Source of the DNA: a virus
Length of the DNA stretch: 64,000 nucleotides
IMG/VR virus record: IMGVR_UViG_3300023440_000003
Coordinates: 15,588-79,587 of that record
Reading direction: 5' to 3' (one strand)
Of this stretch, positions 1-64,000 are shown piece after piece. The notes beneath the pieces were generated by a model. That model made no database searches and was not told where the DNA came from. It worked only from the letters and a program-made list of their open reading frames with translations. Both the position numbers and the translations under genes were made by a program. Within the stretch, counting starts at the first letter, position 1; each line of letters begins with the position of its first letter.

Positions 1-2
1 GG

Positions 3-1559
3 GTATTAAGATGTAAAAAATGTGGATTTGAAGATAAAATTGCCCGGTTTAGAGTGGTAACTATTTCAGCAAGGTATGAAATTGTAGGTATCTGTGAAAA
101 ATGTAAACAGCGTACTGTGTTCGATGTTCAGGATATTATTCAAACTAATAAGACTTATATTTTCAAAATATGGGATCCCAGAGATATAGTGATTGACGTG
201 GATCCTATAGGACATAAAAACAGATACATTTTGAAAGTACCTAAACAGATTATTAATAGAATAAAACGATATTCCGCCACACCTATACCTACTACGTTGA
301 ATATTAATCCTCAAATGGTTTATAAATTTGGGGAAATTAAGGCTTTTCTTGAAACACTCGATCTAAATTTCTTAAAGGCTATTAAACATAAAAAAGGCAT
401 ACTATTCGCCCCAGGAGAAGTATTACATGTAAGGCGTATAGGTAATTTTGCTTTTTGGGAATCTGTGTGGGGCCTTCCTATACATGCTGCTGCTTTGGAG
501 GATTTAATAGCTTATTCTATATTAAAGCGTTACAGGAATTACTTAGCTAGAGAGCGTACTATCCCCTTAAGGTTCGTATATCCTCAGATATCTGGAGAAA
601 TTATTAAGCTTTTAGATTTAAAAACACACGCATCTAATGTTATCAAGGCTTTTGAGCAATGGGCAAGAAATAAATCGACTATTCATTATATTCCTATACC
701 GGTGGGGATGCTTAACCTGGGTGCAGAAGGTGCTATGATTAATCTGGAGCCTATGATTCAGTCATTAGAACAAAAAATTATAATGAGCTGTAATGTTCCT
801 CAAGAGTTTGTTTATGGAGGCATTTCTAGCTGGACTGGTAGCAGTATAGCATTGCGAATGTTAGAGAATCATTTAAGATTTTTGCTTAATATAGATGCTC
901 GAATACTTAACTACATAAAAGATAAAATAGCTTTAATAGAAGGAGTTTATGAAGAGTTAAAGGATATAAAGCTACGTCTTGCTTCACCAAGAACAGTTGA
1001 TGATATAGCCAAGCAGCGTATTATGCTTGAACTTAACCAGCGGAATTTATTATCTGACAGCACTCTTCTTAAAGAGCTCGGTGTGGATCCTGATAAAGAA
1101 CATGAAAATACGATTTCTGATTTTCGTAAACGAGCAGAACGCCAGGTTGAGTTTATGAAGGCAGAACTTGAAGTTAAGAAAGAAGCTGCAAAATATCAAG
1201 TAGAATCTCAGATAGAACTTCAGACTTTACAAAAACAATTATTAGCTGCTCATGGGATAGAATTTGAAAAATTTACTCAGCTTCCTCAGGAAGCACAGGC
1301 TCTGGTTTATCGTCTTCTTTCTATGAAACCTTCTGAAAGAATGTTTGCACTAAGTATGTTACAACAACAGTTTCCTGTCTTGTATAATCACATACTTCCA
1401 ATACTAGACCAATTAATTCAACAGCAACAACAACAATCTGAACAGCCACAGGAGCAACCTGAAACTCAACAGGGAGGTACTGAACAATCTGGCAAAACAC
1501 CTGCAGAGGCTCCACTTCCTGAACAACGTCCTCCACGAAGAGAAGAAAAGCCAGTGTAA
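3..1559 (+). CDS. Portal protein (5'-truncated), with CxxC..CxxC insertion and Q-rich tail
   Basis: Frame is open from position 3 (VLRCKKCGF...). Portal-like segments: VLHVRR..WGLP, KIIMSCNVPQEFVYGG, LSDSTLLKELGVDPDKE. Phage structural context. Confidence 0.7.
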   Translation, partial: VLRCKKCGFEDKIARFRVVTISARYEIVGICEKCKQRTVFDVQDIIQTNKTYIFKIWDPRDIVIDVDPIGHKNRYILKVPKQIINRIKRYSATPIPTTLNINPQMVYKFGEIKAFLETLDLNFLKAIKHKKGILFAPGEVLHVRRIGNFAFWESVWGLPIHAAALEDLIAYSILKRYRNYLARERTIPLRFVYPQISGEIIKLLDLKTHASNVIKAFEQWARNKSTIHYIPIPVGMLNLGAEGAMINLEPMIQSLEQKIIMSCNVPQEFVYGGISSWTGSSIALRMLENHLRFLLNIDARILNYIKDKIALIEGVYEELKDIKLRLASPRTVDDIAKQRIMLELNQRNLLSDSTLLKELGVDPDKEHENTISDFRKRAERQVEFMKAELEVKKEAAKYQVESQIELQTLQKQLLAAHGIEFEKFTQLPQEAQALVYRLLSMKPSERMFALSMLQQQFPVLYNHILPILDQLIQQQQQQSEQPQEQPETQQGGTEQSGKTPAEAPLPEQRPPRREEKPV

Positions 1560-1582
1560 GACTTTCATGAAGGAGGTGAATA

Positions 1583-1939
1583 ATGGCTAAATTAGTAGAT
1601 TTACCATCTAAACCAAAAAAGAAAAAATCGGTAGATAACATTATTGAAGATTTTATTTCTGGCATCAAATCAGAATCTATATCTGATATAGATAGAATAC
1701 TTGCTCCATGGCAGCAAGCAGTTAAGAAAATTGATGATTCTGTTTTTCATATAGAAAAATTCTGCATAGATAATCCTGATGATAAAATAGAATTTGAGAT
1801 GTTAATGAACCGTATAAAGAAGGAGCCTGATAAGTTTTTAGATCTTACTATTAAAGATTATTTCAGCAAAGATGGCCTTTATTTTGTAGTGGTTCAATAC
1901 TATGAAGTAAAGGAGGGTAACGATGCCGACAGTGAATAA
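1583..1939 (+). CDS. Hypothetical protein
   Basis: 118-aa ORF with strong AGGAGGTG Shine-Dalgarno (SD). Confidence 0.75.
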   Translation: MAKLVDLPSKPKKKKSVDNIIEDFISGIKSESISDIDRILAPWQQAVKKIDDSVFHIEKFCIDNPDDKIEFEMLMNRIKKEPDKFLDLTIKDYFSKDGLYFVVVQYYEVKEGNDADSE

Positions 1940-2294
1940 TGATGTAATTTTTACCAGTCAACCAGTTAAATCCACAGTAGTTCAAAATATAGCAGTTGGT
2001 GGTGGTGAAGATCTTATAGTAAATTTTGGTCTGCGTCAGGATAATCTGTTGAATTTAACCAAGATACAGCGGATTATGATAAGCAAGCCAGGAACCGGTA
2101 CTGCCAGTTTGCAGATTACTTTGAGTGATAATTATGAAAACTATGTGATAGTGAATACTACTTTTTCTGACTATTTTGTCTTCACCCCTGATCCTGCTCT
2201 TCCATGGTTTAAGGATGAAACTTTAATAATAACAGTTGGCACACCAGATGCTGGTGATTATGTCATAAGCGTAGTTCATGGAGCCATTATATAA
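1923..2294 (+). CDS. Putative beta-rich virion protein
   Basis: Coupled ORF with SD; composition rich in V/T/I. Confidence 0.55.
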   Translation: MPTVNNDVIFTSQPVKSTVVQNIAVGGGEDLIVNFGLRQDNLLNLTKIQRIMISKPGTGTASLQITLSDNYENYVIVNTTFSDYFVFTPDPALPWFKDETLIITVGTPDAGDYVISVVHGAII

Positions 2295-2905
2295 TGGCAG
2301 GAGCTAGGCCATATAGTTCTAAGTCTATATCTAGAGATACCACAGAAACATCTACGATAAATTCAGCTACCCCTTTAACTAAAGAACCTCCTTTGGTTGT
2401 TATTGGACCTAGAAAAGGCAGGGATAGGGTTTTATTGACTGAGTCTTTGAAAAATCAGGATGATATCTTAAATGCTCCTGCATTTTTTTACATTAAAGCT
2501 AACACAAGTGTGATTTATTATCATAAGATTATTATTCAAAGTGTAGATTCTTCAATAAATGAAGGAGTTTCACCCATTCCAACAAACAAGGGGCCTATTT
2601 ATCTTGTAGGTAAGAAACCTCCTACAACAGTAAGAATTTCTGGAACGTACCTGATGGGGAAGAATGTAGAAACTGGAGAAATAATAACGCCTAAAGATTT
2701 CGTAAAAGAATATTACAATTACTTGTCTGCCGAAACGTCTACTAAAAATAACTATGATGTATATCTTTCTTATTTTGGTGATTTAATTAAAGTTTTAGTT
2801 TTGGGAGCTTCTTTTGGAAACACTTATGCTCCTGTACTTTCTGTGGCATTTAACTTAGCACTCCTTGATGAAAGTGATGTATTTAAGAATTTAGTTACCA
2901 GTTAA
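2294..2905 (+). CDS. Putative baseplate/tail-tube-initiator-like protein
   Basis: YLVGKKPPTTVRISG segment resembles tube-fold baseplate proteins; lies next to the tape measure gene. Confidence 0.35.
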   Translation: MAGARPYSSKSISRDTTETSTINSATPLTKEPPLVVIGPRKGRDRVLLTESLKNQDDILNAPAFFYIKANTSVIYYHKIIIQSVDSSINEGVSPIPTNKGPIYLVGKKPPTTVRISGTYLMGKNVETGEIITPKDFVKEYYNYLSAETSTKNNYDVYLSYFGDLIKVLVLGASFGNTYAPVLSVAFNLALLDESDVFKNLVTS

Positions 2906-5759
2906 GGCTTGTTTTGGTATTCATAGCTATTTCAAGAAGTTGTTTGATTTCTTTTATACTATTATCTATCTGAGCAAGCCATTCTTTTTCACTTTTCTTT
3001 TCAACTTCTGCTTTTTTAAGTTCAGCTATCATTTCTTCAGGCTCTTTTAATGGTGTTACTTCGTATTTTTCATATTTAGCTACGATTCTTTTGATGTGTT
3101 GTGCTGTTTGTTCATCCAGTCTGTAAGTTTTGACTAATCTATCTACTTCTTTTATTGATTGATCTTTAGGTAGTGCAGTAATATTAATTAATTCTCGTGT
3201 GAGAGCATGACGTAGTTCTGGAGCCATAGTTTCAGGTAATGCAGCTTCGAGTTCTCTTCCAAATCGTTCCATACGTTTTGCAGCTACTTCTATAGTTTGT
3301 TCAGTGAGTCCTTGTTTTAACTCAGCCGCTGTGAGAAGCAATCCTGATTGTTGAATTTTGTTTGCTATATCAGCAGGCAATTTGCCTTGAGAAAGGAGAT
3401 TTTCCATTTCCTGTCTTCTCTGATTTAATAATTCAAATATTGGACTTGAACTGCCGTAGGTCATATATGCCATGATTCTTGCACCTGTAGGATCTAGGCC
3501 ATTAAATATCTGAAATAATTTAACTGCTCCTTGAAATCTTGCTTTTGGATCAGAAATATTCACACCAAGAGCTTTTAGCATCAAGTTTGTATGAGTTTTC
3601 AGAGCGGAGAAAAATCTATAGCTTTGCATTAATGTCTTTTTTGGTGCTGTTTTTATTTTGAATAACATATCCAACATACCACCTTCATTAAAGATTTGTC
3701 CCGCGGCACCAAATAGATCAAACACGTTAGTAAATCCTCCTGCTGGAGTTTTTCCTACTTCTGCAGCCAACGCCGCCACAAAAGCTAAAGGTGATTGCAT
3801 TACTATTTGTGCACCTGTTCTGAAAGCTGTCATGGCTGCCTGAACAGGTCCTCCCATATTGACAAAAACATCTCTATACAGCCGTTCTCCTCTATAAGCT
3901 GCACCAAGAACTCTACCTAATATAGCATTATTCATTTGTATTAACGGACTTGCTTCTTGAGCAGTGACTACTTGAGGATAATAACCTATATTTCTACCCA
4001 TGGATAAGATCATTTGTACTAACGGCATAGCTCTTTCCGGTCCTACACCAAACGGAGCGAAACGTTGCAATCCTGGTCTAATTATGTTAAACCACGCAGT
4101 GGGTTGTATTCCTAATCTTGTGCCTACAAGTATGGCTTCTCTGGTAACTACTTCTGGAGGTAAATTATATCTTACTGCAACTTCTCCCATACTAAGTGCT
4201 AATTGTCTCATCACCGCTGAAGCTGATTCGGGTCCGTACCATGGTAAGATTTCCCCAGTTCGGATAAGTGCTTCCATAAGTTCTGGAGATCTTTCTATTA
4301 AAACGTTTTCTAGTGCATGTGTTACTTTATTTATACGTTCAACGTATTTTTGTACCAATTCTCTGGATCTTAATCTGTAATACAGGCGGTTATATACTTG
4401 TCTACCAAAATCTATTTGTCTCTGAGCCTCTTCTGCACCCATTAATGGTGTCCAGATAGTTTCTAAGAACGGAGCTGCCAGATACTCATACCATCCTCTT
4501 AACATTCCTGTAGCAAATAGTCCTGCTCTTGTAGCAAGTCTTTCATACCATGCATATTCTCTAAATAATGGTTGATACATTCGTATGCCCTGTGGAGTAG
4601 TCCTAATTGTGAGTCCTTGCATAATTCCTGGAACCATCGCTGCGGGCACTTCTCTTAGCAAGTTTCGTTGCACTGTTCTTCTTACACGTGCTTCCATATT
4701 CACACGTCTAAGTACATCAGTTATTAATTGACTGCTTCCATAGAATTGGGAAGATTTCACGTATCCAATAAAGTTTTGATATATTTCTGCGACACTTTGT
4801 ACATCCATACCAAAAGGCACTATGCCTTGAGGATTCCATAACCAAGAAGCAGCCTGGGCCCATCTTTGCAGTATATCTGGATTTCTGTATAACTCCTCAA
4901 TAGCTTCTATTCTTCCCATCATTTCTCTGGAACTTATTCCATATCTTCTTGCAAGTTCACTCACACGTCTCACATAAGTTGGCATCCATGATCGTACGAA
5001 AAAGCCCCATTCTTCTGGAGTAGCAAATATTGTTCTTGCAACTGGTCCTGCGAGTATTGCCCCTATACCAATTCCTCCAGCGATAGCGCCTGCAACTGGC
5101 AGTACAGTCCCTGCAGCCGGGACTAAAGCACCTAATTTAGACAGTTTGCTCCATAATAACATTCCACCAATAATTCCCATCAATCCTTCTTGTTGAAAAC
5201 CCAGTAATCTTAAGAACATATTGCCTGGAACAATTGTGGGAATTTGTGTCCATCCCATTAATGCAGATCCTATACCGAACAGCATTCCAGAAGTATTTAC
5301 CCATGGAAATACATTTATTGCAGCCCATCCTATTCTTTCTCTCCAGGAAAGCTGGCCAAATGGGATTGTTAATTGTTCACGTATTCTTTCTCTGGCTTCA
5401 TACACAACTCTTTGTGCTTCCGAAAATTGTGTTAAAGTACCTAAATAACTGAATGGACTTATTCCCATAGTATACATAAATTTAGCGGCAGGCGATGCCT
5501 GAAAAGGCAACATAACCCTGGCAGCGTAATCCATTGCAGAAGGACCAAACTGTACTCCGAACCCACCAAGTGTGGCCGCACTTAAACCAGGGGCCATTCC
5601 ATATCCTGGCATTAGAGGCATTCCTGTCATCATAGCAGCAGTCACAGGGCCAACAGTAGTTTGCATTTGTTGAATAGTCTGACGGCGGAGTTTCATTAAC
5701 TCGGTTTGTACGTTTGAAGTATCAAGTTCTACTGCTATGCGATAAGTATCTTCTGGCAT
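2895..5759 (-). CDS. Putative tape measure protein
   Basis: 954 aa, helical, A/G/M/R-rich with hydrophobic Gly-rich segments; N-terminus YRIAVELDTSNVQTELMKL is typical of tape measure proteins. Confidence 0.6.
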   Translation of the reverse strand: MPEDTYRIAVELDTSNVQTELMKLRRQTIQQMQTTVGPVTAAMMTGMPLMPGYGMAPGLSAATLGGFGVQFGPSAMDYAARVMLPFQASPAAKFMYTMGISPFSYLGTLTQFSEAQRVVYEARERIREQLTIPFGQLSWRERIGWAAINVFPWVNTSGMLFGIGSALMGWTQIPTIVPGNMFLRLLGFQQEGLMGIIGGMLLWSKLSKLGALVPAAGTVLPVAGAIAGGIGIGAILAGPVARTIFATPEEWGFFVRSWMPTYVRRVSELARRYGISSREMMGRIEAIEELYRNPDILQRWAQAASWLWNPQGIVPFGMDVQSVAEIYQNFIGYVKSSQFYGSSQLITDVLRRVNMEARVRRTVQRNLLREVPAAMVPGIMQGLTIRTTPQGIRMYQPLFREYAWYERLATRAGLFATGMLRGWYEYLAAPFLETIWTPLMGAEEAQRQIDFGRQVYNRLYYRLRSRELVQKYVERINKVTHALENVLIERSPELMEALIRTGEILPWYGPESASAVMRQLALSMGEVAVRYNLPPEVVTREAILVGTRLGIQPTAWFNIIRPGLQRFAPFGVGPERAMPLVQMILSMGRNIGYYPQVVTAQEASPLIQMNNAILGRVLGAAYRGERLYRDVFVNMGGPVQAAMTAFRTGAQIVMQSPLAFVAALAAEVGKTPAGGFTNVFDLFGAAGQIFNEGGMLDMLFKIKTAPKKTLMQSYRFFSALKTHTNLMLKALGVNISDPKARFQGAVKLFQIFNGLDPTGARIMAYMTYGSSSPIFELLNQRRQEMENLLSQGKLPADIANKIQQSGLLLTAAELKQGLTEQTIEVAAKRMERFGRELEAALPETMAPELRHALTRELINITALPKDQSIKEVDRLVKTYRLDEQTAQHIKRIVAKYEKYEVTPLKEPEEMIAELKKAEVEKKSEKEWLAQIDNSIKEIKQLLEIAMNTKTSLNW

Positions 5760-8700
5760 TTATGGCCTCTTAGGTTCAAAAGGTTTAATATTGGATATTA
5801 TATTTTCCATACTGGCTTGTTCTGGTTTAAATTCATCTATGTTTGTTACTGGCACACTTAAGAGACCTGTTTCTAGATTCATCGAAAATAATCCTCTGTA
5901 GCTTCCACCATATTTCATTGGTGATATATCTAATCGAATTTGTCCTTTGCCTGGCTTTTTTGTAATAGTGTATTTATCTGGTGCGCCACTTGCCGTTATA
6001 AATTGTTGTAATTTTCTCTTTATCATATCTCTAGCTTCGTCGATAGTTCGTTTTTTCTTTAAATAGCCTATGACATAAAAACCTCTTCCTCCTGAGAATC
6101 TAACTTCCACTTGTTTAATGTCTGGATCTTTTTTCATGAAATCTCTTACCTTTTTTGTTACTTCTTTGATTTGATCAAAATCTACATCAGGCCCTGGATC
6201 GATATCTACAACTAATCTATCAGTTATAGCACCAAATGATGGATGAAATTCTACAGTTCTTCTTTCAATCCAGTATTGAAAGTCTTCTGGATTGTCTACA
6301 TCTCCTTTATGTTGTTTTATTTTTATTTTTTCTTCATCTATATTACGTCTTAGTACTATCCTGGAAGGATCAAATGCTTGCATTACAATTACCTGAGGGA
6401 ATTGTTTCAATTCATTAAGAAGATTTTTTCTGATTTTTGGTTGCATATAGAGTAAGAATATATCTCTTTTGGTAAAACTACCGAATGGTGCGTCTACTAT
6501 GATATTATCCCATCTTTCTGGATCGGGAGTTTTTGATGCTACTTTTTCTATAAATTCTTTGCCCTTTTCAGGATGCCATCCTATAAAAACTGGCTGTCTA
6601 AGTGCTCCATCGGGGTATTGTCCGGCTGCTCTGATTTTTGCCACTCGACCTATATATTTTTCTGGATGTTCTGCCATATCTTTTCTTTGTTCCATTGTAA
6701 ATCCTGCACCTACTCTTCCTACCACGGGCCCGTTAGGTTCGAAAGAGTATTCTATACCTCCAGCATATTTGCCTCTCCAGTTTGGAGAAGAGGATTCAAA
6801 GATACCTACTACATAAACATCATATTCAGGTTTGAATTTTGCTTTTACAGGTTTTTCTACATCTTCGAGATTTTGTATTACTATACCTTCTTTAGATTCA
6901 GGTATGGATCCGGTACGTATTGCATCAAAAAGCATTTGCTTTTCTTCTTTGGTAAACGCTGCTTGTGGAGGTTCTGCATAAGGAAAGTGTTGAACGAATT
7001 CATTAATCAGCCTTAGTTTTTCTTTGTAAGGTAATTCTTTTTCTACATATTGGTCTTTAAATTTTACAACATCAAATACCGTAAGGCGGGGCTGGACTTT
7101 TTTGCTTTCAATAAGTTTTCTACTTATTGGAGTCTCGCTATGGGTAACACTTACTATTTCATTAATTGGTTTAGCCTGTCCTTTTTCATCTGTAAGAAAA
7201 AGTTCGGCTCTGAATATACTTCCTTTGAATGATGAAGGCACTTTGAATTTTCCATAAGGAGGAACTTTATATGTATGTTCTATTAATCCCGTACTTGTGC
7301 TTACAGCCCATCTTGGTGAAAAGAGCTTGACTTTACCATCTGGTTTTACATAAAGAAGAACTTGTACACCATCATCTTTTCTGGTAAATATGTATCTATC
7401 ATCATTTAGGAATCTTTTAATTGCTTCTTCTGGAGTTATTTCTTTGTATTTTTCTTTACCTTCCGGAAGGTCCAGTAGTTTATCTCTGGTATCGGTAACA
7501 TTTATCATGTACCAGTTATCACCTTGACCTTTAGTTAACAGGTATTCTTGAGTTTCATTTGCTCGATATATGTTGAATCTTATATGAGAATCATCTGCAC
7601 TTAAGATGTCAGCTTTACCTCTGAACTCTATGGTTACTGTTCCTGCACCATAGTATCCATCAGGAATGCGTCCTGAAAAATTCATATAGTCCATTGTGTG
7701 ATCTGGTTGTCTTATGAATAATCGACGTTCTCCTGGCATAGGCCAGTATCTTCCCGCCCAACTGTAAGCTATTTTTGTTTTAGGATCTCCAAGTCTGAAA
7801 TCGAGGTGGCTATTCGATACAAGCAAACTGCCTGCAAAGTAATTATGATTATCTTCTACTTCAATATCATATCGTTCTAGTGGTTTTGACGGATTTACTT
7901 TTATATACTTTATCTCTCTGATAGGTACAGGCAATAAGGTCATTTCATTATGCGTTGCAGCTGTCCAGTTGTAATATCCTATTTCATCTAAAGGACATTT
8001 ATATTCCATGCCTTTAGCGATGTAAGGAGCTACTAATTTTAGGAATCTTTCTATACTTTTTTTCCTGTTTATGGAAATATAGTAGTAGGTTTTGCCGTTA
8101 GGATAAGTTCTATTTCTTAGAGTAGCGTGGATTTCGTATTTTTCTCGTAGCCATGTAATAATAAGTTGTACATCTTCTTTAGGAAAGCCGAGAGTGTGTA
8201 AGAGTATTTGCTGATGCGGACTAATTCTTTTTCCTCGGTCTGATCTAGGTCTACGTTTGTATCGAGCTGAATGTTTAATAACATAGTCGCCTCCCGGAAC
8301 ATATTGACCATCATCCATATACCATACTGCTAATGCTCTTTCGTCTATCATATCTAATATTTCCTTAGTGATACGTTTCTTGCCGTCTTTGTATAAGATA
8401 TTTCTGAGTAGATAAAACCATGGATGTTTTATTCTGAAATAGTAATAGTCTTGTCTTTTGCCTTTACCTTGTCTAATTTCGACGTCCATTTTAAACGTTG
8501 GAGAGAGAAGTTTGTAACCAAAATCGAAATACTCTTTGTTGACTTGTCCCCAATTGAATGTCCAAGGAGTAGTCTGCGGAATAGACCCATCACCTAATAG
8601 CGCACCTAAGATAAATTGTTTTTGATCTTCTGTTAAATTTTGCACAGGCATCAACATATAATCCCCTTTACGAACATCTTTAGCCAGTTTTGGGATAATT

Positions 8701-9191
8701 TTTCCATCCACATATACATACACTTTATGGTTTCCTGTCAGTGTTATTGACCCACGTCTCGAGTGGAATCTAAGTCTTATCCATTCAGTGGATGTTCCAT
8801 TTTTATACCAGTTAACCACCCTTTTCCATTCCAGTTTACCTGTTCTAAAATTGTAGCTTAGGACTTTTATAGGTAGACGTTTGTTGACTATTTCTTGAAT
8901 TCTTATTCTTCCCTTGTCAGTGATAATTCGTGTGCCTCCCGTCAAACATCCAGCACGTTTAGCATTATGCTTTTGAATGACGCATTCCCATTCTACTGGC
9001 GGATCATCAGGTCCAAGTTTTATAGTCGGAATTGGGGATTTTTGTTCAAAATTTATAATTCCAGTTATAGCAGTATCATTGTATCTGGATTGTGCTCTCT
9101 GTATTAATTTATCCGCTTCTTGCAATAATGGGTCTTCAAGTACAGCCAGATTGTTTAGATTTTCCGCTATTTTAGTTAATTTTTTCCACAT
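5760..9191 (-). CDS. ligD: LigD-like NHEJ enzyme (phosphoesterase, ATP-dependent ligase/OB, primase-polymerase), intein-containing
   Basis: Phosphoesterase: VIQKHNAKRAG/SHLDFRL, DHTMDY, GYYGAG. Ligase: RKDDG, VFDVV, EGIVI, KAKFK. OB: GRVGAGF, LRQPVF. Polymerase: VEFHP, DRLVVDIDP, SGGRG, IRLD. Confidence 0.9.
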   Translation of the reverse strand: MWKKLTKIAENLNNLAVLEDPLLQEADKLIQRAQSRYNDTAITGIINFEQKSPIPTIKLGPDDPPVEWECVIQKHNAKRAGCLTGGTRIITDKGRIRIQEIVNKRLPIKVLSYNFRTGKLEWKRVVNWYKNGTSTEWIRLRFHSRRGSITLTGNHKVYVYVDGKIIPKLAKDVRKGDYMLMPVQNLTEDQKQFILGALLGDGSIPQTTPWTFNWGQVNKEYFDFGYKLLSPTFKMDVEIRQGKGKRQDYYYFRIKHPWFYLLRNILYKDGKKRITKEILDMIDERALAVWYMDDGQYVPGGDYVIKHSARYKRRPRSDRGKRISPHQQILLHTLGFPKEDVQLIITWLREKYEIHATLRNRTYPNGKTYYYISINRKKSIERFLKLVAPYIAKGMEYKCPLDEIGYYNWTAATHNEMTLLPVPIREIKYIKVNPSKPLERYDIEVEDNHNYFAGSLLVSNSHLDFRLGDPKTKIAYSWAGRYWPMPGERRLFIRQPDHTMDYMNFSGRIPDGYYGAGTVTIEFRGKADILSADDSHIRFNIYRANETQEYLLTKGQGDNWYMINVTDTRDKLLDLPEGKEKYKEITPEEAIKRFLNDDRYIFTRKDDGVQVLLYVKPDGKVKLFSPRWAVSTSTGLIEHTYKVPPYGKFKVPSSFKGSIFRAELFLTDEKGQAKPINEIVSVTHSETPISRKLIESKKVQPRLTVFDVVKFKDQYVEKELPYKEKLRLINEFVQHFPYAEPPQAAFTKEEKQMLFDAIRTGSIPESKEGIVIQNLEDVEKPVKAKFKPEYDVYVVGIFESSSPNWRGKYAGGIEYSFEPNGPVVGRVGAGFTMEQRKDMAEHPEKYIGRVAKIRAAGQYPDGALRQPVFIGWHPEKGKEFIEKVASKTPDPERWDNIIVDAPFGSFTKRDIFLLYMQPKIRKNLLNELKQFPQVIVMQAFDPSRIVLRRNIDEEKIKIKQHKGDVDNPEDFQYWIERRTVEFHPSFGAITDRLVVDIDPGPDVDFDQIKEVTKKVRDFMKKDPDIKQVEVRFSGGRGFYVIGYLKKKRTIDEARDMIKRKLQQFITASGAPDKYTITKKPGKGQIRLDISPMKYGGSYRGLFSMNLETGLLSVPVTNIDEFKPEQASMENIISNIKPFEPKRP
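7812..8948 (-). mobile_element. Intein (379 aa) with LAGLIDADG homing endonuclease in the LigD phosphoesterase domain
   Basis: Starts CLTGGTRI; block B LTGNHKV; ILGALLGDG and LAVWYMDDG; ends YDIEVEDNHNYFAGSLLVSN followed by Ser+1. Confidence 0.92.
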
Positions 9192-9206
9192 TTTGTGCTC
9201 TTTTTG

Positions 9207-9215
9207 ATTTTATCA
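9207..9215 (-). promoter_or_regulatory. Extended -10 promoter (TGATAAAAT) for the ligD-tape measure unit
   Basis: TGnTAnnnT 15 nt upstream of the ATG. Confidence 0.55.
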
Positions 9216-9248
9216 TAGTGACTTCTGTTGAAGAAACCCTTATTTAGC

Positions 9249-9257
9249 GGGTATAAG
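9249..9257 (+). promoter_or_regulatory. Class-B promoter-like motif GGGTATAAG
   Basis: Same nGnTATAAG motif as at 21613, 31290, 60422 and 62516; upstream of the helicase operon. Confidence 0.5.
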
Positions 9258-9287
9258 TAGAGAAAATTACGACGAGGAGGTGGAGGC

Positions 9288-9494
9288 ATGAATGATCAAT
9301 TTATAAGGCTCAAGCGCGAGGATTTAGAAAACTTAGATTCCGTTAAAGATTTACTGACAGAGGTTATTTTGGCAGATAATACAGTAATTTACATGGTGAA
9401 AGATAACAAGCTAAATGATGTTGTTGAGTTTATAGACGAGTTTATGGATAGCTTCGACTACTTTCATGAATTTTATAGGAGGCTTATAAGATGA
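9288..9494 (+). CDS. Hypothetical protein
   Basis: Strong SD; overlaps the start of the helicase gene. Confidence 0.7.
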   Translation: MNDQFIRLKREDLENLDSVKDLLTEVILADNTVIYMVKDNKLNDVVEFIDEFMDSFDYFHEFYRRLIR

Positions 9495-11050
9495 TAGCTA
9501 CTTATAGAGATAAGTACGTAGTTATTGATGATGGTTATCACTATAAACAGTACTTAAAAAAGCTTGGTTTCGTCTGGGACTCTAAGATGAAAGCATGGAA
9601 ATTATTGGCTGATGTAGGAGCTTTTCGCGCGTTAAAAGAATTACGTACAACTTTTGCAGTGCCTGTAATTATAGACAGTAGACTCAAGCGATACAAAGAA
9701 CGATTAGCTCAATTGCTTAGAATGAAGATAGATTATTCGTCTTTTCAGCCTACTAAGCCTTCTATGGAACATCAGATCGATTCTACGTTACTGATTTTAA
9801 AAGCCAAACGTGCAGGCATTTTTAATGACACAGGTACGGGTAAAACTAAGATTGCGGTGGATGCTATAGAGTTTCTTATTAATAATGGATATATTCGTAA
9901 CGTTTTAATTATTACTCCAAAGCATTTAATTAAAAAATGGAAACGTGAGATAGCAAAGTTTACAAAATTGGATCCTGAAAGTATAGACATTATAAACTAT
10001 GAGTTTTTTTCCAGAAATCCAGATTTTAATATCACTTACGATATGATTGTTCTGGACGAAGCTACTTATATTAAAAATCCAAAAGCTAAACGGACTCAGA
10101 CTATCTGGAAATTAGGTGCTGGAGTTCCATTTAAAGTAGTACTTACTGCAACACCTACTACGCAATCCATCGAAGATTTGTGGTCTATTATGTTTTTCCT
10201 TGATGGTGGTAAGCGTCTTGGTACCAGTTTTAGTGCATTCAGAGATAAGTACATGCATAAGCGTGAGGTAAGACGACGGGATGGTAGTAAATTTGTAAAG
10301 TACATTCCTATCAAACGATTAATTGGAGAGATTACTGAGAATATTTCTGATATTACAGTCGCTTACACGAAAGATGTGATAAAAGATTTACCATCTAAAC
10401 TATACGACGAAAGGCCGTTGGAGCCTACTAAAGAAATGCTTGATTATCATCATATGGTGAAAAAAGGTATTTTTATATCTGGAGAAGACAAACTGTACAG
10501 AATCAAAAATACCATTATTCGTCTACATCAAATCACTTCTGGTTTTGTTTACGATCCAGATAAGGATCGGTATATAATATTTAAAAATAATCCTAAACTT
10601 GAAGCTTTGAAAGAGATTTTAGAAGAAGAAGTCAGAGGCAAGAAAGTTTTAATCTGGAGGACATTTGTTATAGAGACAGGTTTGATAAAAGAGGTGGTGC
10701 ACAAAGCAGGATTAAAGCCATTGATTCTGGATGCTAAAACTAAAGATCCTGCTGCGGTTCTTGATGAATTTCATAATAAAGATGATAGAGTGATAATTGC
10801 CAGTCCTTTTTCTCATAAATATGGGCATGAGATATTTGCAGATGTGATAATCTTCTATTCCAATTCTTTTTCTGTGGAAACAAGAAAACAGGCAGAAGAC
10901 AGAAGTCACAGATATGGTTCTGTGAGGTCGCCACTCTATATAGATTTATATTACGAGGGAATGATGGATGATTATGTATTGAAGAGTTTAAAAAGAAATA
11001 TAGATGTTTTAGACACCACAATATCCAATTTAAGGAGGGCGTTGATATGA
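9491..11050 (+). CDS. SNF2-family helicase/ATPase
   Basis: DTGTGKT (Walker A), VLDEAT (Walker B), LTATP, DLWS, LHQITSG, QAEDRSHRYG. Confidence 0.9.
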   Translation: MIATYRDKYVVIDDGYHYKQYLKKLGFVWDSKMKAWKLLADVGAFRALKELRTTFAVPVIIDSRLKRYKERLAQLLRMKIDYSSFQPTKPSMEHQIDSTLLILKAKRAGIFNDTGTGKTKIAVDAIEFLINNGYIRNVLIITPKHLIKKWKREIAKFTKLDPESIDIINYEFFSRNPDFNITYDMIVLDEATYIKNPKAKRTQTIWKLGAGVPFKVVLTATPTTQSIEDLWSIMFFLDGGKRLGTSFSAFRDKYMHKREVRRRDGSKFVKYIPIKRLIGEITENISDITVAYTKDVIKDLPSKLYDERPLEPTKEMLDYHHMVKKGIFISGEDKLYRIKNTIIRLHQITSGFVYDPDKDRYIIFKNNPKLEALKEILEEEVRGKKVLIWRTFVIETGLIKEVVHKAGLKPLILDAKTKDPAAVLDEFHNKDDRVIIASPFSHKYGHEIFADVIIFYSNSFSVETRKQAEDRSHRYGSVRSPLYIDLYYEGMMDDYVLKSLKRNIDVLDTTISNLRRALI

Positions 11051-11547
11051 GAGTAATTGGTATTGATCCATCTTTGAGGTACACAGGAGTTGTGATTTTA
11101 AATGATGATTACATTGAGAGATCCGTATTGTTATATTCGGTGAAGAAAGTTGATGTGAAAAATGCCGAGCCAATATATGTCGAAGATATGTATATTGGTT
11201 TGGATGAATATCTACCCAAATTAATATCCAAATATAACCCAACAATAGCTGGTGTAGAAATACCTTTTATCCCTAGAAACATGGGACATTTGAATAAAAT
11301 TCTTATTCTCTGCGGCTGGATTCAACATATTATTTACAAATCTCAGAATGGTGTAAGTGCTTTATTTGATGTAACTGTGCCTCAAATCAGGAATCATTTG
11401 AATGTATTTAAGAATTTTAAACATAATATCCGAACAAAGGTTAAGTCTTTAGTAGTTAACGCTGATTGGACTGGTAAGGACAGTCAACACTTGTATGACG
11501 CCACAGCAGTAGCATTGACTGCTATGCATATGATGAATCTAAAGTGA
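11047..11547 (+). CDS. ruvC: RuvC-like Holliday junction resolvase
   Basis: MRVIGIDPSLRYTG, GVE, C-terminal HLYDATAVA. Confidence 0.8.
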   Translation: MRVIGIDPSLRYTGVVILNDDYIERSVLLYSVKKVDVKNAEPIYVEDMYIGLDEYLPKLISKYNPTIAGVEIPFIPRNMGHLNKILILCGWIQHIIYKSQNGVSALFDVTVPQIRNHLNVFKNFKHNIRTKVKSLVVNADWTGKDSQHLYDATAVALTAMHMMNLK

Positions 11548-11645
11548 GTACTATTTTTTGCTATTCTAGCTTTTAAAACTAGTTTTGATTCTATTTTTAT
11601 TTTTTAGTTAGAATATGTAGTAGTTTGTTTTTATTAGAGGTGATT

Positions 11646-12827
11646 ATGCTTTACAACGATTGGTTAAGTAAGTCGTTATACAGGCATCAGCTTTATAAAA
11701 CTGCTTTTTTACCCCCTTTACCTGTGGGTTTACGTTTAAGGGCTATCGAACTGCCCGCAGTTGGACTTGAAACTTTGAGACAATCAGGACATAGATTATC
11801 TCAATATTTAGGTTCTTTAAGATCTTCACGTCAATATCGTAGAGGTTTACGGAATCTTGGTTCAGCTTTAGAACGAGGTGGTGAACTTGCTCTTAGGCAG
11901 GCTCAATCTTTAGAACGTTTATTTAATGCTGTAAGTACGGCAGCTATGAATGCTAGTGCTGAAAGATTTTTTTCTCAATTAGGACGCGCAGGATCTTTAT
12001 ATGCCGCAAGAGCATCAGGAATTTCTCGTTTGGGTAAAGCTTTAGAATCAGCTGCTCAGCTTCAGGCTGCAAAAAATATTGGAGAATTCTTAAGGACATA
12101 TGGCACTCCTCCTGTTCGTAATGCAAGAGTTAGTAGAAGTATTTTTTCTAAAGTGATGCCTTATGCTTTGATTGGTGCAGGTGGATATTTATTGGCCAGA
12201 GCGATATCGAAACCAAAATCTAAGTCTAAATATATATCAAAAACTGCTTCTATTTATGGAGGTGAACCTATGTATTACATACATCCATTGTTAATAAAAA
12301 TAGCTGAAGATCGAGCTTTAGAAGAACTTCAGAATCGCTTAGCTCAACTCAGACAATTTGGTGTTTTAAACTATCCAGATGTTGTGCAGGCTTTAGAGAT
12401 TGCGCCTCCTTTGCTATTAGGTGTTGCAGGTATAGGTTTAGGAGGATTTCTCGGTAGAAGGCATCCTCTTGCTGTGGGTCTTGGTACTATGCTTGGAGGT
12501 ATTCTTGGGGGTTTTGGTGGTTATAAACTGGGTCAATGGTTAGCTAATGTATATGCATCAGATCCTGAACGATTGGCACTAGCACGTAAGTATGGTGAGG
12601 CGCTTCTTGCTTATCGAAGAGCTTTAGGATTATCTGCTCCTTCTTTACCGTCAGATCCTGTAAGATTGATGAAAGCTATATCTGCTTTGACTCCTGCTGC
12701 TGTGAAGGAAGAAATTGCACGACAAAGATTAGAAGATAGTATTAGAGCACAAAAAGCTGCGTTGTTAAGTAAAGCAATGGCTGATCAGATGTTAGGAAAA
12801 GATACTAATTTATCTATAGGAATTTGA
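11646..12827 (+). CDS. Putative internal virion protein with glycine-zipper helices; internal in-frame start at 12270
   Basis: SD GAGGTG before ATG 11646; LYKTA, SKTA and LIKIA motifs; GxxxG helices. Confidence 0.6.
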   Translation: MLYNDWLSKSLYRHQLYKTAFLPPLPVGLRLRAIELPAVGLETLRQSGHRLSQYLGSLRSSRQYRRGLRNLGSALERGGELALRQAQSLERLFNAVSTAAMNASAERFFSQLGRAGSLYAARASGISRLGKALESAAQLQAAKNIGEFLRTYGTPPVRNARVSRSIFSKVMPYALIGAGGYLLARAISKPKSKSKYISKTASIYGGEPMYYIHPLLIKIAEDRALEELQNRLAQLRQFGVLNYPDVVQALEIAPPLLLGVAGIGLGGFLGRRHPLAVGLGTMLGGILGGFGGYKLGQWLANVYASDPERLALARKYGEALLAYRRALGLSAPSLPSDPVRLMKAISALTPAAVKEEIARQRLEDSIRAQKAALLSKAMADQMLGKDTNLSIGI

Positions 12828-12830
12828 GAC

Positions 12831-13118
12831 ATGAAGGATAATTTAATTCTTGCAGCATATTATTTGTACAAATACGCTAAAGGAGGACATTCTCGTAAAG
12901 ATCCCACTCCTGAACTCGTTGATCATGTTGCTGCCAGAATAATGAAGGAACATCCTGAATACACCAGAGAGCAGGCTTATCGTATTGCAGTTAAGCAACT
13001 CCAAAGACATGGTTATTTGAAGAAAGGAACCATGCAGTTAACAGAAAAAGGTAAACGCCAGGCTCAAAAGCATTATAAACATAGACGAGCATTAGATTGG
13101 AAAAAACGACCTTATTAA
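12831..13118 (+). CDS. Small basic putative head protein
   Basis: YYLYKYA leader followed by a K/R/H-rich body. Confidence 0.6.
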   Translation: MKDNLILAAYYLYKYAKGGHSRKDPTPELVDHVAARIMKEHPEYTREQAYRIAVKQLQRHGYLKKGTMQLTEKGKRQAQKHYKHRRALDWKKRPY

Positions 13119-13131
13119 GGAGGTGAATGTT

Positions 13132-13521
13132 ATGTTTGAGTACATTACTCCAGAGAACTTAGCTATTTTAGATATCGTATCGGATTTACACATCCAAGAA
13201 AATGACCCAGTTTATACGTTAATGAAGTATGCTGACGCGCAACGTGCGGCTTTGATTGCTGGAACTGGACTTAGTTTAGCTGGTGGAGGAGGTTTGCTGT
13301 ATGATTTGATCAGAAAAAGACTGATTCAGAAAAAATTACAACAGCTTGGAGGCACCCCTATAGCATCATTGCCTGCGACTACCGGAGGATTGAGAATTTC
13401 TGATTTGTTGGGACGACGCAGTTCTAATTTGCTTTCAATACTTAAGCGGAAAAAACATTTGTGGCCTGTGTTTGCTCTTACTTTAGGTGGAGGTCTTTTA
13501 ACTTATGGTTTATTGGATTAG
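13132..13521 (+). CDS. Putative internal virion membrane-helix protein
   Basis: SD AAGGAGGTG; LMKYA motif; two Gly-rich hydrophobic helices. Confidence 0.6.
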   Translation: MFEYITPENLAILDIVSDLHIQENDPVYTLMKYADAQRAALIAGTGLSLAGGGGLLYDLIRKRLIQKKLQQLGGTPIASLPATTGGLRISDLLGRRSSNLLSILKRKKHLWPVFALTLGGGLLTYGLLD

Positions 13522-13541
13522 ATCTTTAAGGAGGTGAATTT

Positions 13542-14378
13542 ATGGATCCAAAACTTTTAAGAGCACGAACTTTGTCAAGCAGATTATTGGATGAATATAT
13601 AAGATTGAAAGGTCTTTCTGAAAAAGCCAGGTTAGTATCAGAACATGCCATGAAAGATTTGCGAAGAGCACCACAGCAATTCATACCTGAATGGGGTCAA
13701 ACTCTATCACAATTAGAATCTGAATTTTCTAGGATGTATCGGGTTATGCGAACTTTACCGACGGAAACTGTTGAAGCCTTGCGTCAATATCATAAGGCAG
13801 TTCCTAAAGTGTTTAGTCATCCATTACCTTTAGCTTTAGGTGTATTGGGATTAGGTTTAGGATATCTTGCCAGCCGCAAGGACTATCAAGTTCCAGGATA
13901 TATTCCTCTGGGTTTGGGTACTATAGGTTTAGCAGGAACAGCGGGAAGCCTGATGAAAGCACGTTCAGCGCATAGCGCTGCCGCGGATTTACTTTCATTG
14001 TTACCTGATATTGATTTCTCCAGAGTGTTTCCAAGAGATGCTGGCGCTATGCCAGATTTTACTAATGTTGTTAGGAATGTAGAAGAATATTTAAAAGCCC
14101 GACAGAATTTAGCTGAAGCTTTTGCTAAAAATCGGGCTGCTCGTAGTTATAGTAGTGCTTTAAGACAGTTGAGATTAAATAAGAGTTATGTTGAGGAATT
14201 ATTATCCAGAATGGGACGTATGGATTATGATATTACGCGTTTTATGGAATTGAGTCGTGATTTTATATCTCGCCAGTTAGAAGCCAATAGGTTACGCAGG
14301 TTGGGGCGTCTTTTCTGGATGGCTTCTCTTCCGTTGTTTACTTATTATGCTGGCACGAAGTTATTCAACAGGCAGTAA
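13542..14378 (+). CDS. Putative internal virion membrane-helix protein
   Basis: Strong SD; R-rich helical protein with GxxxG hydrophobic segments. Confidence 0.55.
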   Translation: MDPKLLRARTLSSRLLDEYIRLKGLSEKARLVSEHAMKDLRRAPQQFIPEWGQTLSQLESEFSRMYRVMRTLPTETVEALRQYHKAVPKVFSHPLPLALGVLGLGLGYLASRKDYQVPGYIPLGLGTIGLAGTAGSLMKARSAHSAAADLLSLLPDIDFSRVFPRDAGAMPDFTNVVRNVEEYLKARQNLAEAFAKNRAARSYSSALRQLRLNKSYVEELLSRMGRMDYDITRFMELSRDFISRQLEANRLRRLGRLFWMASLPLFTYYAGTKLFNRQ

Positions 14379-14383
14379 ATAAT

Positions 14384-14971
14384 TTATTTGAATATTTTTT
14401 CCCATTCTCTTAATTTCTCTATTTGAGCCTCTTCTTCTTTTTCTGTCATAGGGAATAATCGATTCATAAGTGTGCTTATAGCTTTAGTTTTATTGTTATC
14501 ATCTGCTGTAAGAGCTATAACGGATAGTAATATTATTTCTTTAAAATAGTTCCATATCTGCATCAATGCTATTTCCTCTATTTCATTCAAGGGTTCATTT
14601 TTTAATTTGTATATGATTCTTGGAAGAGTTTTTATTATTAATGTATCTACTATGTCTTCTGAATATAATTTTTTTAGTTCTTCTCTGAATCGATCTGTGG
14701 ATATTTTTTTGTTGATATTTTCGGTGAATTGATTAAATGCTTCCTCGATTTTGTTTACTATAGGCAGAGGAAGCTTCTTGTACTGTTCTGCAATAGCCTT
14801 CTTATCAGTAGTTCCATTTAAGTCAAATAAATAGTCAACGATATAGTTTGAAGTTTTAAACTCGTACCGAAAAGTCACATAGAATTTATTTTTGATAATC
14901 CAGTAGCTTTCTTCTACATAACCTTCGACCAAAGCAGTTCTTACATCAATTCTGCTGTGTTTTATTTTCAT
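14384..14971 (-). CDS. Putative tail/baseplate assembly chaperone (paralogue of 14968..15354)
   Basis: SYWIIKNKFYVTFR and KKLPLPIVNKI match segments of the neighbouring ORF. Confidence 0.45.
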   Translation of the reverse strand: MKIKHSRIDVRTALVEGYVEESYWIIKNKFYVTFRYEFKTSNYIVDYLFDLNGTTDKKAIAEQYKKLPLPIVNKIEEAFNQFTENINKKISTDRFREELKKLYSEDIVDTLIIKTLPRIIYKLKNEPLNEIEEIALMQIWNYFKEIILLSVIALTADDNNKTKAISTLMNRLFPMTEKEEEAQIEKLREWEKIFK

Positions 14972-15354
14972 TTATTGAGCAGTTCATTACATTCTCTTGT
15001 GAAAATAAGATAAAGATTAAGTATTTTGTCAATTAGTGGTGTAGGAAGTGATTTAAGATATTCTTCGGCTTCTTCAGGATTGGAAAACTTCTGATCACCT
15101 AATTCTGTTATTTGATGGCACATATAATAAAAATTCCAGTTAACAGTAACATCCTGAACATTTTTAGACATTAGTTCTTCTCTAATTTGAAGAGCTTCTT
15201 CATTAATCAGGCTTTGAAATGTAACGTGCAATTTATTTGGTATTACCCAGTAACTTTTGGATACTCTTCCTCCTGGGGTTAATAAGTTTTCTGGTGTAAA
15301 ATTAGAATCATCTTTTACTTCATACTTAAGTGTTGGAAACAGTTCATCTGTCAT
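14968..15354 (-). CDS. Putative tail/baseplate assembly chaperone
   Basis: VTFQSLINEE...YLKSLPTPLIDKILNLY pattern resembles tail assembly chaperones. Confidence 0.45.
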   Translation of the reverse strand: MTDELFPTLKYEVKDDSNFTPENLLTPGGRVSKSYWVIPNKLHVTFQSLINEEALQIREELMSKNVQDVTVNWNFYYMCHQITELGDQKFSNPEEAEEYLKSLPTPLIDKILNLYLIFTRECNELLNK

Positions 15355-15737
15355 AACTTTCCTCCTGAAAGGATTTTGATTAGCTTTAATGGCACGGGTT
15401 TTTCTTTAGACATTAGGTAGCAGACTTCTCGTAAAAATAATCTAATTCTTTCTGGATCTTGATTCATTGCTTTGCATATGTTTGTGAAATGGTAAAGATA
15501 TTGTTCATTATCCTGTCTGAAAAAATAATACACAGCATCTGCTATCGAAAATGGATTTTTATCTTGTAGATCTTTTAGTGCTTGTAATGTGACTCTATGC
15601 ATGACTTCCAGAATATAGTCATTATGTTTGTTTTGTGCTAAAGATCTTTCGAAGGTTTTCCTTAAACTATCTATGATAGTTTTAGATGAAGGATTCTTCA
15701 CATAGGATAGCTTATATTGGTTTGTTTTAATTGTCAA
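15351..15737 (-). CDS. Hypothetical protein
   Basis: 128-aa ORF coupled to the downstream gene; start uncertain (TTG). Confidence 0.6.
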   Translation of the reverse strand: MTIKTNQYKLSYVKNPSSKTIIDSLRKTFERSLAQNKHNDYILEVMHRVTLQALKDLQDKNPFSIADAVYYFFRQDNEQYLYHFTNICKAMNQDPERIRLFLREVCYLMSKEKPVPLKLIKILSGGKL

Positions 15738-15783
15738 CTACAATATAATATTCTTAGACATTATTACTAAAGGAGGTAAAACA

Positions 15784-16146
15784 ATGTATTACGACATCAT
15801 GCTTTACAAATTAGCACAACAACAACAAATGAATGAAGAAGCATTGAAAAGAGCTTTAGGGCGTAGATTTATTCAAACACTGGCGTTAAGTGAGCGACTC
15901 GCTGAACAGACTTTACCTCGTTTTGGAGTTGCTGTAGGATCTGGTGTTTTAGGTGGAGCTCTTGGTGGCGCTGCTACTGCTCTATTACGGAAAGGACCTG
16001 TTGGTCGTACTATGGGTAAAGGTGCTTTGATTGGTGGTGTTTTGGGTGCGGGATTAGGTATTTATGATTGGCTTCGTCGTAGAAAGATTCAGCGTGCATT
16101 AGCTAGAAATATGCTTATGAATTATATGTATCAATACAGATTATGA
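15784..16146 (+). CDS. Glycine-zipper putative internal virion protein
   Basis: MYYDIMLYKLA leader; GVLGGALGGAA and GALIGGVLGAGLG. Confidence 0.65.
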   Translation: MYYDIMLYKLAQQQQMNEEALKRALGRRFIQTLALSERLAEQTLPRFGVAVGSGVLGGALGGAATALLRKGPVGRTMGKGALIGGVLGAGLGIYDWLRRRKIQRALARNMLMNYMYQYRL

Positions 16147-16562
16147 GTATTATTAAAGATCTTGAAAGTTATTTTGGAAGTTCTACTGCGGATGATGTTG
16201 CTAGTGTAAAGTCTATACCTTTTGATGTAAAAGTTACTTTTACTTCTGCTGAACTTGCTGGCCATCGAGTTACAGTAGAAAAAGTTATTAATTTACCATC
16301 ACCCAACGTTTATATAGAAAACGTTAGTGCCATAAAACGCAGCGGTTTAGGTTATTTTTCTATTTTGCTGAGTAAGAGTTCTATTAGTCAAAATAGTCTT
16401 GTAGATGTTTTTTATGAAGTAATAGACGTATCTGATAAGATTATAGACGAGATTGGGATGAATTATTTCTCTTCAGATCAGACTCCTAGGTTATGGGTAG
16501 TGGTCACTAGTTATGGAACCCCTTTAGAAGTTGAGGTTCAAATTTCGGGGCTAATTAGATAG
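16143..16562 (+). CDS. Putative structural protein
   Basis: Coupled ORF, beta-rich composition. Confidence 0.55.
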   Translation: MSIIKDLESYFGSSTADDVASVKSIPFDVKVTFTSAELAGHRVTVEKVINLPSPNVYIENVSAIKRSGLGYFSILLSKSSISQNSLVDVFYEVIDVSDKIIDEIGMNYFSSDQTPRLWVVVTSYGTPLEVEVQISGLIR

Positions 16563-16566
16563 TAAA

Positions 16567-17901
16567 ATGTTTAGAGTTAGGCCCAAAAGCTTCGGTGTCT
16601 ATTCTAGAGCTACTGTAGTTCAGAGTAAGGTATCTATTTATCGTTTAGGTGGTAGTAATGTGTTTGTTTTGCGCCCTTCGGTACCAATTTTAGGATCTAT
16701 GGACGACTCTATTGTAATTCATACATTGCCTAATGGAGGTAATGCTGAATTGATCCAAGTCTTTAAGTCTTTGGATGATAACATAGAATCTGTGTCTTTT
16801 ATCGTTGGATTAGACGCAACTCCTACTATCGTTGATAATTTTGAAGGTGCTTTTGCCTGGCAGACTAGTGATGCCACTAATACTCCGGCAACCCAAGATA
16901 TTAATGCTTATGAAGGTAATTATGCTATGAAAATTTCTACTACTAAAAATCGAAGCCTTAACGACAAAGTTTTTTTGTCGTATCAGACTGCTCAGGATTG
17001 GTCTGGATATGAATTTATAAAATTTTATTGGCAGTGCAATGAAGATTTATATTTCCGTTTTTATATATCCGATGGAGTGAATTTTATGTATATAGATTTA
17101 CCGAAATCCAATGTTTACACTGAGCAAGTAATAAGATTATCAAGTATGATTCCGGATGGAGGGACTTATCCTGATTTAACTGCAGTAGTAGAGGTAGGTT
17201 TTTTGGTTATACGAGATAATGAAAATACTACAGCATATGTGGATAATATAGTATTGATACCAGATAGTGCTGTATCTTTTGATGTACAAATTCTTGATCT
17301 TGGTTCCACACCTTCAGTCGTTCCTCCTTTTACTGTAAAGCCTTTCGATGATGGATCTACTTTTACCACATTTACTTTGTCAAATTATATTAAAAATGAA
17401 GTAGAGATAGAAACTCCTATCGGGATATCTGACCTATCTAACTTATTAGTCAAGGGTAATTTTTATGGAGTACGTATTTTCAATGTGCAGGGCGATTGGC
17501 CTTTACAAATTTATGGAGGGATATCAGCGGATCCATCACTTTATATGGTATATACTAGCACTGACGGTACAAATTTTAGTGAACTTGCAGGCAATTCTGC
17601 ACATTTTTATACGAAAGTAGAGTTGAGTCAAGGAAGTTTTTTGAGGCATTTAAGTCTGCATCCAGAAATTGTACCAAACAATTCTAGAGTTGAAGTTAGA
17701 TGTATGTTGTATAATAATGAAGTCATACATCATGTAATTAATGATACTATAATTACAGATAAACTTGAAGTTACTTTTGAACCTCCTTTATTTATTCCCA
17801 GAGGTGCTTATGGTTTGTTACATATTTATGATAATTCTGTAGGCGGTTCTTGGTTAATAAAGAGATTATTATTATATGAAAAAGCAGAGTATATACCATA
17901 G
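16567..17901 (+). CDS. Putative virion protein with carbohydrate-binding-module-like domain
   Basis: IVDNFEG...QDWSGYEFIKFY...YVDNIVL pattern of CBM-like jelly rolls. Confidence 0.55.
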   Translation: MFRVRPKSFGVYSRATVVQSKVSIYRLGGSNVFVLRPSVPILGSMDDSIVIHTLPNGGNAELIQVFKSLDDNIESVSFIVGLDATPTIVDNFEGAFAWQTSDATNTPATQDINAYEGNYAMKISTTKNRSLNDKVFLSYQTAQDWSGYEFIKFYWQCNEDLYFRFYISDGVNFMYIDLPKSNVYTEQVIRLSSMIPDGGTYPDLTAVVEVGFLVIRDNENTTAYVDNIVLIPDSAVSFDVQILDLGSTPSVVPPFTVKPFDDGSTFTTFTLSNYIKNEVEIETPIGISDLSNLLVKGNFYGVRIFNVQGDWPLQIYGGISADPSLYMVYTSTDGTNFSELAGNSAHFYTKVELSQGSFLRHLSLHPEIVPNNSRVEVRCMLYNNEVIHHVINDTIITDKLEVTFEPPLFIPRGAYGLLHIYDNSVGGSWLIKRLLLYEKAEYIP

Positions 17902-17903
17902 CT

Positions 17904-18332
17904 ATGAGAAGGATTGATTATATAGTAATTCATCATTCTGCAAGTTCTTACGGTGATTCAAAATTAATAGATAGATGGCATAGAGAAAGAGGATTCAAAA
18001 AGATAGGTTATCACTATATCATTTTAAATGGCTTTAGAAAAAATAGCCGGGAATACGAAGTAGCTTTTGATGGTTTTATAGAACCTGGAAGAAAATTATC
18101 AGAAATAGGTGCACACGTGAAAGGATATAACAAGAATTCTATAGGCATATGCCTTATAGGAAATCATTTGTTTACGTTAAATCAATTCATAAGTTTGAAA
18201 ATTCTTGTTAAAGAGCTAAAAAATAAATTTCCTACTGCTAAGGTGGTAGGTCATTGTGACCTGGATCCAGTAAATAAACCTGACTGCCCAGGATTTGATG
18301 TTGATACATTTATAGCTGAAGTTTTGGATTAA
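17904..18332 (+). CDS. N-acetylmuramoyl-L-alanine amidase (T7 lysozyme-like endolysin)
   Basis: IVIHHSA, IGYHYII, GAHVKGYN, SIGICLIG, GHCD, CPGFDV. Confidence 0.93.
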   Translation: MRRIDYIVIHHSASSYGDSKLIDRWHRERGFKKIGYHYIILNGFRKNSREYEVAFDGFIEPGRKLSEIGAHVKGYNKNSIGICLIGNHLFTLNQFISLKILVKELKNKFPTAKVVGHCDLDPVNKPDCPGFDVDTFIAEVLD

Positions 18333-18341
18333 TCTTTCATA

Positions 18342-18611
18342 CCAGGGAGGATCCCAGTAGTCCCCCTTGGCCGGGGGGCTCGGGGCACTACGGGTCTAGC
18401 CCCACCCCGCCCGTGGCCCTGAGAATCCTGGGATCGAAGAGGCTGTATGAGTAGGAGGGGCGCCCGGTAGGGGGTAGCCTCTCCGCTGCCCTGCGGTAGG
18501 TCCCACCTACCGCAGGGAAGGCTGACTGGGGACCCGGGACCCGGTCAGCCCAGGGTCAGCGTCGGACCGGCCTGGTCCACCGGTGGCGCTGACTTGGAGT
18601 TTTTTTTTTTT
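18342..18611 (+). ncRNA. Unassigned highly structured ncRNA
   Basis: GC-rich intergenic island in an AT-rich genome; at least six stems whose G-U wobbles favour the + strand; ends in 12 T. Confidence 0.75.
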
Positions 18612-18653
18612 AGCTATTATTTTATTTTAGACTTTTGATAAAATAGCTAAAAA

Positions 18654-18887
18654 ATGAAGGTTCTAGATTTAGAATTTATACGCAATAAGAAAAGGTGGAA
18701 GTACTTTTTATATAAACTTTCTTTTTACATGATTTTATTATCTACGGCGATATTTTTTGGAGCAGTTCTTTTTGCACTTATAGAAGGATTGGTTAAGTAT
18801 AGATTATGGAAGTTAGTTGGTGTAGCAGCGTTAGGCGTGTTTGTATTTTTTATTATATTCCATTACACTTGTGAGGAATTTGATTGA
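18654..18887 (+). CDS. Two-TM membrane protein, holin candidate
   Basis: Two hydrophobic helices, basic N-terminus, near the amidase; TGATAAAAT at 18636-18644. Confidence 0.45.
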   Translation: MKVLDLEFIRNKKRWKYFLYKLSFYMILLSTAIFFGAVLFALIEGLVKYRLWKLVGVAALGVFVFFIIFHYTCEEFD

Positions 18888-19207
18888 TTTGATAGCGTTT
18901 CTAATAGTTGTTTTATTTTTATGAATCTCCTAGGATTTCCATTAGGTATATATTCTATACCATTTTCTGTAATTTTAGGGATATAACCGTCTAGCATTTT
19001 TTGATAAAGTTGTTTCATTTCTTTTGGTGATTTGTTTAGTTTGATCATCAGAAAATGATACAACAGACTATCTAAGTATTTAAGAATTTTCACAGATTTA
19101 CTTCTTCTTACTACATGGCATTTTTCAATGTATATCTCAATGTAATCAGTTACTCCTTTTTTGACTAATTCTTGTCGATACAAGAATTTTTTGAATTCTT
19201 GAATCAT
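18863..19207 (-). CDS. Hypothetical protein (paralogue of 20752..21102)
   Basis: SD present; shares EFKKF, CH, LD.LL.HF and GY.P motifs. Confidence 0.7.
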   Translation of the reverse strand: MIQEFKKFLYRQELVKKGVTDYIEIYIEKCHVVRRSKSVKILKYLDSLLYHFLMIKLNKSPKEMKQLYQKMLDGYIPKITENGIEYIPNGNPRRFIKIKQLLETLSNQSNSSQV

Positions 19208-19217
19208 TCCCGCCTCC

Positions 19218-19712
19218 TTAATAATGAAAATCTACTAATACTACCCATTTGTTTAATAGGAGTTCAGGTGGATTCACTTCTAGAAAGTGTGTTATATATT
19301 CTCCATATTCTGATTCATCTATTATTATACACGCTTCTCCTGAACATACGCCTTCATCATTGTCTGCTTTGCATTGTATAAGTTCATTTAATATGATATC
19401 ATCTATACGTTCTACTACACTTATTTTCAGGTTATATTTTTTTACTATATTGTCCCATTCTTCTCCAGTGAAATAAGATTTATTTTTAATAATACGATCC
19501 CATTCTTTTGGGATGATGTGTAGTATATCTAAATATGTATTCCATCTGTGTAAGTTAGAATTTATAACAAAGTAATCCGCTATACCACCAGCCCAGAATT
19601 TACCTTCGTAATTTACGAAGTTGTTTTCGTACAACCATCGTTCTACCATATCAGCCACTTCTTCTCTATTTAACTTGTCGTCCAATACGACTACACGTAA
19701 CAACGCATGCAT
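19218..19712 (-). CDS. Hypothetical protein
   Basis: 164-aa ORF in an operon; ends WVVLVDFHY. Confidence 0.7.
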   Translation of the reverse strand: MHALLRVVVLDDKLNREEVADMVERWLYENNFVNYEGKFWAGGIADYFVINSNLHRWNTYLDILHIIPKEWDRIIKNKSYFTGEEWDNIVKKYNLKISVVERIDDIILNELIQCKADNDEGVCSGEACIIIDESEYGEYITHFLEVNPPELLLNKWVVLVDFHY

Positions 19713-19715
19713 TTT

Positions 19716-19934
19716 TCATACTCGTATTACATCAATATTTTTTATCCATAGGTCTATGTAAGAAATCTCATAATTTTTATTATTAAATTTCTTTTCTAAT
19801 TCTTGAGATATAGCTTGCATTACTTTTATAGGATTTTTGTTAGAGGTTACATATATCTGATCTGTAATAACTCGTTTACTACCATCAGTTCGTTTTTTGT
19901 GTTCAATTAGATATTTCACTTTGAACAGTCTCAT
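19716..19934 (-). CDS. Hypothetical protein
   Basis: SD AAGGAG; operon context. Confidence 0.65.
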   Translation of the reverse strand: MRLFKVKYLIEHKKRTDGSKRVITDQIYVTSNKNPIKVMQAISQELEKKFNNKNYEISYIDLWIKNIDVIRV

Positions 19935-19954
19935 TTGTTGACTCCTTGTTGGAT

Positions 19955-20755
19955 TTAGGTGTAATTTAGCTCCATTAAACTAGTGATATTGTCAATGTAA
20001 TCTATGTTATAGTATAGAGTCCTCATGGCACTTCCATAAATATAAATAGTCATATTGTTCTCTCGAATTTTTTTAATAGGATGTAACATCGTCATAGCGG
20101 AAAGATGATGTTCTACACTATACAATATTGATCCTTGACTCATGTTTGGAAATGAAATAATTGTTTTTCCTGTGCTTAAATCAGCAGTAATACCCCAAAG
20201 CCAGCGTGATATTAAGGCTAGACGCGGTTGCATTAAAGGAATCAGTCCACACACAGGATCCATGTATTCAGACCACGACTGTAAATTTTTCTTGAATAAA
20301 TATATATATCCGTATGAATCAATATCGCTAAGACTTATATTAGAACGTGATAATGGCCATGTATGACCTGAAATGCATGATATAATGTAGTTGTAAGTAT
20401 CTAAGTGTATTGCTTTAATTTTTACGCCTTTATCGTTGAGCCATCCCCTTAAGAGTTTAGTATTGATTTTTTGCGATGTAATCATAGCTGATATTTCTTT
20501 CTCATCTATTGTTAAGTTTGGGGTATTACATTGTCTTGTTATTGATATGATAACTGTACATTTTTTATCTCTGATAGTTGTAGCCCCAAAAACTGCTTGG
20601 CCTAGCTGGTCTTTGATAAGTATTGTCATAGGAGGTAATAATTCTTGTTTAAATAATATATCAATTTTATTTTGTTGATTGCCTGCTGTAATTTCAGTAG
20701 AGGATTTTTGGATTACAAATGAGTGAAATGAAGGATTATTAAATTCTATCTTCAA
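19955..20755 (-). CDS. Hypothetical protein
   Basis: 266-aa ORF coupled to the upstream gene. Confidence 0.65.
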   Translation of the reverse strand: MKIEFNNPSFHSFVIQKSSTEITAGNQQNKIDILFKQELLPPMTILIKDQLGQAVFGATTIRDKKCTVIISITRQCNTPNLTIDEKEISAMITSQKINTKLLRGWLNDKGVKIKAIHLDTYNYIISCISGHTWPLSRSNISLSDIDSYGYIYLFKKNLQSWSEYMDPVCGLIPLMQPRLALISRWLWGITADLSTGKTIISFPNMSQGSILYSVEHHLSAMTMLHPIKKIRENNMTIYIYGSAMRTLYYNIDYIDNITSLMELNYT

Positions 20756-21102
20756 TGTGATCCTCCGAATTCTTCATTTAGATGTATTATGAATCTTCTC
20801 ACGCTTATAAAAGTGTTGGTATTGTAGAATTTTATTTCATTATCTTTTTTACGTGGAAGATAACCTTCTTTTGCTCTCTTTATTATCGTTTTACACGTGT
20901 TTTCGTCAAAGTCGAACTTTGTATATATGAAATGTTCCAATAATGTGTCTAAAACATTAAATGATGCTATATATTTGCGGTCAATTAAATGACAATAATT
21001 GATATATTTTTCTAAAAGCTGTTCCGTGTCGGAAGTAACATCAATTAGAGATTCTAGTACAAACTTTTTGAATTCCGTTATTATTTCAGTCACATTTTCC
21101 AT
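20752..21102 (-). CDS. Hypothetical protein (paralogue of 18863..19207)
   Basis: Shared motifs; coupled ORF. Confidence 0.7.
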   Translation of the reverse strand: MENVTEIITEFKKFVLESLIDVTSDTEQLLEKYINYCHLIDRKYIASFNVLDTLLEHFIYTKFDFDENTCKTIIKRAKEGYLPRKKDNEIKFYNTNTFISVRRFIIHLNEEFGGSH

Positions 21103-21593
21103 GTCAATTCCTCCAGATCAATGTCTTCTATTTCTTTTTTGATTTTCTTTTCATACACATCTACAGGTACAATCATATAATCTCCTATCAAATTGACAAT
21201 ATTATTTTCTTTTGCGTATGCAGGAAATGTCCATATTCTGATGTGGTTATTTACCTTATCTATAATGAAAGCTCTGTTAATTCCGAACACTGTAGGTGAG
21301 GTTGTAATTTTAGGCAGCAGTATTGTTTCCAATACTACATCTGTAATGGTACCCCTATAATAGGTCCGGTTAATTCTACTATTGTCTCTAATAGGAGTTG
21401 TGTCTATATTTACAGTGACGTACATATCTATAGGAGATTGATGAAACATAGTAAGGTCCTGATCAATTTTTTGATGTATTAAAATTTTGTCTACCGCTAC
21501 TACTGCACGCATTTCTAGCACATCATTAGAATCCGGTGTTATAGCTATAATAGCTTCTTTGCTTATTATGAAAAATATTTGTTCCATGCTCAC
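21090..21593 (-). CDS. Hypothetical protein
   Basis: SD AGGAGGTG; first gene after the TGTTATAAG motif. Confidence 0.7.
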   Translation of the reverse strand: MSMEQIFFIISKEAIIAITPDSNDVLEMRAVVAVDKILIHQKIDQDLTMFHQSPIDMYVTVNIDTTPIRDNSRINRTYYRGTITDVVLETILLPKITTSPTVFGINRAFIIDKVNNHIRIWTFPAYAKENNIVNLIGDYMIVPVDVYEKKIKKEIEDIDLEELTWKM

Positions 21594-21612
21594 CTCCTTG
21601 AAGTTTTTAACT

Positions 21613-21661
21613 CTTATAACATCATTTTACCTTTATGGTTAATAATAAAGTTTGCTATAAT
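21613..21661. promoter_or_regulatory. Divergent promoter pair: TGTTATAAG (-, 21613-21621) and TGCTATAAT (+, 21653-21661)
   Basis: Both motifs read directly in the divergent intergenic gap. Confidence 0.6.
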
Positions 21662-21671
21662 AATGCATGAA

Positions 21672-21980
21672 ATGCCACAGTTTAAAGATTTACAAGCAGA
21701 TAATTTCTTTTACGCAACTGAAACTACTTACACAATAAGTGCATCTGGCTGGACTGAGGTGGATTTTGGCTTCGAAGCTAAGATTCTTGTATCCGTAGAA
21801 AATAAAAGTACCACAGGATATCTAGAAGTAGCTTTATCTCCTATAAGTAACCCAAATCCACCTCAGCCTAATTATGCTAGATTGGAGCCTGGAGGTGATC
21901 CTTTAGACTTACCTAGGCTGACTATTTCAAGGATTTATATAAGAGGAACATCAGATAAATTTATAATAAAAGCTGTGTGA
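21672..21980 (+). CDS. Putative structural protein
   Basis: Start reassigned to the ATG 10 nt after the -10 box; beta-rich. Confidence 0.55.
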   Translation: MPQFKDLQADNFFYATETTYTISASGWTEVDFGFEAKILVSVENKSTTGYLEVALSPISNPNPPQPNYARLEPGGDPLDLPRLTISRIYIRGTSDKFIIKAV

Positions 21981-21988
21981 GGTGAGTT

Positions 21989-22255
21989 ATGGCTGTAACT
22001 TATACTATTAATGGGATGAGTATCACAGTCAACGGAGCTACTTTTACTTTGACTGCTGACACTATTCAGGATAAGAGATATGTTTTTTATGATGATGGTA
22101 CTGGCACGATTAATTTTGTTGAAGTCGTTCCAAATGGAGCTGAATATAGCTTACCGTCAGGAGCTGCTGAATTATTACATGTGGTTGTTCCATGTAACTG
22201 TGTTGATCTAGTTAATGTAGATGGTTGGGGAATTATTGATGTAAGTGGAGGTTAA
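21989..22255 (+). CDS. Putative structural protein
   Basis: SD GAGGTG; beta-rich. Confidence 0.6.
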   Translation: MAVTYTINGMSITVNGATFTLTADTIQDKRYVFYDDGTGTINFVEVVPNGAEYSLPSGAAELLHVVVPCNCVDLVNVDGWGIIDVSGG

Positions 22256-22257
22256 AT

Positions 22258-23136
22258 GTGGCTTATTATTCTTTCCTATCTAATTCAGCAAACTTAATTA
22301 CTGACATAAAGAATGTTCTTGTGACTAATGAAGGATGGATAGATTATGACCCGACATACAATGTAGTTCAGACTCCAGCTACTGCGGCCTATCCTTTTTT
22401 CTTTAGGTTTGTGCAGGTGTTAAATCATTATAGGTTAGATGGAGCTGCCTATCTTGGTTGGGATAATGTCAATCACACTGGTAGTTTTGCTTCTCCAACA
22501 AAGTATGCTCAATTTTATAGCACTACTCCAACAGTTACTCCTGCTGCAGTCAATGTAATTATGTACGTCTGGAATAATGGTTTCATTATATGGCTTAAAG
22601 GTGCTGCTACAGATGGTACTCCCTATACAGGTATGTTTTATATAGGAGATATGGAAGTTTTAAGTGACTTTCCTAATACTATGCCTCTTGCTTATCTTGC
22701 TACATATGGAACTGTGTATGCTCCTGGTTTTGTGGGAGCATGTCCATACACGAGAAATCAAACAGAATTCATATGGAATAATACTGGTTACTATTTTGTT
22801 CTTTCTTCCATAATTCCTGCTGCAAATTATTATGTTCATGTAGGCACAACCACAACTCCTGAAGGTGAGAGGTTATGGTTGAATGAATTGTTTTTAGTTA
22901 ACGTCAATAATCTGACTGCCAACGCTGTTGCTCAGGGTATTATGGGAAAGCTTAGATTTGTGAGAGGTATTTCACAAGATGTAGCATTACTTGACGGTGA
23001 TGAAATTGTCGACCAGTTTAACAGCTGGACTTTTGTGTCCTTACCTCAAGATGGAGGAAATCAGTTCAACAATGCAATGTGGAATGATTTGAGAAATTAT
23101 ACCTCTTTTAAGTACATTGCTATTTTTAAGGCGTAG
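22258..23136 (+). CDS. Putative tail fibre/receptor-binding protein, copy A
   Basis: Rich in aromatics and N/T; paralogous to 23321..24184. Confidence 0.55.
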   Translation: MAYYSFLSNSANLITDIKNVLVTNEGWIDYDPTYNVVQTPATAAYPFFFRFVQVLNHYRLDGAAYLGWDNVNHTGSFASPTKYAQFYSTTPTVTPAAVNVIMYVWNNGFIIWLKGAATDGTPYTGMFYIGDMEVLSDFPNTMPLAYLATYGTVYAPGFVGACPYTRNQTEFIWNNTGYYFVLSSIIPAANYYVHVGTTTTPEGERLWLNELFLVNVNNLTANAVAQGIMGKLRFVRGISQDVALLDGDEIVDQFNSWTFVSLPQDGGNQFNNAMWNDLRNYTSFKYIAIFKA

Positions 23137-23138
23137 AT

Positions 23139-23309
23139 ATGGCAATTTATACAAGTGGATATCAGTTTAATGCACCTATCTCTCAACAGAGAACTATTAT
23201 CATGAATCCGGTTTATATAGCTGACTATCATACATCTATTCTCTCCACAATATCATACGGAGTTACTACTTTTACTGTAAAGCTTAGAAGATTATTCTTG
23301 TTTTTGTAG
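23139..23309 (+). CDS. 56-aa partner protein, copy A (absent from the ORF track)
   Basis: MAIYTSGY...FTVKLRRLFLFL; paralogous to 24184..24417 (MAVYTYGY...FRVQIRRVWVFL). Confidence 0.75.
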   Translation: MAIYTSGYQFNAPISQQRTIIMNPVYIADYHTSILSTISYGVTTFTVKLRRLFLFL

Positions 23310-23320
23310 GGAGGTCAGCT

Positions 23321-24184
23321 ATGGGATTCTATATAGGGTCTGCCACCAGAGACATTTTAATATCCACTATAAAAACCAATCTTGTCAATGAGGGTTGGAT
23401 TGATTACGATCCAACATACAATGTAATTCAAACTCCTACAACAGCAACATATCAGTTTTTTGTAAGGTTCATATCGATAGATGATCAAAAGCTTAGCATC
23501 GCTTGTTATTTAAATTGGGATAATGTGAATCATACTGGGTCACAGTCGTCTAACACTAAGGATATTGTATTTTTTGATTCTCCTCCTAATACGACTCCAC
23601 CTAACGTTAACTACATTTTGAGATCGTGGGGAAATGGATTTATTCTATGGCTGAAAGGAGATCCTCTACATGGAAGTCCACAATATAATCTTGCATATAT
23701 TGGAGATCTAGCAGTTGTTACTGATTTTCCTCATCCATTTCCAGTAATATTTATGTGTTCTTCGTATTTTTCTGGTGCTTCTCATCTTGGATCTGGATAT
23801 ATTGTAGCCAAAAACCGTTTTGGCGAATTTGTGTGGGGTGGTCCTGCACATTACGCTCATCTTGTTTCAATCCCGCCATGTTCCACATGGGAAGGAGGTT
23901 ATACGATAAATGGAGATGTAAATACTCCAGATGGACAGAGATTATGGATGCCTGAGTTGTATCTAGTAGCAGCAAAACAGCCTCAAGGTGTTTATGGCCG
24001 ACTGCAATATATTAAAGGTATTACTCAGGATATAGCTTTTTTTGATGGGGACGAATTGATAGATCAAAGCGGGAACAGTTTTGTTGTAGCAAATCTTTAC
24101 AATCGTTATGGCGAATTCTGCAATTTACTAGGGGCTTATCCTTATGCATATAATATAAAAAGAGTTGCTATACAGAAAATCTGA
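23321..24184 (+). CDS. Putative tail fibre/receptor-binding protein, copy B
   Basis: Shares NEGWIDYDPTYNV.QTP, WDNVNHTGS, GFI.WLKG, YIGD and DGDE with copy A. Confidence 0.55.
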   Translation: MGFYIGSATRDILISTIKTNLVNEGWIDYDPTYNVIQTPTTATYQFFVRFISIDDQKLSIACYLNWDNVNHTGSQSSNTKDIVFFDSPPNTTPPNVNYILRSWGNGFILWLKGDPLHGSPQYNLAYIGDLAVVTDFPHPFPVIFMCSSYFSGASHLGSGYIVAKNRFGEFVWGGPAHYAHLVSIPPCSTWEGGYTINGDVNTPDGQRLWMPELYLVAAKQPQGVYGRLQYIKGITQDIAFFDGDELIDQSGNSFVVANLYNRYGEFCNLLGAYPYAYNIKRVAIQKI

Positions 24185-24417
24185 TGGCTGTATACACTTA
24201 TGGATACAGTACCAGCATTTCTCTTAACAATGTTAATTCAAACACACATATAGTAACCGGTGCAGTCGAACCTTTGGCTGTCCAAGTTTCTTTTCAGAGT
24301 TCTTATCTTAGCCTTGAGTTTGGCGTAGGCTTACCCAGACGAGTTACTGTATTTTTAACCAATACATCTCCAGAGGCTTTTAGAGTTCAGATAAGACGTG
24401 TATGGGTGTTTTTATAA
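24184..24417 (+). CDS. Small partner protein, copy B
   Basis: Paralogue of 23139..23309. Confidence 0.7.
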   Translation: MAVYTYGYSTSISLNNVNSNTHIVTGAVEPLAVQVSFQSSYLSLEFGVGLPRRVTVFLTNTSPEAFRVQIRRVWVFL

Positions 24418-24468
24418 TACTACTTTTTCCAAACACTATATTTTTAATCTAGCTGCTTTGGCTACGTA

Positions 24469-24497
24469 TTGATAATTTAATGATTGTTTTTTAAAAT
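24469..24497 (+). promoter_or_regulatory. Sigma70-type promoter TTGATA-17-TAAAAT
   Basis: Consensus spacing; ATG 8 nt downstream with no SD. Confidence 0.6.
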
Positions 24498-24505
24498 CGT
24501 TTTTA

Positions 24506-25549
24506 ATGCCTTTGGTGCTTAGAAGATATCTTAGAATATTGTTTTGTCGTGCAGATAAAGGAGGAGTAGGTCATTATAGGGTTACATTGCCTGTCAAATA
24601 TCTAAGAAATACAGGTTTTTTCTGCACAGATAGTATGGCTATTTCTGCTTCTTTAGTTGAATCACATGACGTTCTTTATTTCAGTAGACAATATAAATGG
24701 GAAATCATAAGCTTTCTGCAAAAATTTTCTGCTGGATTGCCAATTATTCACGATTTTGATGATTATTTGTTTCATGTTGATCCTGCAAATCCTGCTTCTG
24801 CTTTGTTTTACAGACCTGAAGTACAGAAGGGCTTGATAGAATTCACAAAAATGTCTAAAGTTGTGACTGTGTCTACCGAGCCATTGATGGAAGAAATGAA
24901 AAAGCGTTTTCCTAAAAAACTTATTGTATTGTGTCCTAATGGTATTGAAGATGATAATTGGTTAAATCCTGAAGCTAAAAAGCCTAATGATAAAATCAGA
25001 ATTGGATGGGCGGGTTCTGTTAGTCACGTTGGAGATATGAGAATTATTGCAGATGCTGTAAATGAGATAGCCAGAAAATACCAAAACAAAGTGGAATTTC
25101 ATTTTTTTGGAGTTACTGAGGAATGGTTAAGTAATGTAGGCATCAAAACTGATGCTCCTAACATTCACACACACAAACCTGTACCGGTGGAAATGTATAT
25201 GGCTATGTTAAAAAATTTGAATTTTGATATAGGCTTTGCTCCTTTAGATCTTACAAGGTTCAATGATTGTAAAAGCAACATCAAATTTTTAGAATACACT
25301 GCCGCTGGTGTACCCGGGATTTATTCTCCAGCATATCCGTATAAGTCAAGTATAGAACATGGCGTTACGGGTTTATTGGTTAAAAAGAATCAGATAAAGC
25401 ATTGGATAAAAGCTTTTGAACAATTGATTCATGATGAAGCCATGAGAAAAGAATTGGTAATTAAAGCTCAAGAGTGTGTTAGAAAGAAATGGACTATGAA
25501 TCAAACTGTAGAATACTGGAGTAATGCAATTGAAGCCGCAATTCAATGA
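24506..25549 (+). CDS. GT-B (family 4-like) glycosyltransferase
   Basis: GVGHYRV..P, HDFDD, VTVST, RIGWAGS..H, DIGFAPL..FNDCKSNIKFLEY. Confidence 0.88.
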   Translation: MPLVLRRYLRILFCRADKGGVGHYRVTLPVKYLRNTGFFCTDSMAISASLVESHDVLYFSRQYKWEIISFLQKFSAGLPIIHDFDDYLFHVDPANPASALFYRPEVQKGLIEFTKMSKVVTVSTEPLMEEMKKRFPKKLIVLCPNGIEDDNWLNPEAKKPNDKIRIGWAGSVSHVGDMRIIADAVNEIARKYQNKVEFHFFGVTEEWLSNVGIKTDAPNIHTHKPVPVEMYMAMLKNLNFDIGFAPLDLTRFNDCKSNIKFLEYTAAGVPGIYSPAYPYKSSIEHGVTGLLVKKNQIKHWIKAFEQLIHDEAMRKELVIKAQECVRKKWTMNQTVEYWSNAIEAAIQ

Positions 25550-25670
25550 TCATAGGTCTTTTGTAGGACCACCTGATAAATTTGATCTTATTGGTGCTAT
25601 ACAATTTAAGGAGTATAAAAATATTAATGTAATCATGAAGAAATACGGAATTTAAAAGATACCTGTAAAA

Positions 25671-25699
25671 TTGCACTGTGGTTATTAGACTGGTATAAT
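25671..25699 (+). promoter_or_regulatory. Sigma70-type promoter TTGCAC-17-TATAAT with extended TG
   Basis: Near-consensus boxes and spacing. Confidence 0.65.
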
Positions 25700-25733
25700 T
25701 TAATCTAGGTTATAAAATTAGAGAGGTGCTATA

Positions 25734-26228
25734 ATGGCTATCATAGAAAATGAAGTCATAATTCCTCAACTTTATTCAGAATGGCGCACAGATGTCATAA
25801 ATTTTTTAAGATCTTTGGTTTATGAGTTAAGAGATCATAAGCATAAATTAACTACTGGATGTACAGTTAAGGATCTCTTATCAATATTTCAATCGGTAAA
25901 AGTACGTGTAGACAAAATTAAACAGTTATTGAATTCGCCATTTCTGTCGAGACTGGAAAGTGATTTGCAAAACGAAATAAGCCCATTGTTTTCGATTACT
26001 TCTAAATTGCAAGAACTGGATCAGTATCATCAACAATTAGAACTGCTTATCAATAAGAAATTTTTTGATCCTAATGAACCTCCTCCCCCAAATGGTCTTT
26101 CTCTGCGAGATAAATATTTTGATGCTTCTGGAAATCCCAAGCTGGTAAATCCTGATCTTACTGATAGAATGATCGACCCTGCAGACTTTACAGATATTGT
26201 CAATTTGATGACAAGTTATGGAATTTAG
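25734..26228 (+). CDS. Hypothetical protein
   Basis: SD GAGGTG; helical ORF. Confidence 0.65.
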   Translation: MAIIENEVIIPQLYSEWRTDVINFLRSLVYELRDHKHKLTTGCTVKDLLSIFQSVKVRVDKIKQLLNSPFLSRLESDLQNEISPLFSITSKLQELDQYHQQLELLINKKFFDPNEPPPPNGLSLRDKYFDASGNPKLVNPDLTDRMIDPADFTDIVNLMTSYGI

Positions 26229-26231
26229 TGT

Positions 26232-27251
26232 ATGGGTTGGTTATCTGGATGGCAATACCGGCGATTAATTACTGTGGACAATTCTCAAGGTGTATCTAAA
26301 AATGACTACCAAGTTCTTGTAGAACTAAATTCTTCTAATTTCGATTTTACTAAGGTTAACAGTGATGGTTCAGATTTAAGAGCTACTTTATCTGATGGTA
26401 CAACTGTTATACCTTTGTGGATTGATATATGGGATACGGTTACACCATATGCTCGTATATTTGTTAAACTTCCATCCATATCTGTAGGTATTAATCAGTT
26501 TTATCTTTATTACGGTAATCCTGGAGTAGGTTCAGCCTCTGATCCGTTTCAAGTTTTTGATGAATATCGTGATTTCGAACCTTCAGAGGATTTGACAGGA
26601 TGGACTACTACATGGATTAGTGCTTCAAATGTTTCTTATGTATATGATATACCAGCGAAATACAATAGCTATGGTAAATATTATAAAGATCCATCTACTG
26701 GATATGGAGCTGTAGTTGATTATAAGACCCTTTCACAGTACGAAGATTTTATTGCGGAACTGTGGGTATATGTAGCTTTCAATTATAGTTATTATGACCA
26801 GCATTATGGAATTCTACTGTATAAAAGTGGATCGACGGTATACAGGGCAGGTTTATCAAATCCAGGAGCTTCTAATTCTCCTCGTTTGTATGCTATAGCA
26901 GGTTACAAATTAATAAGTTTATGGCCAAATAATAACGTATGGTATTTTATTAGAGCAAAAGTTCAATATGATGTAGCTAATAATCAGACTACATGTACTA
27001 CAGAAGTTTATCACGAGGATTTAACCTTGATGGACAGTTATACTTATACATCTAGTGTTTTGGCAAATGTAATAGGAGTCCATTTAGCATCTGGTTATTC
27101 TCAAACAGGAAAAGTAGGAGTGGATAGTTTAAGGAAAATGAAATGGATTTATCCAGACCCTATTGTCACTGTAGGTAGTGAAGAGCTTGCTCCACCACTT
27201 GGTTCATCAAGACGTCGTAGGGTAATATTTTATTATGGAGAATACCGATGA
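26232..27251 (+). CDS. DUF2341-like domain protein with lectin-like C-terminus (virion)
   Basis: WLSGWQYRRLIT, DYQV, DGSDLR, IFVKLP, YLYYGNP. Confidence 0.75.
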   Translation: MGWLSGWQYRRLITVDNSQGVSKNDYQVLVELNSSNFDFTKVNSDGSDLRATLSDGTTVIPLWIDIWDTVTPYARIFVKLPSISVGINQFYLYYGNPGVGSASDPFQVFDEYRDFEPSEDLTGWTTTWISASNVSYVYDIPAKYNSYGKYYKDPSTGYGAVVDYKTLSQYEDFIAELWVYVAFNYSYYDQHYGILLYKSGSTVYRAGLSNPGASNSPRLYAIAGYKLISLWPNNNVWYFIRAKVQYDVANNQTTCTTEVYHEDLTLMDSYTYTSSVLANVIGVHLASGYSQTGKVGVDSLRKMKWIYPDPIVTVGSEELAPPLGSSRRRRVIFYYGEYR

Positions 27252-27631
27252 CGGTTAGAAAGAGTCAGACCCTGCAAGATCTAGTTTTTGTGATTCCTCT
27301 GGTTAAAGTTACTGGAGAAGCTGCCGCAGGTCTTGTAACCACTCTCTCAACCAGGATTATTGATCCAACAGGTAATCCTCTTCTACCAGGTATTGATTAT
27401 GATGAAGCTGTTTTTAGTGAACCACATTCTGATGGAAACTACGTGGTTAAATTTCCACAAACGGCTAATTTGAAAGCATTTACTTTAGAAGATGCTACTA
27501 ATCCTTATGTTTTGATACTTGATTCTACTGACCCGGATACATATCCTACTGTATTAGAAGTGTGGATTGTGTCTGAGTATGCCTGGGAAAGAAAGGCTAG
27601 AATTATTGATTATATAAAAAGTTATAGCTAA
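27248..27631 (+). CDS. Putative structural protein
   Basis: Coupled ORF in the fibre cluster. Confidence 0.55.
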   Translation: MTVRKSQTLQDLVFVIPLVKVTGEAAAGLVTTLSTRIIDPTGNPLLPGIDYDEAVFSEPHSDGNYVVKFPQTANLKAFTLEDATNPYVLILDSTDPDTYPTVLEVWIVSEYAWERKARIIDYIKSYS

Positions 27632-27643
27632 TGGAGATCTAAA

Positions 27644-29077
27644 ATGCGTTGGTTTGTAAAAAGTACAGGTGATGATAACAATTCAGGTGAGACGATAGAT
27701 CAGGCATTTGCCACATTACAGAAGGCTTTAGAAGTTGCTGCGGATGGTGATGAAATTATTATTTTAGATAATATTGTTAACACTTCCGACATTATTTTAC
27801 CTAATAAATCGTTAATTATTCGTGGACATAGACTAGGATACTATCCTTTAACTGATGGTGAATCGCGACCCAGCTCTATACAATTTAAACAAGGCAGTGT
27901 AATGGTTTTTTCTCAGGGCTCTGCTCCTATAGTGATTGAAGACCTTGATTTCATTTTTGATTCTGATACGCCTTCTGCATCAGGTGCAGATATACTATTA
28001 CAGTCCGGTACCAGTTTTTGTTACCATAAGACGTTTCAAAGCTGTATGATATCTTCTTATAGGAATAATCCTGTAGTTAATTTGAACTTATCGTATATTG
28101 GTTTGATGAATTTTTATAATGTACATATACAGTCTTATACAGAGAATGAATGTTTAATTTTGACTAATATTACAGGAGTTTTTGCTGACGGACTTTTAAC
28201 TCAGCATGTCTCTGCCAGCGGAGATGTTAACCCTCATGTGTTGTTGATGGTTAATAATTCAATACCAAAATCTTTTATAGTCAGAGAATCAAGTTTTTTA
28301 TTTGTTAATGAAGATACTGGTTATACTAATTACATTTTTGTTTCAGATAATTCTCCAGGAATAGGTGTAGTTTTTGATAAAAATACTTATGCTCTAATAG
28401 AATTTAACGATCTCACCCAGAGTAAATATTTTACTAGTCAGATGCCTTCTGGTGCTAAAGAATACGATCCTTCTCCTTCAGAAGCTTTATTTACTTATCC
28501 TATTGCTTCTAGTATTATGGTATCACCCCCGGGTATTTATAATGTCACAATTTCTACTAAGACTGCGGGAGGTTCGGGGATACCATTTACTATGATAAAT
28601 GTGCTTAATGATCAAGGTAAATTACTTCATGAATTTCAGACTGATCAGAATGGAAATGCATCTATTACATTGAATCAAGGAACATATCACATCCGGGCTT
28701 ATGCTGTGGGGTATACCTTTACGGAATCAATAGTTAATATTACACAGGATACTCAAATAGATCTTACAGGTTCTGAAATTTATTACACTCCATCACCAGA
28801 TCCAGCATTGTGTCGTATTCACATTTATGTTAAAGATTTCGGATTGCAACCTCGTGCTAATATAAGAGTATATGTGGATATTTCGGATTTACCTCAGACT
28901 ATAGGCTCTAATATAGGAGTGCTTAATACACAGACTTTTCTTACCGATGCTAATGGGTATGTTTATTTTGATGTGGCTCAAGGTGCTACAATTACTGTCA
29001 ATATTCCAGATGCCAGATTGAAAAAAGAATTTACGGTACCTCTGCAATCTTCACTTAATTTAGCTGATATTGTGTGA
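27644..29077 (+). CDS. Tailspike-like beta-helix protein with C-terminal prealbumin-like domains
   Basis: WFVKSTGDDNNSG..AFATLQKAL..GDEII beta-helix cap; TDQNGNA and TDANGYV repeats. Confidence 0.65.
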   Translation: MRWFVKSTGDDNNSGETIDQAFATLQKALEVAADGDEIIILDNIVNTSDIILPNKSLIIRGHRLGYYPLTDGESRPSSIQFKQGSVMVFSQGSAPIVIEDLDFIFDSDTPSASGADILLQSGTSFCYHKTFQSCMISSYRNNPVVNLNLSYIGLMNFYNVHIQSYTENECLILTNITGVFADGLLTQHVSASGDVNPHVLLMVNNSIPKSFIVRESSFLFVNEDTGYTNYIFVSDNSPGIGVVFDKNTYALIEFNDLTQSKYFTSQMPSGAKEYDPSPSEALFTYPIASSIMVSPPGIYNVTISTKTAGGSGIPFTMINVLNDQGKLLHEFQTDQNGNASITLNQGTYHIRAYAVGYTFTESIVNITQDTQIDLTGSEIYYTPSPDPALCRIHIYVKDFGLQPRANIRVYVDISDLPQTIGSNIGVLNTQTFLTDANGYVYFDVAQGATITVNIPDARLKKEFTVPLQSSLNLADIV

Positions 29078-29116
29078 TTTTAGAGAATAATAAGTTGATA
29101 TGATAATATGTTTACC

Positions 29117-29371
29117 ATGAATGAAGCTAAAAAAACAGCATTATGGTCGCGTATTTTAAGTTCCCCTTTATTAGTGTTATTAGCTAAAGGCACAGTGATG
29201 AGTGGATTAAGTAGAGCAGCCGGTTTGCCATGGAAGTATGCTTTGCCTATTGGAGCTTCTGCAGCTTTTGCAGATTTGGTGTGGGTATACCTTGAGCGAA
29301 TGGCTAATTTACGTGCAATTCAACATTATAATCCACAAATTCAGATACCAAAGTCAGTGTATGTAATATGA
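29117..29371 (+). CDS. Small membrane-helix protein
   Basis: Start reassigned 7 nt after TGATAATAT; KKTA; ends IQHYNPQIQI. Confidence 0.55.
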   Translation: MNEAKKTALWSRILSSPLLVLLAKGTVMSGLSRAAGLPWKYALPIGASAAFADLVWVYLERMANLRAIQHYNPQIQIPKSVYVI

Positions 29372-29643
29372 TGGATAATTGGCCATACTATGTTGGAAGA
29401 TTTATAACTGCTCCTGCAGTTGAGGCAACTAGTGTTTTATTAGGTGCTAAATTGTTAGAAAAGAAATTTCCTGATGTATTTAAAAAATTAAGTCCCAGAG
29501 GCAGAGCAGTGGCATATCTTACACTAGCAGCGCTCGCTTATACTACATCGCATTTAAGCAGAAAACATTTGGTTAAGAGCTTACAACAATATAATCCTAA
29601 TATTAAAGTAAGCATGCCATGGTCATTTTATTATTTAATATAG
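29368..29643 (+). CDS. Small membrane-helix protein (paralogue of upstream gene)
   Basis: Ends LQQYNPNIKV; two hydrophobic helices. Confidence 0.55.
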   Translation: MMDNWPYYVGRFITAPAVEATSVLLGAKLLEKKFPDVFKKLSPRGRAVAYLTLAALAYTTSHLSRKHLVKSLQQYNPNIKVSMPWSFYYLI

Positions 29644-29686
29644 GCTTTGGTAGAATAAATGGTAGAATCCTTCAGGAGGTGGTATC

Positions 29687-30016
29687 ATGGACAATTTAGT
29701 ATATGCAAGCTTTTTACTTAAAGAAGCAGCTAAACTCAGTTATAGGGAGCGGCAGCGTTTGCCTGATTCTGCTTTTGCTATTGTTTACAGAGATCCTAAG
29801 ACTGGAGAAAAAATCAGAAAGTACCCTATTCACGATAGGGCCCATGCAAAAAATGCGCTGGCTCGTGTTGCTCAGTTCGGTACCCCTGAAGAAAGAGAAA
29901 TAGTCAGACGAAAGGTTTATCAGCGATATCCTGACTTGAAGAAGCAAAGAGAAGAAAAAATAGGTAGACCTTTGACTAGACGTGATTTACGTAAGCGCAA
30001 GTTACCTAAGAAGTAA
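29687..30016 (+). CDS. Basic DUF6582-like putative head protein
   Basis: RQRLPDSAFA..RKYPIHDRAHAKNALAR; LLKEAA leader; strong SD. Confidence 0.6.
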   Translation: MDNLVYASFLLKEAAKLSYRERQRLPDSAFAIVYRDPKTGEKIRKYPIHDRAHAKNALARVAQFGTPEEREIVRRKVYQRYPDLKKQREEKIGRPLTRRDLRKRKLPKK

Positions 30017-30017
30017 T

Positions 30018-31268
30018 TCAATTTGCATTTGTACACAAAATTAATACTTTATCTGGATACTTTGAATGTCTAAACACTAATATTTGAACAAATCCTGATA
30101 TATTTCGTGGGGTTAGTATTATTTTTTGAGTTTTGGGGTTAAGTTTCTCTAAAAGTGCACTTATCTTTCTATACAAGGCTATATATTCTGTGGTTGACCC
30201 CAGTAACCTGAAGCCTTTATTATATAGCTTTTTGATAAGATTTCTTAAATCGTCCTTATATTTGTATTGTATTATTGCTATGTTTATATCTGGCTTATTT
30301 ATTTCAGCATTCTCGAAGAATCTGTCGTATAGGTGAATGGTATGTCGACCATAAAGTTCAACGCCAGCACTTTTTGCTGCCCATAATATAGGGTTTATGT
30401 ATCCATAATAACCGTTCTTTTTATTATGGTCTCTTTCTTTATCTAAAAATACAGCAGCTTTTTTGGATAATGATCTGGGAAGTTTTAACATTACTTTATC
30501 GTCAGTTTTTACGAAATATAATCCAAGAAATTTGAATTCCTCATTTTTCCTTATTGGTGTGATACGGATCTTAAATTTATAACGTCCAAATACAGACTTA
30601 ATGTAGTTTATGATTTTTTCATCACTTAAACTAGATTGAACTCCTATTAAAAAATCATCAGCATATCTGAATGTCACCATCGATAGCGATCTATTATATG
30701 CTTTTGTAATCACATTAAGTCTGTAAGTTAAGCCCGTAGTAAGTATTCCGGCAAGTATAGGTGATGTAGGTAATCCATAAGGGATATGACCATTTATGAA
30801 ACAATACGTTTTAATTACGTCTATGAATCTATCTATATCCATACCTAACTGCAACTTATTTACCTTAGCTATAAAATTTATTGAATCGTCCAATGCGACG
30901 TCATAAGTTTCATATAATTTTTTTGGGAGAACATATTTATATAGGTCTAATCTGTCAGGAGTTATTGATTCGAAGTAATTTATTACATCCACTTTAAAAA
31001 ATCTTCTGTCATCTTGCAGTATATGAAAGAGTTGTAGGAATTTTTGGCCTGAATGTACTGATGAGATAGCGAAATCAGTACAGTTAGTTTCGACATATTT
31101 TAGATATATGATGTAGTGTGTACTTAGAGTGTTATGCAAAATTTTTAGAACTTTTTCGTAAGGACCTAACGGTATATATATTTTTTTAAACTTATCTTTC
31201 TTCTTTATTTGTCTGACTCTATACACTTTGGGTATTTCTTTCTTGAAAATTTTTGTTTCAAACTCCAT
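30018..31268 (-). CDS. Reverse transcriptase, retron-like/unclassified
   Basis: KVDVINYFESI, IPYGLPTSPIL, FRYADDF, FLGL; strong SD AGGAGGTG. Confidence 0.88.
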   Translation of the reverse strand: MEFETKIFKKEIPKVYRVRQIKKKDKFKKIYIPLGPYEKVLKILHNTLSTHYIIYLKYVETNCTDFAISSVHSGQKFLQLFHILQDDRRFFKVDVINYFESITPDRLDLYKYVLPKKLYETYDVALDDSINFIAKVNKLQLGMDIDRFIDVIKTYCFINGHIPYGLPTSPILAGILTTGLTYRLNVITKAYNRSLSMVTFRYADDFLIGVQSSLSDEKIINYIKSVFGRYKFKIRITPIRKNEEFKFLGLYFVKTDDKVMLKLPRSLSKKAAVFLDKERDHNKKNGYYGYINPILWAAKSAGVELYGRHTIHLYDRFFENAEINKPDINIAIIQYKYKDDLRNLIKKLYNKGFRLLGSTTEYIALYRKISALLEKLNPKTQKIILTPRNISGFVQILVFRHSKYPDKVLILCTNAN

Positions 31269-31289
31269 GCATCACCTCCTTTTCTACTT

Positions 31290-31314
31290 CTTATATCTCT
31301 AAATATGCTAAAAT
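31290..31314. promoter_or_regulatory. Back-to-back promoters: AGATATAAG (-, RT) and TGCTAAAAT (+, RNAP)
   Basis: Both motif classes occur in the 56-nt divergent gap. Confidence 0.55.
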
Positions 31315-31324
31315 GTTCAAAGAA

Positions 31325-34300
31325 ATGGTCAAGGAATTCATTCAATTTGTCAAGTCAGTATTTCCGATAGCCACACAGAATCGTGAGATTAAACTGGATA
31401 ATGTCTATACAGATGCTTCCAAAATACCCGATGTATCTGATTATCAAATCCAAAAAAGATACAGACTTGAAGGCCGAAGTTTAAGTGTACCGGTTTATGC
31501 AGATTTTACTCTGTATGAAAAAGGCAAAGTTGTTGCTAAAGCACAGAAGTTGCTAATCGCTCGCGTACCGTTAAAACTTCCTAGAGGAACTTATCTGTTT
31601 AAGGGTAATGAGTTCTTTGTTGCAAATCAGCTTCGTTTGAAGCCAGGAATTTATGTCAGAATTAGAGAAAACGGAGAAGTGGAGGCCCATTTCAATTTAG
31701 CTAAGTGGACTTTTAAAGCTTATTTTAATGGAAGTAAAGTTTATGCTAAGTTCACAAGAGGTCCTGCTATACCTTACTATACATTACTGAAGCTATTTGG
31801 TGCTTCTGAAGATGAGATTAAAAATGCATTTGGCGAACTATATAATGAGAACATTTTATATGACGAAGATGCTATTCTTGGGTGGTATCGTGCATATTAT
31901 GGAGAAGGTACTAAGGAAGAAGCTGTAAAAACATTCAAAAGTATATTATCCTCCGGTTACAGGTTTGATCCGGAAATTTCCAGGCATCTTTTAAATATAG
32001 AAGCATCAAACATTAATAAAGATGTCCTGCTTGCAGCTTTAAAAAAACTTATCGCAGTACGGAGAGGTGAGAAAGAACCTGATGATAGAGATGCTTTGTT
32101 TTTTAAACAGCTATTGGAAGAAAGCGATATATTAAGTGAACATTTTCATAATATGAAATCAAAAGTTATTTTTAAAATACGAAGAAATCTAGTATTAAAA
32201 GACAAAATAAGAGATATTGTTCCTATAGCTGTATTTCAGAGTGTTGTAGACAATGTTTTTACTAAAGATCTTGTAAATCCTTTAAAGCAAACAAATCCAG
32301 TAACCATTGCAGAAAACAATTCCAGAGTAACTATTTTTGGAGAAGGAGGTATTAAGTCAGAATATGCAGTGCCTTATCAGGCTAGAGCACTTAATCCGTC
32401 GCATTTTGGTATTGTAGATCCAGTAAGGACTCCAGAATCTTCAAAGGTAGGGGCTGTATTATTTAGAACAATTGGAGCTGGTAAAGATCCGAAGACTGGT
32501 CTACCAGCAACTGAAGTTTTAGATGTGAAAACAGGAAAGCTTAAACGGATAACATCAACTGAATTTTTTAATTCAAGGGTTGCTTTTCCTGACCAAATTA
32601 AAGAAGTAAAAAATGGTAAGGTAGTTTTTAAGAACAAGTCTCAGGTAAAAATACTATACCGTGGAAATATTGAAATAGTTCCTGCATCTAAAGTGGATTA
32701 TGTTGTGCCTAACTACATGAATGTTTTTACTGTTTCGACCCTATTTTTACCTTTTTTACAATCATTACACCCTAACCGTGCTTCTAAAGCAGCAAACACC
32801 ATAACACAAGCACTTCCATTAAAATACAGGGAACCTCCTTTGGTCCAAAGCGCAATATCAGAAAATTTATCTATGGTGGATATTGTAGGCAGGCAATATT
32901 CAGTGAGATCTCCTGTGGATGGAGAGATAAAATCGGTTAAGAATAATGTGATAGTCATCAAAGATAAAAAAGGAAAAGAGCATAAAATATCTTTAGCTGA
33001 TTATCTTCCATTGAACCAAAATAGTTTCATCTCTATGGAAATTAAAGAAAATATAAAACCTGGCGTAAAGGTAAAAAAGGGAGATTTGCTGGCAGATACT
33101 AATTTTACAAAAGATGGTCAGTTGGCGTTAGGAGTGAATGCTATTACTGCTTTAATGCCGTTCAAACATTTAAATTTTGAGGATGGTATTGTGGTATCAG
33201 AGTCTTTTGCTAAAAAGCTTACTTCTCAACGTTTATTTCACTTTCGTTATCCTTTAGGTTCTGATGTAAAAATTGACAAAGAACTTTATCGATCACTTTA
33301 TCCTCATGAATTACTTGAAGACAATTATAAAAAGTTGGATGAGGATGGAATAATAAAGAAAGGAGCAGTAGTTAAAGATGGTGATATATTAATAGCGGGC
33401 TTAGTAAAAAAGAAGGAAAGTAAAATAGACGAAATAATTGCTCGGTTAAACAGACGTTTAGTTCAACCCTGGGTAAAAAAGCCATTAATTTGGGATAAAG
33501 AGTTTGATGGCATAGTAAAAGACGTAATTAAGACAAAACAGTTTATATCTATAACTGTTCTTACTGAAGAACCAGCAATAGTTGGAGACAAATTGACAAA
33601 CTCTCATGGTTCAAAAGGAGTCATTGTGCACATAATTCCTGATGATCAAATGCCTAAACTTCCGGATGGTCGAACTGTAGAGGTAATCATAAATCCTGTC
33701 TCTATTCTTGGAAGAAATAATCCATCTCAGGTTTATGAAATGGTAGCTGGAAAAGTAGCTGAAAAACTAAAACAGCCTTTAAAAATTCCAGCATTTGGAG
33801 TAGATGACACTCATAAGTTATTAAAAAATCTCACCAAACAATATGGGGTTTCGGATACTGAAACTTTAATTGATCCAGTTACCGGAAAGAAAATCCCCAA
33901 TGTTATGGTTGGTCCTATGTACATTTATAAACTGGAACATCAAGTAGAAGAAAAAATGTCAGCCAGATACAAAGGAGCCTATGATCAGTGGGATATGACT
34001 CCAGCAAAAGGTGTTGATGAACCTGGACAGGCTGTAGGGCTTATGGAAATATATGCTTTATTGGCTCATGGTGCAGGAAATGTATTAAAAGAAATGGCTA
34101 CATGGAAGTCAGAGCGTAATCCTTTATTCTGGGAGGCCATAGAAAATAACTTACCTCCTCCGCCCCCAAAGACTACATTTGTTACTAAAAAATTCGAGAA
34201 CTTATTGAGAGCTGCTGGAATTGATGTAAAAAAAGAAGGGCATCTCGTAAGGATAATGCCACTTACTCAAAGCCAGGTTAAATCTCTCACACAAAATCGT

Positions 34301-37300
34301 TTCATAAAAAATGCCAAGATGGTAGTAGCTGGTACTTTAAAAGAAGAAAGTGGTGGTCTTTTTGATCCAGAACTAACTGGTGGTTTACGTGGAGATAAAT
34401 GGGCTGCTATTAAGTTACCGGATAAGTTACCTTCACCTATCGTATTGCGTGTGTTTAGCTTATTATTGAATATGAAAGAAAAAGATATTAAAGATATAAT
34501 TCTTGGTGTTAAAAAAATTCAGGGAATGTCTGGTTCTGAAGCTATTCTCAAACTGTTAAAGTCTAAATCTTTAGACGAATATTTGAAGCAAGCTCAGGAT
34601 ATGGCTGACGTAGCTAAGCGGTCTAATAATTTGAACGAGTTAAATAAAGCTAACTTGATTATACGTTTTATAAAATACATGAAGGAGAATAACATTAAAT
34701 GGGAGGAATTCTTTCTCGATCGCTTGCCGGTACTCCCTCCTCAATTCCGTCCTGTGTATGTTGATAAACATAACAGGTTATTTCATTCAGATTTTAATCT
34801 TGTATACAGAGATATTAAATTACTGGCGGACCAGATCCAGAGAGCAAAGCAGGAAGGTTTACCTGAAGACGAGATTAACAAAATGAAGAAAGATTTATAT
34901 GAATCTATTGAAATTCTGTATGGTCTGGCGGATCCTTCTTCTAGATATTATGGTAAACGTAAACCCAGAGGAATACTTGACTACATTCATGGACCAAAAC
35001 CTAAAGAAGGTTACTACCAGCACAAAGTACTCCGTAAAACTCAGGATTTATCTGGACGCTCTGTTATTGTTCCTAATCCTGGCCTCCATCCAGATGAAAT
35101 CGGTATCCCAGAGGAAATGGCGTGGAAGATATTTGAACCTTTTATTTTAGCTAAACTTAAATCAGAGTTTGCTATGTCTCCTGCTGAAGCAAGGATCGAA
35201 CTGGCTAATCGAGGTGATAAGGCCAGAAAAGCTTTGGAATTGGTCGCCAGCGAACGGTTAGTTATTGTTAATCGCGCACCTTCACTTCATAAATACAATA
35301 TGCTCGCTTTTAAACCTAAAATTGTTCCAGGACATGCTATACATTTTCCAAACGTCGTAGTATCTATGCAAAGTGGTGATTACGATGGCAACTCGTTAGC
35401 TGGTGATGAATATGTGATTTATTCGTTGAAAGATGAAATATATTTTCGTCCTATTAAAGACTTTCCTAGGGAAGATTCTCCGTACAAGATTAGTAAAAGA
35501 GGTGTTAAATATTTTAAAGTTCCACCAGGCATCAAGGTTCTTGCCTATGATTATAATACAAACACCTTGAAGTGGGATAAGGTCAGTAGTTTTAGTGAAC
35601 ATCCAGTTCAGAAAGTTTATAAAGTTAAGACTTATCATGGAGCTTCGGCTGTAGTTACTGGAGATCATTCTTTACTTGTTTTTGATCCAAGAGATTATAC
35701 TTTCAAACGTATGTCTCCTTTGGAGATAATGCGTAATAAAAACAGGCGTTTTTTTGTGGTCAGACCTAAGAAAATTCGTCCTCTCGTAGAGGTTCCGCGT
35801 ATAAAATTAGGCGATTTGGAGTTAGATTTGGATTTTGAACTTGGTTATTTAATTGGATGTTATGTTGGGGATGGTTGGGTTGACAATCGGAATGGTTTTT
35901 ACATTGCTAGTATGGATAACGGAATTTACGGTAAGCTTAAAAGACTAATAAAGCGGAAATTTAATGTGGCTATGAAAGCTAGAAAAGCTGTAACCAAGAT
36001 TTTTAAGGGTTATGAAGCAACTTCTAGAAAGTTATACGCTAATTTACCTAAGGAATTCAGACGATTTTTAAAAGAAAATTGTGGAAGCAAAGCTAGTGAT
36101 AAAAAATTACCTTCTCCTATTTACTTTTGTTCGCCTGTTATTTTCAGATTAGGATTATTATCTGGTTTACTTGATACGGATGGTACAGTGCATCAATCTT
36201 CTGAAGGTAGGTTCACTATCCTTTATAATACTATTTCTGAAGTTTTAGCAGATGAAGTTAGAATATTAGCTCTTAGTCTTGGTATCAGATCTACGATTAA
36301 AAAGGTTAAGAATACAGATGGTGTTGAGTATTTTCAGATTATATTTTCCTGCAAGGATTTAGCTGAAGCTGTTTTTGGAAAAGGTATACACCTTAGACTA
36401 TATCATACAAAGAAAAAGAAGATTCTGAGTAAGCTTTTTGAAGTAAAGCGAGATAAACGTTTCAATGGCAGTTTGTTCAATATTGTTCCTATATCTGAAG
36501 AGTTAATATATCTTTTGAATTATTCATATCGAAAAGGTTCTAGATTTTCAGCTGATTTCATCTTAGATACTATTAAGCGTGAATACGTTCCGAAGGAAAT
36601 GATATCTTCTATATTACATAATGTTCATCCTAGACATGAACATTTAAAAAAACAGTTCGAGTTACTTAAAGCTTTTATAGAGACAGATGATGTATGGTTT
36701 GATTTTATTACAGAAGTCATTCCGCAGCAGGAAGTTCCTACCTATGATTTAACTACAGAATCTAAGACTTTTCTGTGTGGTATAGATTTCATAGTTTATG
36801 ATACTACTGCAATACATGTTCCAGTAACTCAAGAAGCTCTGCAGGATGCAGTAAAGCTTTTACCTTCTCAGAATTGGCTTCATGAGGGGCGTCCTAAAGA
36901 AATATGGCTTACGCCAAAGATTGAAGCAATATGGGGGCTCTATAAAATAACCCGAGACGGAAAAGATAAAAGCAAACAGTTTAAATTCAATAATGTAGAT
37001 GATGCATTACGTGCTTTTCACAGAGGTGATATTGACATTACGGATACTGTTGTGATTAATAATCAAAAAACTACTTTAGGTAGAGCCTTAGTTAACCGTA
37101 TTTTACCTAAAGATTTCAGAGATCCTAATATTAAACTAGACAAAACCACTATAAATAAATTGATGCGGAATATTTTTGAAAAATATGGCGGTAAAGAAGG
37201 TGCCAGGGTTGCAGGAGAATTGAATAAACTTGGAGGAGATTTTGCTTATCTTATCGGATTTAAATTGTCTTTAGATGATTTTAGTCCTAAATTTGAGGAT

Positions 37301-38845
37301 TTATTGGACAAAGCGTTTGTAGAATCGCTTAAAACTAAAGATCCATCAAAAATTAACCGTAAGGCTATGGAGCTGCGTCAAAAAATAATGAAGTCTTTAA
37401 TGAAGCAGGATGATAACACTTTGGTACAATTAGTTAAATCCGGTACACGCGCTAAAAAAGATTCCTTAATGCAACTTTTAGCTTCGCCAGTACAGCTTGC
37501 TGATGTATATGATCGTCCAATTCCTGTAATAGTTCCAAGAGGATATGCTAAAGGTATGGACACTATTGATTACTTATTTGCTTCTTATGGTGCTAGAAAA
37601 GGAGCGATAGAAAAAACAGTTAAAACAGGGGAACCTGGAGAGCTTTCAAAAGAACTTGTTGCTGCAGCGATAGATTATGTAATAACTATGGAAGATTGTG
37701 GAACTAGAAAAGGAATCGTTATGGATGTGGATAAGGCAGATGCTTTAAACAGAGCTTTAGCAGAAAATGTGGTTAAAAATGGTAAGATTATTGCAAAACG
37801 TAATGAGATAGTTGATGGTAAAGTATATGAAAAACTCAAAGAATCAGGAGTGAAACAGGTAAAGGTAAGATCACCTTTGACATGTGAAGCCCCTGATGGT
37901 ATATGTGTGTTATGTTATGGTGCTAAACCTGATGGCACAATGCCTCATATAGGAGAATACGTAGGAATTAAGAGTGCACAGTATTTAAGTGAACCTGTAA
38001 CACAGATGACTATATCTTCTGTACATACTGGTGGACTTGTTAAAGATATGGGCACTTCTTTTCAGGATATTAGAGCCGTAATGGAAATGAGTAATGTGCC
38101 TGCTAGAGCCACGGTTGCTAAAGTTGCTGGCAAAGTAGAAAAAATTGTGAAACGGCCAGAAGGCGGATATGAAATAATAATAGATGGAAAATCTCATATC
38201 ACTTCTCCATGGGTTGAACCTAAAGTTAAAGAAGGAGATGAAGTAGCCAAGGGTGATATTTTAACTACTGGTTTACCCCATCCAAAAGATATCTATGATG
38301 CCGCAGGCTTGGAAGCTGCACGTAATTTTGTAGTGAATTATCTTGATACTGCTTATCAACAAAATGGTATGAAGTTAGACAGGCGTCATTTTGAAATTAT
38401 AGGCAAAGTTATGTTTGATACAGCTGTTGTTACTGATCCTGGTGACACGGATTTAGTTCCCGGAGATTACGTTAAAATTAATAAACTCAAAGCTTTAAAC
38501 GCACAGATGCCTCCAGAAATAGACGTATCTTTAGAAGACGCAGCAGGTAGAATCTTGGCAACTCCTGTAGATAAATATCCTGCAGGTACTAAGTTAACTT
38601 CTGAGATAATAGATGATTTAAGAAAGAAAAAAATAAAAACCGTAAAAGTTAGAAGCAAGCCAGCATCATTCAAACCCGTAGTTAAAGGTATAGAACAATT
38701 GCCATTGCTTCGTGATGATTGGCTTACAAGAATGGCTTATAGAGATATTAAAAATACTGCTATAGAAGGGGCTCTACGTTCATGGAGTTCTGACTTACAA
38801 GGCTACAGTCCGATACCAAAATTAGTGTATGGAGAGACTCCATGA
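31325..38845 (+). CDS. rpoBC: Fused beta/beta-prime multisubunit-type DNA-dependent RNA polymerase, intein-containing
   Basis: Beta: NQLRLKPG, RTPES, NFEDGIVVSE, GDKLTNSHGSKG, YKLEH..EKMSAR, GLMEIYAL. Beta-prime: GGLFD, LPVLPP..RP, SGRSVI, NRAPSLH, DYDG, RSPLTC, EPVTQ..HTGG, RHFEII. Start is 31325 or 31313. Confidence 0.95.
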   Translation: MVKEFIQFVKSVFPIATQNREIKLDNVYTDASKIPDVSDYQIQKRYRLEGRSLSVPVYADFTLYEKGKVVAKAQKLLIARVPLKLPRGTYLFKGNEFFVANQLRLKPGIYVRIRENGEVEAHFNLAKWTFKAYFNGSKVYAKFTRGPAIPYYTLLKLFGASEDEIKNAFGELYNENILYDEDAILGWYRAYYGEGTKEEAVKTFKSILSSGYRFDPEISRHLLNIEASNINKDVLLAALKKLIAVRRGEKEPDDRDALFFKQLLEESDILSEHFHNMKSKVIFKIRRNLVLKDKIRDIVPIAVFQSVVDNVFTKDLVNPLKQTNPVTIAENNSRVTIFGEGGIKSEYAVPYQARALNPSHFGIVDPVRTPESSKVGAVLFRTIGAGKDPKTGLPATEVLDVKTGKLKRITSTEFFNSRVAFPDQIKEVKNGKVVFKNKSQVKILYRGNIEIVPASKVDYVVPNYMNVFTVSTLFLPFLQSLHPNRASKAANTITQALPLKYREPPLVQSAISENLSMVDIVGRQYSVRSPVDGEIKSVKNNVIVIKDKKGKEHKISLADYLPLNQNSFISMEIKENIKPGVKVKKGDLLADTNFTKDGQLALGVNAITALMPFKHLNFEDGIVVSESFAKKLTSQRLFHFRYPLGSDVKIDKELYRSLYPHELLEDNYKKLDEDGIIKKGAVVKDGDILIAGLVKKKESKIDEIIARLNRRLVQPWVKKPLIWDKEFDGIVKDVIKTKQFISITVLTEEPAIVGDKLTNSHGSKGVIVHIIPDDQMPKLPDGRTVEVIINPVSILGRNNPSQVYEMVAGKVAEKLKQPLKIPAFGVDDTHKLLKNLTKQYGVSDTETLIDPVTGKKIPNVMVGPMYIYKLEHQVEEKMSARYKGAYDQWDMTPAKGVDEPGQAVGLMEIYALLAHGAGNVLKEMATWKSERNPLFWEAIENNLPPPPPKTTFVTKKFENLLRAAGIDVKKEGHLVRIMPLTQSQVKSLTQNRFIKNAKMVVAGTLKEESGGLFDPELTGGLRGDKWAAIKLPDKLPSPIVLRVFSLLLNMKEKDIKDIILGVKKIQGMSGSEAILKLLKSKSLDEYLKQAQDMADVAKRSNNLNELNKANLIIRFIKYMKENNIKWEEFFLDRLPVLPPQFRPVYVDKHNRLFHSDFNLVYRDIKLLADQIQRAKQEGLPEDEINKMKKDLYESIEILYGLADPSSRYYGKRKPRGILDYIHGPKPKEGYYQHKVLRKTQDLSGRSVIVPNPGLHPDEIGIPEEMAWKIFEPFILAKLKSEFAMSPAEARIELANRGDKARKALELVASERLVIVNRAPSLHKYNMLAFKPKIVPGHAIHFPNVVVSMQSGDYDGNSLAGDEYVIYSLKDEIYFRPIKDFPREDSPYKISKRGVKYFKVPPGIKVLAYDYNTNTLKWDKVSSFSEHPVQKVYKVKTYHGASAVVTGDHSLLVFDPRDYTFKRMSPLEIMRNKNRRFFVVRPKKIRPLVEVPRIKLGDLELDLDFELGYLIGCYVGDGWVDNRNGFYIASMDNGIYGKLKRLIKRKFNVAMKARKAVTKIFKGYEATSRKLYANLPKEFRRFLKENCGSKASDKKLPSPIYFCSPVIFRLGLLSGLLDTDGTVHQSSEGRFTILYNTISEVLADEVRILALSLGIRSTIKKVKNTDGVEYFQIIFSCKDLAEAVFGKGIHLRLYHTKKKKILSKLFEVKRDKRFNGSLFNIVPISEELIYLLNYSYRKGSRFSADFILDTIKREYVPKEMISSILHNVHPRHEHLKKQFELLKAFIETDDVWFDFITEVIPQQEVPTYDLTTESKTFLCGIDFIVYDTTAIHVPVTQEALQDAVKLLPSQNWLHEGRPKEIWLTPKIEAIWGLYKITRDGKDKSKQFKFNNVDDALRAFHRGDIDITDTVVINNQKTTLGRALVNRILPKDFRDPNIKLDKTTINKLMRNIFEKYGGKEGARVAGELNKLGGDFAYLIGFKLSLDDFSPKFEDLLDKAFVESLKTKDPSKINRKAMELRQKIMKSLMKQDDNTLVQLVKSGTRAKKDSLMQLLASPVQLADVYDRPIPVIVPRGYAKGMDTIDYLFASYGARKGAIEKTVKTGEPGELSKELVAAAIDYVITMEDCGTRKGIVMDVDKADALNRALAENVVKNGKIIAKRNEIVDGKVYEKLKESGVKQVKVRSPLTCEAPDGICVLCYGAKPDGTMPHIGEYVGIKSAQYLSEPVTQMTISSVHTGGLVKDMGTSFQDIRAVMEMSNVPARATVAKVAGKVEKIVKRPEGGYEIIIDGKSHITSPWVEPKVKEGDEVAKGDILTTGLPHPKDIYDAAGLEAARNFVVNYLDTAYQQNGMKLDRRHFEIIGKVMFDTAVVTDPGDTDLVPGDYVKINKLKALNAQMPPEIDVSLEDAAGRILATPVDKYPAGTKLTSEIIDDLRKKKIKTVKVRSKPASFKPVVKGIEQLPLLRDDWLTRMAYRDIKNTAIEGALRSWSSDLQGYSPIPKLVYGETP
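35393..36802 (+). mobile_element. Intein (470 aa, Ser1, C-terminal Asp, Thr+1) with LAGLIDADG endonuclease in the RNAP catalytic loop
   Basis: SLAGDEYV start; block B VTGDHSL; LIGCYVGDG and LSGLLDTDG; ends TYDLTT..TFLCGIDFIVYD; flanks align to NADFDGDQMAVHVP. Confidence 0.9.
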
Positions 38846-39891
38846 AGATAAGGGTTGCAGAGATTATCTTAGTAGATACACGCAAGGGTAAATTAAAGGT
38901 AAAGTGTCTTGATAACGAAGAGTTATTCACCATCACCAGAATGGCTGTGATACTTGGATCTTCTAATTATTATTCTGGTTTTTTTAAATATCCAGAGAAG
39001 GGCGATAGAGTGCTGTTATTAGAACAGGAAAATGATCCTGATCCTGTTATCTTACCAATATTTGTACCTGAATCTAGGATAATGTTCGAAGATGAAGATA
39101 ATGAATTTTATCTTGTGGAATTGCTTCATTTAATAAACAATCTGGATGCTCAGCCAGGAGATTATGTGATTTATGGAAAAAATGATAATTATGTAATAGT
39201 TCGGGCGAACGGTAATATTATCTTTAAGACTGGCTTTACTAAAGTATTAATGTCCGCTTCCATTAATATAGGAGGTTTTTATACTGATGCTATGAATTTT
39301 ATATTTAGAAGCCATTTAGGTTTATTTGCGTTGAAATTACTTTATAATAGAAACGTTGGACCTTCAGCTATTTTTGAAATCAATCAGCCTCCCAATTTAT
39401 CTGGCGATTCTCCACTTGTTGCATTTAAGGCTGGCAATACTATAAAGAACTTTTTAAGCTTTGAACTTGATAGAAATGACGGAAGTATTAGGTTGTATTC
39501 TGATAGTTTTACTATTAAAATAGATTCTGATGGTAATCTAGAATATGAAACTGAAGGGAATAATAAAGTGATTATTCGTCAGAATCTAGATCATACTATT
39601 GAAGGCAAAGCCGATTTAAGAGTTAAACAAGATATATCTACTCAGGTATCTGGAAATGCATCTATTCAAACGTCAGGAGACATGAATATTAAAAGTAAGG
39701 AACTGGTTATACAAGTTACAGGTGATGCTGTGATCAAAGCCACCAATGCTATAGTGGATGCAACTACTGTTACCCTAGGGAAATCGCCTCAATCGCCTAT
39801 AGTTACGGGATTTCCTGATGGAACTATGCCAGTGTGTTATGTTACCGGAGCTCCAATACAGGGAAGTACTACATGTAAGGCAGGAAAATGA
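38842..39891 (+). CDS. Baseplate spike (gpV/gp5-like)
   Basis: N-terminal OB-fold pattern (YPEKGDRVLL) and C-terminal beta-helix repeats (IEGKA, VSGNA, TSGDM, VTGDA). Confidence 0.7.
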   Translation: MKIRVAEIILVDTRKGKLKVKCLDNEELFTITRMAVILGSSNYYSGFFKYPEKGDRVLLLEQENDPDPVILPIFVPESRIMFEDEDNEFYLVELLHLINNLDAQPGDYVIYGKNDNYVIVRANGNIIFKTGFTKVLMSASINIGGFYTDAMNFIFRSHLGLFALKLLYNRNVGPSAIFEINQPPNLSGDSPLVAFKAGNTIKNFLSFELDRNDGSIRLYSDSFTIKIDSDGNLEYETEGNNKVIIRQNLDHTIEGKADLRVKQDISTQVSGNASIQTSGDMNIKSKELVIQVTGDAVIKATNAIVDATTVTLGKSPQSPIVTGFPDGTMPVCYVTGAPIQGSTTCKAGK

Positions 39892-40499
39892 ATTTAATGA
39901 ATTTAATGGCACAAGAACTGGGTTGGGTAAATGCTCAGCAGGCAGTTCTGCGATACTCTTTTATAGATTCTTTTGTCAATCCTGGGGATATAGTAATAGA
40001 TATTGGTGCTGGGTATGGATTTCTAGGAGATTATATAATTAAAGTGTCTGGAAAGAGCATTACTTACATTCCAGTAGAACCTCATGATGATTTTTATTCA
40101 CGTCTTGTTGAAAAATATCCTCATGCTATTAAAAAAAGTTTATTTCACATAGCTTCTCCTTCTAATATTTTTGGTGATATACTTCCCGCTGATGTAGTTG
40201 TAGCTTCAGGAGTAATAGCGGAATTATCTATAGATCGTACTATTAAATTGCCAGTAGATCAGAAAGAAAAATTGTTTATAAAATTACTACTTAGTATTCC
40301 TAGCAAAACCTACATCTTTGATATATGGGACAAACATTTCTTTAGGCGTAGGGGTGGAGATACTCAGGTTAGAGTATCGGATCCAGGATTAATACTAAAT
40401 TACGTCGAAGAAAATTTAAATAAGGAAGATAAGGTTTTTTATTTAAGACCCATAAAAGATGACTATGAAGCTTCATTCTTTGTGATAACAAAAAAGTAA
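39888..40499 (+). CDS. Class I SAM-dependent methyltransferase
   Basis: VIDIGAGYG; YIPVE; DVVVASG. Confidence 0.75.
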   Translation: MNLMNLMAQELGWVNAQQAVLRYSFIDSFVNPGDIVIDIGAGYGFLGDYIIKVSGKSITYIPVEPHDDFYSRLVEKYPHAIKKSLFHIASPSNIFGDILPADVVVASGVIAELSIDRTIKLPVDQKEKLFIKLLLSIPSKTYIFDIWDKHFFRRRGGDTQVRVSDPGLILNYVEENLNKEDKVFYLRPIKDDYEASFFVITKK

Positions 40500-40512
40500 A
40501 AGGAGGAATTTT

Positions 40513-40854
40513 ATGAAGAATTTGATTGTCCAGTATTTTACTTTAGTTCAAAAACAAGTTCCCCAAGCTCAGATGGAAGCATTCGCCAAAAAATCAGGAT
40601 TAAACACTCAAAATATATCTCAAATTGCTAAGATAGTGGTTGCAATAAACAGTGCGTTCAATACAGCAATCCTTGCCACGCAGGATACTCCCGAAGTATT
40701 TCCTAAAGTGTTCGCTAATGTTGTAGATAATAACATGAAAGAATTAGGTCTAGATTTAAATTCTTTACCTAAAGATCTAGTTTTTGGGGTAATAGAGGCT
40801 ATCTTGGCAATAAGTTCTCAAATTTTGAATGAAGTGTCCGAGAATCAACCCTGA
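40513..40854 (+). CDS. Hypothetical protein
   Basis: SD AGGAGG; helical. Confidence 0.65.
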   Translation: MKNLIVQYFTLVQKQVPQAQMEAFAKKSGLNTQNISQIAKIVVAINSAFNTAILATQDTPEVFPKVFANVVDNNMKELGLDLNSLPKDLVFGVIEAILAISSQILNEVSENQP

Positions 40855-42812
40855 AAGGCAAATTTTAATTCTTTTACATAAGACAGGAATTTATCGAACT
40901 CATCTATTAAAATTTTAAGTTCATCTTCTGGGTAATCTATACCGCCTAATCTTGCCATTAACAAATATTTGGCCAGAATGCTTTCAGCTTCTTCTAGAAT
41001 AGGTAAACCCTCGATCAAATATGCCATATTTTCAGGAGCTGCAAGAGACAAACTAAAAATAGAATCCAGAGTAGTTGCATCGTTTAATTCTATTGCGATT
41101 TTTATGATCTGCCATGGCATTATTAAGTTATTGAATTTATCAAGTAATTCTCTGCCTTTATAAGATGCTTTTTTCAACATTTCGTTTATGGAACTTGATG
41201 GCAGATAGAAATCATTAATGTATACTTCACTATGCTGCATAGCCAGTTTAAGCAGATTTCCTGCATCACTAGGTTTATATCTGTGAGAAAGTATAAAAGT
41301 CGCTTCATCCCAGGTTAAGTTTTTAAGGTCAAATGTTATCGTATCGTAATATATTGATGCTCCTTTTATGATTCTATCTAAGTAAGGTCCTTCTATACTG
41401 AAAGTTTTACTTTGTCTGTCATAACGTATGATACAGGTAGAAAGGTCTTTATTAATATCATGCTTGGCTTGCTTGAGTATGTTTGCATTGCATTTTATTA
41501 CTTCTGTTTTTTTAGTCACCTCTATTAACTTAACAGATTTGCCAGGTAATCTTATATTTGATTCATCATCGCTTATCATTACCATTGCATGATCTGAAGA
41601 ATTATTTATAACAACTTTATATTTCTTATCGAGTCCATCGAAAATGATAGTATAACCATGTCGTTTATCTATTTCTTTGGTAACTACTTGCCAGGGACCA
41701 AATGCATATTTATCATCTATCACAATAAAGTAGTATCTTCCTGGTAAAGCAATAGGATGCTCTTTTAAATGTACGTTCTTTTTTAATTTAGTTATTGCTG
41801 CAAAAGGTTCATCAAAACTTACATCAAACCATTTATCACTTATAAAAATGTATCCTTTATCTATCGTTTTATCGTCTTTTATATCTTTCCATTGAAATAC
41901 TTTGCCTTCTAATTTGAGTTTTCTTTCTGGCGAATATGTAATAATACTATCGCCGGCTTTTGCAGTTATGAAATCAATACTGGCTATTTTTACAGGATAT
42001 GTTTTACCAAAATTTAATGTGACCGTTTGATGTGCTGCAATGAACTCTATGAATTTTTTACTGTCTATATTATATTTTTCTGCTATTTTATGTAGTGTTG
42101 TATAGTCTCCTTTTATTTTTATAGGGTTCCATATTTTCTGACTATTCATTATGATTGTAAATTTTCCTGGAACTTCTGCATCTTTGCGTATTTGTATTAC
42201 TGGTCTATCAATACTATCCTCAAAAACTTCGGTCAGCTTATTTATATCCGGAAAGACTCTACTTTGAAGCACATCCAGTATTTCATTGAAATGTGGGTAC
42301 TTAACTCTTAACTTATCTACTTCTCTTTTATGCTGATTTAGTATGTTGGCTAATTTAAGAAGTTTCGTTCTATTCGTTAATGAAGAGACTTTCTCAAGCA
42401 AAGCTCTGGAACCAGACTGTGGAGCCAATGCTCCCCCGCCTATATCAGGTTGTTTTGGAATTCCAGCCGTTCCTGCAAATAATTTGTTTCCTTGTAAGGC
42501 ATCATATAGTTTTCGTGGATTGGCATAAGTAAGTTTTTTATCAACTATCATAAGATCTATTGGTAAGAGTTTTCTGTTTCTTATAATTACCGGAAGATCC
42601 ACACGTGCATCTTCTGAATATATGGTTACATATCCTATAGCATTATTTTCATCCGCCTTAATAAAAATAACGTCCATTATATATGGTGCAGTTTCTGGAT
42701 ATTTTTCCGTTACAGTTTGTATTACAATACCAGTCCACTGTGATGGATCTGGAGGAAGACTAATTTCCTCACTGTTACTACGGAGCACGTTTGTAATAGG
42801 GTTCACTGCCAT
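40845..42812 (-). CDS. Putative inner head protein with many KxA motifs
   Basis: LLKLA, LHKIA, VKIA, ILKQA, IIKGA, LLKLA, MLKKA, IIKIA; TGATATACT 9 nt upstream of the ATG. Confidence 0.55.
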   Translation of the reverse strand: MAVNPITNVLRSNSEEISLPPDPSQWTGIVIQTVTEKYPETAPYIMDVIFIKADENNAIGYVTIYSEDARVDLPVIIRNRKLLPIDLMIVDKKLTYANPRKLYDALQGNKLFAGTAGIPKQPDIGGGALAPQSGSRALLEKVSSLTNRTKLLKLANILNQHKREVDKLRVKYPHFNEILDVLQSRVFPDINKLTEVFEDSIDRPVIQIRKDAEVPGKFTIIMNSQKIWNPIKIKGDYTTLHKIAEKYNIDSKKFIEFIAAHQTVTLNFGKTYPVKIASIDFITAKAGDSIITYSPERKLKLEGKVFQWKDIKDDKTIDKGYIFISDKWFDVSFDEPFAAITKLKKNVHLKEHPIALPGRYYFIVIDDKYAFGPWQVVTKEIDKRHGYTIIFDGLDKKYKVVINNSSDHAMVMISDDESNIRLPGKSVKLIEVTKKTEVIKCNANILKQAKHDINKDLSTCIIRYDRQSKTFSIEGPYLDRIIKGASIYYDTITFDLKNLTWDEATFILSHRYKPSDAGNLLKLAMQHSEVYINDFYLPSSSINEMLKKASYKGRELLDKFNNLIMPWQIIKIAIELNDATTLDSIFSLSLAAPENMAYLIEGLPILEEAESILAKYLLMARLGGIDYPEDELKILIDEFDKFLSYVKELKFAFQG

Positions 42813-42852
42813 TTGTCTAAAAGTATATCACAGAGATTAATTAACTTCCAAT

Positions 42853-43539
42853 TTAAGGATAGATTACAGGACCCTTGCATGTAGAACTACTTGTAGCTGA
42901 TGTAGTGGTTCCTGTTACTGTCATATAAGCTTCACTGCCTGATATTATAGCTTCATAAATATTTATTATTTCAGTCACAAGAGTTTGCATAAATTTGGGC
43001 AATTCTCCTGTGGGATTACCTGTGCTATCATATTTTGTAAATCCCAGACTTATGAAATAAGATATAATCGCATTTTCCAGCGATGATCTATTCTGTAATG
43101 ACAAGTCAGCATATGCAGATCCAGATGTGGTGGGTGTCGTCTCTAGATTTGTGATATCTAGAGTATTGATCTGATTAAGGAATTGTCTAAATGCATTTAC
43201 GAATATATTTAGAAAATCATCTCCAAAACCTTGTTGTATGTTTAATGCAGCCTTTGCATTATTGATTGCAGTAGCTACTGCTGGATGATTACTATCAGGT
43301 ATTATTGAAAACATTAACGTTATCGAGGTTACGTTAGTTATTATTGGGCCTGCGATTATAGCTGTCGCAGTTATTGAAGTATAATCGTAAAACAGATCTC
43401 CCATAGCCTTTGCTATTATTTCATCGAACCTTTCATTTATATTTGGTATTAATGGTTTATTACTAACGATGTCTGGATATGTATTTTGATACTCTGTGAG
43501 TATCAGATTACCTAATTTTTTATCTATACTAATTGACAT
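42853..43539 (-). CDS. Hypothetical protein, possibly structural
   Basis: 228-aa ORF rich in T/I/N. Confidence 0.6.
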   Translation of the reverse strand: MSISIDKKLGNLILTEYQNTYPDIVSNKPLIPNINERFDEIIAKAMGDLFYDYTSITATAIIAGPIITNVTSITLMFSIIPDSNHPAVATAINNAKAALNIQQGFGDDFLNIFVNAFRQFLNQINTLDITNLETTPTTSGSAYADLSLQNRSSLENAIISYFISLGFTKYDSTGNPTGELPKFMQTLVTEIINIYEAIISGSEAYMTVTGTTTSATSSSTCKGPVIYP

Positions 43540-43561
43540 TGAATTGCCTCAATGATAAAGT
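43533..43561 (+). promoter_or_regulatory. Sigma70-type promoter TTGACA-17-TAAAGT with extended TG
   Basis: Perfect -35 box, 17-nt spacer, GTG start 7 nt downstream. Confidence 0.7.
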
Positions 43562-43568
43562 AGAATAC

Positions 43569-44393
43569 GTGATTAGATTACCTTGCATACGTTTCATAGC
43601 GGCTTCATTAATTTTATTTGATGATATAGAACAATGTAAAGAGTTTCTTGTACAGAATTACGTTCCTTTACCTCCGGATGATAAATTACAAAAATTGAAT
43701 GAAGTAGTGAAAGGCTCTTCAAAACGATTGACAAAGACTCAAAAAATAAAACTTCTGAAAGAAAAGAAAATGCCAGAATTTGCAAGGTATTTTATAAAGG
43801 GTGAAATAGACATGGAGCCTGATTTTGATGAGCTCTTACACGTGCAGCAAAGTTTTAATATAAGAATACCACTTCAAGCTTTTTTGATGACCAAAGACCC
43901 TGACATGTTGAAATTAAGTCCTTTTGAGGTTTCTGAAAAAACACGTGAACTTTATAAATTCTATTTATTTGACATAGAAAAGATGAGATTAAAAGACTGG
44001 ATAGTTTATCTTAAGTTACTGTATGAATTATTTCCTACGGATGCCAAATTGCTACTTATGCTTAAGAAAGGAGAAACTTTCTTATTTAAAAGGCACTTCA
44101 AACACTATTTGAAGATAAGTATGGATGATGTAAATATGGAGCTTAATAGTACTGCTGTTACAGTATTTCGCTTGTTAAGTGAACAGATTATTAAACAGGA
44201 TGAATATGGAAATTTATACCTTGAAATGAAGCCAGAAGTTTTTAGGGAGGCTAGATTATGGGCTAATTTACTTATTAATTCTATGAAGGTATTCAGAGAA
44301 CAACTGACAGGAGAACAGATACCAGAAAAAGTGGAATTAGTGCCACATGAATATGATATACCCACATTAAAAAGATTAATAGATGGGAAGTAA
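43569..44393 (+). CDS. Hypothetical protein, terminase small subunit candidate
   Basis: Directly upstream of and overlapping terL; helical; start reassigned to GTG 43569. Confidence 0.4.
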   Translation: MIRLPCIRFIAASLILFDDIEQCKEFLVQNYVPLPPDDKLQKLNEVVKGSSKRLTKTQKIKLLKEKKMPEFARYFIKGEIDMEPDFDELLHVQQSFNIRIPLQAFLMTKDPDMLKLSPFEVSEKTRELYKFYLFDIEKMRLKDWIVYLKLLYELFPTDAKLLLMLKKGETFLFKRHFKHYLKISMDDVNMELNSTAVTVFRLLSEQIIKQDEYGNLYLEMKPEVFREARLWANLLINSMKVFREQLTGEQIPEKVELVPHEYDIPTLKRLIDGK

Positions 44394-45918
44394 CAAACCA
44401 GTACAGCTTCGCAGAAGCGATCTTGTTGCAAGTCTTATATATATCGGAGGAAAGCCTTTTGATTTTAAAAATAGAGAATATTTAATACCTATTTATGATA
44501 CATTTAGGCCGGTTGTATTAAAAGGTGGTAGACAGATTGAAAAAAGTACTTTGCTTGCTGTGATTATGATTATTGACGGAATAAGTCATGATTTTTTCAA
44601 TTCGTTATATGTGAGTTATACTCAAAAACAGGTATCATTTTTTTCTAATTTACGTTTCGATCCTATAGCGTCATACTCTCCTTACATAAAATCTCATTTC
44701 TATACCGGCTCAAATCTAATAAAAAGGGTTGGTGATAAAACTTTTCGCAATGGTTCTGCGTTCTTTTTTAGATCAATGTATTCACATCATACAGCAGAAT
44801 CTATAAGAGGATTAAGCGCTGATAGAATATGTTTCGATGAGGTTCAAAGTCTCGATCCTAGAGGAATGTCTATAGTGGAGGAATGTATGTCCCACTCACC
44901 GTATAAATATGTAATATATGCAGGTACAGCAAAATCTCCTCAGAATGAAATAGAACGTATGTGGAATATGTCGACTCAGATTGAGTATATGATCAAATGT
45001 GAAGCATGCAACCACTGGAATTATCAGGATGAGAAAATAATAGGCAAAAACAGTTATATATGCAGTAGATGTGGAAAGCCTATAGATATGAGAAATGGTA
45101 CTCTTGTTATGATGGGAGATAAATATGCGCCATACTTTGGAATGCGTATCACTCAGATGCAGGCTCCTTTTGTAAGTTTTGATGAAATAAAACTTAAATA
45201 TGAACGTATGCCATTATATCTGTTCTATAATGAAGTCCTGGGTCTTCCTTATGAATTTGCAGAACGCCCCATCAGTTTAAGAGAACTGCAGGCTTGTTGT
45301 GTTGATAGAGATTTCATAGAGTCTTCTACTCTTGTAGGTAGAACTGTAGCTGCGGGAATAGATTGGGGAGGCGGTACCAGATCTTTTACTGAGGTGGTTA
45401 TAGGAGAATTTATAAATGGTAAGTACAAAGTCTATTATGTGCATAGATTAAAAGTAGCAGATCCTATTGAGCAGGTGGATTTTCTATCTAGATTGCTGAA
45501 GACTTATAAAGTCAGAATTGCCGTATGTGATATGGGTTTTGGTGACATGAAAGTACAGGAGCTTAGAGCTCTAACTGGCATTCCAGTTATTGGTTGTTAT
45601 TATTCATCTACTAAAGTCAGAAGCATTATATATAAAGAAAAAGAAAATATGATCCATGTAAATAGAACCTGGGCCTTAAGTGAAGTATTTCGTCTTTTGA
45701 AACGTAGAAGGTTTGAATTTCCCAGATATTCTATAATGGCAGAATTTTTTGAAGAAATCCTGAACGTAACAACTGAGGTACATCAAGTTCAGGGGCAAGA
45801 TACAATTATGTATATTCACGATGCCGAACATCCAGATGATTTTCTTCATGCGCTGAATTATTTTAAAATAGCCTGCGATTATAAAAAATTCGTTGACAAT
45901 CTTAACATAGTGGTTTAG
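44383..45918 (+). CDS. terL: Terminase large subunit (GpA-like)
   Basis: VLKGGRQIEKST, IRGLSADRICFDEVQ, CEAC/CSRC zinc finger, NEVLGLPY, AGIDWG, DDFLHA. Confidence 0.88.
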   Translation: MGSNKPVQLRRSDLVASLIYIGGKPFDFKNREYLIPIYDTFRPVVLKGGRQIEKSTLLAVIMIIDGISHDFFNSLYVSYTQKQVSFFSNLRFDPIASYSPYIKSHFYTGSNLIKRVGDKTFRNGSAFFFRSMYSHHTAESIRGLSADRICFDEVQSLDPRGMSIVEECMSHSPYKYVIYAGTAKSPQNEIERMWNMSTQIEYMIKCEACNHWNYQDEKIIGKNSYICSRCGKPIDMRNGTLVMMGDKYAPYFGMRITQMQAPFVSFDEIKLKYERMPLYLFYNEVLGLPYEFAERPISLRELQACCVDRDFIESSTLVGRTVAAGIDWGGGTRSFTEVVIGEFINGKYKVYYVHRLKVADPIEQVDFLSRLLKTYKVRIAVCDMGFGDMKVQELRALTGIPVIGCYYSSTKVRSIIYKEKENMIHVNRTWALSEVFRLLKRRRFEFPRYSIMAEFFEEILNVTTEVHQVQGQDTIMYIHDAEHPDDFLHALNYFKIACDYKKFVDNLNIVV

Positions 45919-45960
45919 TTTGGGTATTGAACATATGAATATGCTAAAATTGACTTGACT

Positions 45961-46989
45961 ATGGAAATAGTTAAGAAAGCCATAGATCTGTATTATAGTG
46001 AAAAACTAGATCCTCATGCTGTATTAGCCGCCTGGGTTTTACGTGATAGACCTCCCAGAGCTGTTATAGAAAAAGCTGCTAAGGAAATAAATCAAGCTCT
46101 TTATACTGAGGAAGTCCTGAGAAGAGGTAATCTGGATGTAAATATTCCTTTGATAAATATAGACAAAGTAATGAAACTTATTGAATCTTACGAAAATAGT
46201 AACCCCAGATCTGAACCTCTTCCAGAAATAGATTTAGTATCTACTCCTTCCGCTATAGGAGAACTTGTTTCTAACGGTCGTATGGAATTATGGTTAAACG
46301 ATATGTTAAAGCAAGCAGATGATCGTCCTAAAAGTTCTCCAGAAGCTTTGAGAGAAAAAGTTATTAATTTGTTGAAAACCACGTATACAGAAGAGTATAG
46401 GAAAATTAAAGATCACTTAGTTAATACTATTCTTGATCTTGAAGATTTTACTGAAAAAGTAGCATCTGCTATGGTCAATGATACTGTATATTTAAATGTA
46501 GCTCCTCAGTCCTTTTTTCCTATTCTGGATCACTATATAAAAAATCCTGGAATTAAGAGTCTGATATTGCAAAAATATAATGAAGGCTTATCTAAGCATG
46601 CTTCTATTGATTCTTCTGAAATGATAAGTGGTGATAGAGTCATTGATGTTATTGATAAAATGAGCACTATTTACTATTTAAAATCCGACAACAGAACTAG
46701 ACATCTCGATCACACTACAATATCTATTCCAGTTTTATACACTTTATTTTCTGAAATGGGATGTGAAGATATGTTGGACACCTCAGAAATAAAGCCAATA
46801 AAAAAAGAAAAATCGGACGAAATAGAACTTGAAGTAAAAATACCTATTCCTAAAAGCCCGGGTGATCTAATTAATTATCTGTTAAGTTTCGACGTAGCGG
46901 AGTCTATTGATTACAAACCTATTCTTCAGTCCATTATTGATCTGGCCAAACTCAAAATGCTATTGGGGGTGTTAGATGAATCGGAATGA
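45961..46989 (+). CDS. Putative head core protein
   Basis: IEKAA, MLKQA, EKVA, LSKHA; ATG 10 nt after TGCTAAAAT. Confidence 0.5.
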   Translation: MEIVKKAIDLYYSEKLDPHAVLAAWVLRDRPPRAVIEKAAKEINQALYTEEVLRRGNLDVNIPLINIDKVMKLIESYENSNPRSEPLPEIDLVSTPSAIGELVSNGRMELWLNDMLKQADDRPKSSPEALREKVINLLKTTYTEEYRKIKDHLVNTILDLEDFTEKVASAMVNDTVYLNVAPQSFFPILDHYIKNPGIKSLILQKYNEGLSKHASIDSSEMISGDRVIDVIDKMSTIYYLKSDNRTRHLDHTTISIPVLYTLFSEMGCEDMLDTSEIKPIKKEKSDEIELEVKIPIPKSPGDLINYLLSFDVAESIDYKPILQSIIDLAKLKMLLGVLDESE

Positions 46990-47434
46990 AATAGTATATG
47001 CTATGCTTTACAAAACTGCAGCTGGAGGGTCAATAGAACCGTTAGGAGTGCGCCACAGACTAAGAAGAATTGTAAGATTATTAACACCTCCTATGGTAGG
47101 CTTAGGAATACTTCACATGTACCACACTGTTAGATCATGGATCGATAAACGCCATTTTGAAAAAGTACTTGAAGAAGTCATGAAAGAACCATCAATAGCA
47201 AGATATCCAAAAGAACAAGTGCGTAGATATGCTGAAACTTTTTATGAACTCAATCCGGATCTTGCTACAAAAGCTGAAGTCTTAAAAACTTTTCTACGGT
47301 CTGCCTTAGCGATGCAAGGTATAGATCCGGGTTTTGCTAGTAAAGTTGTGCAGAGAACTAAACCACCTATTGATATCAGTGTGCCTTTAGGTCCTATTAT
47401 AGCTCAAAAACTTTTTGGGTCTATGGGATCATGA
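46976..47434 (+). CDS. Putative internal head protein
   Basis: YAMLYKTAA leader; hydrophobic helix. Confidence 0.55.
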   Translation: MNRNEIVYAMLYKTAAGGSIEPLGVRHRLRRIVRLLTPPMVGLGILHMYHTVRSWIDKRHFEKVLEEVMKEPSIARYPKEQVRRYAETFYELNPDLATKAEVLKTFLRSALAMQGIDPGFASKVVQRTKPPIDISVPLGPIIAQKLFGSMGS

Positions 47435-48714
47435 TTAAGTATTTTTCAGATAGTATGATTCTTGCTTATGTAGATTTAAAAAAAGACATACTCCATAAAA
47501 TTGCATCAAGTCCAGATCTTGAAAAAATCGCTGAAGAATCATTACGCAAAAAACCTTTAGAACCTGGGTATCGTAGAATTCTAATAAATGCACTAGGCGC
47601 TGGAGAATACTGGGGATTTAACAAGAGAGGTGATTATTTTCCTGAGAATGAACTGAATCCCTCAGAATATAGATTTGGCATCCCATATGGATATCAAACT
47701 TATGAAACTCATGGGAAAGTCTATTTACATCATAAAAAAGACAATCCTGAATTTTGCATTGGTAAAGTTGCAATGGCCTATTGGCATGATGGTTTAAAAA
47801 GAGTGTTTGTGTTAGGAGATGTACTGGAAAAGAAAGCTGCAAATTACTTAGAACACTTAAGATCTGGAAATCCAGTTCCCACATCAATGGGTGCAGCTGT
47901 GTTATTTGACGCTTGTAGTATATGTGCACCTGATTATGAATACTTAACTCAGTTTCATCCTGATGAAGTAAAGTTATTAATTAAACAAGGACAACTTCCT
48001 GGAGTACGCACTAAGCCCTCAGAAAGTCCATGTATACATGTACCCCACAGAGTTAGTACATATTATCCAGAATTAGACAAGTATGCCTATATGGTAAATT
48101 ATTATCCCGTATTTATAGATATTTCTATTGTAGATAGGCCAGCAGATTCAATATCTGCAGCACTTAAAAAAATTGCGTCAATTGATGAAAGTTTGATTTT
48201 TAATACAAGCAATCTGGCTAGAACTAAAACATTTATACATGAACAGTTATTACCTCAGTCAGTAGACAGCAAAGATATACTGCTTTTGGTCAAACTTGCT
48301 AATTTCTTAGGTCCCAAGAATACACTAAATTACCTCAGCAAATTACGCATTCCCTTAACTAAAGCTGAATTTGAAGCTATTAAACAAACTAAAATCGTCA
48401 AAACGGCTAATTTAGATCAGGATACCTTAATACATCTTGCAACATTTTTTGTAAAACGTTCGGCAGCTCCTCATGTATTGCATACCAGAGTGCAAAATGC
48501 AAAACCTGATTCAGCCTTATATCTAGAGGCTGCTGGAGATGACCATGTGAATTACATAATGGATATAATCAACGACCCTGAGTTAAAATTTGATGATAAT
48601 CATCCCATAACTAAATTAGCAAAATATACTGCTTATTATGGTCCACACGGAGATAAAAAAGTTTCCAATACTTTATCCAGATTGTATGCGGCTTCTTTTA
48701 TAGGTTTGATTTGA
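47431..48714 (+). CDS. Prohead maturation protease (HK97/herpes-type serine protease)
   Basis: NKRGDYF, VYLHH, IGKV, PTSMG, FIDISIVDRPAD; lies between terL and the capsid gene. Confidence 0.75.
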   Translation: MIKYFSDSMILAYVDLKKDILHKIASSPDLEKIAEESLRKKPLEPGYRRILINALGAGEYWGFNKRGDYFPENELNPSEYRFGIPYGYQTYETHGKVYLHHKKDNPEFCIGKVAMAYWHDGLKRVFVLGDVLEKKAANYLEHLRSGNPVPTSMGAAVLFDACSICAPDYEYLTQFHPDEVKLLIKQGQLPGVRTKPSESPCIHVPHRVSTYYPELDKYAYMVNYYPVFIDISIVDRPADSISAALKKIASIDESLIFNTSNLARTKTFIHEQLLPQSVDSKDILLLVKLANFLGPKNTLNYLSKLRIPLTKAEFEAIKQTKIVKTANLDQDTLIHLATFFVKRSAAPHVLHTRVQNAKPDSALYLEAAGDDHVNYIMDIINDPELKFDDNHPITKLAKYTAYYGPHGDKKVSNTLSRLYAASFIGLI

Positions 48715-48770
48715 CATATGCTGTAAAGTATAATTTTAAGTAGACAAAAATTATTTTAGGAGGTGTAACT

Positions 48771-49610
48771 ATGTCTACGTTCATTGATAAGGAAGTAGAA
48801 AGAATTCTTAAATCGGCTTTAAGCCCCGAAGATACGGATTTATTACAAATTTCTATGGAACTTGCTAAAGAAGCTGCAGAGTTTCAGGTAGATGATCCAA
48901 AGCAGTCACAAACTACTCAGTCTTCTCAGGAATCTGTTTCAGTTCAGAAAGTTCTGGAATCTCTGAAGAAGAAAGGACTTATTAAAACTGCTCAGGAAGA
49001 GGCTGCTGCTGCTCAGGCTGTCGCAGATGCTCTTGCTGAAGATTTATCTGCCACAAATAAGCCTGAAGATCCTTCCATGTCAAAACATGTAAACCCTGCT
49101 GTGACTACTCCTAACAATGCTGATGATCCGATCCCGCCAAATAAGACTGACGTGACTCCTGAAGGCGCTCCTGCTGAAATGTTATCTGATGTTATCGGTC
49201 AGCTCGGTACTCAGCAAGACCCTGTTAAAGCTCTTGGCGGTGAAGTAGATGTAACTGTTAAGGCTCCTAGCGAAGATGTTATGGTTAAGAAGATAAAAGA
49301 GCTCCTGGTTGCTCTTGGTATTCCAGAAGATATAGCCGAAGAAGCAGCTACGAAAGCTGGTAAATCTATTCTTACTGAATTATCCAGAGACAAGGCTTCT
49401 GCAGAAACCGGAGCTGCTCAAGATCTTCCATCTTCTCCTGAGGAAATAAAAGATACTGCTCAGGCTATTGGCGAAGCTCTTGATCAGATGGAGGCCGCTG
49501 TTTTAAGCCCGGTAGAGCAAGCTTTAGAGAGTGAGCCTTCACCGGAAGATCTTGAAAAAGTAGCTTCACTGATTTTTGGACAGTACATTAATCCGTACTT
49601 TTATTATTAA
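48771..49610 (+). CDS. Acidic scaffold-like protein
   Basis: A/E/D/P-rich; ILKSA, LAKEA, LIKTA, LEKVA; promoter TTGATT-17-TATAAT upstream. Confidence 0.55.
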   Translation: MSTFIDKEVERILKSALSPEDTDLLQISMELAKEAAEFQVDDPKQSQTTQSSQESVSVQKVLESLKKKGLIKTAQEEAAAAQAVADALAEDLSATNKPEDPSMSKHVNPAVTTPNNADDPIPPNKTDVTPEGAPAEMLSDVIGQLGTQQDPVKALGGEVDVTVKAPSEDVMVKKIKELLVALGIPEDIAEEAATKAGKSILTELSRDKASAETGAAQDLPSSPEEIKDTAQAIGEALDQMEAAVLSPVEQALESEPSPEDLEKVASLIFGQYINPYFYY

Positions 49611-49621
49611 GGAGGTGCATC

Positions 49622-49906
49622 ATGTATCCAGATCTTTTAGGTTATGACTTACTTGATTACATTAATCCTGTAGATTTTTATGCTGATCCGTATCTTGAAA
49701 TGTACGATTATATGCCTGTGTACGAACCTGTAGTTCAGACACCGCAGATTCCTGTAGTTCCAATGCCTGCGTTCACTGATACTAAATCACTTGTGAAGGA
49801 AGCTAAAGCTCTGGCAGCCTCACAAGAGGTTATTGTAAAGCTTGCGGAAGAGCTGGCTAAAAGGCCACATCTGGCGGAGTTATTACGGCTGGTTCTTAAT
49901 GCATAA
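49622..49906 (+). CDS. Putative head core protein
   Basis: Y/D/P-rich N-terminus; LVKEA, IVKLA. Confidence 0.55.
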   Translation: MYPDLLGYDLLDYINPVDFYADPYLEMYDYMPVYEPVVQTPQIPVVPMPAFTDTKSLVKEAKALAASQEVIVKLAEELAKRPHLAELLRLVLNA

Positions 49907-50142
49907 TGACTATTTATGAACAAATACTCCGCGTGGTCCAGAAGGGCCACGCGGATTCTTCTATGTCAAATAAATCGGTGGAGTCTGACTTAGATAAAGC
50001 AGTCCTTTTAAAAGTGGCTCAGATAGATAATAAAGATTTGGTTAATAAACTGAATCGGATATTGAAAATAGCTTCTATGACAGATTTGCCTTCTGTAGAG
50101 ATACCTGACGCAATAATCAAGACTATAGTAAAGGTAAAATGA
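49906..50142 (+). CDS. Putative head core protein
   Basis: LLKVA, ILKIA. Confidence 0.55.
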   Translation: MTIYEQILRVVQKGHADSSMSNKSVESDLDKAVLLKVAQIDNKDLVNKLNRILKIASMTDLPSVEIPDAIIKTIVKVK

Positions 50143-50414
50143 ATAAGCAGATTTATCATTACTTATATAAAGTAGCTGCCAGAAAGATTCCTTTTGAAAA
50201 AACGTTTAAATTTCTTAAATGGGTAGGCAGGACTACAATGAAGCATCCTACTGTAGGATTAACCGTATTTGGTGGTACACCTTTAGCTTTATACGGATAT
50301 TACAAATATATAACAAATCCTCAAGTCATTCAGCAGCGTTATTTGACTCAACGTCTTAAAGAAAGTGTTGACCAATATATAGATTCCCTTCAAGCAACCC
50401 GCACAGCTTTGTGA
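50139..50414 (+). CDS. Putative internal head protein
   Basis: YHYLYKVAA leader; hydrophobic helix. Confidence 0.55.
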   Translation: MNKQIYHYLYKVAARKIPFEKTFKFLKWVGRTTMKHPTVGLTVFGGTPLALYGYYKYITNPQVIQQRYLTQRLKESVDQYIDSLQATRTAL

Positions 50415-50453
50415 ATTTTGGTTTTCATATAACTTTCTGTTATTATTATTAAC

Positions 50454-50798
50454 ATGATGATTAGTGGTGATAAATTAAAAAAGCTTATAAAAATAGCTGC
50501 TGCTAAGATTGCTGTACAAGATAAAGTGATAAATGAATTAGTTAAGACTGCCAAAGATCTAAACAGATTTAAAGAAGCTGTTGAGATTGTGGAAAAGATG
50601 TGGAGCAAAGGTTTGATAAATGATAATGAGATATTTTTTAAGATTGCTGAAATAAAAGCCTTACCAGATGATAAATTCAATGAACTAAAAGCAAAAATGG
50701 AGATTGTTGCAGGAAGCGTATTTAAAGGAATTGATGAAAGTTCAGAAAGCTTAGATGATGAAGAAAGACTATTAGCATCTGTTCTGTTAGAAGACTAA
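50454..50798 (+). CDS. Scaffold-like protein
   Basis: Coiled, with acidic C-terminus; LIKIA, AKIA, LVKTA, FFKIA. Confidence 0.55.
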   Translation: MMISGDKLKKLIKIAAAKIAVQDKVINELVKTAKDLNRFKEAVEIVEKMWSKGLINDNEIFFKIAEIKALPDDKFNELKAKMEIVAGSVFKGIDESSESLDDEERLLASVLLED

Positions 50799-50820
50799 AT
50801 CTTGAAAGGGAGGTGTAACT

Positions 50821-51372
50821 ATGCCTTATAAGGTGACGTTTCAGAGATATGTCTTCGAAAACGATGTTGAACTGGCAACTACTTATAATCTTGGAGCTAC
50901 TGGTACGTTCAACTTAGGCGACTCTGGATTCCGTCTGGGAGAAGGATCCATTCTGGTTCTGCAGAGTGATGGTAAATGGGCTGTGGGTGGTGCTTATGAT
51001 TCTGTTAACACAGACAACAACTATATTACTGCAGATAACGCAGTGGCATTTGTCTGGCCCGGCCCGAGGGTGGATAAAACTGGTGCGTTATATAGCGAAA
51101 CTGGTGATCCGGTAGTTAATTATGACATTATTAAGACCAACTCTCGAGTGAAAGTGATCATGCCTCCGTGCATAATTGAGTATGATAGTTCTTTAATAGT
51201 TGGCACTCCGTCTACGGGAGGTATCCTTTATGTCAGTGTTGTGGAACCGACCGCTGGTGTTGGATATGGTGAATACAGATTTACGACTGCCGCTCCGACT
51301 AATGTGACTAATCCGCTGAAAGCTGTTGTTGTTGGTGTGTCTGGTAATTATGTCCAGGTTTATGTGAAGTAA
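50821..51372 (+). CDS. Capsid decoration/cement protein candidate
   Basis: Beta-rich, strong SD, immediately upstream of the major capsid gene. Confidence 0.55.
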   Translation: MPYKVTFQRYVFENDVELATTYNLGATGTFNLGDSGFRLGEGSILVLQSDGKWAVGGAYDSVNTDNNYITADNAVAFVWPGPRVDKTGALYSETGDPVVNYDIIKTNSRVKVIMPPCIIEYDSSLIVGTPSTGGILYVSVVEPTAGVGYGEYRFTTAAPTNVTNPLKAVVVGVSGNYVQVYVK

Positions 51373-51389
51373 TCTAAGGAGGGATAGCC

Positions 51390-52349
51390 ATGAGGTTAAC
51401 ATTAGCAGATCTTTATGCTTCGCTTTCTAAAGGTAATATAACAAAAACTGCTCAGGCTTTTGAGTCTATTATTCGTAAACGTATCAGAGAAGACGGAAAG
51501 GCACGTATTGCGCTTCCTCCTATAAAGATCAATCCTAGCGATCTGACCTATGATCCTAACAATGAAACTCTGTTTAGGGTCATCCATATTGAACCTGAAG
51601 TGCATCGTGATTTTGCAGTAGTCACTTCTCTTAAAGGCAAGGCTGAAAAAGTTCAGACCCGTCCAGAAGCCGTTGCTGCATATCTGTACACTGTGGCAAC
51701 GAAAGAAGTAGAAATTGATGTTGTTGATACTTGGAAAACTAATTACAGCTTACAATCCTGGCTTCAGCAAAATCTTATCAAAGATCTGGAAAAGAAAGAG
51801 ACTCAGAAATTCCTCGACCTTGTACACGTTGCCGCAAATAGTACCGGATCAATAATCCAGATTCCTGCTGCTTCATGGATCAGCTTCGATCAGATACTCA
51901 GTCAGGGAATCTCCAAATTCTCTGAGGATGAGAGACGTGGATATCTCAATCTTATCATGATGAACGAAAAAGACTTTACTATTATGGTGTCTAACCTGTT
52001 CTCTCAGCAGGTGGCTGTGGATCAGCTGGCAAGAGAAATAATCTCAGATTCTCTGCAGATCACCACACTTTTCGGATATCAGTTTGTAGTCACCAGACAG
52101 AGCTCTCTTATTCCGCCTGGTGTGATTTATCTCTTTGCTAAACCAGAATGGCTTGGTGAATTCGCTCTGGTTACTGATGTATCTGTGCACATTGAAAGCA
52201 AACAGAAAAAGTTCAGCTTTGCTGCATGGGAAGCCTTCACAATGGCTATTGCTAATCCTTATGGATGTGTGGTACTTGTCCAGGAGGGAATTCCGGCTAC
52301 TAACCTGGGTAACTGGGATAAATACACCGAATCCGGTATTGTAGCATAA
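51390..52349 (+). CDS. Major capsid protein (HK97 fold)
   Basis: 319 aa after protease and scaffolds; spine helix IKDLEKKETQKFL, IMMNEKDF, TLFGYQFVVT, IPPGVIY; followed by a strong terminator. Confidence 0.8.
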   Translation: MRLTLADLYASLSKGNITKTAQAFESIIRKRIREDGKARIALPPIKINPSDLTYDPNNETLFRVIHIEPEVHRDFAVVTSLKGKAEKVQTRPEAVAAYLYTVATKEVEIDVVDTWKTNYSLQSWLQQNLIKDLEKKETQKFLDLVHVAANSTGSIIQIPAASWISFDQILSQGISKFSEDERRGYLNLIMMNEKDFTIMVSNLFSQQVAVDQLAREIISDSLQITTLFGYQFVVTRQSSLIPPGVIYLFAKPEWLGEFALVTDVSVHIESKQKKFSFAAWEAFTMAIANPYGCVVLVQEGIPATNLGNWDKYTESGIVA

Positions 52350-52375
52350 TTTTAGGATTTATCCTTATGATGTAC

Positions 52376-52409
52376 GGCCCTCTTCCCTCTTGGAAGAGGG
52401 CCTTTTTTT
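52376..52409 (+). terminator. Rho-independent terminator after the major capsid gene
   Basis: GGCCCTCTTCC-ctctt-GGAAGAGGGCC followed by T7. Confidence 0.9.
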
Positions 52410-52456
52410 ATGTTAAAATTTAGCCGTAAAGATTAATACTTTAAGGAGGTTTAGAG

Positions 52457-52936
52457 ATGTATTTAATTATCAACAACACATTTTTTCCGAGAGATTTGGG
52501 TAAAGGAATTATTGTACCCCCTAGAGATAAAATCAAAATATCTAAGGAGTTAATTCCTAATCACATAGTGCAGCTACTCAAACAACGCCAAATACCTGGA
52601 CTTTCGATTATTGATTTGGATGAAGTAACTGCTGTAACAGATCAAGTTGTTAATACTGATACTCAAATAACTGATCAAATAACTATTACTGAAGCTGAAT
52701 CATCACCCTCTTCTTCTAAAGAAGAACAACTTGTCAAACAAATAGAAGCTGAATCTGTTCAAGAAGTTACCCCTCCAGAACCTCCTCAAGTCAGCGAAGC
52801 TTCAGTTGAAGAACAATCCGTGCAGGAAGCTACGACAGATACTTCCAGCTCATCGGAAGATATTGTTATTCCTGAGAATGTTTCCACAGAGAAACCTAAA
52901 ACAAAGCGCAGAGGTCGTAGACGTAGAAAGAAATAA
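52457..52936 (+). CDS. Hypothetical protein with acidic linker and basic tail
   Basis: SD; TGTTAAAAT upstream; ends KRRGRRRRKK. Confidence 0.7.
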   Translation: MYLIINNTFFPRDLGKGIIVPPRDKIKISKELIPNHIVQLLKQRQIPGLSIIDLDEVTAVTDQVVNTDTQITDQITITEAESSPSSSKEEQLVKQIEAESVQEVTPPEPPQVSEASVEEQSVQEATTDTSSSSEDIVIPENVSTEKPKTKRRGRRRRKK

Positions 52937-52939
52937 GCT

Positions 52940-53371
52940 ATGGGGTTTCAAAATTTACAAGATGCTATAACCTATGTTAGAAATTTTTTGCGGGATACTC
53001 CTGAGCTTAATGAACTACTTGAAGGTTATGAAACGGAAGATTCTTTGATAGCTGAGGCTATTAATAACGCTATTGAAGTATTTAACAGCACTCCGCCTTT
53101 AATTTTGCAAGTGACACTTGAAACTTTTCCTAACAACGTAGCACTACGTAATTTTGCAGTAGCACAGATTTTAAAGTCTGCAGCTATATGGTATGAACGT
53201 AACAGATTAAACTATGCAGATGGCAGAGGTGTTACTGTAGTTCTTAAAGATAAAGGGCCGACTTTTGCACAGATGGCATCGTTATACGAATCTCAATGGA
53301 ATCAATGGCTTACTGAATATAAAATGGCAGCAAATCTTAATTCAGCATATTTAAGTACTAGAAGCTATTGA
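52940..53371 (+). CDS. Head-tail adaptor candidate
   Basis: YVRNFLRD...FNSTPP; position after the capsid gene. Confidence 0.55.
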   Translation: MGFQNLQDAITYVRNFLRDTPELNELLEGYETEDSLIAEAINNAIEVFNSTPPLILQVTLETFPNNVALRNFAVAQILKSAAIWYERNRLNYADGRGVTVVLKDKGPTFAQMASLYESQWNQWLTEYKMAANLNSAYLSTRSY

Positions 53372-54150
53372 TGGTAGACTTCGTCGAAGTTACGGTTTAT
53401 CCCAGAATTCATGATTTAAGCTTTGAAGTATACTGGAAAGTCACTGATTATTTAGGTTTTAATGTAACTTTTTATGTACAACGTGCTGATGCGCCTGATC
53501 CATCCTTGATGCAGGATGTTTCACCTGCTCTTGTGGATACTTATTATTATCATGATACTGATGCATATTTATACAGACGTGATACTAAATATTTTTACAG
53601 AATCCGCATGGAATATTTAGCAAATGGCAATCTTGTGACAAAATATAGTGATATAGTATCGGAACCTGATCCTATCAGACCGGAAGTTAAACATATAGTT
53701 AAGGAAGATTACATTTATTTATCACGTTTTGTTAACGAACCTATAAAAGTTTACAAACGCAAAAGATATGGCAAAAGATGCAATGAATGTTATGACCCAA
53801 TAAAAGGACGTGTCATTAGAGAAACCTGTTATGTATGTTATGGTACAGGATTCGAAGGTGGCTATTATGGACCTTTTGATACCTACTGGAATAGAGGTCT
53901 AAAGCCTGTAGCAAATGTTTTGAATCAGCAAGCCAGTCTAGATGTTCCAGAAAATACTCAGGCATGGATGTCTATTTATCCACTTTTAGAAGTGGATGAT
54001 CTTATTTACTCAATTAAAGAAGGTTTATTATATAAAGTCAATAATATACAGGTTCCACGATTCAGAGGATATCCTATAAGACAACACATTTATCAATGTA
54101 ATGCTCTTAACATAGGAGCTCCTGAGTATAGATTACTTGAGAGTTTATGA
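53368..54150 (+). CDS. Neck/head-closure protein with zinc finger
   Basis: CNEC...CYVCYGTGFEGGY; position in the neck cluster. Confidence 0.55.
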   Translation: MMVDFVEVTVYPRIHDLSFEVYWKVTDYLGFNVTFYVQRADAPDPSLMQDVSPALVDTYYYHDTDAYLYRRDTKYFYRIRMEYLANGNLVTKYSDIVSEPDPIRPEVKHIVKEDYIYLSRFVNEPIKVYKRKRYGKRCNECYDPIKGRVIRETCYVCYGTGFEGGYYGPFDTYWNRGLKPVANVLNQQASLDVPENTQAWMSIYPLLEVDDLIYSIKEGLLYKVNNIQVPRFRGYPIRQHIYQCNALNIGAPEYRLLESL

Positions 54151-54162
54151 TATTATATACAT

Positions 54163-54516
54163 ATGACTGAGTTTGAATATCATACTTTACAATTTCCATA
54201 TATAACTTACGGTTCAAATTTAGGTGCAGCTGTTGCAGGAGGATTAATAGGAGGAACTGAGCTTGGTTATTTAATTAGACGCAGGTTGTTAGGAGATCAT
54301 TCGTTGCCTCCAAGAAAATATTATCCGTATTTATTGGCTGCTGGATTAATGCTGGGAGGTTTAGCAGGAAGTTTATTTGATTTTGGTATTATTTCCAGAT
54401 CAAGGCGCAGGAGGAGACAGGAAGATAAACCTGTGATGTTGGCACGTCCTCTGGCTGCATTATATTACTCTCCTGAATTAGAAGAGCAACTATTAAAGCA
54501 GATAGGGTCTTTATGA
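54163..54516 (+). CDS. Glycine-zipper membrane-helix protein
   Basis: GAAVAGGLIGG and GLMLGGLAG. Confidence 0.55.
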   Translation: MTEFEYHTLQFPYITYGSNLGAAVAGGLIGGTELGYLIRRRLLGDHSLPPRKYYPYLLAAGLMLGGLAGSLFDFGIISRSRRRRRQEDKPVMLARPLAALYYSPELEEQLLKQIGSL

Positions 54517-54965
54517 TGGATGTTAAACATTTGTTTAATAAAGATCATCTAAAAAATTACATAAAAGAAAAATTATATGATGTAATTTATTCCCCTGCAT
54601 TATCTAAATATCCTAAAACACCAGAAGCACGTCGCAATCTGGCTATGAGTATTAATGTATATTATGATCCTATGAAAGATGACTTTATTATTGAATCTAA
54701 TCATCCCGGGTTCAAGTATCTTGATAAAGGAGTACGTCCACATATTATGTCATATTTATTAGACAGAACTGTACCTATTAAATCTAAAGAAGGAATGATT
54801 TTTAGGAGAGTATCAGCAAAATCTTTATTAGAAGGAAAATGGAGACATTCAGGAATTCCTCCTCAGAGATATATAGATAAAACCGTAGATCTTATGCTGA
54901 AAGATAAAAAAGTTAGACAATTGATCATAGATGAAGTTTTTACTGAAGCAGGGTACAAGAAATGA
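54513..54965 (+). CDS. Neck/tail completion protein candidate
   Basis: YLDKGVRPH...WRHSGIPPQRYI pattern like HK97-gp10-type neck proteins. Confidence 0.5.
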   Translation: MMDVKHLFNKDHLKNYIKEKLYDVIYSPALSKYPKTPEARRNLAMSINVYYDPMKDDFIIESNHPGFKYLDKGVRPHIMSYLLDRTVPIKSKEGMIFRRVSAKSLLEGKWRHSGIPPQRYIDKTVDLMLKDKKVRQLIIDEVFTEAGYKK

Positions 54966-55579
54966 TTTTTATAACTGACGCATCTAGAGATCCGTTTATT
55001 TTGTTTTTGAAATCTTATTTTGCAGAACATCCTGAATATGTGTGGAGCGAAGATCCAACTAATCGAAAAATTTTAATAGCAGATGCATACGCTTTATCAG
55101 TAGAAGATATAGAAAAGTTACCTTCTATTATAGTTATGAGAGGTCCCTTAACATTAGAAAATCCTTCTATGGCTTATGGTTCTATAGAATGGGATGTGCT
55201 TAAGAATTTTGAAGACAAACATATGATACGTATGTGCCGAGGTAGTTTAAGAGTGCATACAGTAGCTCACGATGGTATTATAGCAGAACGTTTGGCTAAT
55301 GAAGTGATGTACGCAGTAGAGGCTTTTAAAGACTTACTTAGAAAAGTAGGATATCATTCTATAAATCCAGTAAATATATCTCCAGAACAACCTCTAGAAT
55401 TAGCAGGTACTACTATAGATAAAGCAAGTGTCACAGTTGATTTCAGCATTTCCTTTATGATAAAAATAGATGTGATGGTTCCTGAAGAGCTGAAGAAAAA
55501 AGTTACTAAAGCGGTCCTTGAAACTATAGAAACATGGTACGCTCAAGGACCTAATGTTATTAAGATGGAGGTAAGTTAA
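54962..55579 (+). CDS. Tail terminator candidate
   Basis: LPSIIV, AERLANEV; directly upstream of the sheath gene. Confidence 0.55.
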   Translation: MIFITDASRDPFILFLKSYFAEHPEYVWSEDPTNRKILIADAYALSVEDIEKLPSIIVMRGPLTLENPSMAYGSIEWDVLKNFEDKHMIRMCRGSLRVHTVAHDGIIAERLANEVMYAVEAFKDLLRKVGYHSINPVNISPEQPLELAGTTIDKASVTVDFSISFMIKIDVMVPEELKKKVTKAVLETIETWYAQGPNVIKMEVS

Positions 55580-55580
55580 T

Positions 55581-57782
55581 ATGGCTAATATACCAAAACC
55601 ATCAGTTGTGATAAGAACCTATTTTAGGCCTTCACCGCCACCTCCGGTTAGTAACGTATTAGCTCCAGGTCTCATAGGGCCTCTTTATAGAATAAAACAG
55701 TATTCCGGAAGTCAGTTGTGGGATGGTTCTTCTACTGTAAGTATTGTACTTTCCGATTATAATTCATCGGTAGAAAGTTTAGATATAGATTATACAGAAG
55801 CTCATATGAGCTTAGTGCTTGGAGCTAAGACTTATGATTTACCCGTGGAAATAACTTTAAATTATAACACTGCAAATCCACCATCAGTTACAGTAAATAA
55901 TGATCAACTTACTATCACAAATCTTACTGCATTTCCTTTAGTTCTGCCGAAAGATATTGTTGAATTTGATACTCCGTTAATCAGTAAAGGACGAATCAAA
56001 AACGTTTATGGTAGTTATTCTTCAAGTACACAGACATATACTTTAAACATTGTTTTTGAAAATCCAGTAGCATCTAATGTTAATCATACTATAGATATTT
56101 CTCAGGTACACATAAAAACTATCGCTCCAGAAGTATCTGGAAGTGATGTAATACTTTATGATAGAGTTAGAGAACTTGTATGGACTATCGATGGCACTAC
56201 AATAACTGCTAGTGGTAACACTCCCATTACAGGACAGATTACTATACAAAATGCTGGATCAACTACAGCAATCACTGATTCAAGAATTCTTCCAGGAGAT
56301 ACTGTAACTATTACCTACAACACAAACTCTACCATTACTGGAACCGTGGTATCCACAAATGAAACCACCACCTATTCAGAAATAATTGTGGATGTTGGTA
56401 CTGATACAACTGGCTGGACTTTCAATAAAGTAGAGCTTGCAAAAACAATAGCTTCATCTTATGAAGGATATCCTTCTGTTTATGCCAGATATAGAGTCAC
56501 TTCTGTGTCAGAACTTCCCCTTATAGTTACTGACGAAGTAGCTTTTTATGAACAATATGGCAATCCCACTCCAGATAACCCTATGGTGGAAGCAGTAAAA
56601 TGGATACGTCAAGCAGGCGCATCAGATGTGCCTATTTATTGTTACCCTGTAGCTACTGATGATGCTGCAGGTTATTCAGCCGTTCTGAATGAGATGTACA
56701 AAGAGAGATATAGTTATGCTATTGTTCCGTTGACCAATAACTATAACCTTGTGGATCAGGTAGCTTCTGCGATTGAGGATATGAATTCTGAAACAAAGAA
56801 CATTGTCAAGCGCATAATCACGTTTTATGAAATAGATCAGCACACTGAAATCGATAAAGATCTTAACAACACTACCGCCAGTTATACTAATTCTACAAAA
56901 ACTATTTCTGGAGTTACGTTTAGTTCTACTCCTTTAGCAGGAGATAAAATCAAAATAGATACTGGTACTATAACTGCGACTCTTACTGTTTCATCTTACG
57001 ATGCTAATACTGGAAATATTACTGTTGAAGAATATTTAGGCACTGACTTGAGTGCCAGTGCGTCTCAAGCATGGAATGTGTATTTACTCAGAGACGTATA
57101 TCAAGCTAAAAATGCTCTAAAGCAAACTATTATAGCGTTTCTTAAGAAGTACGATAGCATTCATACAGATGTTTTAGTAGGACACGTTTACGGTGAAGAT
57201 GCATCTGGAAATCTGCAAGAAGTACCTATGATGTTTGTTGCTGCAGAATATGCAGGCATGATAGCCGCATACCCTCCTCAGGTACATTTCAACCTCAAAC
57301 AGCTTCCTGGAATAGTATACAGTGATAGATTATGGGACATATACAGTGACCTTGATCCAAATACTTCTGAACTGAACGATATTGCTGGTGAAGGAGCAGT
57401 ATTGATTGTTCAGGATACTAAATATGACCGTCCGTATATACGGAATCAGCTTACTACTGATACTACGTCAGTCCGTACGCGTAATCTTTCTGTTGTTAAA
57501 TCAGTCGATTATGTGAAACGTATTCTTTATGACGATCTGAAGTCATTACTTCAGCAAGGTTATAACTTTGGTGGTGGTATTGTTATGGCTATTAACTTAC
57601 TAATGCAAGCCAGAATAAGACAATTTAAAGACTACAAAGTTGATCGCTATGGGTCTATTGTTAGAAATGGTGCAGTTAAAGAAATCATCGAAGATCCTAA
57701 CACGGAAACTTTAAAAGTAGTGGTAACCATGGACTTTCCAGAGCCTGTTGGAAGAATAGAAATGGAATTATACGTTGAATAA
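55581..57782 (+). CDS. Tail sheath protein with beta-rich insertions
   Basis: N-terminal KPSVVI; C-terminal YIRNQLTT, LSVVKSVDYV, FPEPVGRIEMELYV. Confidence 0.82.
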   Translation: MANIPKPSVVIRTYFRPSPPPPVSNVLAPGLIGPLYRIKQYSGSQLWDGSSTVSIVLSDYNSSVESLDIDYTEAHMSLVLGAKTYDLPVEITLNYNTANPPSVTVNNDQLTITNLTAFPLVLPKDIVEFDTPLISKGRIKNVYGSYSSSTQTYTLNIVFENPVASNVNHTIDISQVHIKTIAPEVSGSDVILYDRVRELVWTIDGTTITASGNTPITGQITIQNAGSTTAITDSRILPGDTVTITYNTNSTITGTVVSTNETTTYSEIIVDVGTDTTGWTFNKVELAKTIASSYEGYPSVYARYRVTSVSELPLIVTDEVAFYEQYGNPTPDNPMVEAVKWIRQAGASDVPIYCYPVATDDAAGYSAVLNEMYKERYSYAIVPLTNNYNLVDQVASAIEDMNSETKNIVKRIITFYEIDQHTEIDKDLNNTTASYTNSTKTISGVTFSSTPLAGDKIKIDTGTITATLTVSSYDANTGNITVEEYLGTDLSASASQAWNVYLLRDVYQAKNALKQTIIAFLKKYDSIHTDVLVGHVYGEDASGNLQEVPMMFVAAEYAGMIAAYPPQVHFNLKQLPGIVYSDRLWDIYSDLDPNTSELNDIAGEGAVLIVQDTKYDRPYIRNQLTTDTTSVRTRNLSVVKSVDYVKRILYDDLKSLLQQGYNFGGGIVMAINLLMQARIRQFKDYKVDRYGSIVRNGAVKEIIEDPNTETLKVVVTMDFPEPVGRIEMELYVE

Positions 57783-57793
57783 GGAGGGATAAC

Positions 57794-58465
57794 ATGCCCT
57801 TAACTAAATCATTAACAGAGTGGGATCCCAGAAGCAGCCATATATATACTAATGTACGGTCAGATCAGTTTTTTGGCTCTGATGATGTTGTGTTAATAAG
57901 TTTAGGTACTCAAATGCCAGATCAGAGTGCTATAGCGAATAATATTTCTACCGATCAAAATCTTCAATTTGTAGGATTACTTACCGCATTTACTTTTTCA
58001 GGTGCGCAATCCGTAACACCTGTTTTTGAGATAGGAAGCAGTCTTGCTTATTATGTAGCAGCTCAAAGCTCTGTGAGTTTTCAGGGCGGTGTGCTTATGT
58101 GGAGAGGACCGTCATTATTGTCCAGAATATATCATGATGCAAACTGGAACACTCATAGAGGTATATTGTTAAAAGAAAGCACCGTTAACAATAGGACTAT
58201 ATATTATCCCGTAGATGATACTGCCAATGCTCAAGGAATTTTTGGTATAGATTTCAGCGATGACGTTTATTCAAAACCTGTAGGATTGCTGACGGTTTTC
58301 ACATTTAAAGATGAAAATAACAATAAAGTTCTAGGTGCATGGCTGTGGGAAAATGCGTTTATTGCTAATGTGGCTGCAGGAGTTAATGCAGGAACTACTC
58401 TCATAAACGAAGGTTTCAGTGGATTTGCTGAAAATATCGTTGGTATGTATCTTGGTACTATCTAA
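57794..58465 (+). CDS. Tail tube protein
   Basis: Follows the sheath gene; PVFEIGS, WLWENAFI. Confidence 0.72.
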   Translation: MPLTKSLTEWDPRSSHIYTNVRSDQFFGSDDVVLISLGTQMPDQSAIANNISTDQNLQFVGLLTAFTFSGAQSVTPVFEIGSSLAYYVAAQSSVSFQGGVLMWRGPSLLSRIYHDANWNTHRGILLKESTVNNRTIYYPVDDTANAQGIFGIDFSDDVYSKPVGLLTVFTFKDENNNKVLGAWLWENAFIANVAAGVNAGTTLINEGFSGFAENIVGMYLGTI

Positions 58466-58929
58466 GGTTTGATTAATTTATATTCTTCCTTAAGTAATTG
58501 TTCATTTAAACGCTTAGAGATATAATCAGGCACGGTAGTATCATCATAGGTTCTAAATTCCTTGATTAAAGCCTGCATGATTTTTTCATGAATATCTTTC
58601 CATAAAGGATGCTTTGCCAGAGTTTTGATGGTAAGACACGCACTATTAAATAAATTAGGCAAACGATCTATCCTAACCTTGTCCGGGAAATATACAGGAG
58701 GAATAATACCAGATGCTATAGTGCAACGTATGACTCTGTTTACCATACGTAACCATACGGGAAAATCCAATTTCTTTTTAGGATTAATATGGTACAGAAT
58801 ATCATCTCCTTTCTTGATAGCCTCGAATTCATAAAAATCAGTACTTCCTACATCAAAAACTAATTCGCTGACTTGTAAAAGTTTTCTTTTGGATATTAAC
58901 TCTTTTGCTTCTTTAAGTTTATCACTCAT
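58462..58929 (-). CDS. Hypothetical protein
   Basis: 155-aa ORF; TGATATGTT 7 nt upstream of the ATG. Confidence 0.65.
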   Translation of the reverse strand: MSDKLKEAKELISKRKLLQVSELVFDVGSTDFYEFEAIKKGDDILYHINPKKKLDFPVWLRMVNRVIRCTIASGIIPPVYFPDKVRIDRLPNLFNSACLTIKTLAKHPLWKDIHEKIMQALIKEFRTYDDTTVPDYISKRLNEQLLKEEYKLIKP

Positions 58930-58951
58930 TGTTTACAACATATCATGCCTG

Positions 58952-59005
58952 AGCTAAAAAAAGCAAGATCTAAGTAATCCTCCCGGGGGATTTTCCCCCG
59001 GGAGG
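58952..59005 (-). terminator. Hairpin plus TTTTTTTAGCT terminator-like element
   Basis: 12-bp stem at 58979-59005, then T7-AGCT 16 nt further along the minus strand. Confidence 0.65.
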
Positions 59006-59022
59006 CAAATTTTTCACTATAA

Positions 59023-59679
59023 CTATCTGCTATGCTCTTTAATATGATCTAAGATTATTTTTGTAAAGTTTTTGTTCCTTACTCTTAAGATATCTATAGC
59101 TTCATCAATATACTTATTTGTTATAGGAACTAATTTATCATTTTCTAATCTGAATATTACCATTTCATCTTCTATAGGAAATTTCATAAAGATATCAAAA
59201 TCTTCAATAACGTTATCTTCAGATATCAGATTATTATTAAGTATATTCTCTACTACTCCTTTTGCTATAAGTGCGTTCTTAAGGTCTGTTCCTACTAGAT
59301 CCACTAATATGTGATTTCTATATTTGGTCATAACAAGATCTCCATATTTAACTCCTGATTTATCAAAATATTCTATTTTTTCTGATACCTGTATTAAATT
59401 ACTGCCCTCGTTTATAAATTCGCCTTTGATAACATGGTTTATAGTCTTTGGTGACGTATTTGATGTTTCTAGAGTATGAGTTGCTACTGATATAAATATA
59501 CCATCATTTTTAGCTAACAGTACGTCTTTAATATCTTCGAGTGATACCATTTCATTTCTAGACATATCATAATCGATTTTAATATTTGTCTGATATGGAT
59601 CTTCTAAGTAAATTTTAAAGTGAATATTTCTATGGAAACCATTTACATATACAAGATCATTTTTATAACTGATTATCAT
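59023..59679 (-). CDS. Hypothetical protein (expanded family)
   Basis: HVIKGEF motif. Confidence 0.65.
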   Translation of the reverse strand: MIISYKNDLVYVNGFHRNIHFKIYLEDPYQTNIKIDYDMSRNEMVSLEDIKDVLLAKNDGIFISVATHTLETSNTSPKTINHVIKGEFINEGSNLIQVSEKIEYFDKSGVKYGDLVMTKYRNHILVDLVGTDLKNALIAKGVVENILNNNLISEDNVIEDFDIFMKFPIEDEMVIFRLENDKLVPITNKYIDEAIDILRVRNKNFTKIILDHIKEHSR

Positions 59680-60275
59680 ATTTCTTCTCCCATAAAGAAT
59701 TTTGGTACATAAACGTTCTTAGATACTTTACTAACAGCATCTTGTATTGCGGCTTTAATATATTCAGGATTATTTACTTCAACTCTAGTAACTTCCAATG
59801 TATTTTTATCTTTTTCACTAAATATGATCGTATACTTATCCGTGGCTGCTATAAATCTTTTACTTGGCTCTATGCCGAAGATATTCTTAAATTTTTCTAC
59901 TTCATAATATATATCCTCATCAGTAGCTTCTACCGGAATTTCTATAAATCCTATTGTTTTACCGGTGAATTGACTAAAAGTCATTATTCTACAATCATCT
60001 ATTAATACAGCGTCGAATATTCTACTAGCAAATTGTATTGATGGATATATAGCGTCTTTAAACTTTCTATCTATAATCGGTTTACATATCTCTAACTTTC
60101 CTACTGGGATAATTTTATCATTGTTTATTTTAAAGCTTCCTTTAACTACCGTCTTTACTAATCTATCCATATTAACTACGTCGTTTTCTTTAATATCGAT
60201 TGATATCTTGTTGTTTATATTGCCATAATTATAGATTTCTAAATTGGACCCACTGAGTATCGCCACTCGAATCAT
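59676..60275 (-). CDS. Hypothetical protein (expanded family)
   Basis: VVKGSF motif; SD AGGAGG. Confidence 0.65.
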   Translation of the reverse strand: MIRVAILSGSNLEIYNYGNINNKISIDIKENDVVNMDRLVKTVVKGSFKINNDKIIPVGKLEICKPIIDRKFKDAIYPSIQFASRIFDAVLIDDCRIMTFSQFTGKTIGFIEIPVEATDEDIYYEVEKFKNIFGIEPSKRFIAATDKYTIIFSEKDKNTLEVTRVEVNNPEYIKAAIQDAVSKVSKNVYVPKFFMGEEI

Positions 60276-60305
60276 CCAATCCTCCTGCCCATGATTTTTT
60301 CTACA

Positions 60306-60379
60306 CCATCTGAGCGGGCCACTCAGATGGCCGAATAGCTAAAAGCGGGTAGGAAGGGGAATTCCCCCCTTCCTACCCG
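60306..60379 (-). promoter_or_regulatory. Double-hairpin leader with internal terminator-like element
   Basis: 14-bp stem at 60346-60379, then TTTTAGCTA, then a 9-bp stem at 60306-60330. Confidence 0.6.
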
Positions 60380-60421
60380 TGTTACTAATCAAAATTTACT
60401 ACCCTGTTTTTTATTTCTTAC

Positions 60422-60461
60422 CTTATAACATAAACAATCCGTAGCTGTTTCGTGTTAAAAG
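60422..60461. promoter_or_regulatory. Divergent class-B motifs TGTTATAAG (-) and TGTTAAAAG (+)
   Basis: Located in the divergent intergenic gap. Confidence 0.5.
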
Positions 60462-60490
60462 AAATAAAATTAACTGGAAGGAGGTGATTC

Positions 60491-61204
60491 ATGGAGAGAA
60501 AACTTATTTTATTTCGACCACCTAAAAATGGTGATTTATATGTAGAAGTTTCATTTAAAGCTGATGATGGTGCAGCATGGACTGAACCCTGGTTACGTAA
60601 CTCATTTACTAATACTGGTTATGGTGATCTGCTAGGAAACACAACGTTTTTAGATTTGATAGAGGCTAGTTTGTATGGTTATTATGAAATCTATGGAGAT
60701 ACTTCATTTTATATGCGTAACGTTAATATATTCAATCAAGGTATTATACACATGTCTTCTGGTTTTATTAGTCAACGACTCGTCAGAGAGATTGAATCAG
60801 GAATATTTGATATAAAAATAAAGAAGCACGGGGAATCTATATACATTATATTACCAGAAAGAAGCAAGATAGCAGATTTCAGAAAAAATTATCAGGAACA
60901 TTATATGATATGCATACCTTCTGAAAACTATTCTAGAGAAACTGTAGATTACATTAAAAGTCAGGTAAGTATTTATTTTCCGAAAATAAAAGTTGAAAAA
61001 ATATTGTGCGAAGTAAAGATTGCTTTGGAGACTATAGTAATGCTAGAAGAAACAGCTCCAGGACATCTTATGTACAACGCAGAATATTCTTTAATAAATC
61101 ATGATGTCACTTATAAAGAGGTGAAAAAAGCTTTCAACACTCCAGTGACTATAGAAATGCCTGCTATTATATTTGGAGGTGATCATGATTTTGAAGAGTT
61201 CTGA
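60491..61204 (+). CDS. Hypothetical protein (expanded family)
   Basis: Strong SD; LYGYYEI. Confidence 0.65.
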   Translation: MERKLILFRPPKNGDLYVEVSFKADDGAAWTEPWLRNSFTNTGYGDLLGNTTFLDLIEASLYGYYEIYGDTSFYMRNVNIFNQGIIHMSSGFISQRLVREIESGIFDIKIKKHGESIYIILPERSKIADFRKNYQEHYMICIPSENYSRETVDYIKSQVSIYFPKIKVEKILCEVKIALETIVMLEETAPGHLMYNAEYSLINHDVTYKEVKKAFNTPVTIEMPAIIFGGDHDFEEF

Positions 61205-61667
61205 TAAGTTCGTATTCTTTGGTGAAGTGGTAAGTATGAATATTACATTTATAAATCCATGTGAAACTGGTTTATTAACTAAGATCTGCATAATTCCCGA
61301 CCCTAAATATGGCAGACTGATAAACATTACTCATAAAAAGGATATGATTCAGGAGTACTATACTTTAGAACGAGTACATGTGCAGAGATGCAAAGATATT
61401 AAAGGATTTATATCAGGAGAATTTTTCTTTAATGGCACAGATTTTATACTTCTGAGAACGGGTCTCAGAATAAAAGAGGATGTTCCTATAATTGCTAAAG
61501 TGTCTTATTCTGCTATTGGACAAGTAACTACAGATGTGTTTGATCTTTTGCTGGAACGTAGTATTCGCATTCTGAATTCTACTAATCATACTATATATAG
61601 TGATAATATAGTCAATGCTATAAGAAAGTTGATGAAACGATCAAAAAGACAGGGAGGAACTGCATGA
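61185..61667 (+). CDS. Hypothetical protein (expanded family)
   Basis: GGAGGTG SD before ATG 61185; KDIKGFISGEF. Confidence 0.6.
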   Translation: MILKSSDKFVFFGEVVSMNITFINPCETGLLTKICIIPDPKYGRLINITHKKDMIQEYYTLERVHVQRCKDIKGFISGEFFFNGTDFILLRTGLRIKEDVPIIAKVSYSAIGQVTTDVFDLLLERSIRILNSTNHTIYSDNIVNAIRKLMKRSKRQGGTA

Positions 61668-61846
61668 AAAGATCTTTTTTGGTGCGAATATATAAACACA
61701 AAATTTATATAACCATATCAAATGTAAACGAGCCAACTCGCTTACTCAGGAAAATGGGAATAATCATTTATTCTTATAATTTTTCAGATAATAGTCCAAT
61801 ATTTATGCTTCCTAATACTGTTTTGTCTAAATTAGAATCAAAATGA
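61664..61846 (+). CDS. Hypothetical protein
   Basis: Coupled 60-aa ORF with SD. Confidence 0.55.
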   Translation: MKRSFLVRIYKHKIYITISNVNEPTRLLRKMGIIIYSYNFSDNSPIFMLPNTVLSKLESK

Positions 61847-62508
61847 TTACCAGAACAATTACTGTTAGCGTATCACCATTAACCTTGACTATTTCATTAG
61901 ATTATCCTTCTACATTGTATGATTTAGCAACTAAACATGAAATCATGGTGTTTCCTTTTTTAGGATATACTGATGTAGTAAAAGTAAAAGATAACACTTT
62001 AATCAAAGATGTTATTAATTGTATTGTCATAGGTGAAGTTGAAATACATAATGATTCTCTTGAAATACTCAGCTCAAGTTTGAGAATTCTATGTAAGGAA
62101 GTTATATACAAGATAGGTGATCCCTCCGATCCTGATGTTAAAGTCTGGATTGGCCCAAATAAGCGCAATAATTGGATTTCTAACATAATTCTCCCATCGG
62201 AATATGAAATGAAGAAACTAAATATAAAAACTATTTATAATCTGAAATGTGACATCGTTTCTTATACGCCAGACTTCACAGAAAAAGCTACTGAACTAGT
62301 AAAACCCATACTATCCAACTTCAACGGTTTTGATCAAGTAGTGGCTTATTATAGATTATCTGCATCTACTAGTATACCATTTTATGAAAAATATCCTGGA
62401 TATTTGGTAATCCATCCCGACATTAAAATGACACCAAAAATTATCAAGCCAAAATTAAATAAAGGAGTGACAGTAGAACTGCATGATAAAGTAATACGAA
62501 AGTTGTAA
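61843..62508 (+). CDS. Hypothetical protein (expanded family)
   Basis: IKDVINCIVIGEV. Confidence 0.65.
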   Translation: MITRTITVSVSPLTLTISLDYPSTLYDLATKHEIMVFPFLGYTDVVKVKDNTLIKDVINCIVIGEVEIHNDSLEILSSSLRILCKEVIYKIGDPSDPDVKVWIGPNKRNNWISNIILPSEYEMKKLNIKTIYNLKCDIVSYTPDFTEKATELVKPILSNFNGFDQVVAYYRLSASTSIPFYEKYPGYLVIHPDIKMTPKIIKPKLNKGVTVELHDKVIRKL

Positions 62509-62565
62509 GTTTTGATGTTATAAGACATAAAAAGTGCTACAAAATTTTTCTAAAGGGGGTGAAAC

Positions 62566-63348
62566 ATGAAGGTACGAATAAAAGAAGATTTTCTTAGAGA
62601 TCCTTTTGTTATAGAAACTATTGATACTATCAGACATATAGTTGTAAGTTTTACTTACGACCAAAATATGTATCTAAATGTATCATCAAAATTCGAACCT
62701 TTAAAAACGGAATCTTATGACAAAAGAACATTCTCATTTTACGTTAGTGAAAGAGGATCCTTTAATTATCGACTTATGAAAATAGAGAAGTTACTCCCTG
62801 TTTTAATAAAAGGTTCGTTCTACATTGATGTACAGGAATCGGAATTTATTATAGATGGAGCATGGAGCTCATCTCATATTTTTGTTTACGATAAAACCTT
62901 ATCCATGCCAAGGTATCTATTTGATTCTGAAGATAGACATCTGAAAGAAGTATTCGATGTTATGCTAGAATGGGATCAGACCCATTGGTTTATCTTACCC
63001 GAACCAAATACAATACAATTTAAAAAGAACATATTTAAAATTTATGCACCCATTACAGCTTTCGGGATACGTGAGAATTTAAGATTGGCAGCTAACAATA
63101 TCTTCAAATATTTTGGGATCAAAAAATACAAGCCGATGTTATATTTCAGACTTTATTATGATAATGAAGCTAAATTATTGTTCAAACTTATAGAAAAAGA
63201 GAAAGTATTAGAGTTAGTTAATGTAAGGTCGTATGATAGCAACTATACAATTACCTACAAAGATTTAACAAAATATATATATGAACGTTACGGTAGTTAT
63301 CTTGAAGATGATTACGAAATTTATGTACCTACTGTATTGAATCTATAA
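62566..63348 (+). CDS. Hypothetical protein (expanded family)
   Basis: NMYLNVSSKF, LIKGSF; TGTTATAAG at 62516-62524. Confidence 0.65.
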   Translation: MKVRIKEDFLRDPFVIETIDTIRHIVVSFTYDQNMYLNVSSKFEPLKTESYDKRTFSFYVSERGSFNYRLMKIEKLLPVLIKGSFYIDVQESEFIIDGAWSSSHIFVYDKTLSMPRYLFDSEDRHLKEVFDVMLEWDQTHWFILPEPNTIQFKKNIFKIYAPITAFGIRENLRLAANNIFKYFGIKKYKPMLYFRLYYDNEAKLLFKLIEKEKVLELVNVRSYDSNYTITYKDLTKYIYERYGSYLEDDYEIYVPTVLNL

Positions 63349-64000
63349 ATGCTATTAGATACAGGAAACAAGAAATATTTCACAACAGGACTCATAAGAA
63401 CTTTAATATTCAGTATCACCAGACATGGAAATATGTATCTTCATGTTAAAAGCAGATTTAGAGCATCTTATTTCATATATGAAGCAGATCCTTACCTTGA
63501 AGGTAAAAAAATAAACCCTGATTATATAAGTAAGATTACTCAGTGTGATCGTAAGACTATGACTTTGAAAGATATTAATCATAATGTAGTCTATGGAGAT
63601 TTCAAGTATGTGAATGGTGAGTTTATCCCTATAAATAAGATATACACTATCAACTTAGCTGATTCTATAATCAATACCAGAATTAAACCGGTAATTCATG
63701 AAAGGTATCCATATCGACTTATAGAGATATTCAAAATGCTGCAGGAAGTAGGATGGAATATAGGATTGTTATCTATGCATCTGACGATAAAGTTTGATCA
63801 GGAACCTGCTTTAGAATGTGATTGCTTCACTTATGAAGGTGCATATGAGCCTAATACACATGCCTATATGGATAAGATTGTAATAACAATAACTCCAAAG
63901 TTGTCAAGGTTATCAGACAATGACACTAAAATAGATAAGCTCTATGAAATATTCAAAGACTTAGATAAGATGCCAACATCATATGACACAAAAAGTTTAA
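63349..64000 (+). CDS. Hypothetical protein (expanded family), 3'-truncated, absent from the ORF track
   Basis: Open from ATG 63349 to the window end; NMYLHVKSRF and LKDINHNVVYGDF. Confidence 0.7.
   Translation, partial: MLLDTGNKKYFTTGLIRTLIFSITRHGNMYLHVKSRFRASYFIYEADPYLEGKKINPDYISKITQCDRKTMTLKDINHNVVYGDFKYVNGEFIPINKIYTINLADSIINTRIKPVIHERYPYRLIEIFKMLQEVGWNIGLLSMHLTIKFDQEPALECDCFTYEGAYEPNTHAYMDKIVITITPKLSRLSDNDTKIDKLYEIFKDLDKMPTSYDTKSL

What the first reader, a model, noticed from the sequence alone, without database searches (positions are those of the whole stretch)
5760..52349. A shared hydrophobic-x-K-x-A motif as a candidate capsid-targeting and protease-maturation code
Seen: unrelated proteins begin with a short Tyr/Leu-rich leader ending in KxA: QLYKTA (11646), LLIKIA (12270), YLYKYA (12831), LMKYA (13132), MLYKLA (15784), LLKEA (29687), MLYKTA (46976), YLYKVA (50139), LTKIA (LigD) and ITKTA (major capsid, residues 17-21). 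Scaffold/core proteins carry many copies: about 8 in 40845..42812, about 7 in the protease, and 4 in the 114-aa 50454 protein. The pattern is not evident in tail or non-structural proteins. Established: T4 and phiKZ prohead proteases remove propeptides at short motifs ending in Glu. Inference: the 47431 protease cuts after K-x-A, a different specificity, and the leader marks cargo for packaging. That would let head contents be predicted from sequence.
Basis: partly seen in the sequence, partly recalled or inferred. Interest (0 to 1): 0.85.

Follow-up and report, generated by a model that had tools for sequence, protein, structure and literature searches.

The report
Lys-x-Ala cutting code of head protease
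This uncultured ~180-kb phage and thousands of relatives mark their capsid-assembly proteins and the short N-terminal tags of small basic proteins with hydrophobic-x-Lys-x-Ala, most likely the cutting signal of the phage's own T4/herpesvirus-type head protease; no cut has been measured.

Summary
[LIVMFY]-x-K-x-A occurs 60 times in 76 ORFs against 31.5±5.4 in shuffles, and the excess lies in nine head-module proteins (34 observed, about 5.4 expected). In an unbiased scan of all gapped tripeptides, L.K.A and I.K.A rank first and second.

The 47431 protein has a T4 gp21/herpes assemblin fold (Z 9.0 and 8.8) and invariant His101 and Ser152. Motif sites lie in its linkers before the protease domain, after it and near the C-terminus. 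The first two are conserved in over 90% of 71-74 scorable distant representatives. The capsid protein keeps K-x-A at a fixed position in 45 of 51 relatives.

The same pattern appears in 80 IMG/VR loci and in cultured Salmonella phage Arash and Vibrio phage D69, where the protease is not annotated.

Best reading: this is the prohead protease's cleavage motif, a different rule from the cut-after-Glu rule of T4 and phiKZ. Cleavage, the scissile bond and capsid targeting are all inferred. Targeting fits the Tyr/Leu-rich leaders on small basic proteins. The LigD tag is not conserved and the RNAP tag is doubtful.

This scan has noted the same motif in at least 32 other genomes. I found no published description.

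The parts
47431..48714 (+). Prohead protease gene (427 aa). Residues about 30-245 form the assemblin-fold catalytic domain and 260-427 are helical. His101, Ser152 (TSMG), Cys162, Cys165 and Cys201 are invariant.
   Evidence: AF2 model: pLDDT above 90 over residues 30-245. VIA-align top hits are T4 gp21 (5jbl, Z 9.0, rmsd 3.1, 126 aligned) and VZV protease (1vzv, Z 8.8). Foldseek top hits are herpes assemblins, at weak E-values. Invariant residues come from 44 sequences.
47491..47532 (+). N-terminal propeptide sites LHKIA|S (residues 21-25) and LEKIA (30-34) of the protease
   Evidence: Lys23 is invariant and Ala25 at least 90% conserved in 44 homologues at 24-63% identity. A site lies before the GAGE motif in 68 of 74 independent representatives. 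The segment has low pLDDT.
48163..48177 (+). Post-domain site LKKIA|S (residues 245-249), analogous to the herpesvirus release site
   Evidence: Conserved as Phi-x-K-[VIL]-A-S in alignments A1 and A2. Present within 30 aa after FFDxSxV in 66 of 71 representatives, with P1' mostly Ser. pLDDT falls to 39 just after it.
48607..48621 (+). Near-C-terminal site ITKLA (residues 393-397), 30 aa from the end, analogous to the herpesvirus maturational site
   Evidence: An aligned column with K-x-A is present in most homologues. It lies in the low-pLDDT segment 384-406, before a terminal helix.
48286..48408 (+). Further candidate sites LVKLA (residues 286-290) and IVKTA (322-326) in the helical C-terminal region of the protease
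   Evidence: The C-terminal regions of homologues carry 2-6 sites each.
51390..52349 (+). Major capsid protein (319 aa). The candidate propeptide ends at ITKTA, residues 17-21 (nt 51438-51452).
   Evidence: PHROG major head protein match. K-x-A sits 8-9 residues before the conserved [FY][ILV]RxKLRE motif in 43 of 51 unique homologues, plus 2 missed by the anchor pattern.
40845..42812 (-). 655-aa head-associated protein with 8 sites. The site at residues 569-573 (IIKIA) is conserved.
   Evidence: 8 observed against 1.5 expected. All 8 lie in segments with pLDDT below 50. Lys571 is invariant in 7 homologues. It is not the portal. Arash gp218, abundant in virions, occupies a similar position upstream of the head-protein genes, but BLAST finds no similarity.
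45955..46989 (+). 344-aa multi-site protein between terminase and protease (4 sites; scaffold-like)
   Evidence: 4 observed against 0.5 expected. The protein in the same position in relatives carries 5-11 sites and evolves fast, with no BLAST hit. Arash gp220 and D69 0268 carry 9 each.
46976..47434 (+). 152-aa protein with the leader MNRNEIVYAMLYKTA; basic after the leader
   Evidence: Homologues in L005, L076 and L067 keep an N-terminal site with a different leader sequence. Charge.
48771..50798 (+). Five small genes between protease and capsid gene (48771, 49622, 49906, 50139, 50454), carrying 4, 2, 2, 1 and 3 sites
   Evidence: In the closest IMG/VR relative, L005, 12 consecutive ORFs between protease and capsid gene all begin with a leader carrying 1-2 sites.
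11646..13521 (+). Leader-bearing genes outside the head module: 11646 (LYKTA), the in-frame internal start 12270 (MYYIHPLLIKIA), 12831 (LYKYA) and 13132 (LMKYA)
   Evidence: Shine-Dalgarno sites lie before 11646, 12270 and 13132. The parts after the leader are basic and not homologous to one another.
15784..16146 (+). 120-aa glycine-zipper basic protein with the leader MYYDIMLYKLA
   Evidence: Strong Shine-Dalgarno site. MYY...LYKLA leaders recur in L005. Net charge +11 per 100 aa, 15.6% Gly.
29687..30016 (+). 109-aa very basic protein with the leader MDNLVYASFLLKEA
   Evidence: Strong Shine-Dalgarno site. Net charge +18.9 per 100 aa after the leader.
5760..9191 (-). LigD (PE, ligase and Prim-Pol domains, with an intein) carrying LTKIA at residues 5-9 and IEKVA at 881-885. 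A doubtful substrate.
   Evidence: Pfam domains. The N-terminal tag is absent from 4 homologues. 3 sites against 1.5 expected, not significant.
3..1559 (+). Portal protein (628 aa; the gene starts upstream of the window, at contig position 15260)
   Evidence: Homologous to the Arash portal gp204, E 1e-44.
44383..45918 (+). Large terminase, which anchors the head module
   Evidence: PHROG 675, E 3e-79.

Best explanation
Phi-x-K-x-A (Phi = L, I, M or F; often followed by S, E or A) is the recognition and cleavage signal of the phage's own prohead serine protease, encoded at 47431-48714. The enzyme has the T4 gp21/herpesvirus assemblin fold.

Proposed mechanism:
1. The protease is built into the prohead core.
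2. Once active, it cuts itself at an N-terminal propeptide, at a release-like site after the catalytic domain, and near its C-terminus.
3. It removes about 21 residues from the major capsid protein.
4. It cuts the multi-site, poorly structured core or scaffold proteins into pieces (40845, 45955, 48771, 49622, 49906, 50454, and two more upstream of the window).
5. It trims short N-terminal leaders from about a dozen small, mostly basic or glycine-zipper proteins, which would stay in the head as internal or ejected proteins.

The conserved residues sit at i, i+2 and i+4, as expected for a peptide bound as an extended strand with alternate side chains in enzyme pockets. The cut is most likely after Ala. 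In that case P1 is Ala and P1' is often Ser, as in herpesvirus assemblin.

The Tyr/Leu-rich leaders ending in Phi-Phi-K-x-A probably also act like T4 capsid targeting sequences.

Shown here: the enrichment, its sharp residue specificity, conservation across relatives, the protease fold and its invariant His and Ser. Inferred: cleavage itself, the scissile bond and targeting.
For: Enrichment:
- The excess is confined to head proteins, and L.K.A and I.K.A are the top gapped tripeptides.
- In 1418 ORFs from 80 related loci, L.K.A is 750 against 172 expected (z 44), with K.AS and EK.A extensions.

Specificity:
- [LIMF].K.A is 4.1-fold over expectation.
- Arg in place of Lys gives 1.0-fold.
- Ser, Gly or Thr in place of Ala give 1.0-1.2-fold.

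Protease:
- The fold matches T4 gp21 (Z 9.0) and VZV protease (Z 8.8).
- His101 and Ser152 are invariant in 44 sequences.
- Distant cultured relatives are annotated as capsid maturation or prohead protease: Gordonia phage Stormageddon and Rhodococcus phage E3.
- The conserved sites lie in low-confidence linkers at domain borders. They hold in 68 of 74 and 66 of 71 independent representatives.

Substrates:
- The capsid protein site is fixed in 45 of 51 homologues.
- Motif density rises two- to three-fold in the first 30 residues of ORFs in related loci.
- L005 has a run of 12 leader-bearing ORFs between protease and capsid gene, with shared MYY..LKEAAA..LYKLA leaders.
- Tyr at P4 marks N-terminal sites: 7 of 28 against 1 of 57, p = 0.0015.
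- 12 of 17 leader proteins are strongly basic after the leader, while the multi-site proteins are acidic. This matches T4 internal proteins and scaffold.
- Leader proteins are not homologous after the leader.

Cultured relatives and precedent:
- Arash and Vibrio phage D69 show the same head-module pattern.
- The T4 L/I-x-E rule, multi-cut scaffold and 10-residue CTS are described in PMC9026906. The SPN3US A-x-E rule is in PMC10052503. The herpes R-site/M-site layout is in PMC4498786.
Against: - No mature N-terminus or cleavage product is available for any member. The Arash proteome paper gives only protein-level counts, and its supplement holds no peptides.
- The protease matches no Pfam, PHROG or PDB sequence profile. 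The assignment rests on a fold match of moderate Z plus invariant residues, and I did not verify that His101 and Ser152 superpose on the gp21 catalytic residues.
- Three of the nine motif matches in the protease lie inside the folded domain and are unlikely to be cut.
- Counts pooled over related loci are inflated by shared ancestry.
- The LigD tag is not conserved and the RNAP tag is uncertain. An MPK[SQT]AS start on RNAP beta is kept only in an Arash-like subgroup, 7 of 21.
- Arash virion preparations contain abundant untagged proteins. In SPN3US, 42 head proteins are uncut (PMC10052503). Both argue against a universal targeting code.
- A cut after Lys (Phi at P3 and Lys at P1, the T4 register) cannot be excluded.
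Confidence: 0.75

Rival explanations
1. The motif is a protease cleavage site only. The leaders are removed, for example to release or activate membrane-active or DNA-binding proteins, but they do not direct packaging. Entry into the capsid is decided by other parts of the proteins.
For: - In Arash, RNAP beta', a helicase and many other untagged proteins are abundant in virion preparations.
- In relatives many tags are only M-x-K-x-A, too short to be an address.
- The LigD tag is not conserved.
- SPN3US has 42 uncut head proteins (PMC10052503).
Against: - The window's N-terminal sites have extra features that internal sites lack: Tyr at P4 and Tyr upstream.
- L005 shares a leader of about 30 residues across several unrelated small proteins.
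- In T4 an equivalent 10-residue leader is sufficient for packaging (PMC9026906).
Confidence: 0.35
2. The motif is cut by the same protease, but after Lys, in the T4 register: Phi at P3, Lys at P1 and Ala at P2'.
For: - T4 gp21 reads L/I-x-E with a hydrophobic P3 and a charged P1 (PMC9026906).
- Phi-x-K has the same geometry with the charge reversed.
- Sequence alone cannot place the scissile bond.
Against: - Ala is as strictly required as Lys, with no tolerance for Ser, Gly or Thr. That fits a tight S1 pocket better than a P2' position.
- Ser is the preferred residue after Ala at the conserved autoprocessing sites, matching the Ala|Ser bond cut by herpes assemblin (my own knowledge).
Confidence: 0.2
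3. The motif is an uncut docking peptide that binds scaffold, capsid or portal surfaces during assembly. Multivalent binding would explain the many copies.
For: - Many copies lie in poorly structured proteins.
- The site sits at a fixed position in the capsid protein N-arm.
Against: - The same motif brackets the protease domain in flexible linkers.
- It ends N-terminal leaders of very different lengths, including M-x-K-x-A at residue 1.
- This distribution matches known prohead-protease substrates. A docking motif has no reason to sit at both ends of the protease domain.
Confidence: 0.07
4. The pattern is a chance or compositional artefact, a result of paralogy among the proteins, or a by-product of a DNA-level signal such as a TATAAA-like promoter inside TTA-TAT-AAA.
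For: - LYK can be encoded as TTA TAT AAA.
- Some scaffold proteins contain internal repeats (Arash gp223).
Against: - The shuffles and the unbiased tripeptide scan exclude chance.
- Codon choice in the motif mirrors genome-wide usage, and the L, Y and A codons vary.
- Leader proteins show no similarity after the leader.
- The motif is conserved at 25% protein identity and in a 53% GC phage.
Confidence: 0.02

Closest known systems
Phage T4 prohead protease gp21, with its L/I-x-E sites, the multi-cut core proteins gp22/gp67/gp68, and the capsid targeting sequences of IPI-III and Alt (PMC9026906)
   Same: - Assemblin-fold serine protease encoded in the head module.
- A short linear motif found in the protease itself, at the capsid protein N-terminus, many times in scaffold proteins, and at the end of short leaders on small basic, otherwise unrelated proteins.
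   Different: - The motif is Phi-x-K-x-A, with three fixed positions and no Glu.
- The capsid propeptide is about 21 aa rather than 65.
- No detectable sequence similarity: no Pfam or PHROG hit.
- The protease carries a conserved Cys cluster and a long helical C-terminal region.
- Nothing has been tested experimentally.
Herpesvirus assemblin (pUL26/VP24) with its release and maturational sites (PMC4498786)
   Same: - Same fold: VZV protease Z 8.8, and Foldseek's top hits are assemblins.
- Same layout: protease domain, a site directly after it, a scaffold-like C-terminal part, and a second site near the C-terminus.
- Ala followed by Ser at the conserved sites, as in the Ala|Ser bonds cut by assemblin (my own knowledge).
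   Different: - The register of upstream determinants differs: Lys at P3 and hydrophobic at P5, against hydrophobic at P3 and Tyr at P4.
- The third catalytic residue is not identified.
- This is a phage enzyme, with an additional N-terminal propeptide site.
phiKZ gp175 and SPN3US gp245 prohead proteases with the (S/A/G)-x-E or A-x-E motif (PMC10052503)
   Same: - Large phages with many head proteins.
- N-terminal propeptides removed at a short motif.
- Several motif copies inside propeptides.
- A multisubunit RNA polymerase in virion preparations, shown only for the cultured relative Arash (PMC10585845).
   Different: - Different motif (Lys and Ala, not Glu).
- Different phage lineage.
- Here the RNAP beta and beta' are fused in one ORF.
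Salmonella phage Arash gp222 and Vibrio phage D69 VPHD69_0270 (cultured members of the same protease subfamily)
   Same: - 31-33% identical protease domain.
- Same motif pattern: Arash gp220 has 9 copies, gp223 has 8, and the capsid protein has LVKEAG at residue 25. D69 0268 and 0271 have 9 each.
   Different: - Annotated only as 'structural protein' or 'hypothetical protein'.
- The Tyr-rich LYKxA leader subtype seen in the window was not seen there.
- Arash RNAP beta begins with MPKSAS.

Membership tests
Assemblin-fold prohead serine proteases (T4 gp21, HK97 gp4, herpes assemblin) | Assemblin fold | tested here: met
   AF2 pLDDT above 90 for residues 30-245. The best two of 48,161 chains are T4 gp21 (5jbl, Z 9.0, rmsd 3.1, 126 aa) and VZV protease (1vzv, Z 8.8). 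The next rows, MCE domains, score 6.6 or less.
Assemblin-fold prohead serine proteases (T4 gp21, HK97 gp4, herpes assemblin) | Conserved catalytic Ser and His | tested here: inconclusive
   His101 and Ser152 are invariant in 44 homologues, spaced 51 residues apart. I did not check that they superpose on the gp21 catalytic residues, and no third catalytic residue is assigned.
Assemblin-fold prohead serine proteases (T4 gp21, HK97 gp4, herpes assemblin) | Match to the curated sequence profiles (Pfam Peptidase_S77, S78, S21; PHROG prohead protease) | tested here: not met
   The window protein has no Pfam or PHROG hit. Only 2 of 44 homologues give a weak Peptidase_S78 hit, E 0.022. There is no PDB sequence-profile hit. 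The relationship is at fold level only.
Assemblin-fold prohead serine proteases (T4 gp21, HK97 gp4, herpes assemblin) | Gene in the head module between terminase/portal and the capsid gene | tested here: met
   The order is TerL 44383, protease 47431, capsid 51390. Of the 80 related loci, terminase is found in 55 and the capsid gene in 65.
Assemblin-fold prohead serine proteases (T4 gp21, HK97 gp4, herpes assemblin) | Proteolytic activity on head proteins | not testable with these tools
   Needs biochemistry or virion N-terminomics.
T4-type capsid targeting sequence (CTS) | A short N-terminal leader shared by otherwise unrelated proteins and ending in the protease's motif | tested here: met
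   17 N-terminal Phi-Phi-K-x-A leaders against 1.8 expected. No similarity after the leader. The leader family recurs in L005.
T4-type capsid targeting sequence (CTS) | Cargo are small basic internal proteins | tested here: met
   12 of 17 have +5.8 to +18.9 net charge per 100 aa after the leader, against a contig mean of +1.3. Their presence in virions is unknown.
T4-type capsid targeting sequence (CTS) | The leader is sufficient to load a foreign protein into the capsid | not testable with these tools
   Needs leader-reporter fusions during infection of a cultured relative.
T4-type capsid targeting sequence (CTS) | Sequence resembles the T4 CTS and ends in L/I-x-E | tested here: not met
   The leaders end in K-x-A, and no Glu-ending motif is enriched. 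The system works like a CTS but is not a member of that sequence family.
Herpesvirus-type protease-scaffold fusion with R and M sites | A site directly after the protease domain and a second site near the C-terminus of a scaffold-like extension | tested here: met
   Sites at residues 245-249 and 393-397 lie in low-pLDDT linkers. The post-domain site is present in 66 of 71 representatives. A scaffold role for the C-terminal region is inferred.

The most novel reading that the evidence does not exclude
The Tyr/Leu-rich leader ending in Phi-Phi-K-x-A is a true, transferable capsid address. Any protein carrying it would be captured by the protease/scaffold core, loaded into the prohead, trimmed, and delivered to the host with the DNA. 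Head cargo across thousands of uncultured phages could then be read from sequence. That cargo would include membrane-active glycine-zipper proteins, DNA-coating basic proteins and, in some lineages, enzymes such as RNAP beta or LigD. Foreign proteins could also be loaded by adding the tag.
Probability: 0.3. Interest if true: 0.8.

Novelty: new variant of a known kind. Interest (0 to 1): 0.62.

Why it matters
Prohead-protease specificity has been worked out for very few phages, mainly T4, phiKZ and SPN3US, and those all cut after Glu. This candidate specificity class requires Lys and Ala and probably has Ala at P1, as in herpesviruses.

The enzyme family is very large: 5085 clusters at 50% identity in the protein library. 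It is missing from Pfam and PHROGs and is not annotated as a protease in Arash or in the three Vibrio phages, the only cultured phages that carry the motif.

If the rule is confirmed, it would allow:
- annotation of proteases, scaffolds, propeptides and likely internal or ejected proteins in many ~150-200-kb environmental phages directly from sequence;
- comparison of herpesvirus and phage assemblin substrate recognition;
- a possible tag for loading proteins into capsids.

It is directly testable in Salmonella phage Arash and Vibrio phage D69.

Tried and rejected
- **DNA-level signal behind LYK (TATAAA-like).** Rejected: codon use in the motif equals genome-wide use.
- **Paralogy of the leader proteins.** Rejected: an all-against-all BLAST after removing the leaders finds only the shared inteins of LigD and RNAP.
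- **40845 as portal.** Rejected: the portal is the ORF at 3-1559, homologous to Arash gp204.
- **Structure of 40845.** Mean pLDDT is 45.8, too poor for a fold search.
- **Sequence-profile identification of the protease.** Pfam, PHROGs and PDB profiles gave nothing.
- **Single-sequence scans of IMG/VR.** The protease or the RNAP N-terminus alone found nothing. Alignments were needed.
- **Association of the tag with the Arash virion proteome.** By my hand count, 13 of 17 annotated N-terminally tagged proteins are in the list, against a base rate of 116 of 252. The list includes many metabolic enzymes and is too permissive to be decisive.
- **Peptide-level mass-spectrometry data for Arash.** None in the supplement.
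- **Conservation of the LigD tag.** Absent in 4 homologues.
- **Conservation of the RNAP beta tag.** MPK[SQT]AS is kept only in an Arash-like subgroup, 7 of 21.
- **The motif in distant cultured relatives.** Cluster C mycobacteriophage Cali shows no enrichment.
- **Literature.** The only library paper holding both 'KxA' and 'prohead' is unrelated.

Full report
**Source.** The window is most of a 79.6-kb IMG/VR viral contig estimated to be 44% complete, so the phage genome is about 180 kb. It encodes:
- a large terminase at 44383 and a major capsid protein at 51390;
- a portal at 3-1559, homologous to Arash gp204;
- a fused beta-beta' RNA polymerase and a LigD, each with an intein.

**Observation.** Strong Shine-Dalgarno sites support the start codons used at 11646, 12270, 13132, 15784 and 29687. 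[LIVMFY]-x-K-x-A occurs 60 times in 76 ORFs, against 31.5±5.4 in per-protein shuffles.

The excess is concentrated in nine head-module proteins, with 34 observed and about 5.4 expected. Examples are 40845(-) with 8 against 1.5, 47431 with 9 against 1.1, 45955 with 4 against 0.5, and 48771 with 4 against 0.7. To guard against cherry-picking I scored all gapped tripeptides in these proteins. L.K.A (19 against 1.5, z 14) and I.K.A (12 against 1.4, z 9) rank first and second, and the other ORFs show nothing similar. Codon choice inside the motif mirrors genome-wide usage, so the constraint acts on the protein.

**Proteins outside the head module.** Within the window they show no overall excess (26 against about 26). 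Over the whole contig, more of them than expected carry a site within the first 45 residues: 16 against 6.8±2.5, p about 0.001. The stricter N-terminal form Phi-Phi-K-x-A occurs 17 times against 1.8±1.3 over all proteins. Roughly seven of the looser N-terminal hits could therefore be chance.

**The protease.** The 47431 protein has no Pfam, PHROG or PDB sequence-profile match.
- Its AlphaFold model, built on 44 homologues, is confident over residues 30-245.
- In a search of 48,161 chains, the two best matches are the T4 prohead protease gp21 (Z 9.0, rmsd 3.1 Å, 126 residues) and the varicella-zoster virus protease (Z 8.8). Unrelated MCE domains follow at 6.6 or less.
- Foldseek's top hits are also herpes assemblins, at weak E-values.
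- His101, Ser152 (in TSMG) and three Cys residues are invariant.
- Distant cultured relatives are annotated as capsid maturation or prohead protease (Gordonia phage Stormageddon, Rhodococcus phage E3).
- The family is very large: 5085 clusters at 50% identity with E ≤ 0.001, and 2570 with E ≤ 1e-30.
- All four longer homologues I scanned on Pfam carry intein domains.

**Where the motif sits in the protease family.** Across homologues at 24-63% identity, three sites are kept while their surroundings diverge:
- one about 25 residues from the N-terminus (Lys23 invariant, Ala25 at least 90% conserved);
- one directly after the catalytic domain (LKKIA|S in the window, Phi-x-K-[VIL]-A-S in most);
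- one about 30 residues from the C-terminus.

All three fall in low-confidence linkers of the model. In an independent sample of top-scoring representatives (148 in all), the N-terminal site is present in 68 of the 74 that have a recognisable N-terminus. The post-domain site is present in 66 of the 71 that keep the FFDxSxV anchor. Ser is the commonest next residue. This layout parallels the release and maturational sites of herpesvirus pUL26 (PMC4498786) and the autoprocessing of T4 gp21 (PMC9026906).

**Capsid protein.** K-x-A lies 8-9 residues before the conserved [FY][ILV]RxKLRE motif in 43 of 51 unique homologues, plus two that the anchor pattern missed. In the window this is ITKTA at residues 17-21.

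**Replication in relatives.** An alignment-based scan found 390 relatives in IMG/VR, and 80 loci were kept.
- Motif density around their protease genes is 5.9 per 1000 residues, against 2.9 observed and about 1.5 expected across the window's ORFs.
- Pooled over 1418 non-identical ORFs, L.K.A is 750 against 172 expected (z 44). M.K.A, F.K.A, I.K.A, EK.A and K.AS are also strongly enriched. Shared ancestry inflates these counts.
- The specificity is sharp: [LIMF].K.A is 4.1-fold over expectation, Arg for Lys 1.0-fold, and Ser, Gly or Thr for Ala 1.0-1.2-fold.
- Density is two- to three-fold higher in the first 30 residues of ORFs.

**Cultured relatives.** Salmonella phage Arash shows the same pattern. 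The protease homologue gp222 is annotated 'structural protein'. gp220 has 9 copies, gp223 has 8, gp242 has 8, and the capsid protein gp226 has LVKEAG at residue 25. Vibrio phage D69 has 9 copies each in 0268 and 0271, and its capsid protein has LTKEAG at residue 25. More distant relatives such as cluster C mycobacteriophage Cali share the protease domain but not the motif. The specificity therefore belongs to a subfamily.

**Leaders.**
- In the window's contig, N-terminal sites differ from internal ones. Tyr sits at P4 in 7 of 28 against 1 of 57 (p = 0.0015), and Tyr is enriched upstream.
- The proteins are not homologous after the leader.
- 12 of 17 are strongly basic after the leader and several have glycine-zipper helices, whereas the multi-site proteins are acidic. 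T4 shows the same split between basic internal proteins and a multi-cut scaffold (PMC9026906).
- In the closest IMG/VR relative, L005, 12 consecutive ORFs between protease and capsid gene begin with a leader holding one or two sites. The capsid protein and one ORF downstream of it do too. Several of them share MYY..(A)MLKEAAA..ELL.ES..LYKLA.
- Homologues of 46976 keep an N-terminal site even though the leader sequence differs.

**Limits of the cargo idea.**
- The LigD tag is missing from four homologues.
- The window's RNAP tag needs a TTG start that overlaps the ribosome-binding site of the divergent RT gene.
- RNAP beta starts with MPK[SQT]AS in Arash and in 7 of 21 related contigs, but not in the others.
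- In Arash, beta' and a helicase are abundant in virion preparations without any tag. That proteome lists 116 of 252 proteins and includes metabolic enzymes, so it is a weak test.
- No peptide-level data are available.

**Interpretation.** The distribution matches what is known for prohead-protease substrates in T4, phiKZ and SPN3US (PMC9026906, PMC10052503), but with a different code. The fixed residues at i, i+2 and i+4 fit an extended peptide with alternate side chains in enzyme pockets. The strict need for Ala, and Ser after it, favour a cut after Ala, as in herpes assemblin (my own knowledge). A cut after Lys remains possible.

I put cleavage by the 47431 protease at about 0.75, and a genuine targeting role for the Tyr/Leu-rich leaders at about 0.3-0.45.

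**Novelty.** I found no published description. The only library paper holding both 'KxA' and 'prohead' is unrelated, and the Arash paper does not mention a protease. This scan has noted the same motif in at least 32 other genomes. Those notes are not independent evidence.

Noticed in passing
window 12270-12827 (inside ORF 11625-12827): An in-frame internal ATG at 12270 has a strong Shine-Dalgarno site (GGAGGTGA) and begins MYYIHPLLIKIA, like the other leaders. The ORF may give two nested products, as T4 gene 21 and herpes UL26/UL26.5 do.
   Followed up: partly
P0027, P0030, P0068, P0132 (protease homologues): All four longer homologues checked carry one or two inteins (Hint plus LAGLIDADG domains). 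In most split matches the break falls near profile positions 81 or 169-176, in the catalytic domain.
   Followed up: partly
window 47431-48714, residues 162-203: Invariant Cys162, Cys165 and Cys201 and a nearly invariant His203 follow the catalytic Ser. This looks like a zinc-binding insertion; I know of no equivalent in T4 gp21 or herpes assemblin.
   Followed up: no
L117 (Mycobacterium phage Cali gp93, NC_011271 45351-49211): The 1286-aa protein annotated 'tape measure' has an N-terminal domain of this protease family (SVSMG, CSYCGN, FELSYVFDPAD). It lies two genes upstream of the major head gene, so the annotation looks wrong.
   Followed up: partly
L082 and L085 (Salmonella phage Arash gp222 and gp206): Arash gp222, annotated 'structural protein', is the prohead protease homologue. 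RNAP beta gp206, the most abundant protein in the virion proteome, begins MPKSAS.
   Followed up: yes
window 31253-31312: The RT gene (30018-31268, minus strand) has a perfect Shine-Dalgarno site (AAGGAGGTGAT) that lies inside the TTG-started 5' end of the RNAP ORF. The RNAP start codon (31253, 31313 or 31325) is unresolved, and none has a Shine-Dalgarno site.
   Followed up: partly
window 29687-30016 and contig 13255-14607 (L116): Both proteins carry a DSxFA...YPIH segment right after their leaders. The larger one gives a weak DUF6582 hit (E 0.098).
   Followed up: no
contig 7525-14607 (L116, upstream of the window): A second cluster of leader-bearing and multi-site genes lies just before the portal gene: 7899, 8154 (5 sites), 9888, 10635, 12372(-) and 13255 (10 sites).
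   Followed up: partly

Follow-up and report, generated by a model that had tools for sequence, protein, structure and literature searches.

Which genes of a phage that encodes its own multisubunit-type RNA polymerase (RNAP) are read by that enzyme, and which are left to the polymerase of its host? The question is raised by the 64,000-nt window analyzed here (IMGVR_UViG_3300023440_000003, positions 15,588–79,587), to which all coordinates refer unless marked genome. The window contains two kinds of -10-like motif, termed class A and class B, and the following polymerase gene:

31325–38845, plus strand: fused beta-beta' RNA polymerase gene (Pfam Rpb2_6, Rpb1_1/2/3/5, intein, LAGLIDADG_3)

The enzyme is encoded by a single fused gene of 2506 aa with a LAGLIDADG intein (Rpb2_6, 186 bits; Rpb1_5, 100 bits). 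A protein search revealed more than 1600 fused homologues of ∼2000 aa each in metagenomes, and 355 IMG/VR contigs hold phages with a beta-beta' polymerase.

The first-pass annotation had listed 11 class A sites, resembling extended -10 promoters, and six class B sites. All 17 were found where it had placed them, including the back-to-back A/B pairs in three divergent gaps (9207/9249, 21613/21653, and 31290/31306). The class A sites, with three entries absent from that list, are as follows (SD, Shine-Dalgarno; distances to start codons are counted from the motif).

9207–9215, minus strand: TGATAAAAT; LigD ATG at 9191, 15 nt on, without SD
18636–18644, plus strand: TGATAAAAT; ATG 18654, 9 nt on
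21653–21661, plus strand: TGCTATAAT; in-frame ATG 21672, 10 nt on
25691–25699, plus strand: TGGTATAAT; 34-nt leader with SD, then gene 25734
29101–29109, plus strand: TGATAATAT; ATG 29117, 7 nt on (not listed before)
29648–29668, plus strand: tandem pair of TGGTAGAAT extended -10 words at 29648 and 29660, before gene 29687 (not listed before)
31306–31314, plus strand: TGCTAAAAT; RNAP ATG 31325, 10 nt on, without SD
42822–42830, minus strand: TGATATACT; ATG 42812, 9 nt on; gene product of 655 aa, also conserved in 25 relatives
43553–43561, plus strand: TGATAAAGT; perfect TTGACA at 17 nt; GTG 43569, 7 nt on
45942–45950, plus strand: TGCTAAAAT; ATG 45961, 10 nt on
50438–50446, plus strand: TGTTATTAT; ATG 50454, 7 nt on; operon with the major head protein
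52411–52419, plus strand: TGTTAAAAT; directly past the head-gene terminator; 37-nt leader with SD, then 52457
54148–54156, plus strand: TGATATTAT; ATG 54163, 6 nt on
58937–58945, minus strand: class A-like TGATATGTT; ATG 58929, 7 nt on (not listed before)

The TG and TAnnnT hexamer of an extended -10 sequence are present at ∼17 sites, the consensus being that of sigma-70/SigA. A -35 box at 17 nt, which had been proposed for some of the class A sites, holds for 43553, the site that heads the operon with the large terminase; no other class A site has a good -35 box. In 13–14 cases the start codon lies only 6–10 nt past the class A -10 box (15 nt for LigD) and lacks an SD, which suggests that these mRNAs would be leaderless. 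The TGGTAGAAT word also occurs upstream of the RNAP genes of relatives.

Class B sites have the core G-n-TATAAG and precede a different set of genes:

9249–9257, plus strand: GGGTATAAG; 30-nt leader with SD, then a 68-aa ORF, SNF2 helicase, and RuvC
21613–21621, minus strand: TGTTATAAG; six-gene minus-strand ORFan operon, 21587 down to 18863
31290–31298, minus strand: AGATATAAG; reverse transcriptase gene, 31268 down to 30018, divergent from the RNAP gene
60422–60430, minus strand: TGTTATAAG; minus-strand genes from 60275 down, terminator ∼45 nt downstream
60453–60461, plus strand: variant TGTTAAAAG; 60491–62508 operon
61616–61624, plus strand: candidate internal site TGCTATAAG, 39 nt ahead of the next gene start
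62516–62524, plus strand: TGTTATAAG; operon from 62566, flanking genes in tandem
genome 5600–5608 and genome 6681–6689, minus strand: further class B sites left of the window, absent from the earlier list

The non-virion units headed in this way include those for the helicase/RuvC, the reverse transcriptase, an AAA ATPase, and many small ORFans. Their leaders measure 21–41 nt and carry strong SD sites, and SD leaders are found in 8/8 class B units versus 6/20 class A units of this phage (Fisher p 0.002). Because the genes around 62516 are in tandem, the orientation of the motif is fixed there. The variant at 60453 is a weaker member of the class, as the clade shows no enrichment of TAAAAG, and the evidence for an internal promoter at 61616 is weak because the site lies within coding sequence.

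Both motif classes are real, as had been claimed: each is enriched in non-coding DNA, which makes up 6.7% of the genome. Ten of 22 copies of TGnTAwAAT are intergenic, all of them aimed at a gene (binomial p 6e-7), as are 6/11 copies of GnTATAAG, GNTATAAG (binomial p 3e-5). After SD words, the top enriched intergenic 8-mer is TGTTATAA, with 7/12 copies intergenic against 0.39 expected. Genome-wide, neither pattern exceeds chance (GNTATAAG, 11 copies versus 16 expected; class A pattern TGNTANNNT, 322 versus 296 expected); TGnTAnnnT as originally written is too loose to be informative by itself, although the placement of the sites and the genes they head stand. The placement of the motifs is highly non-random.

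Terminator-like signals in the window include the following:

18553–18620, plus strand: clade-type terminator, hairpin, T12, AGCTA; closes a GC-rich structured stretch, 18342–18616
58952–59005, minus strand: hairpin then T7-AGCT, at the end of a class B unit; the 58945 class A site follows directly
60336–60379, minus strand: clade-type terminator, 15-bp hairpin then CTTTTAGCTA, within the 60430 class B leader

Relatives were represented by 74 non-redundant loci (GC 30–67%) picked solely by their fused beta-beta' polymerase. In these loci the top intergenic 8-mer is GGTATAAG, of which 56/96 copies are intergenic compared with 2.8 expected (∼20-fold), and it occurs in loci of 38–67% GC. GGTATAAT, on the other hand, is not enriched in the 74 loci (2/17 copies intergenic, 15 coding). 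Most single-base variants of GGTATAAG are flat, only GGCATAAG, GTTATAAG, and GATATAAG, changed at position 2 or 3, being enriched. By these counts class B is a clade-wide, sharply defined word that is independent of GC and has an obligatory final G. Its core is usually preceded by T, with an A-rich patch ∼18 nt upstream and an A-run 5–7 nt downstream. The logo of 105 sites shows AAA, a 15-nt spacer, the core, and then T plus a purine 6–7 nt past the core. This logo, together with the SD leaders downstream, fixes the orientation of class B. In our phage the class is looser than in the clade (GTT, GAT, or GGT at positions 2–3, and two TAAAAG variants), and its downstream signature differs.

The word also separates strands and gene classes. 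Of the intergenic copies no more than 10 kb away from the RNAP gene, 74 lie on the strand opposite to it and 4 on the same strand, and a divergent class B site upstream of that gene, as at 31290, is the layout in most relatives. Complete relatives contain 16–36 copies, nearly all on one strand (forward/reverse: G002, 31/0; G005, 16/0; G003, 29/6; G001, 9/27), and Salmonella phage Arash has 31 copies of GGTATAAG, 30 of them on one strand. In complete relatives class B heads replication and nucleotide-metabolism genes and never virion genes. For example, the class B strand of G002 encodes an AEP primase-MCM protein, DNA polymerase A, a helicase, ribonucleotide reductase, RNA ligase, and a nuclease, and its other strand encodes RNAP, the large terminase, and tail-like proteins. 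The division made in the first-pass annotation, with class A mainly before structural genes, LigD, and RNAP and class B before the helicase/RuvC, reverse transcriptase, and hypothetical operons, is borne out here; in relatives, too, class B heads non-virion genes and the RNAP gene lies with virion genes. Three observations run counter to this picture: the GC-rich G004 has only 4 copies, Vibrio phage D69 shows no enrichment of GGYATAAG despite a related polymerase and sigma, and our phage carries class B on both strands. Virion-strand promoters vary, G001 and G002 having TTGACn-N16-18-TAnAnT and L009, like our phage, an extended -10, whereas class B is constant, which fits class A being read by the host and class B by the phage. 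A search of a paper library found no description of a TATAAG promoter class; neither PMC7481178 nor PMC10585845 mentions promoters or terminators, nor does PMC7481178 mention a sigma factor.

The fused RNAP is the most likely candidate reader of class B promoters. Its own gene stands among virion genes behind host-type promoters, which are bipartite -35/-10 elements in two relatives (TTGACT-N17-TATTAT in G002) and an extended -10 here. A second polymerase set was found neither in this record (∼44% complete by CheckV) nor in the searched loci of relatives, and a sigma-like gene was likewise not found in the record; its missing part could encode a second polymerase or regulator. In complete relatives, the blocks of virion genes include a sigma-70-family gene, an element that the first-pass annotation did not foresee. 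In Arash it lies amid virion genes, and its product, Gp10, matches Pfam Sigma70_r3, with similarly weak matches to SigA, RpoS, and FliA, so that no group is assignable. The sigma-70-family factor of the clade probably supplies class B specificity. In the virion proteome of Arash, RNAP beta is the most-detected protein, and beta' and the sigma-like Gp10 are also listed (PMC10585845). That proteome comprises 116 "virion" proteins, ribonucleotide reductases among them (PMC10585845), and the list may possibly hold carry-over of abundant intracellular proteins.

We posit that class B is the private promoter of the phage polymerase, that class A is read by the host, and that the polymerase travels in the virion and imposes an N4-like order, a scheme that is the best supported of the readings considered and that we regard as reasonably probable as a whole. 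Class B would be read by the single-chain beta-beta' enzyme, most likely in company with a sigma-70-family factor of the phage, such as complete relatives encode. Class A (TGnTAwAAT, mostly without a -35 box) would be an extended -10 promoter of the ordinary kind, used by the host primary-sigma holoenzyme for the virion genes, LigD, and the RNAP gene. The polymerase would probably be packaged in the capsid and injected because its gene appears to be host-read with the virion programme while the replication genes would need the phage enzyme. As in N4, class B would be active first, with class A reserved for late genes. For this phage we infer the reader of each class, the start sites, the timing, and the virion delivery; the sequence holds no explanation of how class A promoters would be shielded from host polymerase at the start of infection. 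Wherever sequence can test it, the N4-like logic first proposed for this locus is supported, class B being sharply defined and clade-wide, the RNAP gene lying with virion genes, and virion carriage of the polymerase being indirectly backed by the published Arash proteome.

How do other readings fare? In a T7-like order the host would read the class A promoter of the RNAP gene first, the new enzyme would read class B as a middle class, and virion class A would await an activator or replication, without any injection. We consider this unlikely, albeit deserving of attention: the RNAP gene does follow a host-type promoter, both in our phage (31306) and in G002, and a preparation that yields metabolic enzymes could owe its polymerase signal to carry-over. 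However, RNAP and virion genes share one promoter type and the same blocks with no visible subclass, replication genes would be expressed after or along with capsid genes, and both the rank of RNAP beta in Arash particles and the sigma-like gene amid virion genes speak for virion carriage. It is more doubtful still that the host core polymerase is appropriated by the phage sigma-like factor to read class B, with the fused RNAP serving other promoters or another task. The phage enzyme would then be left without any promoter class, and the sigma would have to fit divergent host cores, whereas the phage polymerase travels along with class B, which accompanies the fused RNAP in hosts as distant as Salmonella and a low-GC host; with G at -14, TATAA, and a predicted start ∼7 nt downstream, the class B core nevertheless resembles a -10 element of the sigma-70 family, and the clade conserves a protein of that family.

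Two further readings would deny class B its standing as a promoter class. That TATAAG represents weaker or chance variants of the host sigma-A extended -10 might be argued from the four of six class B sites in the window that read TGnTAwAAG, one base off class A, and from the genome-wide counts, but is very improbable given the enrichment of GGTATAAG and not GGTATAAT in the intergenic DNA of relatives and a word that is strand-exclusive in complete genomes and tracks gene class and leader type. Similarly, the 67/150 intergenic matches to a loose pattern that fall in divergent gaps would suit a binding site for a regulator, replication, or packaging protein, but we give this equally little credence because the orientation is fixed relative to downstream genes, the word resembles a -10 box and lies 20–60 nt from start codons, the expected start falls on a pyrimidine-purine pair, and same-strand terminator-like signals are paired with the word.

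If the private-promoter scheme holds, the capsid would pack a full bacterial-style holoenzyme, a single-chain beta-beta' core with its own sigma-70-family factor, which upon injection would start the non-virion programme from a -10 element ending in G instead of T and would use a private terminator (hairpin, U-run, AGCUA). Virion genes would be left to the host polymerase, here largely leaderless, across a large and widespread clade with hosts from Salmonella to low-GC bacteria; we hold the chances of this fuller picture to be even. The last base of the -10 element is otherwise near-universally T. The library search found nothing on gene expression in beta-beta' polymerase phages, which are abundant in metagenomes. 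The promoter word, the terminator word, and the candidate sigma would provide an annotation key for genomes of ∼180 kb that are 80% "hypothetical," splitting the early/non-virion from the virion programme by sequence only. They would also form a natural orthogonal sigma/core/promoter set in which one base (-7 G versus T) appears to divide phage from host recognition, a division of relevance to -10 recognition by sigma region 2 and to synthetic biology. With Arash in culture, the scheme is directly testable.

Several known systems invite comparison. Promoters of group-3 sigma factors (sigma-28/FliA/SigD) have the form TAAA-N15-GCCGATAA, in which CGA is critical. Class B resembles them in its A-rich upstream patch, 15-nt spacer, and 8-nt -10 word with ATAA, but the word is GGTATAAG, without the CGA core, and class B is not of this type. 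In N4, the polymerase is made late, is carried in the virion, and reads private early promoters, and the host sigma-70 polymerase reads the late virion and polymerase genes. By sequence match only, the proposed logic is the same here, with private promoters on non-virion genes and host-type promoters on virion and RNAP genes. The N4 virion polymerase, however, is a T7-like single-subunit domain within a protein of 3500 aa and recognizes DNA hairpin promoters, with the middle genes left to a second phage polymerase, whereas here we find a cellular-type beta-beta' fusion and a linear word resembling a -10 box, and no second polymerase was seen. With multisubunit Rpb1/Rpb2 domains and no conserved hairpin at class B, this phage would work like N4 without being a member of its group.

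phiKZ and AR9 carry in their virions a two-barrel beta/beta' polymerase for early genes that reads short private promoter words; their enzymes comprise four or five divergent split subunits in two complete sets, independent of the host polymerase (PMC7598289). Our phage differs in its one fused, far more bacterial-like chain, in the sigma-70-family partner seen in relatives, and in its host-type late promoters; with a single fused gene and no second set found in the incomplete record, it is not of the phiKZ/AR9 type. It agrees with the mReC clade of tailed phages, whose beta and beta' branch deeply (Weinheimer and Aylward 2020, PMC7481178), as it encodes beta and beta' domains (COG0085 and COG0086 type), a large terminase, a major head protein, and a portal homologue. 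The mReC phages and the orphan phage Arash have the same kind of polymerase, in complete genomes of ∼160–190 kb. Arash further shares GGTATAAG and has homologues of the portal, polymerase, and large terminase of our phage, the portal homologue being annotated directly upstream of the polymerase gene. Compared with these relatives, our phage is low in GC, uses GTTATAAG more than GGTATAAG, has extended -10 rather than bipartite late promoters, and shows a more mosaic strand layout.

All 17 promoter sites listed in the first-pass annotation, 11 of class A (a host-type extended -10 element, TGnTAnnnT, stricter form TGnTAwAAT) and six of class B (the private word G-n-TATAAG), were present where it had placed them. 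Its claim of two promoter classes was confirmed by the non-random intergenic placement of both. Genome-wide, TGNTANNNT occurs 322 times against 296 expected and GNTATAAG 11 times against 16 expected, neither above chance, and therefore the information lies only in placement. In all, 10 of the 22 copies of TGNTAWAAT are intergenic and aimed at a gene (binomial p 6e-7), as are 6 of the 11 copies of GNTATAAG (binomial p 3e-5), and TGTTATAA was the top intergenic 8-mer after Shine-Dalgarno words (7 of 12 copies; 0.39 expected). A generic sigma-70 scan returned 86 matches versus 88 expected, the AT-rich background swamping the signal. Five extra entries were added to the 17 sites (window positions, unless marked genome for the whole record):

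29101 (+), class A site
58945 (-), class A site
29648 and 29660 (29648-29668, +), class A tandem pair, two TGGTAGAAT copies ahead of the 109-aa gene at 29687
genome 5600-5608 (-), class B site left of the window
genome 6681-6689 (-), class B site left of the window

The IMG/VR record (G000), which is 79,587 bp long and of which the window spans bases 15588-79587, is classed as linear, with a GC content of ~35%, a non-coding share of 6.7% and strong Shine-Dalgarno sites (GGAGGTG). DNA polymerase and ribonucleotide reductase, known in the relatives (complete genomes of 160-191 kb), were not found in this fragment, whose CheckV completeness is ~44%. Scanning the window for Rfam families and tRNAs gave no matches, and most proteins other than the following had no family match:

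31325-38845 (+), fused beta-beta' RNA polymerase, 2506 aa, with intein
5760-9191 (-), LigD with intein
9491-11547, SNF2 helicase and RuvC
30018-31268 (-), reverse transcriptase
44383-45918, large terminase
51390-52349, major head protein
end at 1559, portal homologue

The inteins of both LigD and the polymerase contain LAGLIDADG endonuclease domains, and Pfam lists show polymerase inteins in many relatives also.

Single-sequence search of viral contigs revealed no close relatives, and megablast of the RNA polymerase gene against phage records gave no match; the two nearest polymerase homologues are 60% and 48% identical. Fused polymerases of ~2000 aa number more than 1600 in metagenomes, from which the clade was described in 2020 without mention of promoters or sigma (PMC7481178). 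Literature searches on the word, the clade and related subjects turned up no account of these promoters. A profile search yielded 355 IMG/VR contigs, from which 80 loci were retained, 74 of them non-redundant (1.59 Mb, GC 30-67%). In these 74 loci, the class B core word GGTATAAG (on the opposite strand, CTTATACC) was by far the top intergenic 8-mer, with 56 of 96 copies intergenic, 2.8 expected and ln p = -118. Single-base variants lose the enrichment (GGTATAAT, 2 intergenic vs 15 coding copies; GGTATAAA, 3 vs 24), save GGCATAAG, GTTATAAG and GATATAAG, the last two being those preferred by the G000 phage. The final G is therefore a specific feature of the word, which is not a degenerate TATAAT.

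Because CTTATACC lies 6-9 nt 5' of the RNA polymerase start codon in many relatives, we suspected that the word acts on the opposite strand and tested this possibility. It was rejected, as the gene-directed orientation is favoured by the flanking logo, the Shine-Dalgarno leaders downstream, the peak in the distances and the cases with genes in tandem, and an apparent 28:30 tie in tandem gaps proved to be an artefact of small genes missed by gene calling. The logo, built from 105 intergenic sites, consists of AAA, a 15-nt spacer, G-G-T/C-A-T-A-A-G, an A-rich patch and then T plus purine 6-7 nt past the core (T in 75 and purine in 97 of the 105 sites); judged from sequence, its geometry is that of a -10 element spanning -14 to -7. 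In the relatives, leaders of 24-67 nt with Shine-Dalgarno sites follow the class B word, and in 11 cases a long ORF begins at a conserved ATG downstream of it. The tandem-gene class B sites of the G000 phage (62516; genome 5608) agree with a gene-directed orientation. Overall, the evidence favours GGTATAAG being aimed at its own downstream gene.

We observed two motif classes, their conservation and a partition of genes between them. Of the intergenic class B copies found within 10 kb of the polymerase gene, 74 are on the strand opposite to it and 4 share its strand. For the complete relatives, copies were counted by strand, the control being the pattern read backwards with both strands summed:

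Class B copies by strand in four complete relatives
G002: forward 31, reverse 0, control 9
G005: forward 16, reverse 0, control 14
G003: forward 29, reverse 6, control 12
G001: forward 9, reverse 27, control 15

In G002, genes for an AEP primase-MCM protein, DNA polymerase A, a ResIII/DEAD helicase, ribonucleotide reductase, RNA ligase and a PD-(D/E)XK nuclease lie on the class B strand; those for the polymerase, the large terminase, large tail-like proteins and a tape-measure-like protein lie on the other (103 kb). L009, a relative contig of 30% GC, has the same layout as the G000 phage, with small genes preceded by GTTATAAG, and with TGTTAAAAT plus 7 nt plus ATG ahead of a 655-aa protein homologue and, further on, the large terminase. 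In Vibrio phage D69 (OZ195729), GGYATAAG is not enriched, and this branch probably uses another private word. The D69 polymerase is fused (30% identity), and the phage also encodes a Gp10-like sigma that is 44% identical to Gp10 of Salmonella phage Arash.

G001 and G002 have bipartite promoters, TTGACn-N16-18-TAnAnT, on their virion-gene strand (intergenic copies 11 of 19 in G001 and 5 of 15 in G002), where extended -10 words are not enriched; the G000 phage shows enrichment of extended -10 words (21 of 103 intergenic) and hardly any -35 boxes. Over all loci, TGnTAnnnT is only 1.7-fold enriched, and controls breaking T-12, A-11 or T-7 are flat. A class A that is loose and dependent on the relative, next to an invariant class B, is as expected if the host polymerase reads class A and the phage machinery class B. 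Since TGGTAGAnT-type words recur 5' of the RNA polymerase genes of GC-richer relatives, a clade flavour of its own is possible for class A.

The two classes also differ in leader type (Fisher p 0.002, class B vs class A units). Shine-Dalgarno leaders occur in 8 of 8 class B units, with a strong site at every class B gene, whereas in 14 of 20 class A units (13-14 genes) the start codon lies 6-10 nt (LigD, 15 nt) past the -10 box, without a Shine-Dalgarno site:

Window starts 21672, 29117, 31325, 42812 (-), 43569, 45961, 50454, 54163, 58929 (-) and 18654
Genome starts 6763, 7525 and 9888

The class A distances from -10 box to start codon peak at 7 and 10 nt, and the same short spacing is found in L009, G001 and G002. 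These starts have, in sequence, the geometry of leaderless mRNAs.

A second clade-wide word consists of a hairpin, then a T-run, then AGCTA, and in the relatives favours the class B strand by 14 copies to 2. TTTTAGCTA is specific against all its single-base variants (16 intergenic and 15 coding copies in the relatives; at most 6 intergenic for any variant). The arrangement may be a termination signal of the phage polymerase, and the window holds three such terminator-like signals:

18553-18620 (+), word at ~18607
60336-60379 (-), word at ~60344
58952-59005 (-), word at ~58960

At 60336-60430 (-), a class B promoter at 60430 is followed ~45 nt later by a 15-bp hairpin and CTTTTAGCTA, well ahead of the gene that starts at 60275, an arrangement that could represent an attenuator or yield a short RNA of ~85 nt. 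At 18342-18616 (+), the 35%-GC genome contains a GC-rich multi-hairpin stretch of ~270 nt that has no called ORF and matches nothing in Rfam; as the stretch closes with the clade-type T12-AGCTA signal, it is probably transcribed.

In Salmonella phage Arash (OQ632216, 180.8 kb), the same polymerase occurs in split form adjoining the portal gene, and 30 of the phage's 31 GGTATAAG copies lie on the nucleotide-metabolism gene strand (control, 10). Most Arash class B sites have N4-GTGTAAAC after the core; this downstream box, longer and specific to the phage, could indicate where transcription starts. By LC-MS of Arash virions, RNA polymerase beta Gp206 was the most-detected protein (3516 spectra), with beta' Gp216 at 1210 and the "sigma factor" Gp10 at 467 spectra; the authors propose a role in early transcription, and promoters go unmentioned (PMC10585845). 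Gp10 matches Pfam Sigma70_r3 (35.7 bits), region 2 weakly, and regions 2-3 of SigA, RpoS and FliA weakly. Homologues are present in G001, G002 and D69, and the sigma-like gene lies within the virion-gene block in G002, Arash and D69. No sigma gene was found in the G000 record with three Pfam sigma models, with Arash Gp10 as a tblastn query or with a six-sequence profile run on every ORF (best match E 0.013, the 109-aa protein at 29687), which says little because the record lacks over half of the genome.

For the G000 phage, we infer which enzyme reads which class, the start sites, the timing and the packaging. The fused polymerase would be made late from its host-type promoter, probably together with a phage sigma, packed into the capsid and then injected; it would initiate at G-n-TATAAG to transcribe the replication, recombination and small ORFan genes, and the host polymerase would transcribe the virion genes, LigD and the polymerase gene from their extended -10 promoters. 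The main rival, a host-first cascade, would place the capsid genes in the class of the polymerase gene, ahead of the replication genes, and would require the Arash virion polymerase signal to be carry-over, which is possible given the 116 proteins present in that preparation. The putative phage-read signal itself, the class B logo, agrees with sigma-28 promoters in layout only.

Follow-up and report, generated by a model that had tools for sequence, protein, structure and literature searches.

Intrinsic terminators are made up of a single GC-rich hairpin of 25-35 nt that is followed by a U run and lies on the coding strand at the end of an operon. Hairpins at such positions can also act as 3' stabilisers, with stems that are stable enough to block 3' exonucleases, and the inter-cistronic hairpins of the phage T7 mRNAs are an example of stabilisers. 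Phages and prophages also carry orphan structured non-coding RNAs, such as GOLLD, ROOL and similar RNAs, which are hairpin-dense and higher in GC than their surroundings, and for which conservation is the defining evidence. The msr-msd RNA of retrons is a few hundred nucleotides long, contains a long perfect hairpin, and adjoins the reverse transcriptase (RT) gene; to our knowledge, the RNAs of all known retrons, DRTs, and DGRs adjoin their RT. Finally, morons are located between conserved genes, deviate in composition, end with a terminator, and are present in some strains and absent from others. Such strain-variable accessory cassettes of phages often bear host-interaction functions.

The locus described here is located in a phage record of 79.6 kb (IMG/VR record IMGVR_UViG_3300023440_000003), with an overall GC content of 35%, that was recovered from a microbial-mat metagenome. 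All coordinates refer to the window, which is the stretch of 64,000 nt of this record that was analysed. The main features of the locus are as follows:

17904-18332, plus strand: N-acetylmuramoyl-L-alanine amidase (endolysin) gene; Pfam Amidase_2, E 3e-14; PHROG 822, E 9e-40
18342-18599, plus strand: island of 258 nt, GC-rich (70.5%) and non-coding, the only one in the record
18654-18887, plus strand: 77-aa open reading frame (ORF); two long hydrophobic stretches, no family

Judged from its sequence, the island is a genuine and conspicuous feature without a match to any known family, and it makes a good lead rather than an established RNA class. As in intrinsic terminators and 3' stabilisers, an operon ends on its coding strand with a GC hairpin and a U run, and the stems of the island could likewise block 3' exonucleases, but it comprises at least five helices in 258 nt instead of one hairpin and, unlike simple terminators, it is foreign to the genome in composition and varies between strains. 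With the GOLLD and ROOL type of RNA, the island has in common that it is non-coding, dense in hairpins, elevated in GC, and borne by a phage, but it is smaller, has no Rfam match to them, and is a singleton without a family. It is comparable to a retron msr-msd RNA in length, in its long perfect hairpin, and in the presence of a retron-like RT in the genome, but this RT lies 11.4 kb away on the opposite strand, and the best candidate for an a1/a2 pairing in the island is short. The island also appears to have all four of the moron traits listed above, but a protein gene is lacking, and so is any promoter that could be recognised as belonging to it.

The GC-rich stretch with a T12-AGCTA tail that was described in the initial annotation is indeed present, since the 70.5% GC of the island contrasts with 29-32% in its surroundings (31.9% and 29.0% in the two 1-kb flanks), and the T12 run at 18600-18611 is directly followed by AGCTA. 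The island is the only place in the 79.6-kb record where 100-nt windows reach 58% GC or more, it occupies the longest intergenic gap of the record, and no other T run on either strand is as long as T12, the runner-up being 8 nt long. The amidase gene is the last of four genes in a plus-strand block (15784-18332) and its stop codon is followed by the island after 9 nt, whereas a block of minus-strand genes lies beyond the downstream ORF, so that genes converge at this locus. No open reading frame passes through the island, as there are stops in every frame, and the island matches only itself within the record. Several other identities were rejected. A coding fragment is incompatible with stops in all frames. 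An intron that splits the amidase gene does not fit with an amidase stop codon that lies in the part shared with a second strain (see below), nor is there a group I or II intron match. An attP site with a tRNA or tmRNA fragment was dismissed since there is no such match and no integrase nearby, and a REP/BIME extragenic palindrome since the sequence occurs once in the record, without dispersed copies.

No signature of tRNA, tmRNA, RNase P, or SRP had been recognised in the initial annotation, and a search against Rfam had been suggested. Both points were confirmed, as none of the families in Rfam 15 matched at the gathering score over the whole 64-kb window, and ARAGORN found no tRNA or tmRNA gene in the window or anywhere in the full 79.6-kb record. 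Rfam 15 includes RNase P, SRP, 6S, pRNA, riboswitches, T-box, group I and group II introns, small ribozymes, and GOLLD/ROOL/HEARO. At E<=10, there were only chance matches to miRNAs and snoRNAs, far below threshold and driven by the palindrome of hairpin S3 (see below). A hammerhead ribozyme was rejected because the CUGAGAA segment lacks the essential G8, and resemblances to SRP helix 8 and the 16S 3'-end were rejected as short word resemblances only. BLAST of the island and of a 7-kb neighbourhood gave no match in GenBank phages or in plasmids. Scans of IMG/VR with pieces of the island, using exact words and gapped structured patterns, gave nothing, and neither did exact-word scans of the JGI metagenomes and GTDB (185,579 species genomes). 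The 23-mer at the core of S3 did not occur in any of the viral, metagenome, or genome collections searched, and a literature search yielded nothing relevant. There was no RNA run among the sequencing runs that carry the stretch. Thus, the description of the island as an unassigned structured RNA stands insofar as it is non-coding and belongs to no known class, but its further implication, an RNA gene under selection, found no homologue to support it. A packaging RNA, one of the roles initially proposed, is unlikely, as the phage encodes a classical large terminase, TerL (44383-45918, plus strand; PHROG 675, E 3e-79), and Rfam gave no match to a phi29-type pRNA.

The phage itself belongs to an extremely isolated, nearly orphan lineage. 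Its TerL is at most 29% identical to those of GenBank phages and a close TerL relative was sought in IMG/VR without success. The 444-aa product of the gene at 16567-17901 (plus strand), two positions upstream of the amidase gene, has 0 homologues among 5.8 billion proteins. Relatives of the amidase share only 35-50% identity and are found in unrelated contexts in viral and bacterial contigs, in which neither a comparable GC island nor a match to the present island occurs. The IVYWREL fraction of the proteome (0.413) corresponds to a crude growth optimum of ~52 °C, which suggests a moderately thermophilic host. Such a setting could perhaps help to account for the GC richness of a functional RNA.

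Folding of the island on the plus strand gave a minimum free energy (MFE) of -154.6 kcal/mol, and the following elements were examined:

18350-18435, plus strand: 5' domain, in which S1 encloses hairpins 18361-66/18373-78 and 18379-86/18416-23
18350-57/18428-35, plus strand: stem S1; mean pair probability 0.44 at 37 °C and 0.93 at 55 °C
18450-65/18472-87, plus strand: hairpin S2' with three G-U pairs; z -2.3, versus -1.2 on the minus strand
18489-501/18505-17, plus strand: hairpin S3, perfect 13 bp with a CCC loop; pair probability 0.98 at 37 °C
18520-30/18540-50, plus strand: hairpin S4, 11 bp, of which one is U-G; z -3.8, pair probability 0.98 at 37 °C
18553-63/18585-95, plus strand: hairpin S5, 11 bp with three G-U pairs, around an inner hairpin 18564-68/18574-78

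Compared to dinucleotide shuffles, the whole stretch reached a z of -3.7 for the plus and -2.7 for the minus strand. Folding beyond what the composition predicts is confined to the 3' half of the island. S3, which as a perfect palindrome is strand-symmetric, gave a z of -6.3, and 0 of 200 shuffles folded equally well. S5 reached a z of -1.9, with an energy of -22 to -24 kcal/mol and a pair probability of 0.63 at 37 °C; it shares the arms GCTGAC/GTCAGC with S4 as a direct repeat. In the 5' domain, the first inner hairpin has a pair probability of 0.40 at 37 °C and 0.82 at 55 °C, and the second, with a C-rich loop of 13 nt, 0.94 and 0.87, respectively. However, the 96-nt 5' domain closed by S1 has a z of only -0.8, alike on both strands, and is no better than dinucleotide shuffles. 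Part of the apparent structure of the island is no more than its composition predicts, and the true anomaly is the base composition together with the series of long, clean hairpins found in the 3' half.

Among the five stems of the initial annotation, S1, S3, S4, and S5 are complementary and well populated in the Boltzmann ensemble. The remaining one, 18438-45/18475-82, is complementary as well, but has an ensemble probability of ~0, as S2' takes its place. A pseudoknot had also been put forward, between the C-rich loop and a downstream G-rich tract. ACCCC at 18404-08 can pair with GGGGU at 18471-75, but at the level expected by chance for this composition, and because of the z of -0.8 for the 5' domain, neither a three-way junction nor the pseudoknot has support beyond composition. 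At higher temperatures the fold persists, with pair probabilities of 0.7-0.98 for S1, S3, S4, and S5 at 55-70 °C and an energy of -72.7 kcal/mol still at 70 °C. In the folds at 55-70 °C, CCAGG at the 5' end can pair with CUUGG at the 3' end (5 bp including one G-U).

The distribution of G-U pairs had been presented as a sign of selection on a plus-strand RNA. In the MFE structure, G-U pairs are indeed more numerous on the plus strand (9, versus 4 on the minus strand), but the plus-strand advantage is mostly compositional, since ~11 of the 18.7 kcal/mol by which the plus strand is favoured are already found in shuffles, and this bias is only weak evidence for the strand. The plus-strand orientation does agree with the direction of the left-hand genes and with the order of the hairpin and T12, which form the following feature:

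18553-18611, plus strand: intrinsic-terminator architecture; S5, then T12 at 18600-18611

With a GC hairpin ahead of a U run where the plus-strand block ends, this feature has the architecture of an intrinsic terminator on the plus strand only, is a predicted terminator, and gives the strongest terminator signal of the record. The strong pairs of S5 are separated from the U run by 4-6 nt. A simple consensus terminator scan missed it, as the loop exceeds the length allowed by the scan. Canonical intrinsic terminators, with a GC stem of 11-12 bp followed by T7, are located at 52360-52410 (plus strand), following the major head gene, and at ~58962-59006 (minus strand), where a minus-strand block ends. 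That a GC hairpin and T7 mark these operon ends (52403 on the plus and 58962 on the minus strand) indicates that the phage uses intrinsic terminators, and since these ends have a single hairpin, the island is much more than the usual stop signal of this phage. The phage encodes its own fused beta/beta-prime RNA polymerase, although it apparently relies on termination signals of the host type. Scans for the AGCTAAAAAA motif and for sigma-70 promoters were uninformative.

Strain variation was assessed in two sequencing runs, the probable source run (X1) and a second microbial-mat run of the same study (X2). In X1, a contig of 9,895 nt from a different assembler, with a contig-wide mean depth of 40, spans the island and both flanks, and its sole difference from the record is one T in the T run. 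That this second assembler joined the island to its flanks argues against an assembly chimera, albeit with reads from one and the same sample. The strain in X2 differs in ~0.5% of bases in the flanks. Its left contig matches the record through 18341 and then continues with 98 nt of unlike, AT-rich sequence, while its right contig begins with 38 unlike letters, also AT-rich, and matches from 18705 onwards. The left breakpoint, 18341/18342, is the exact start of the island. Most of the island had no cover in X2, an observation that should be read jointly with the contig that is unlike past 18341. The unlike junction sequences were not found elsewhere in the record, in IMG/VR, or in the metagenomes. 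The two breakpoints delimit the following segment:

18342-18704, no strand assigned: strain-variable cassette; X2 breakpoints at 18341/18342 and 18705

The segment contains the island, T12, and the AT-rich 92 nt after T12, and extends to codon 17 of the next ORF. The simplest reading of these sequences is that 18342-18704 is a cassette in one strain that is replaced in the other, and a near-identical strain in X2 appears to be without the island. Such a difference between co-occurring strains provides a natural plus/minus pair for tests of function.

A third X2 contig, of 225 nt and a depth of 2, contains 18479-18531 with 0 differences (53 nt), which covers all of hairpin S3 and the 5' arm of S4, and continues with 172 unrelated nucleotides (~50% GC), for which no collection gave a match. 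This contig may represent a second context for a related sequence, or a chimera, and we attach little weight to it.

The sharp breakpoints and the apparent absence of the island from the sister strain would also be expected if the island were functionless foreign DNA, acquired by illegitimate recombination, as any palindromic sequence with 70% GC will fold. The composition is wholly unlike that of the phage, the 5' third of the island folds at the level of shuffled sequences, and the presence of 18479-18531 in the low-depth contig hints at another context, although at a depth of 2 that contig could be a chimera. Nevertheless, we consider inert DNA distinctly unlikely. The GC-rich part ends exactly at the T12 run that completes the terminator, S3 and S4 are long hairpins that are perfect or nearly so, the island is not a fragment of a coding sequence, and there was no donor in the 185,579 species genomes, the JGI metagenomes, IMG/VR, or the plasmids.

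The reading that we tentatively prefer, and that we would place just short of probable, is that the island is a structured RNA module of the plus strand that is reached by transcription reading through from the endolysin genes' operon, ends at S5 and U12, has a protected 3' end, and possibly yields an RNA of ~260 nt. Read-through is suggested because only 9 nt, without a promoter, follow the amidase stop codon. The emerging RNA would fold, after the looser 5' domain, into a row of stable GC-rich hairpins (S2', S3, S4, and S5), S5 and U12 would halt transcription, and the stacked hairpins would shield the 3' end from exonucleases. The outcome might be a stabilised late or lysis mRNA or, after cleavage in a short linker, a 3' UTR-derived RNA of ~260 nt. 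The island, T12, and the next 92 nt would then constitute a moron-like accessory cassette of foreign-looking composition. Such a module is consistent with the location of the island directly behind the last plus-strand gene, at the point of gene convergence, and with a hairpin and T12 that work on the plus strand only. S3 and S4 are far beyond shuffles, S2' is better on the plus strand, the excess of G-U pairs is on that strand, and the fold persists at 70 °C. Stops in every frame, the spanning contig of the second assembler, and the X2 breakpoints, which mark the island as accessory, fit as well. On the other hand, no homologue was present in any collection searched, the 5' domain is at the shuffled level, the gain in energy on the plus strand is largely compositional, and S5, which stands 4-6 nt before the U run, has by itself a z of -1.9. 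In addition, one hairpin would suffice for termination, which leaves ~200 nt unexplained.

With 258 nt and at least five helices, the island is far beyond the needs of a terminator, and it could instead be a stand-alone structured non-coding RNA that acts in trans, an accessory 'RNA moron' that would accumulate late in infection. This is possible, but on the unlikely side. It might serve as an anti-defence decoy, regulate or scaffold the fused RNA polymerase of the phage, or form the RNA part of an RNP, and its hairpins could then bind proteins or have an architectural role in addition to termination. In AT-rich thermophiles, stable RNA genes are conspicuous by their GC content, and an island of 70% GC in a genome of 35% GC, with a crude optimum of ~52 °C, would match this pattern. 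The pairing of CCAGG with CUUGG could close the ends of such an RNA at 55-70 °C, and its location in a strain-variable cassette would agree with an accessory function. However, the 9 nt after the amidase stop codon leave no room for a promoter of its own, the 5' domain does not fold beyond shuffles, homologues were not found, and a near-identical strain apparently manages without the island. That the island is the gene for a new free-standing RNA of ~260 nt, carried as a swappable cassette and acting in trans late in infection, for example as a decoy for an RNA-sensing or RNA-guided defence of the host or as a partner of the phage RNA polymerase or the RT, we regard as rather unlikely. If the island does encode a real RNA, this would establish a new family of structured RNAs carried by phages, in a lineage of which hardly any relatives have been sequenced.

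The region downstream of the island contains a further repeat, which connects the end of T12 with the sequence directly preceding the start codon (ATG) of the 77-aa ORF:

18606-18/18642-54, no strand assigned: perfect AT-rich inverted repeat of 13 nt, TTTTTTAGCTATT / AATAGCTAAAAAA

The first 17 codons of the 77-aa ORF are within the strain-variable segment. Its product looks like a two-helix membrane protein for which Pfam and PHROG gave no family, and by analogy of position alone it could be a holin. A strong Shine-Dalgarno sequence as found before other genes (AAGGAGGTG) is absent; this sequence is present in 5 intergenic regions of the record. A word related to the inverted repeat, ATAGCTGAA, occurs at 18312-18320, inside the amidase gene, and together with the words at 18606-18/18642-54 it brackets the island with a direct repeat and an imperfect inverted repeat.

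The proximity of this ORF raises the alternative that the island acts in cis, as a leader or attenuator that controls whether transcription continues from the endolysin gene to the 77-aa ORF, with an exchange of arms between S4 and S5 that decides on the terminator. The island and its terminator lie 42 nt upstream of the ATG, the perfect 13-bp repeat ties the T run to the start region of the ORF, and because the GCTGAC/GTCAGC arms are interchangeable, the 5' arm of S5 could be sequestered by that of S4, which would block the terminator. We find attenuation very improbable, as S4 (0.98) and S5 (0.63-0.80) both form and no antiterminator state is populated. Furthermore, there is no match to a riboswitch, T-box, or leader family, and the ORF, which lacks a strong Shine-Dalgarno sequence, may be spurious or have a different start.

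The initial annotation had linked the island to an RT encoded elsewhere in the window, of which the RNA might be a partner in trans:

30018-31268, minus strand: orphan retron-like RT; weak matches to retron-type RT models, best E 1e-11

The RT falls below the Pfam RVT_1 cut-off and has a single homologue among 5.8 billion proteins, with 45% identity. It does lack an adjacent non-coding RNA, and besides the island no structured non-coding element is obvious in the 79.6 kb, so that a template or scaffold RNA of this RT could be envisaged. In retrons, the RNA adjoins the RT in the same transcription unit, whereas the island and the RT are 11.4 kb apart on opposite strands. The a1/a2 complementarity of retrons measures at least about 7 nt and lies beside a branching G, a residue that the sequence alone does not reveal, and the ends of the island can be closed only by the 5 bp of CCAGG/CUUGG, including a G-U pair. 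The RT resembles retron RTs only weakly, a second copy of the island that might be a retrohoming target is missing from the record, no repeat of the TR/VR type is present in the window, and the X2 strain appears to lack the island. Alternatively, the island could act at the level of DNA, as a site for recombination or protein binding, for which the strand-symmetric perfect palindrome of S3 would be suitable. Taken together, a partner RNA of the RT or a DNA-level site is exceedingly improbable. Nothing supports the link between the RT and the island, and it should be dropped unless new data emerge. A DGR template repeat, which would have a near-identical VR copy in a target gene with differences at adenines, was rejected separately, as the island matches only itself in the record and the window contains no suitable direct repeat.

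Elsewhere on the plus strand, the record contains two adjacent paralogous genes, 22258-23136 and 23321-24184, which have 83 nt in common at 76% identity and represent a tandem duplication of a gene for a protein of ~290 aa.

Follow-up and report, generated by a model that had tools for sequence, protein, structure and literature searches.

Introduction

The closest described relatives of the gene examined here are the reverse transcriptases (RTs) of retrons, among them those of Ec83, Eco8 and Ec86. The VTG of motif 7 is a signature of retron RTs (PMC8632793). Related enzymes are also carried by viruses: two clusters of viral retron-like RTs identified by global metagenomics, RTC3 and the 'new' RTC5, share their ancestry with bacterial retrons (PMC13681634). 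DRT2 and DRT9, which are class 2 UG RTs, take a ncRNA as template, and this ncRNA lies directly beside the RT gene.

We analysed an RT gene in 64,000 nucleotides of phage DNA, a stretch that is called the window throughout. The source record is an IMG/VR virus contig from microbial mat metagenomes and represents a large phage. The initial annotation of the window had described the gene as an orphan, a domesticated phage RT of an unclassified group. Compared by description only, RTC3 and RTC5 resemble the window RT in being phage-borne and retron-related, but the window family has three members and is without the retron-specific domains used for those clusters (21.9 bits with NF038237). DRT2 and DRT9 are bacterial defence genes with an adjoining ncRNA, whereas the window RT is a phage gene with no such RNA beside it and no match to a Drt HMM. 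Clades of viral retron-like RTs have already been published (PMC13681634), and the family described below is a rare offshoot of a known class.

An intact RT gene among phage genes

The RT gene lies on the minus strand at positions 30018-31268 of the window and is an intact 416-aa ORF, which consists of an RT core (residues 1-325) and a C-terminal alpha/beta domain (about residues 341-416). The initial annotation had reported intact catalytic Asp residues (KVD and YADD), and both motifs are present in the translation. Motif A reads FFKVDVINYF with the catalytic Asp94, and the YxDD box reads FRYADDF with Asp204/205. Three departures from retron RTs had been reported as well, and reading the translation bore all of them out. 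Motif 4 is IPYGLPTSP, with PYG in place of PQG, while most prokaryotic RTs, retrons included, have LPQGxPxSP. Where retron RTs have xVTGL, the window RT reads KFLGLYF, with a primer-grip-like FLG. NAxxH is absent; the corresponding residues are QLFH, of which His82 alone aligns, and P0002, a homologue introduced below, has Lys at that position.

A Shine-Dalgarno site, GGAGGTG, is read off the minus strand at 31279-31273, 4 nt before the RT ATG, so the strong ribosome binding site first noted is indeed there. The divergent neighbour on the plus strand, at 31313-38845, encodes a fused, single-chain beta-beta' RNA polymerase (RNAP) that contains a LAGLIDADG intein. This gene belongs to no RT system but marks the phage lineage. 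The RNAP frame has in-frame ATGs at both 31313 and 31325, and the divergent gap is therefore 44 or 56 nt long. The gap of 56 nt given earlier is correct for the ATG at 31325 and has to be shortened to 44 nt if the RNAP starts at 31313.

On the other side of the RT gene, a 109-aa phage gene of family phrog_16160 (29687-30016, plus strand) runs convergently. Its stop is 1 nt from the RT stop codon, exactly as first described. Homologues of phrog_16160 sit just 3' of the RNAP gene in two related phages, an arrangement that marks it as a normal gene of these phages rather than an effector of the RT. Other genes around the RT are tail-fibre-like and baseplate-like. Folded on the RT strand, the flanks of the RT gene are no more stable than shuffled sequences (z +1.1 upstream and -0.6 downstream). 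The RT thus stands alone, with unstructured flanks, with the RNAP gene and the phrog_16160 gene as neighbours and with no adjoining partner, which agrees with the first description. By its sequence, the window RT is an intact, expressed-looking and solitary RT.

Putative promoter of the RT gene

A putative RT promoter was recognised at 31290-31320 (minus strand) by its match to consensus. It comprises TTGAAC (31320-31315), a 17-nt spacer and GATATA/TATAAG (31297-31290), and it reaches into the opening codons of the RNAP gene. The initial annotation had assigned the RT a class-B promoter motif like those of native phage genes, and this claim found weak support. One GNTATAAG site does lie at 31297-31290, 22 nt before the RT start, and 5/9 GNTATAAG sites are upstream of a correctly oriented gene when the ORF map is read by eye. 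Against this, the 9 sites observed compare with 13.6 expected by chance, and the motif is not enriched overall. A generic sigma-70 scan gave another weak site at 31332-31305. We regard TTGAAC plus GATATA ahead of the RT as a plausible promoter and go no further than that.

A different motif, TTTTAGC(T/A)AT / AGCTAAAAAAT, is repeated beside hairpins and gene starts (18608-18652, 60335-60344 and a number of upstream regions) and may serve the phage RNAP as a promoter or terminator signal.

The window RT is closest to retron RTs

The Pfam RVT_1 model gave 27.8 bits with the window RT in hmmscan, just below the cut-off of 29.6, and 31.2 bits in a six-frame scan of the genome. When the profile of the RT family was aligned with retron RTs by hhalign, residues 9-294 were matched with a probability of 99.9% (E 1.6e-35). 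An AF2 model of the window RT (pLDDT 79) shows a fingers-palm-thumb fold. Since the alignment behind the model consists mostly of retron RTs, the model confirms a prokaryotic RT and leaves the class undecided. The motif A Asp, the YxDD box and the fingers-palm-thumb fold, which are the criteria for the RVT_1 superfamily, are all found in the window RT, and the identity of the gene product as an RT is well supported.

Class models were then compared by score. The top NCBIfam class model was retron_St85 with 52.3 bits (cut-off 235), followed by the group II intron RT model TIGR04416 with 36.9 bits (cut-off 300). The Retron-TIR model gave 26.6 bits against a cut-off of 600, and the Ec67 model gave 21.9 bits against a cut-off of 450. 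The NCBIfam Drt and AbiA models did not match the window RT at E <= 1. In PADLOC, the best match was retron RT_III-A (42 bits), and the CRISPR-associated RT model reached 39.9 bits. UG, Abi and DRT models are missing from the 25 best PADLOC matches, all of which are retron or CRISPR-RT models. P0002 and P0008, the other two family members, rank the class models in the same order. The window RT scores under every curated retron RT cut-off, and a Pfam search detected no GIIM/maturase or endonuclease domain in it. The window RT is closest to retron RTs yet fails the defining tests of model score, signature motif and adjacent RNA or repeats for retron, group II, DGR and UG/Abi RTs. The assignment to an unclassified group was upheld, since the scores of all class HMMs are far below their cut-offs and the family has 3 members in large protein searches.

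The distance from typical retrons can be judged from related phages, whose retron RTs (L052 and L074 among them) score 178-264 bits where the window RT scores 42-52, about a fifth. NAxxH, PQG and VTG of retrons have become an absent motif, PYG and FLG, and an adjacent msr-msd or effector is lacking here. The window RT also differs from retron RTs by an additional C-terminal domain of about 90 aa, for which no known family or fold was recognised. This alpha/beta domain is particular to the family, and much of it is shared between P0001 (the window RT) and P0002. Atlas searches with the domain returned scores of 0.84 or lower and no informative match, and no PDB match to the window RT reaches past residue about 325. 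In sequence comparisons the domain is also unlike the small ORFs that lie 3' of phage retrons.

G2L4 and other free-standing group II-like RTs were considered as well. The window RT could be a stand-alone repair or translesion polymerase of this kind, which acts on DNA ends, perhaps with the phage LigD, and needs no dedicated RNA. Such RTs have YIDD, whereas the window RT has YADD, and the group II profile comes second (36.9 vs 52 bits). We consider a G2L4-like enzyme quite improbable.

The RT family is very small

The RT family consists of three singletons, P0001, P0002 and P0008. P0002 is a 414-aa protein, 45-47% identical to the query, on a 2448-bp Logan contig. No other homologue emerged when about 5.8 billion protein clusters were searched by word index. 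When 1.84 billion cluster representatives were searched exhaustively with a profile, the query and P0002 alone fell below 1e-30, and the next match had an E of 3e-15. Repeating the search with a three-sequence profile added no member. Relatives of the family were likewise not found in INPHARED by tblastn or in IMG/VR, the JGI metagenomes and the GTDB genomes by an RT alignment search. All catalytic motifs are kept between P0001 and P0002.

P0008 (372 aa, from ENA), recognised among the weak matches, is more distant. It is 29% identical to the query over residues 156-295 (BLASTP 2e-16) and has LPxGxPTSP, FLGL, KxPRxxxKxAAxF, GYxxYIxPI and the C-terminal L..NG[YF]R[IL]L in common with the family. 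Its YxDD box is RYCDNF and, as called, the protein is without roughly the first 46 residues, which hold fingers motifs 1-2. Given the YCDN box and the lost fingers motifs, polymerase activity may not be conserved throughout the family.

P0008 and P0153, which is the closest homologue of the phage RNAP (58% identical), are each placed on one ENA contig, in both cases of 58158 bp. Since the contigs agree in source and length, the nearest related phage probably carries the same RT family. The RT family is very small and confined to one phage lineage.

Phylogenetic placement of the family

A tree was built from 60 sequences: the 3 family members, 8 RTs from phage loci, 48 retron-like RTs and 1 group II outgroup. 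The three family members group together (SH-aLRT 89), and the long branch that bears them is basal to the retron set. The phage retron clade (96) stands apart from it. Forcing the family together with the phage retron clade costs 20 log-likelihood units, a topology that is not rejected (AU p 0.207). With a single outgroup and long branches, the position basal to retrons is insecure. Either the family split off from phage retron RTs and evolved fast, or it is a deep lineage of independent origin.

Retrons are common in related phages

For the fused beta-beta' RNAP, more than 669 proteins were found, and their contigs reach about 190 kb. Many of these RNAPs are intein-free and about 2000 aa long, and some have one or more inteins. 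The window itself has a second LAGLIDADG-endonuclease intein after that of the RNAP, which splits the phage LigD (5760-9191, minus strand), a protein with matches to phosphoesterase and primase-polymerase domains. Among cultured phages, the closest are Salmonella phage Arash and Vibrio phage D69, whose RNAPs are 30-32% identical to that of the window. Neither has an annotated RT near its RNAP gene.

The surroundings of the RNAP gene were surveyed in 80 IMG/VR loci with related RNAPs. An RT was present within 10 kb of the RNAP gene in 8/80 loci, and 7 of these RTs are upstream on the opposite strand, about 3-6 kb from the RNAP gene (L052, L074, L072, L067, L080, L075 and L018). All 7 are canonical retron RTs with NAxxH, LPQG, YADD and VTG; the three that were scanned in PADLOC gave 178-264 bits on retron models. 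Non-coding gaps of 300-1100 nt on the 5' side and a small overlapping ORF on the 3' side accompany 5 of the 7. No known retron effector matched the small overlapping ORFs. The gap before the L052 RT folds strongly (z -7.1) into a long-range closing stem and a long hairpin, an arrangement that is msr-msd-like. Across five related phages, the RNA gaps 5' of the retron RTs are too divergent to align.

When whole records were examined, an RT was found in 14/50, and in 5/7 of those that are at least 90% complete. Ten further RTs (L085-L094) came from this survey, all of which match a retron-based RT profile with 86-240 bits. Four of the ten, one of them seen twice in near-identical records, have a Y[CS]DN box in a full-length RT (L091/L092, 4032-5209; L094, 4221-5327; L086, 3960-5063). 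In phage retron-type RTs, Y[CS]DN is either a recurrent functional variant or the outcome of repeated inactivation. With a retron-type RT in 14/50 records, such RTs appear to be regular cargo of the fused-RNAP phage group. The label 'orphan' in the initial annotation was apt in that the window RT has no adjoining partner; it was overstated in that retron-type RTs recur in these phages, in 14/50 records and 7 times upstream of and opposite to the RNAP gene.

These results bear on the origin of the window RT. In our judgement it is probably a solitary enzyme that derives from phage retron RTs or is sister to them, is resident in the phage and has adapted to it in composition. It would be the descendant, or the replacement, of retron cargo beside the RNAP gene, from which the msr-msd in cis and the signature motifs would have been lost. 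Descent from retron cargo is the simplest account because fused-RNAP phages often carry retrons upstream of and opposite to the RNAP gene.

Search for partner elements

The search for partner elements covered the whole contig of 79587 bp, that is, the 64-kb window and the remaining 15.6 kb. The contig is estimated to be 44% complete, which would put the whole genome at about 180 kb. Rfam searches of the whole contig, at gathering thresholds and at E <= 1, found no retron msr and only chance miRNA-like matches. Intron_gpII and group-II-D1D4 had no match in the contig even at E <= 1. A self-comparison of the 79.6 kb revealed no template/variable repeat pair of the DGR type; the sole repeat of at least 60 nt is a paralogous gene pair at 22327/23387. 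The earlier statement that no DGR repeats or group II intron RNA are visible was thereby extended from inspection to the full 79.6 kb by self-comparison and by Rfam at E <= 1. As the contig is only 44% complete, a partner RNA, an effector or a DGR target could sit outside it.

This incompleteness would leave room for a DGR or a group II intron to which the window RT belongs and whose other parts are in the unsequenced 56% of the genome. DGR RTs are also the commonest phage RTs (PMC13681634). The sequenced part argues otherwise on several counts: TR/VR-like repeats are missing from the 79.6 kb, no group II RNA domain is found at E <= 1, and Pfam detects neither a GIIM/maturase nor an endonuclease domain in the protein. 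As a rule, DGR and intron RTs adjoin their RNA parts. Motif 4 of DGR-type RTs is xxxSQ, and that of the window RT is GLPTSP. This explanation is largely refuted, and we hold it to be highly improbable.

Two divergent intergenic regions, at window positions 60276-60490 and genome positions 6534-6762 (L004), each contain two hairpins of 12-15 bp that are GC-rich and perfectly palindromic (z about -7). The regions were considered as retron-like RNAs and rejected, being pairs of perfect palindromes. By their sequence they may be bidirectional terminators or operators.

A GC-rich structured element

Across the 79.6 kb of the contig there is a single long ncRNA-like element, a candidate structured element of about 270 nt at 18342-18616 of the window. 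Its GC content is up to 74% in a genome of 35% GC. It folds strongly on the plus strand (z -4.6 to -6.1) and ends at the 3' side in a hairpin followed by T12. No ORF of note and no Rfam family were found in it, and an exact-pattern scan of IMG/VR with its perfect 13-bp hairpin gave zero matches. From their sequences, the ORF adjoining the element looks like a cell-wall amidase (endolysin), and the small ORF on the other side looks like a membrane protein. A GC-rich RNA within an AT-rich genome suggests a thermophilic host.

The element could be the missing RNA of a split retron-like system, in which the RT would copy a phage RNA encoded elsewhere into an msDNA-like product. This corresponds to the template in trans that the initial annotation had proposed. 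The RT is without an RNA in cis, and the exceptional character of the element (74% GC, z -4.6 to -6.1, T12 end, no ORF, no Rfam family), together with its standing as the only long ncRNA-like element, speaks for such a system. Between the element and the RT, however, lie 11.5 kb, the two are on different strands, and the element lacks an enclosing a1/a2-type stem of the kind seen before the L052 RT. The failure of its hairpin to match anything in IMG/VR also weighs against a dedicated partner, and the element could equally be a terminator, a stabiliser or an unrelated phage RNA. A split system with this element is, in our view, unlikely.

A broader form of the idea takes the window RT for a new functional type, in which a solitary, retron-derived phage RT carries a novel C-terminal domain and works in trans on a structured RNA of the phage. 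The RNA might be the element at 18342-18616, perhaps transcribed by the single-chain RNAP of the phage, and the cDNA would serve counter-defence or the exclusion of rival phages, so that the whole would amount to a 'split retron' run by a virus. We judge such a new functional type to be rather unlikely.

The RT gene looks resident and maintained

With a GC3 of 0.259, the RT gene lies at the genome mean (0.258), and for a gene of its length the codon usage is ordinary. The RT has been kept in a strain variant from another sample of the same study, with 6 differences in the 1114 nt covered: 3 silent changes and the conservative substitutions R183K, T178M and T154A. In a second, later study, low-depth contigs span both junctions of the RT gene. 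Retention in the strain variant and in the second study fits a maintained gene, though the numbers are small. Together with the matching GC3 and the gene's own Shine-Dalgarno site, it makes the RT look long resident in the phage, in line with its description as a domesticated phage gene.

These data also bear on whether the gene is the decaying remnant of a phage retron, drifting after the msr-msd and the effector were lost. NAxxH, PQG, VTG and the RNA in cis are gone while related phages retain canonical retrons, the branch is very long and the family extremely rare, and P0008 has YCDN and a shortened N-terminus. All of this speaks for a remnant. On the other hand, the window gene is a full 416 aa long, and its 414-aa orthologue has kept the catalytic motifs at only 47% identity. 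The strong Shine-Dalgarno site, the genome-typical codon usage and the retention of the gene across two studies, where the changes between strains are few and conservative, do not suggest drift. YxDN is not necessarily a mark of decay either, since it is found in other full-length phage retron-type RTs. A decaying remnant therefore seems an unlikely account of the window RT.

Possible function and significance

As a resident derivative or sister of phage retron RTs, the window RT would be a solitary enzyme that makes DNA on a template supplied in trans, or by self-priming or protein-priming. Its role would lie in phage-phage or phage-host conflict, such as excluding competitors or countering defence, and not in replication of the genome. 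By analogy with retrons, DRTs and Abi RTs, a conflict role is the most likely one. The template and the biological role that we assign to the RT are guesses.

If the RT is active, a phage can keep a retron-type RT without its RNA in cis and its effector, and the enzyme would use a template or a priming mode that is undescribed for this branch of RTs. It is possibly a compact RT for tool development; heat stability is a guess from the habitat and the GC-rich RNA. Judging by the survey of related phages, retrons seem to be carried regularly by an entire family of large phages, a finding that may outweigh this single gene. What retrons do for viruses would then be directly testable in the cultured relatives, if any of them carry one.
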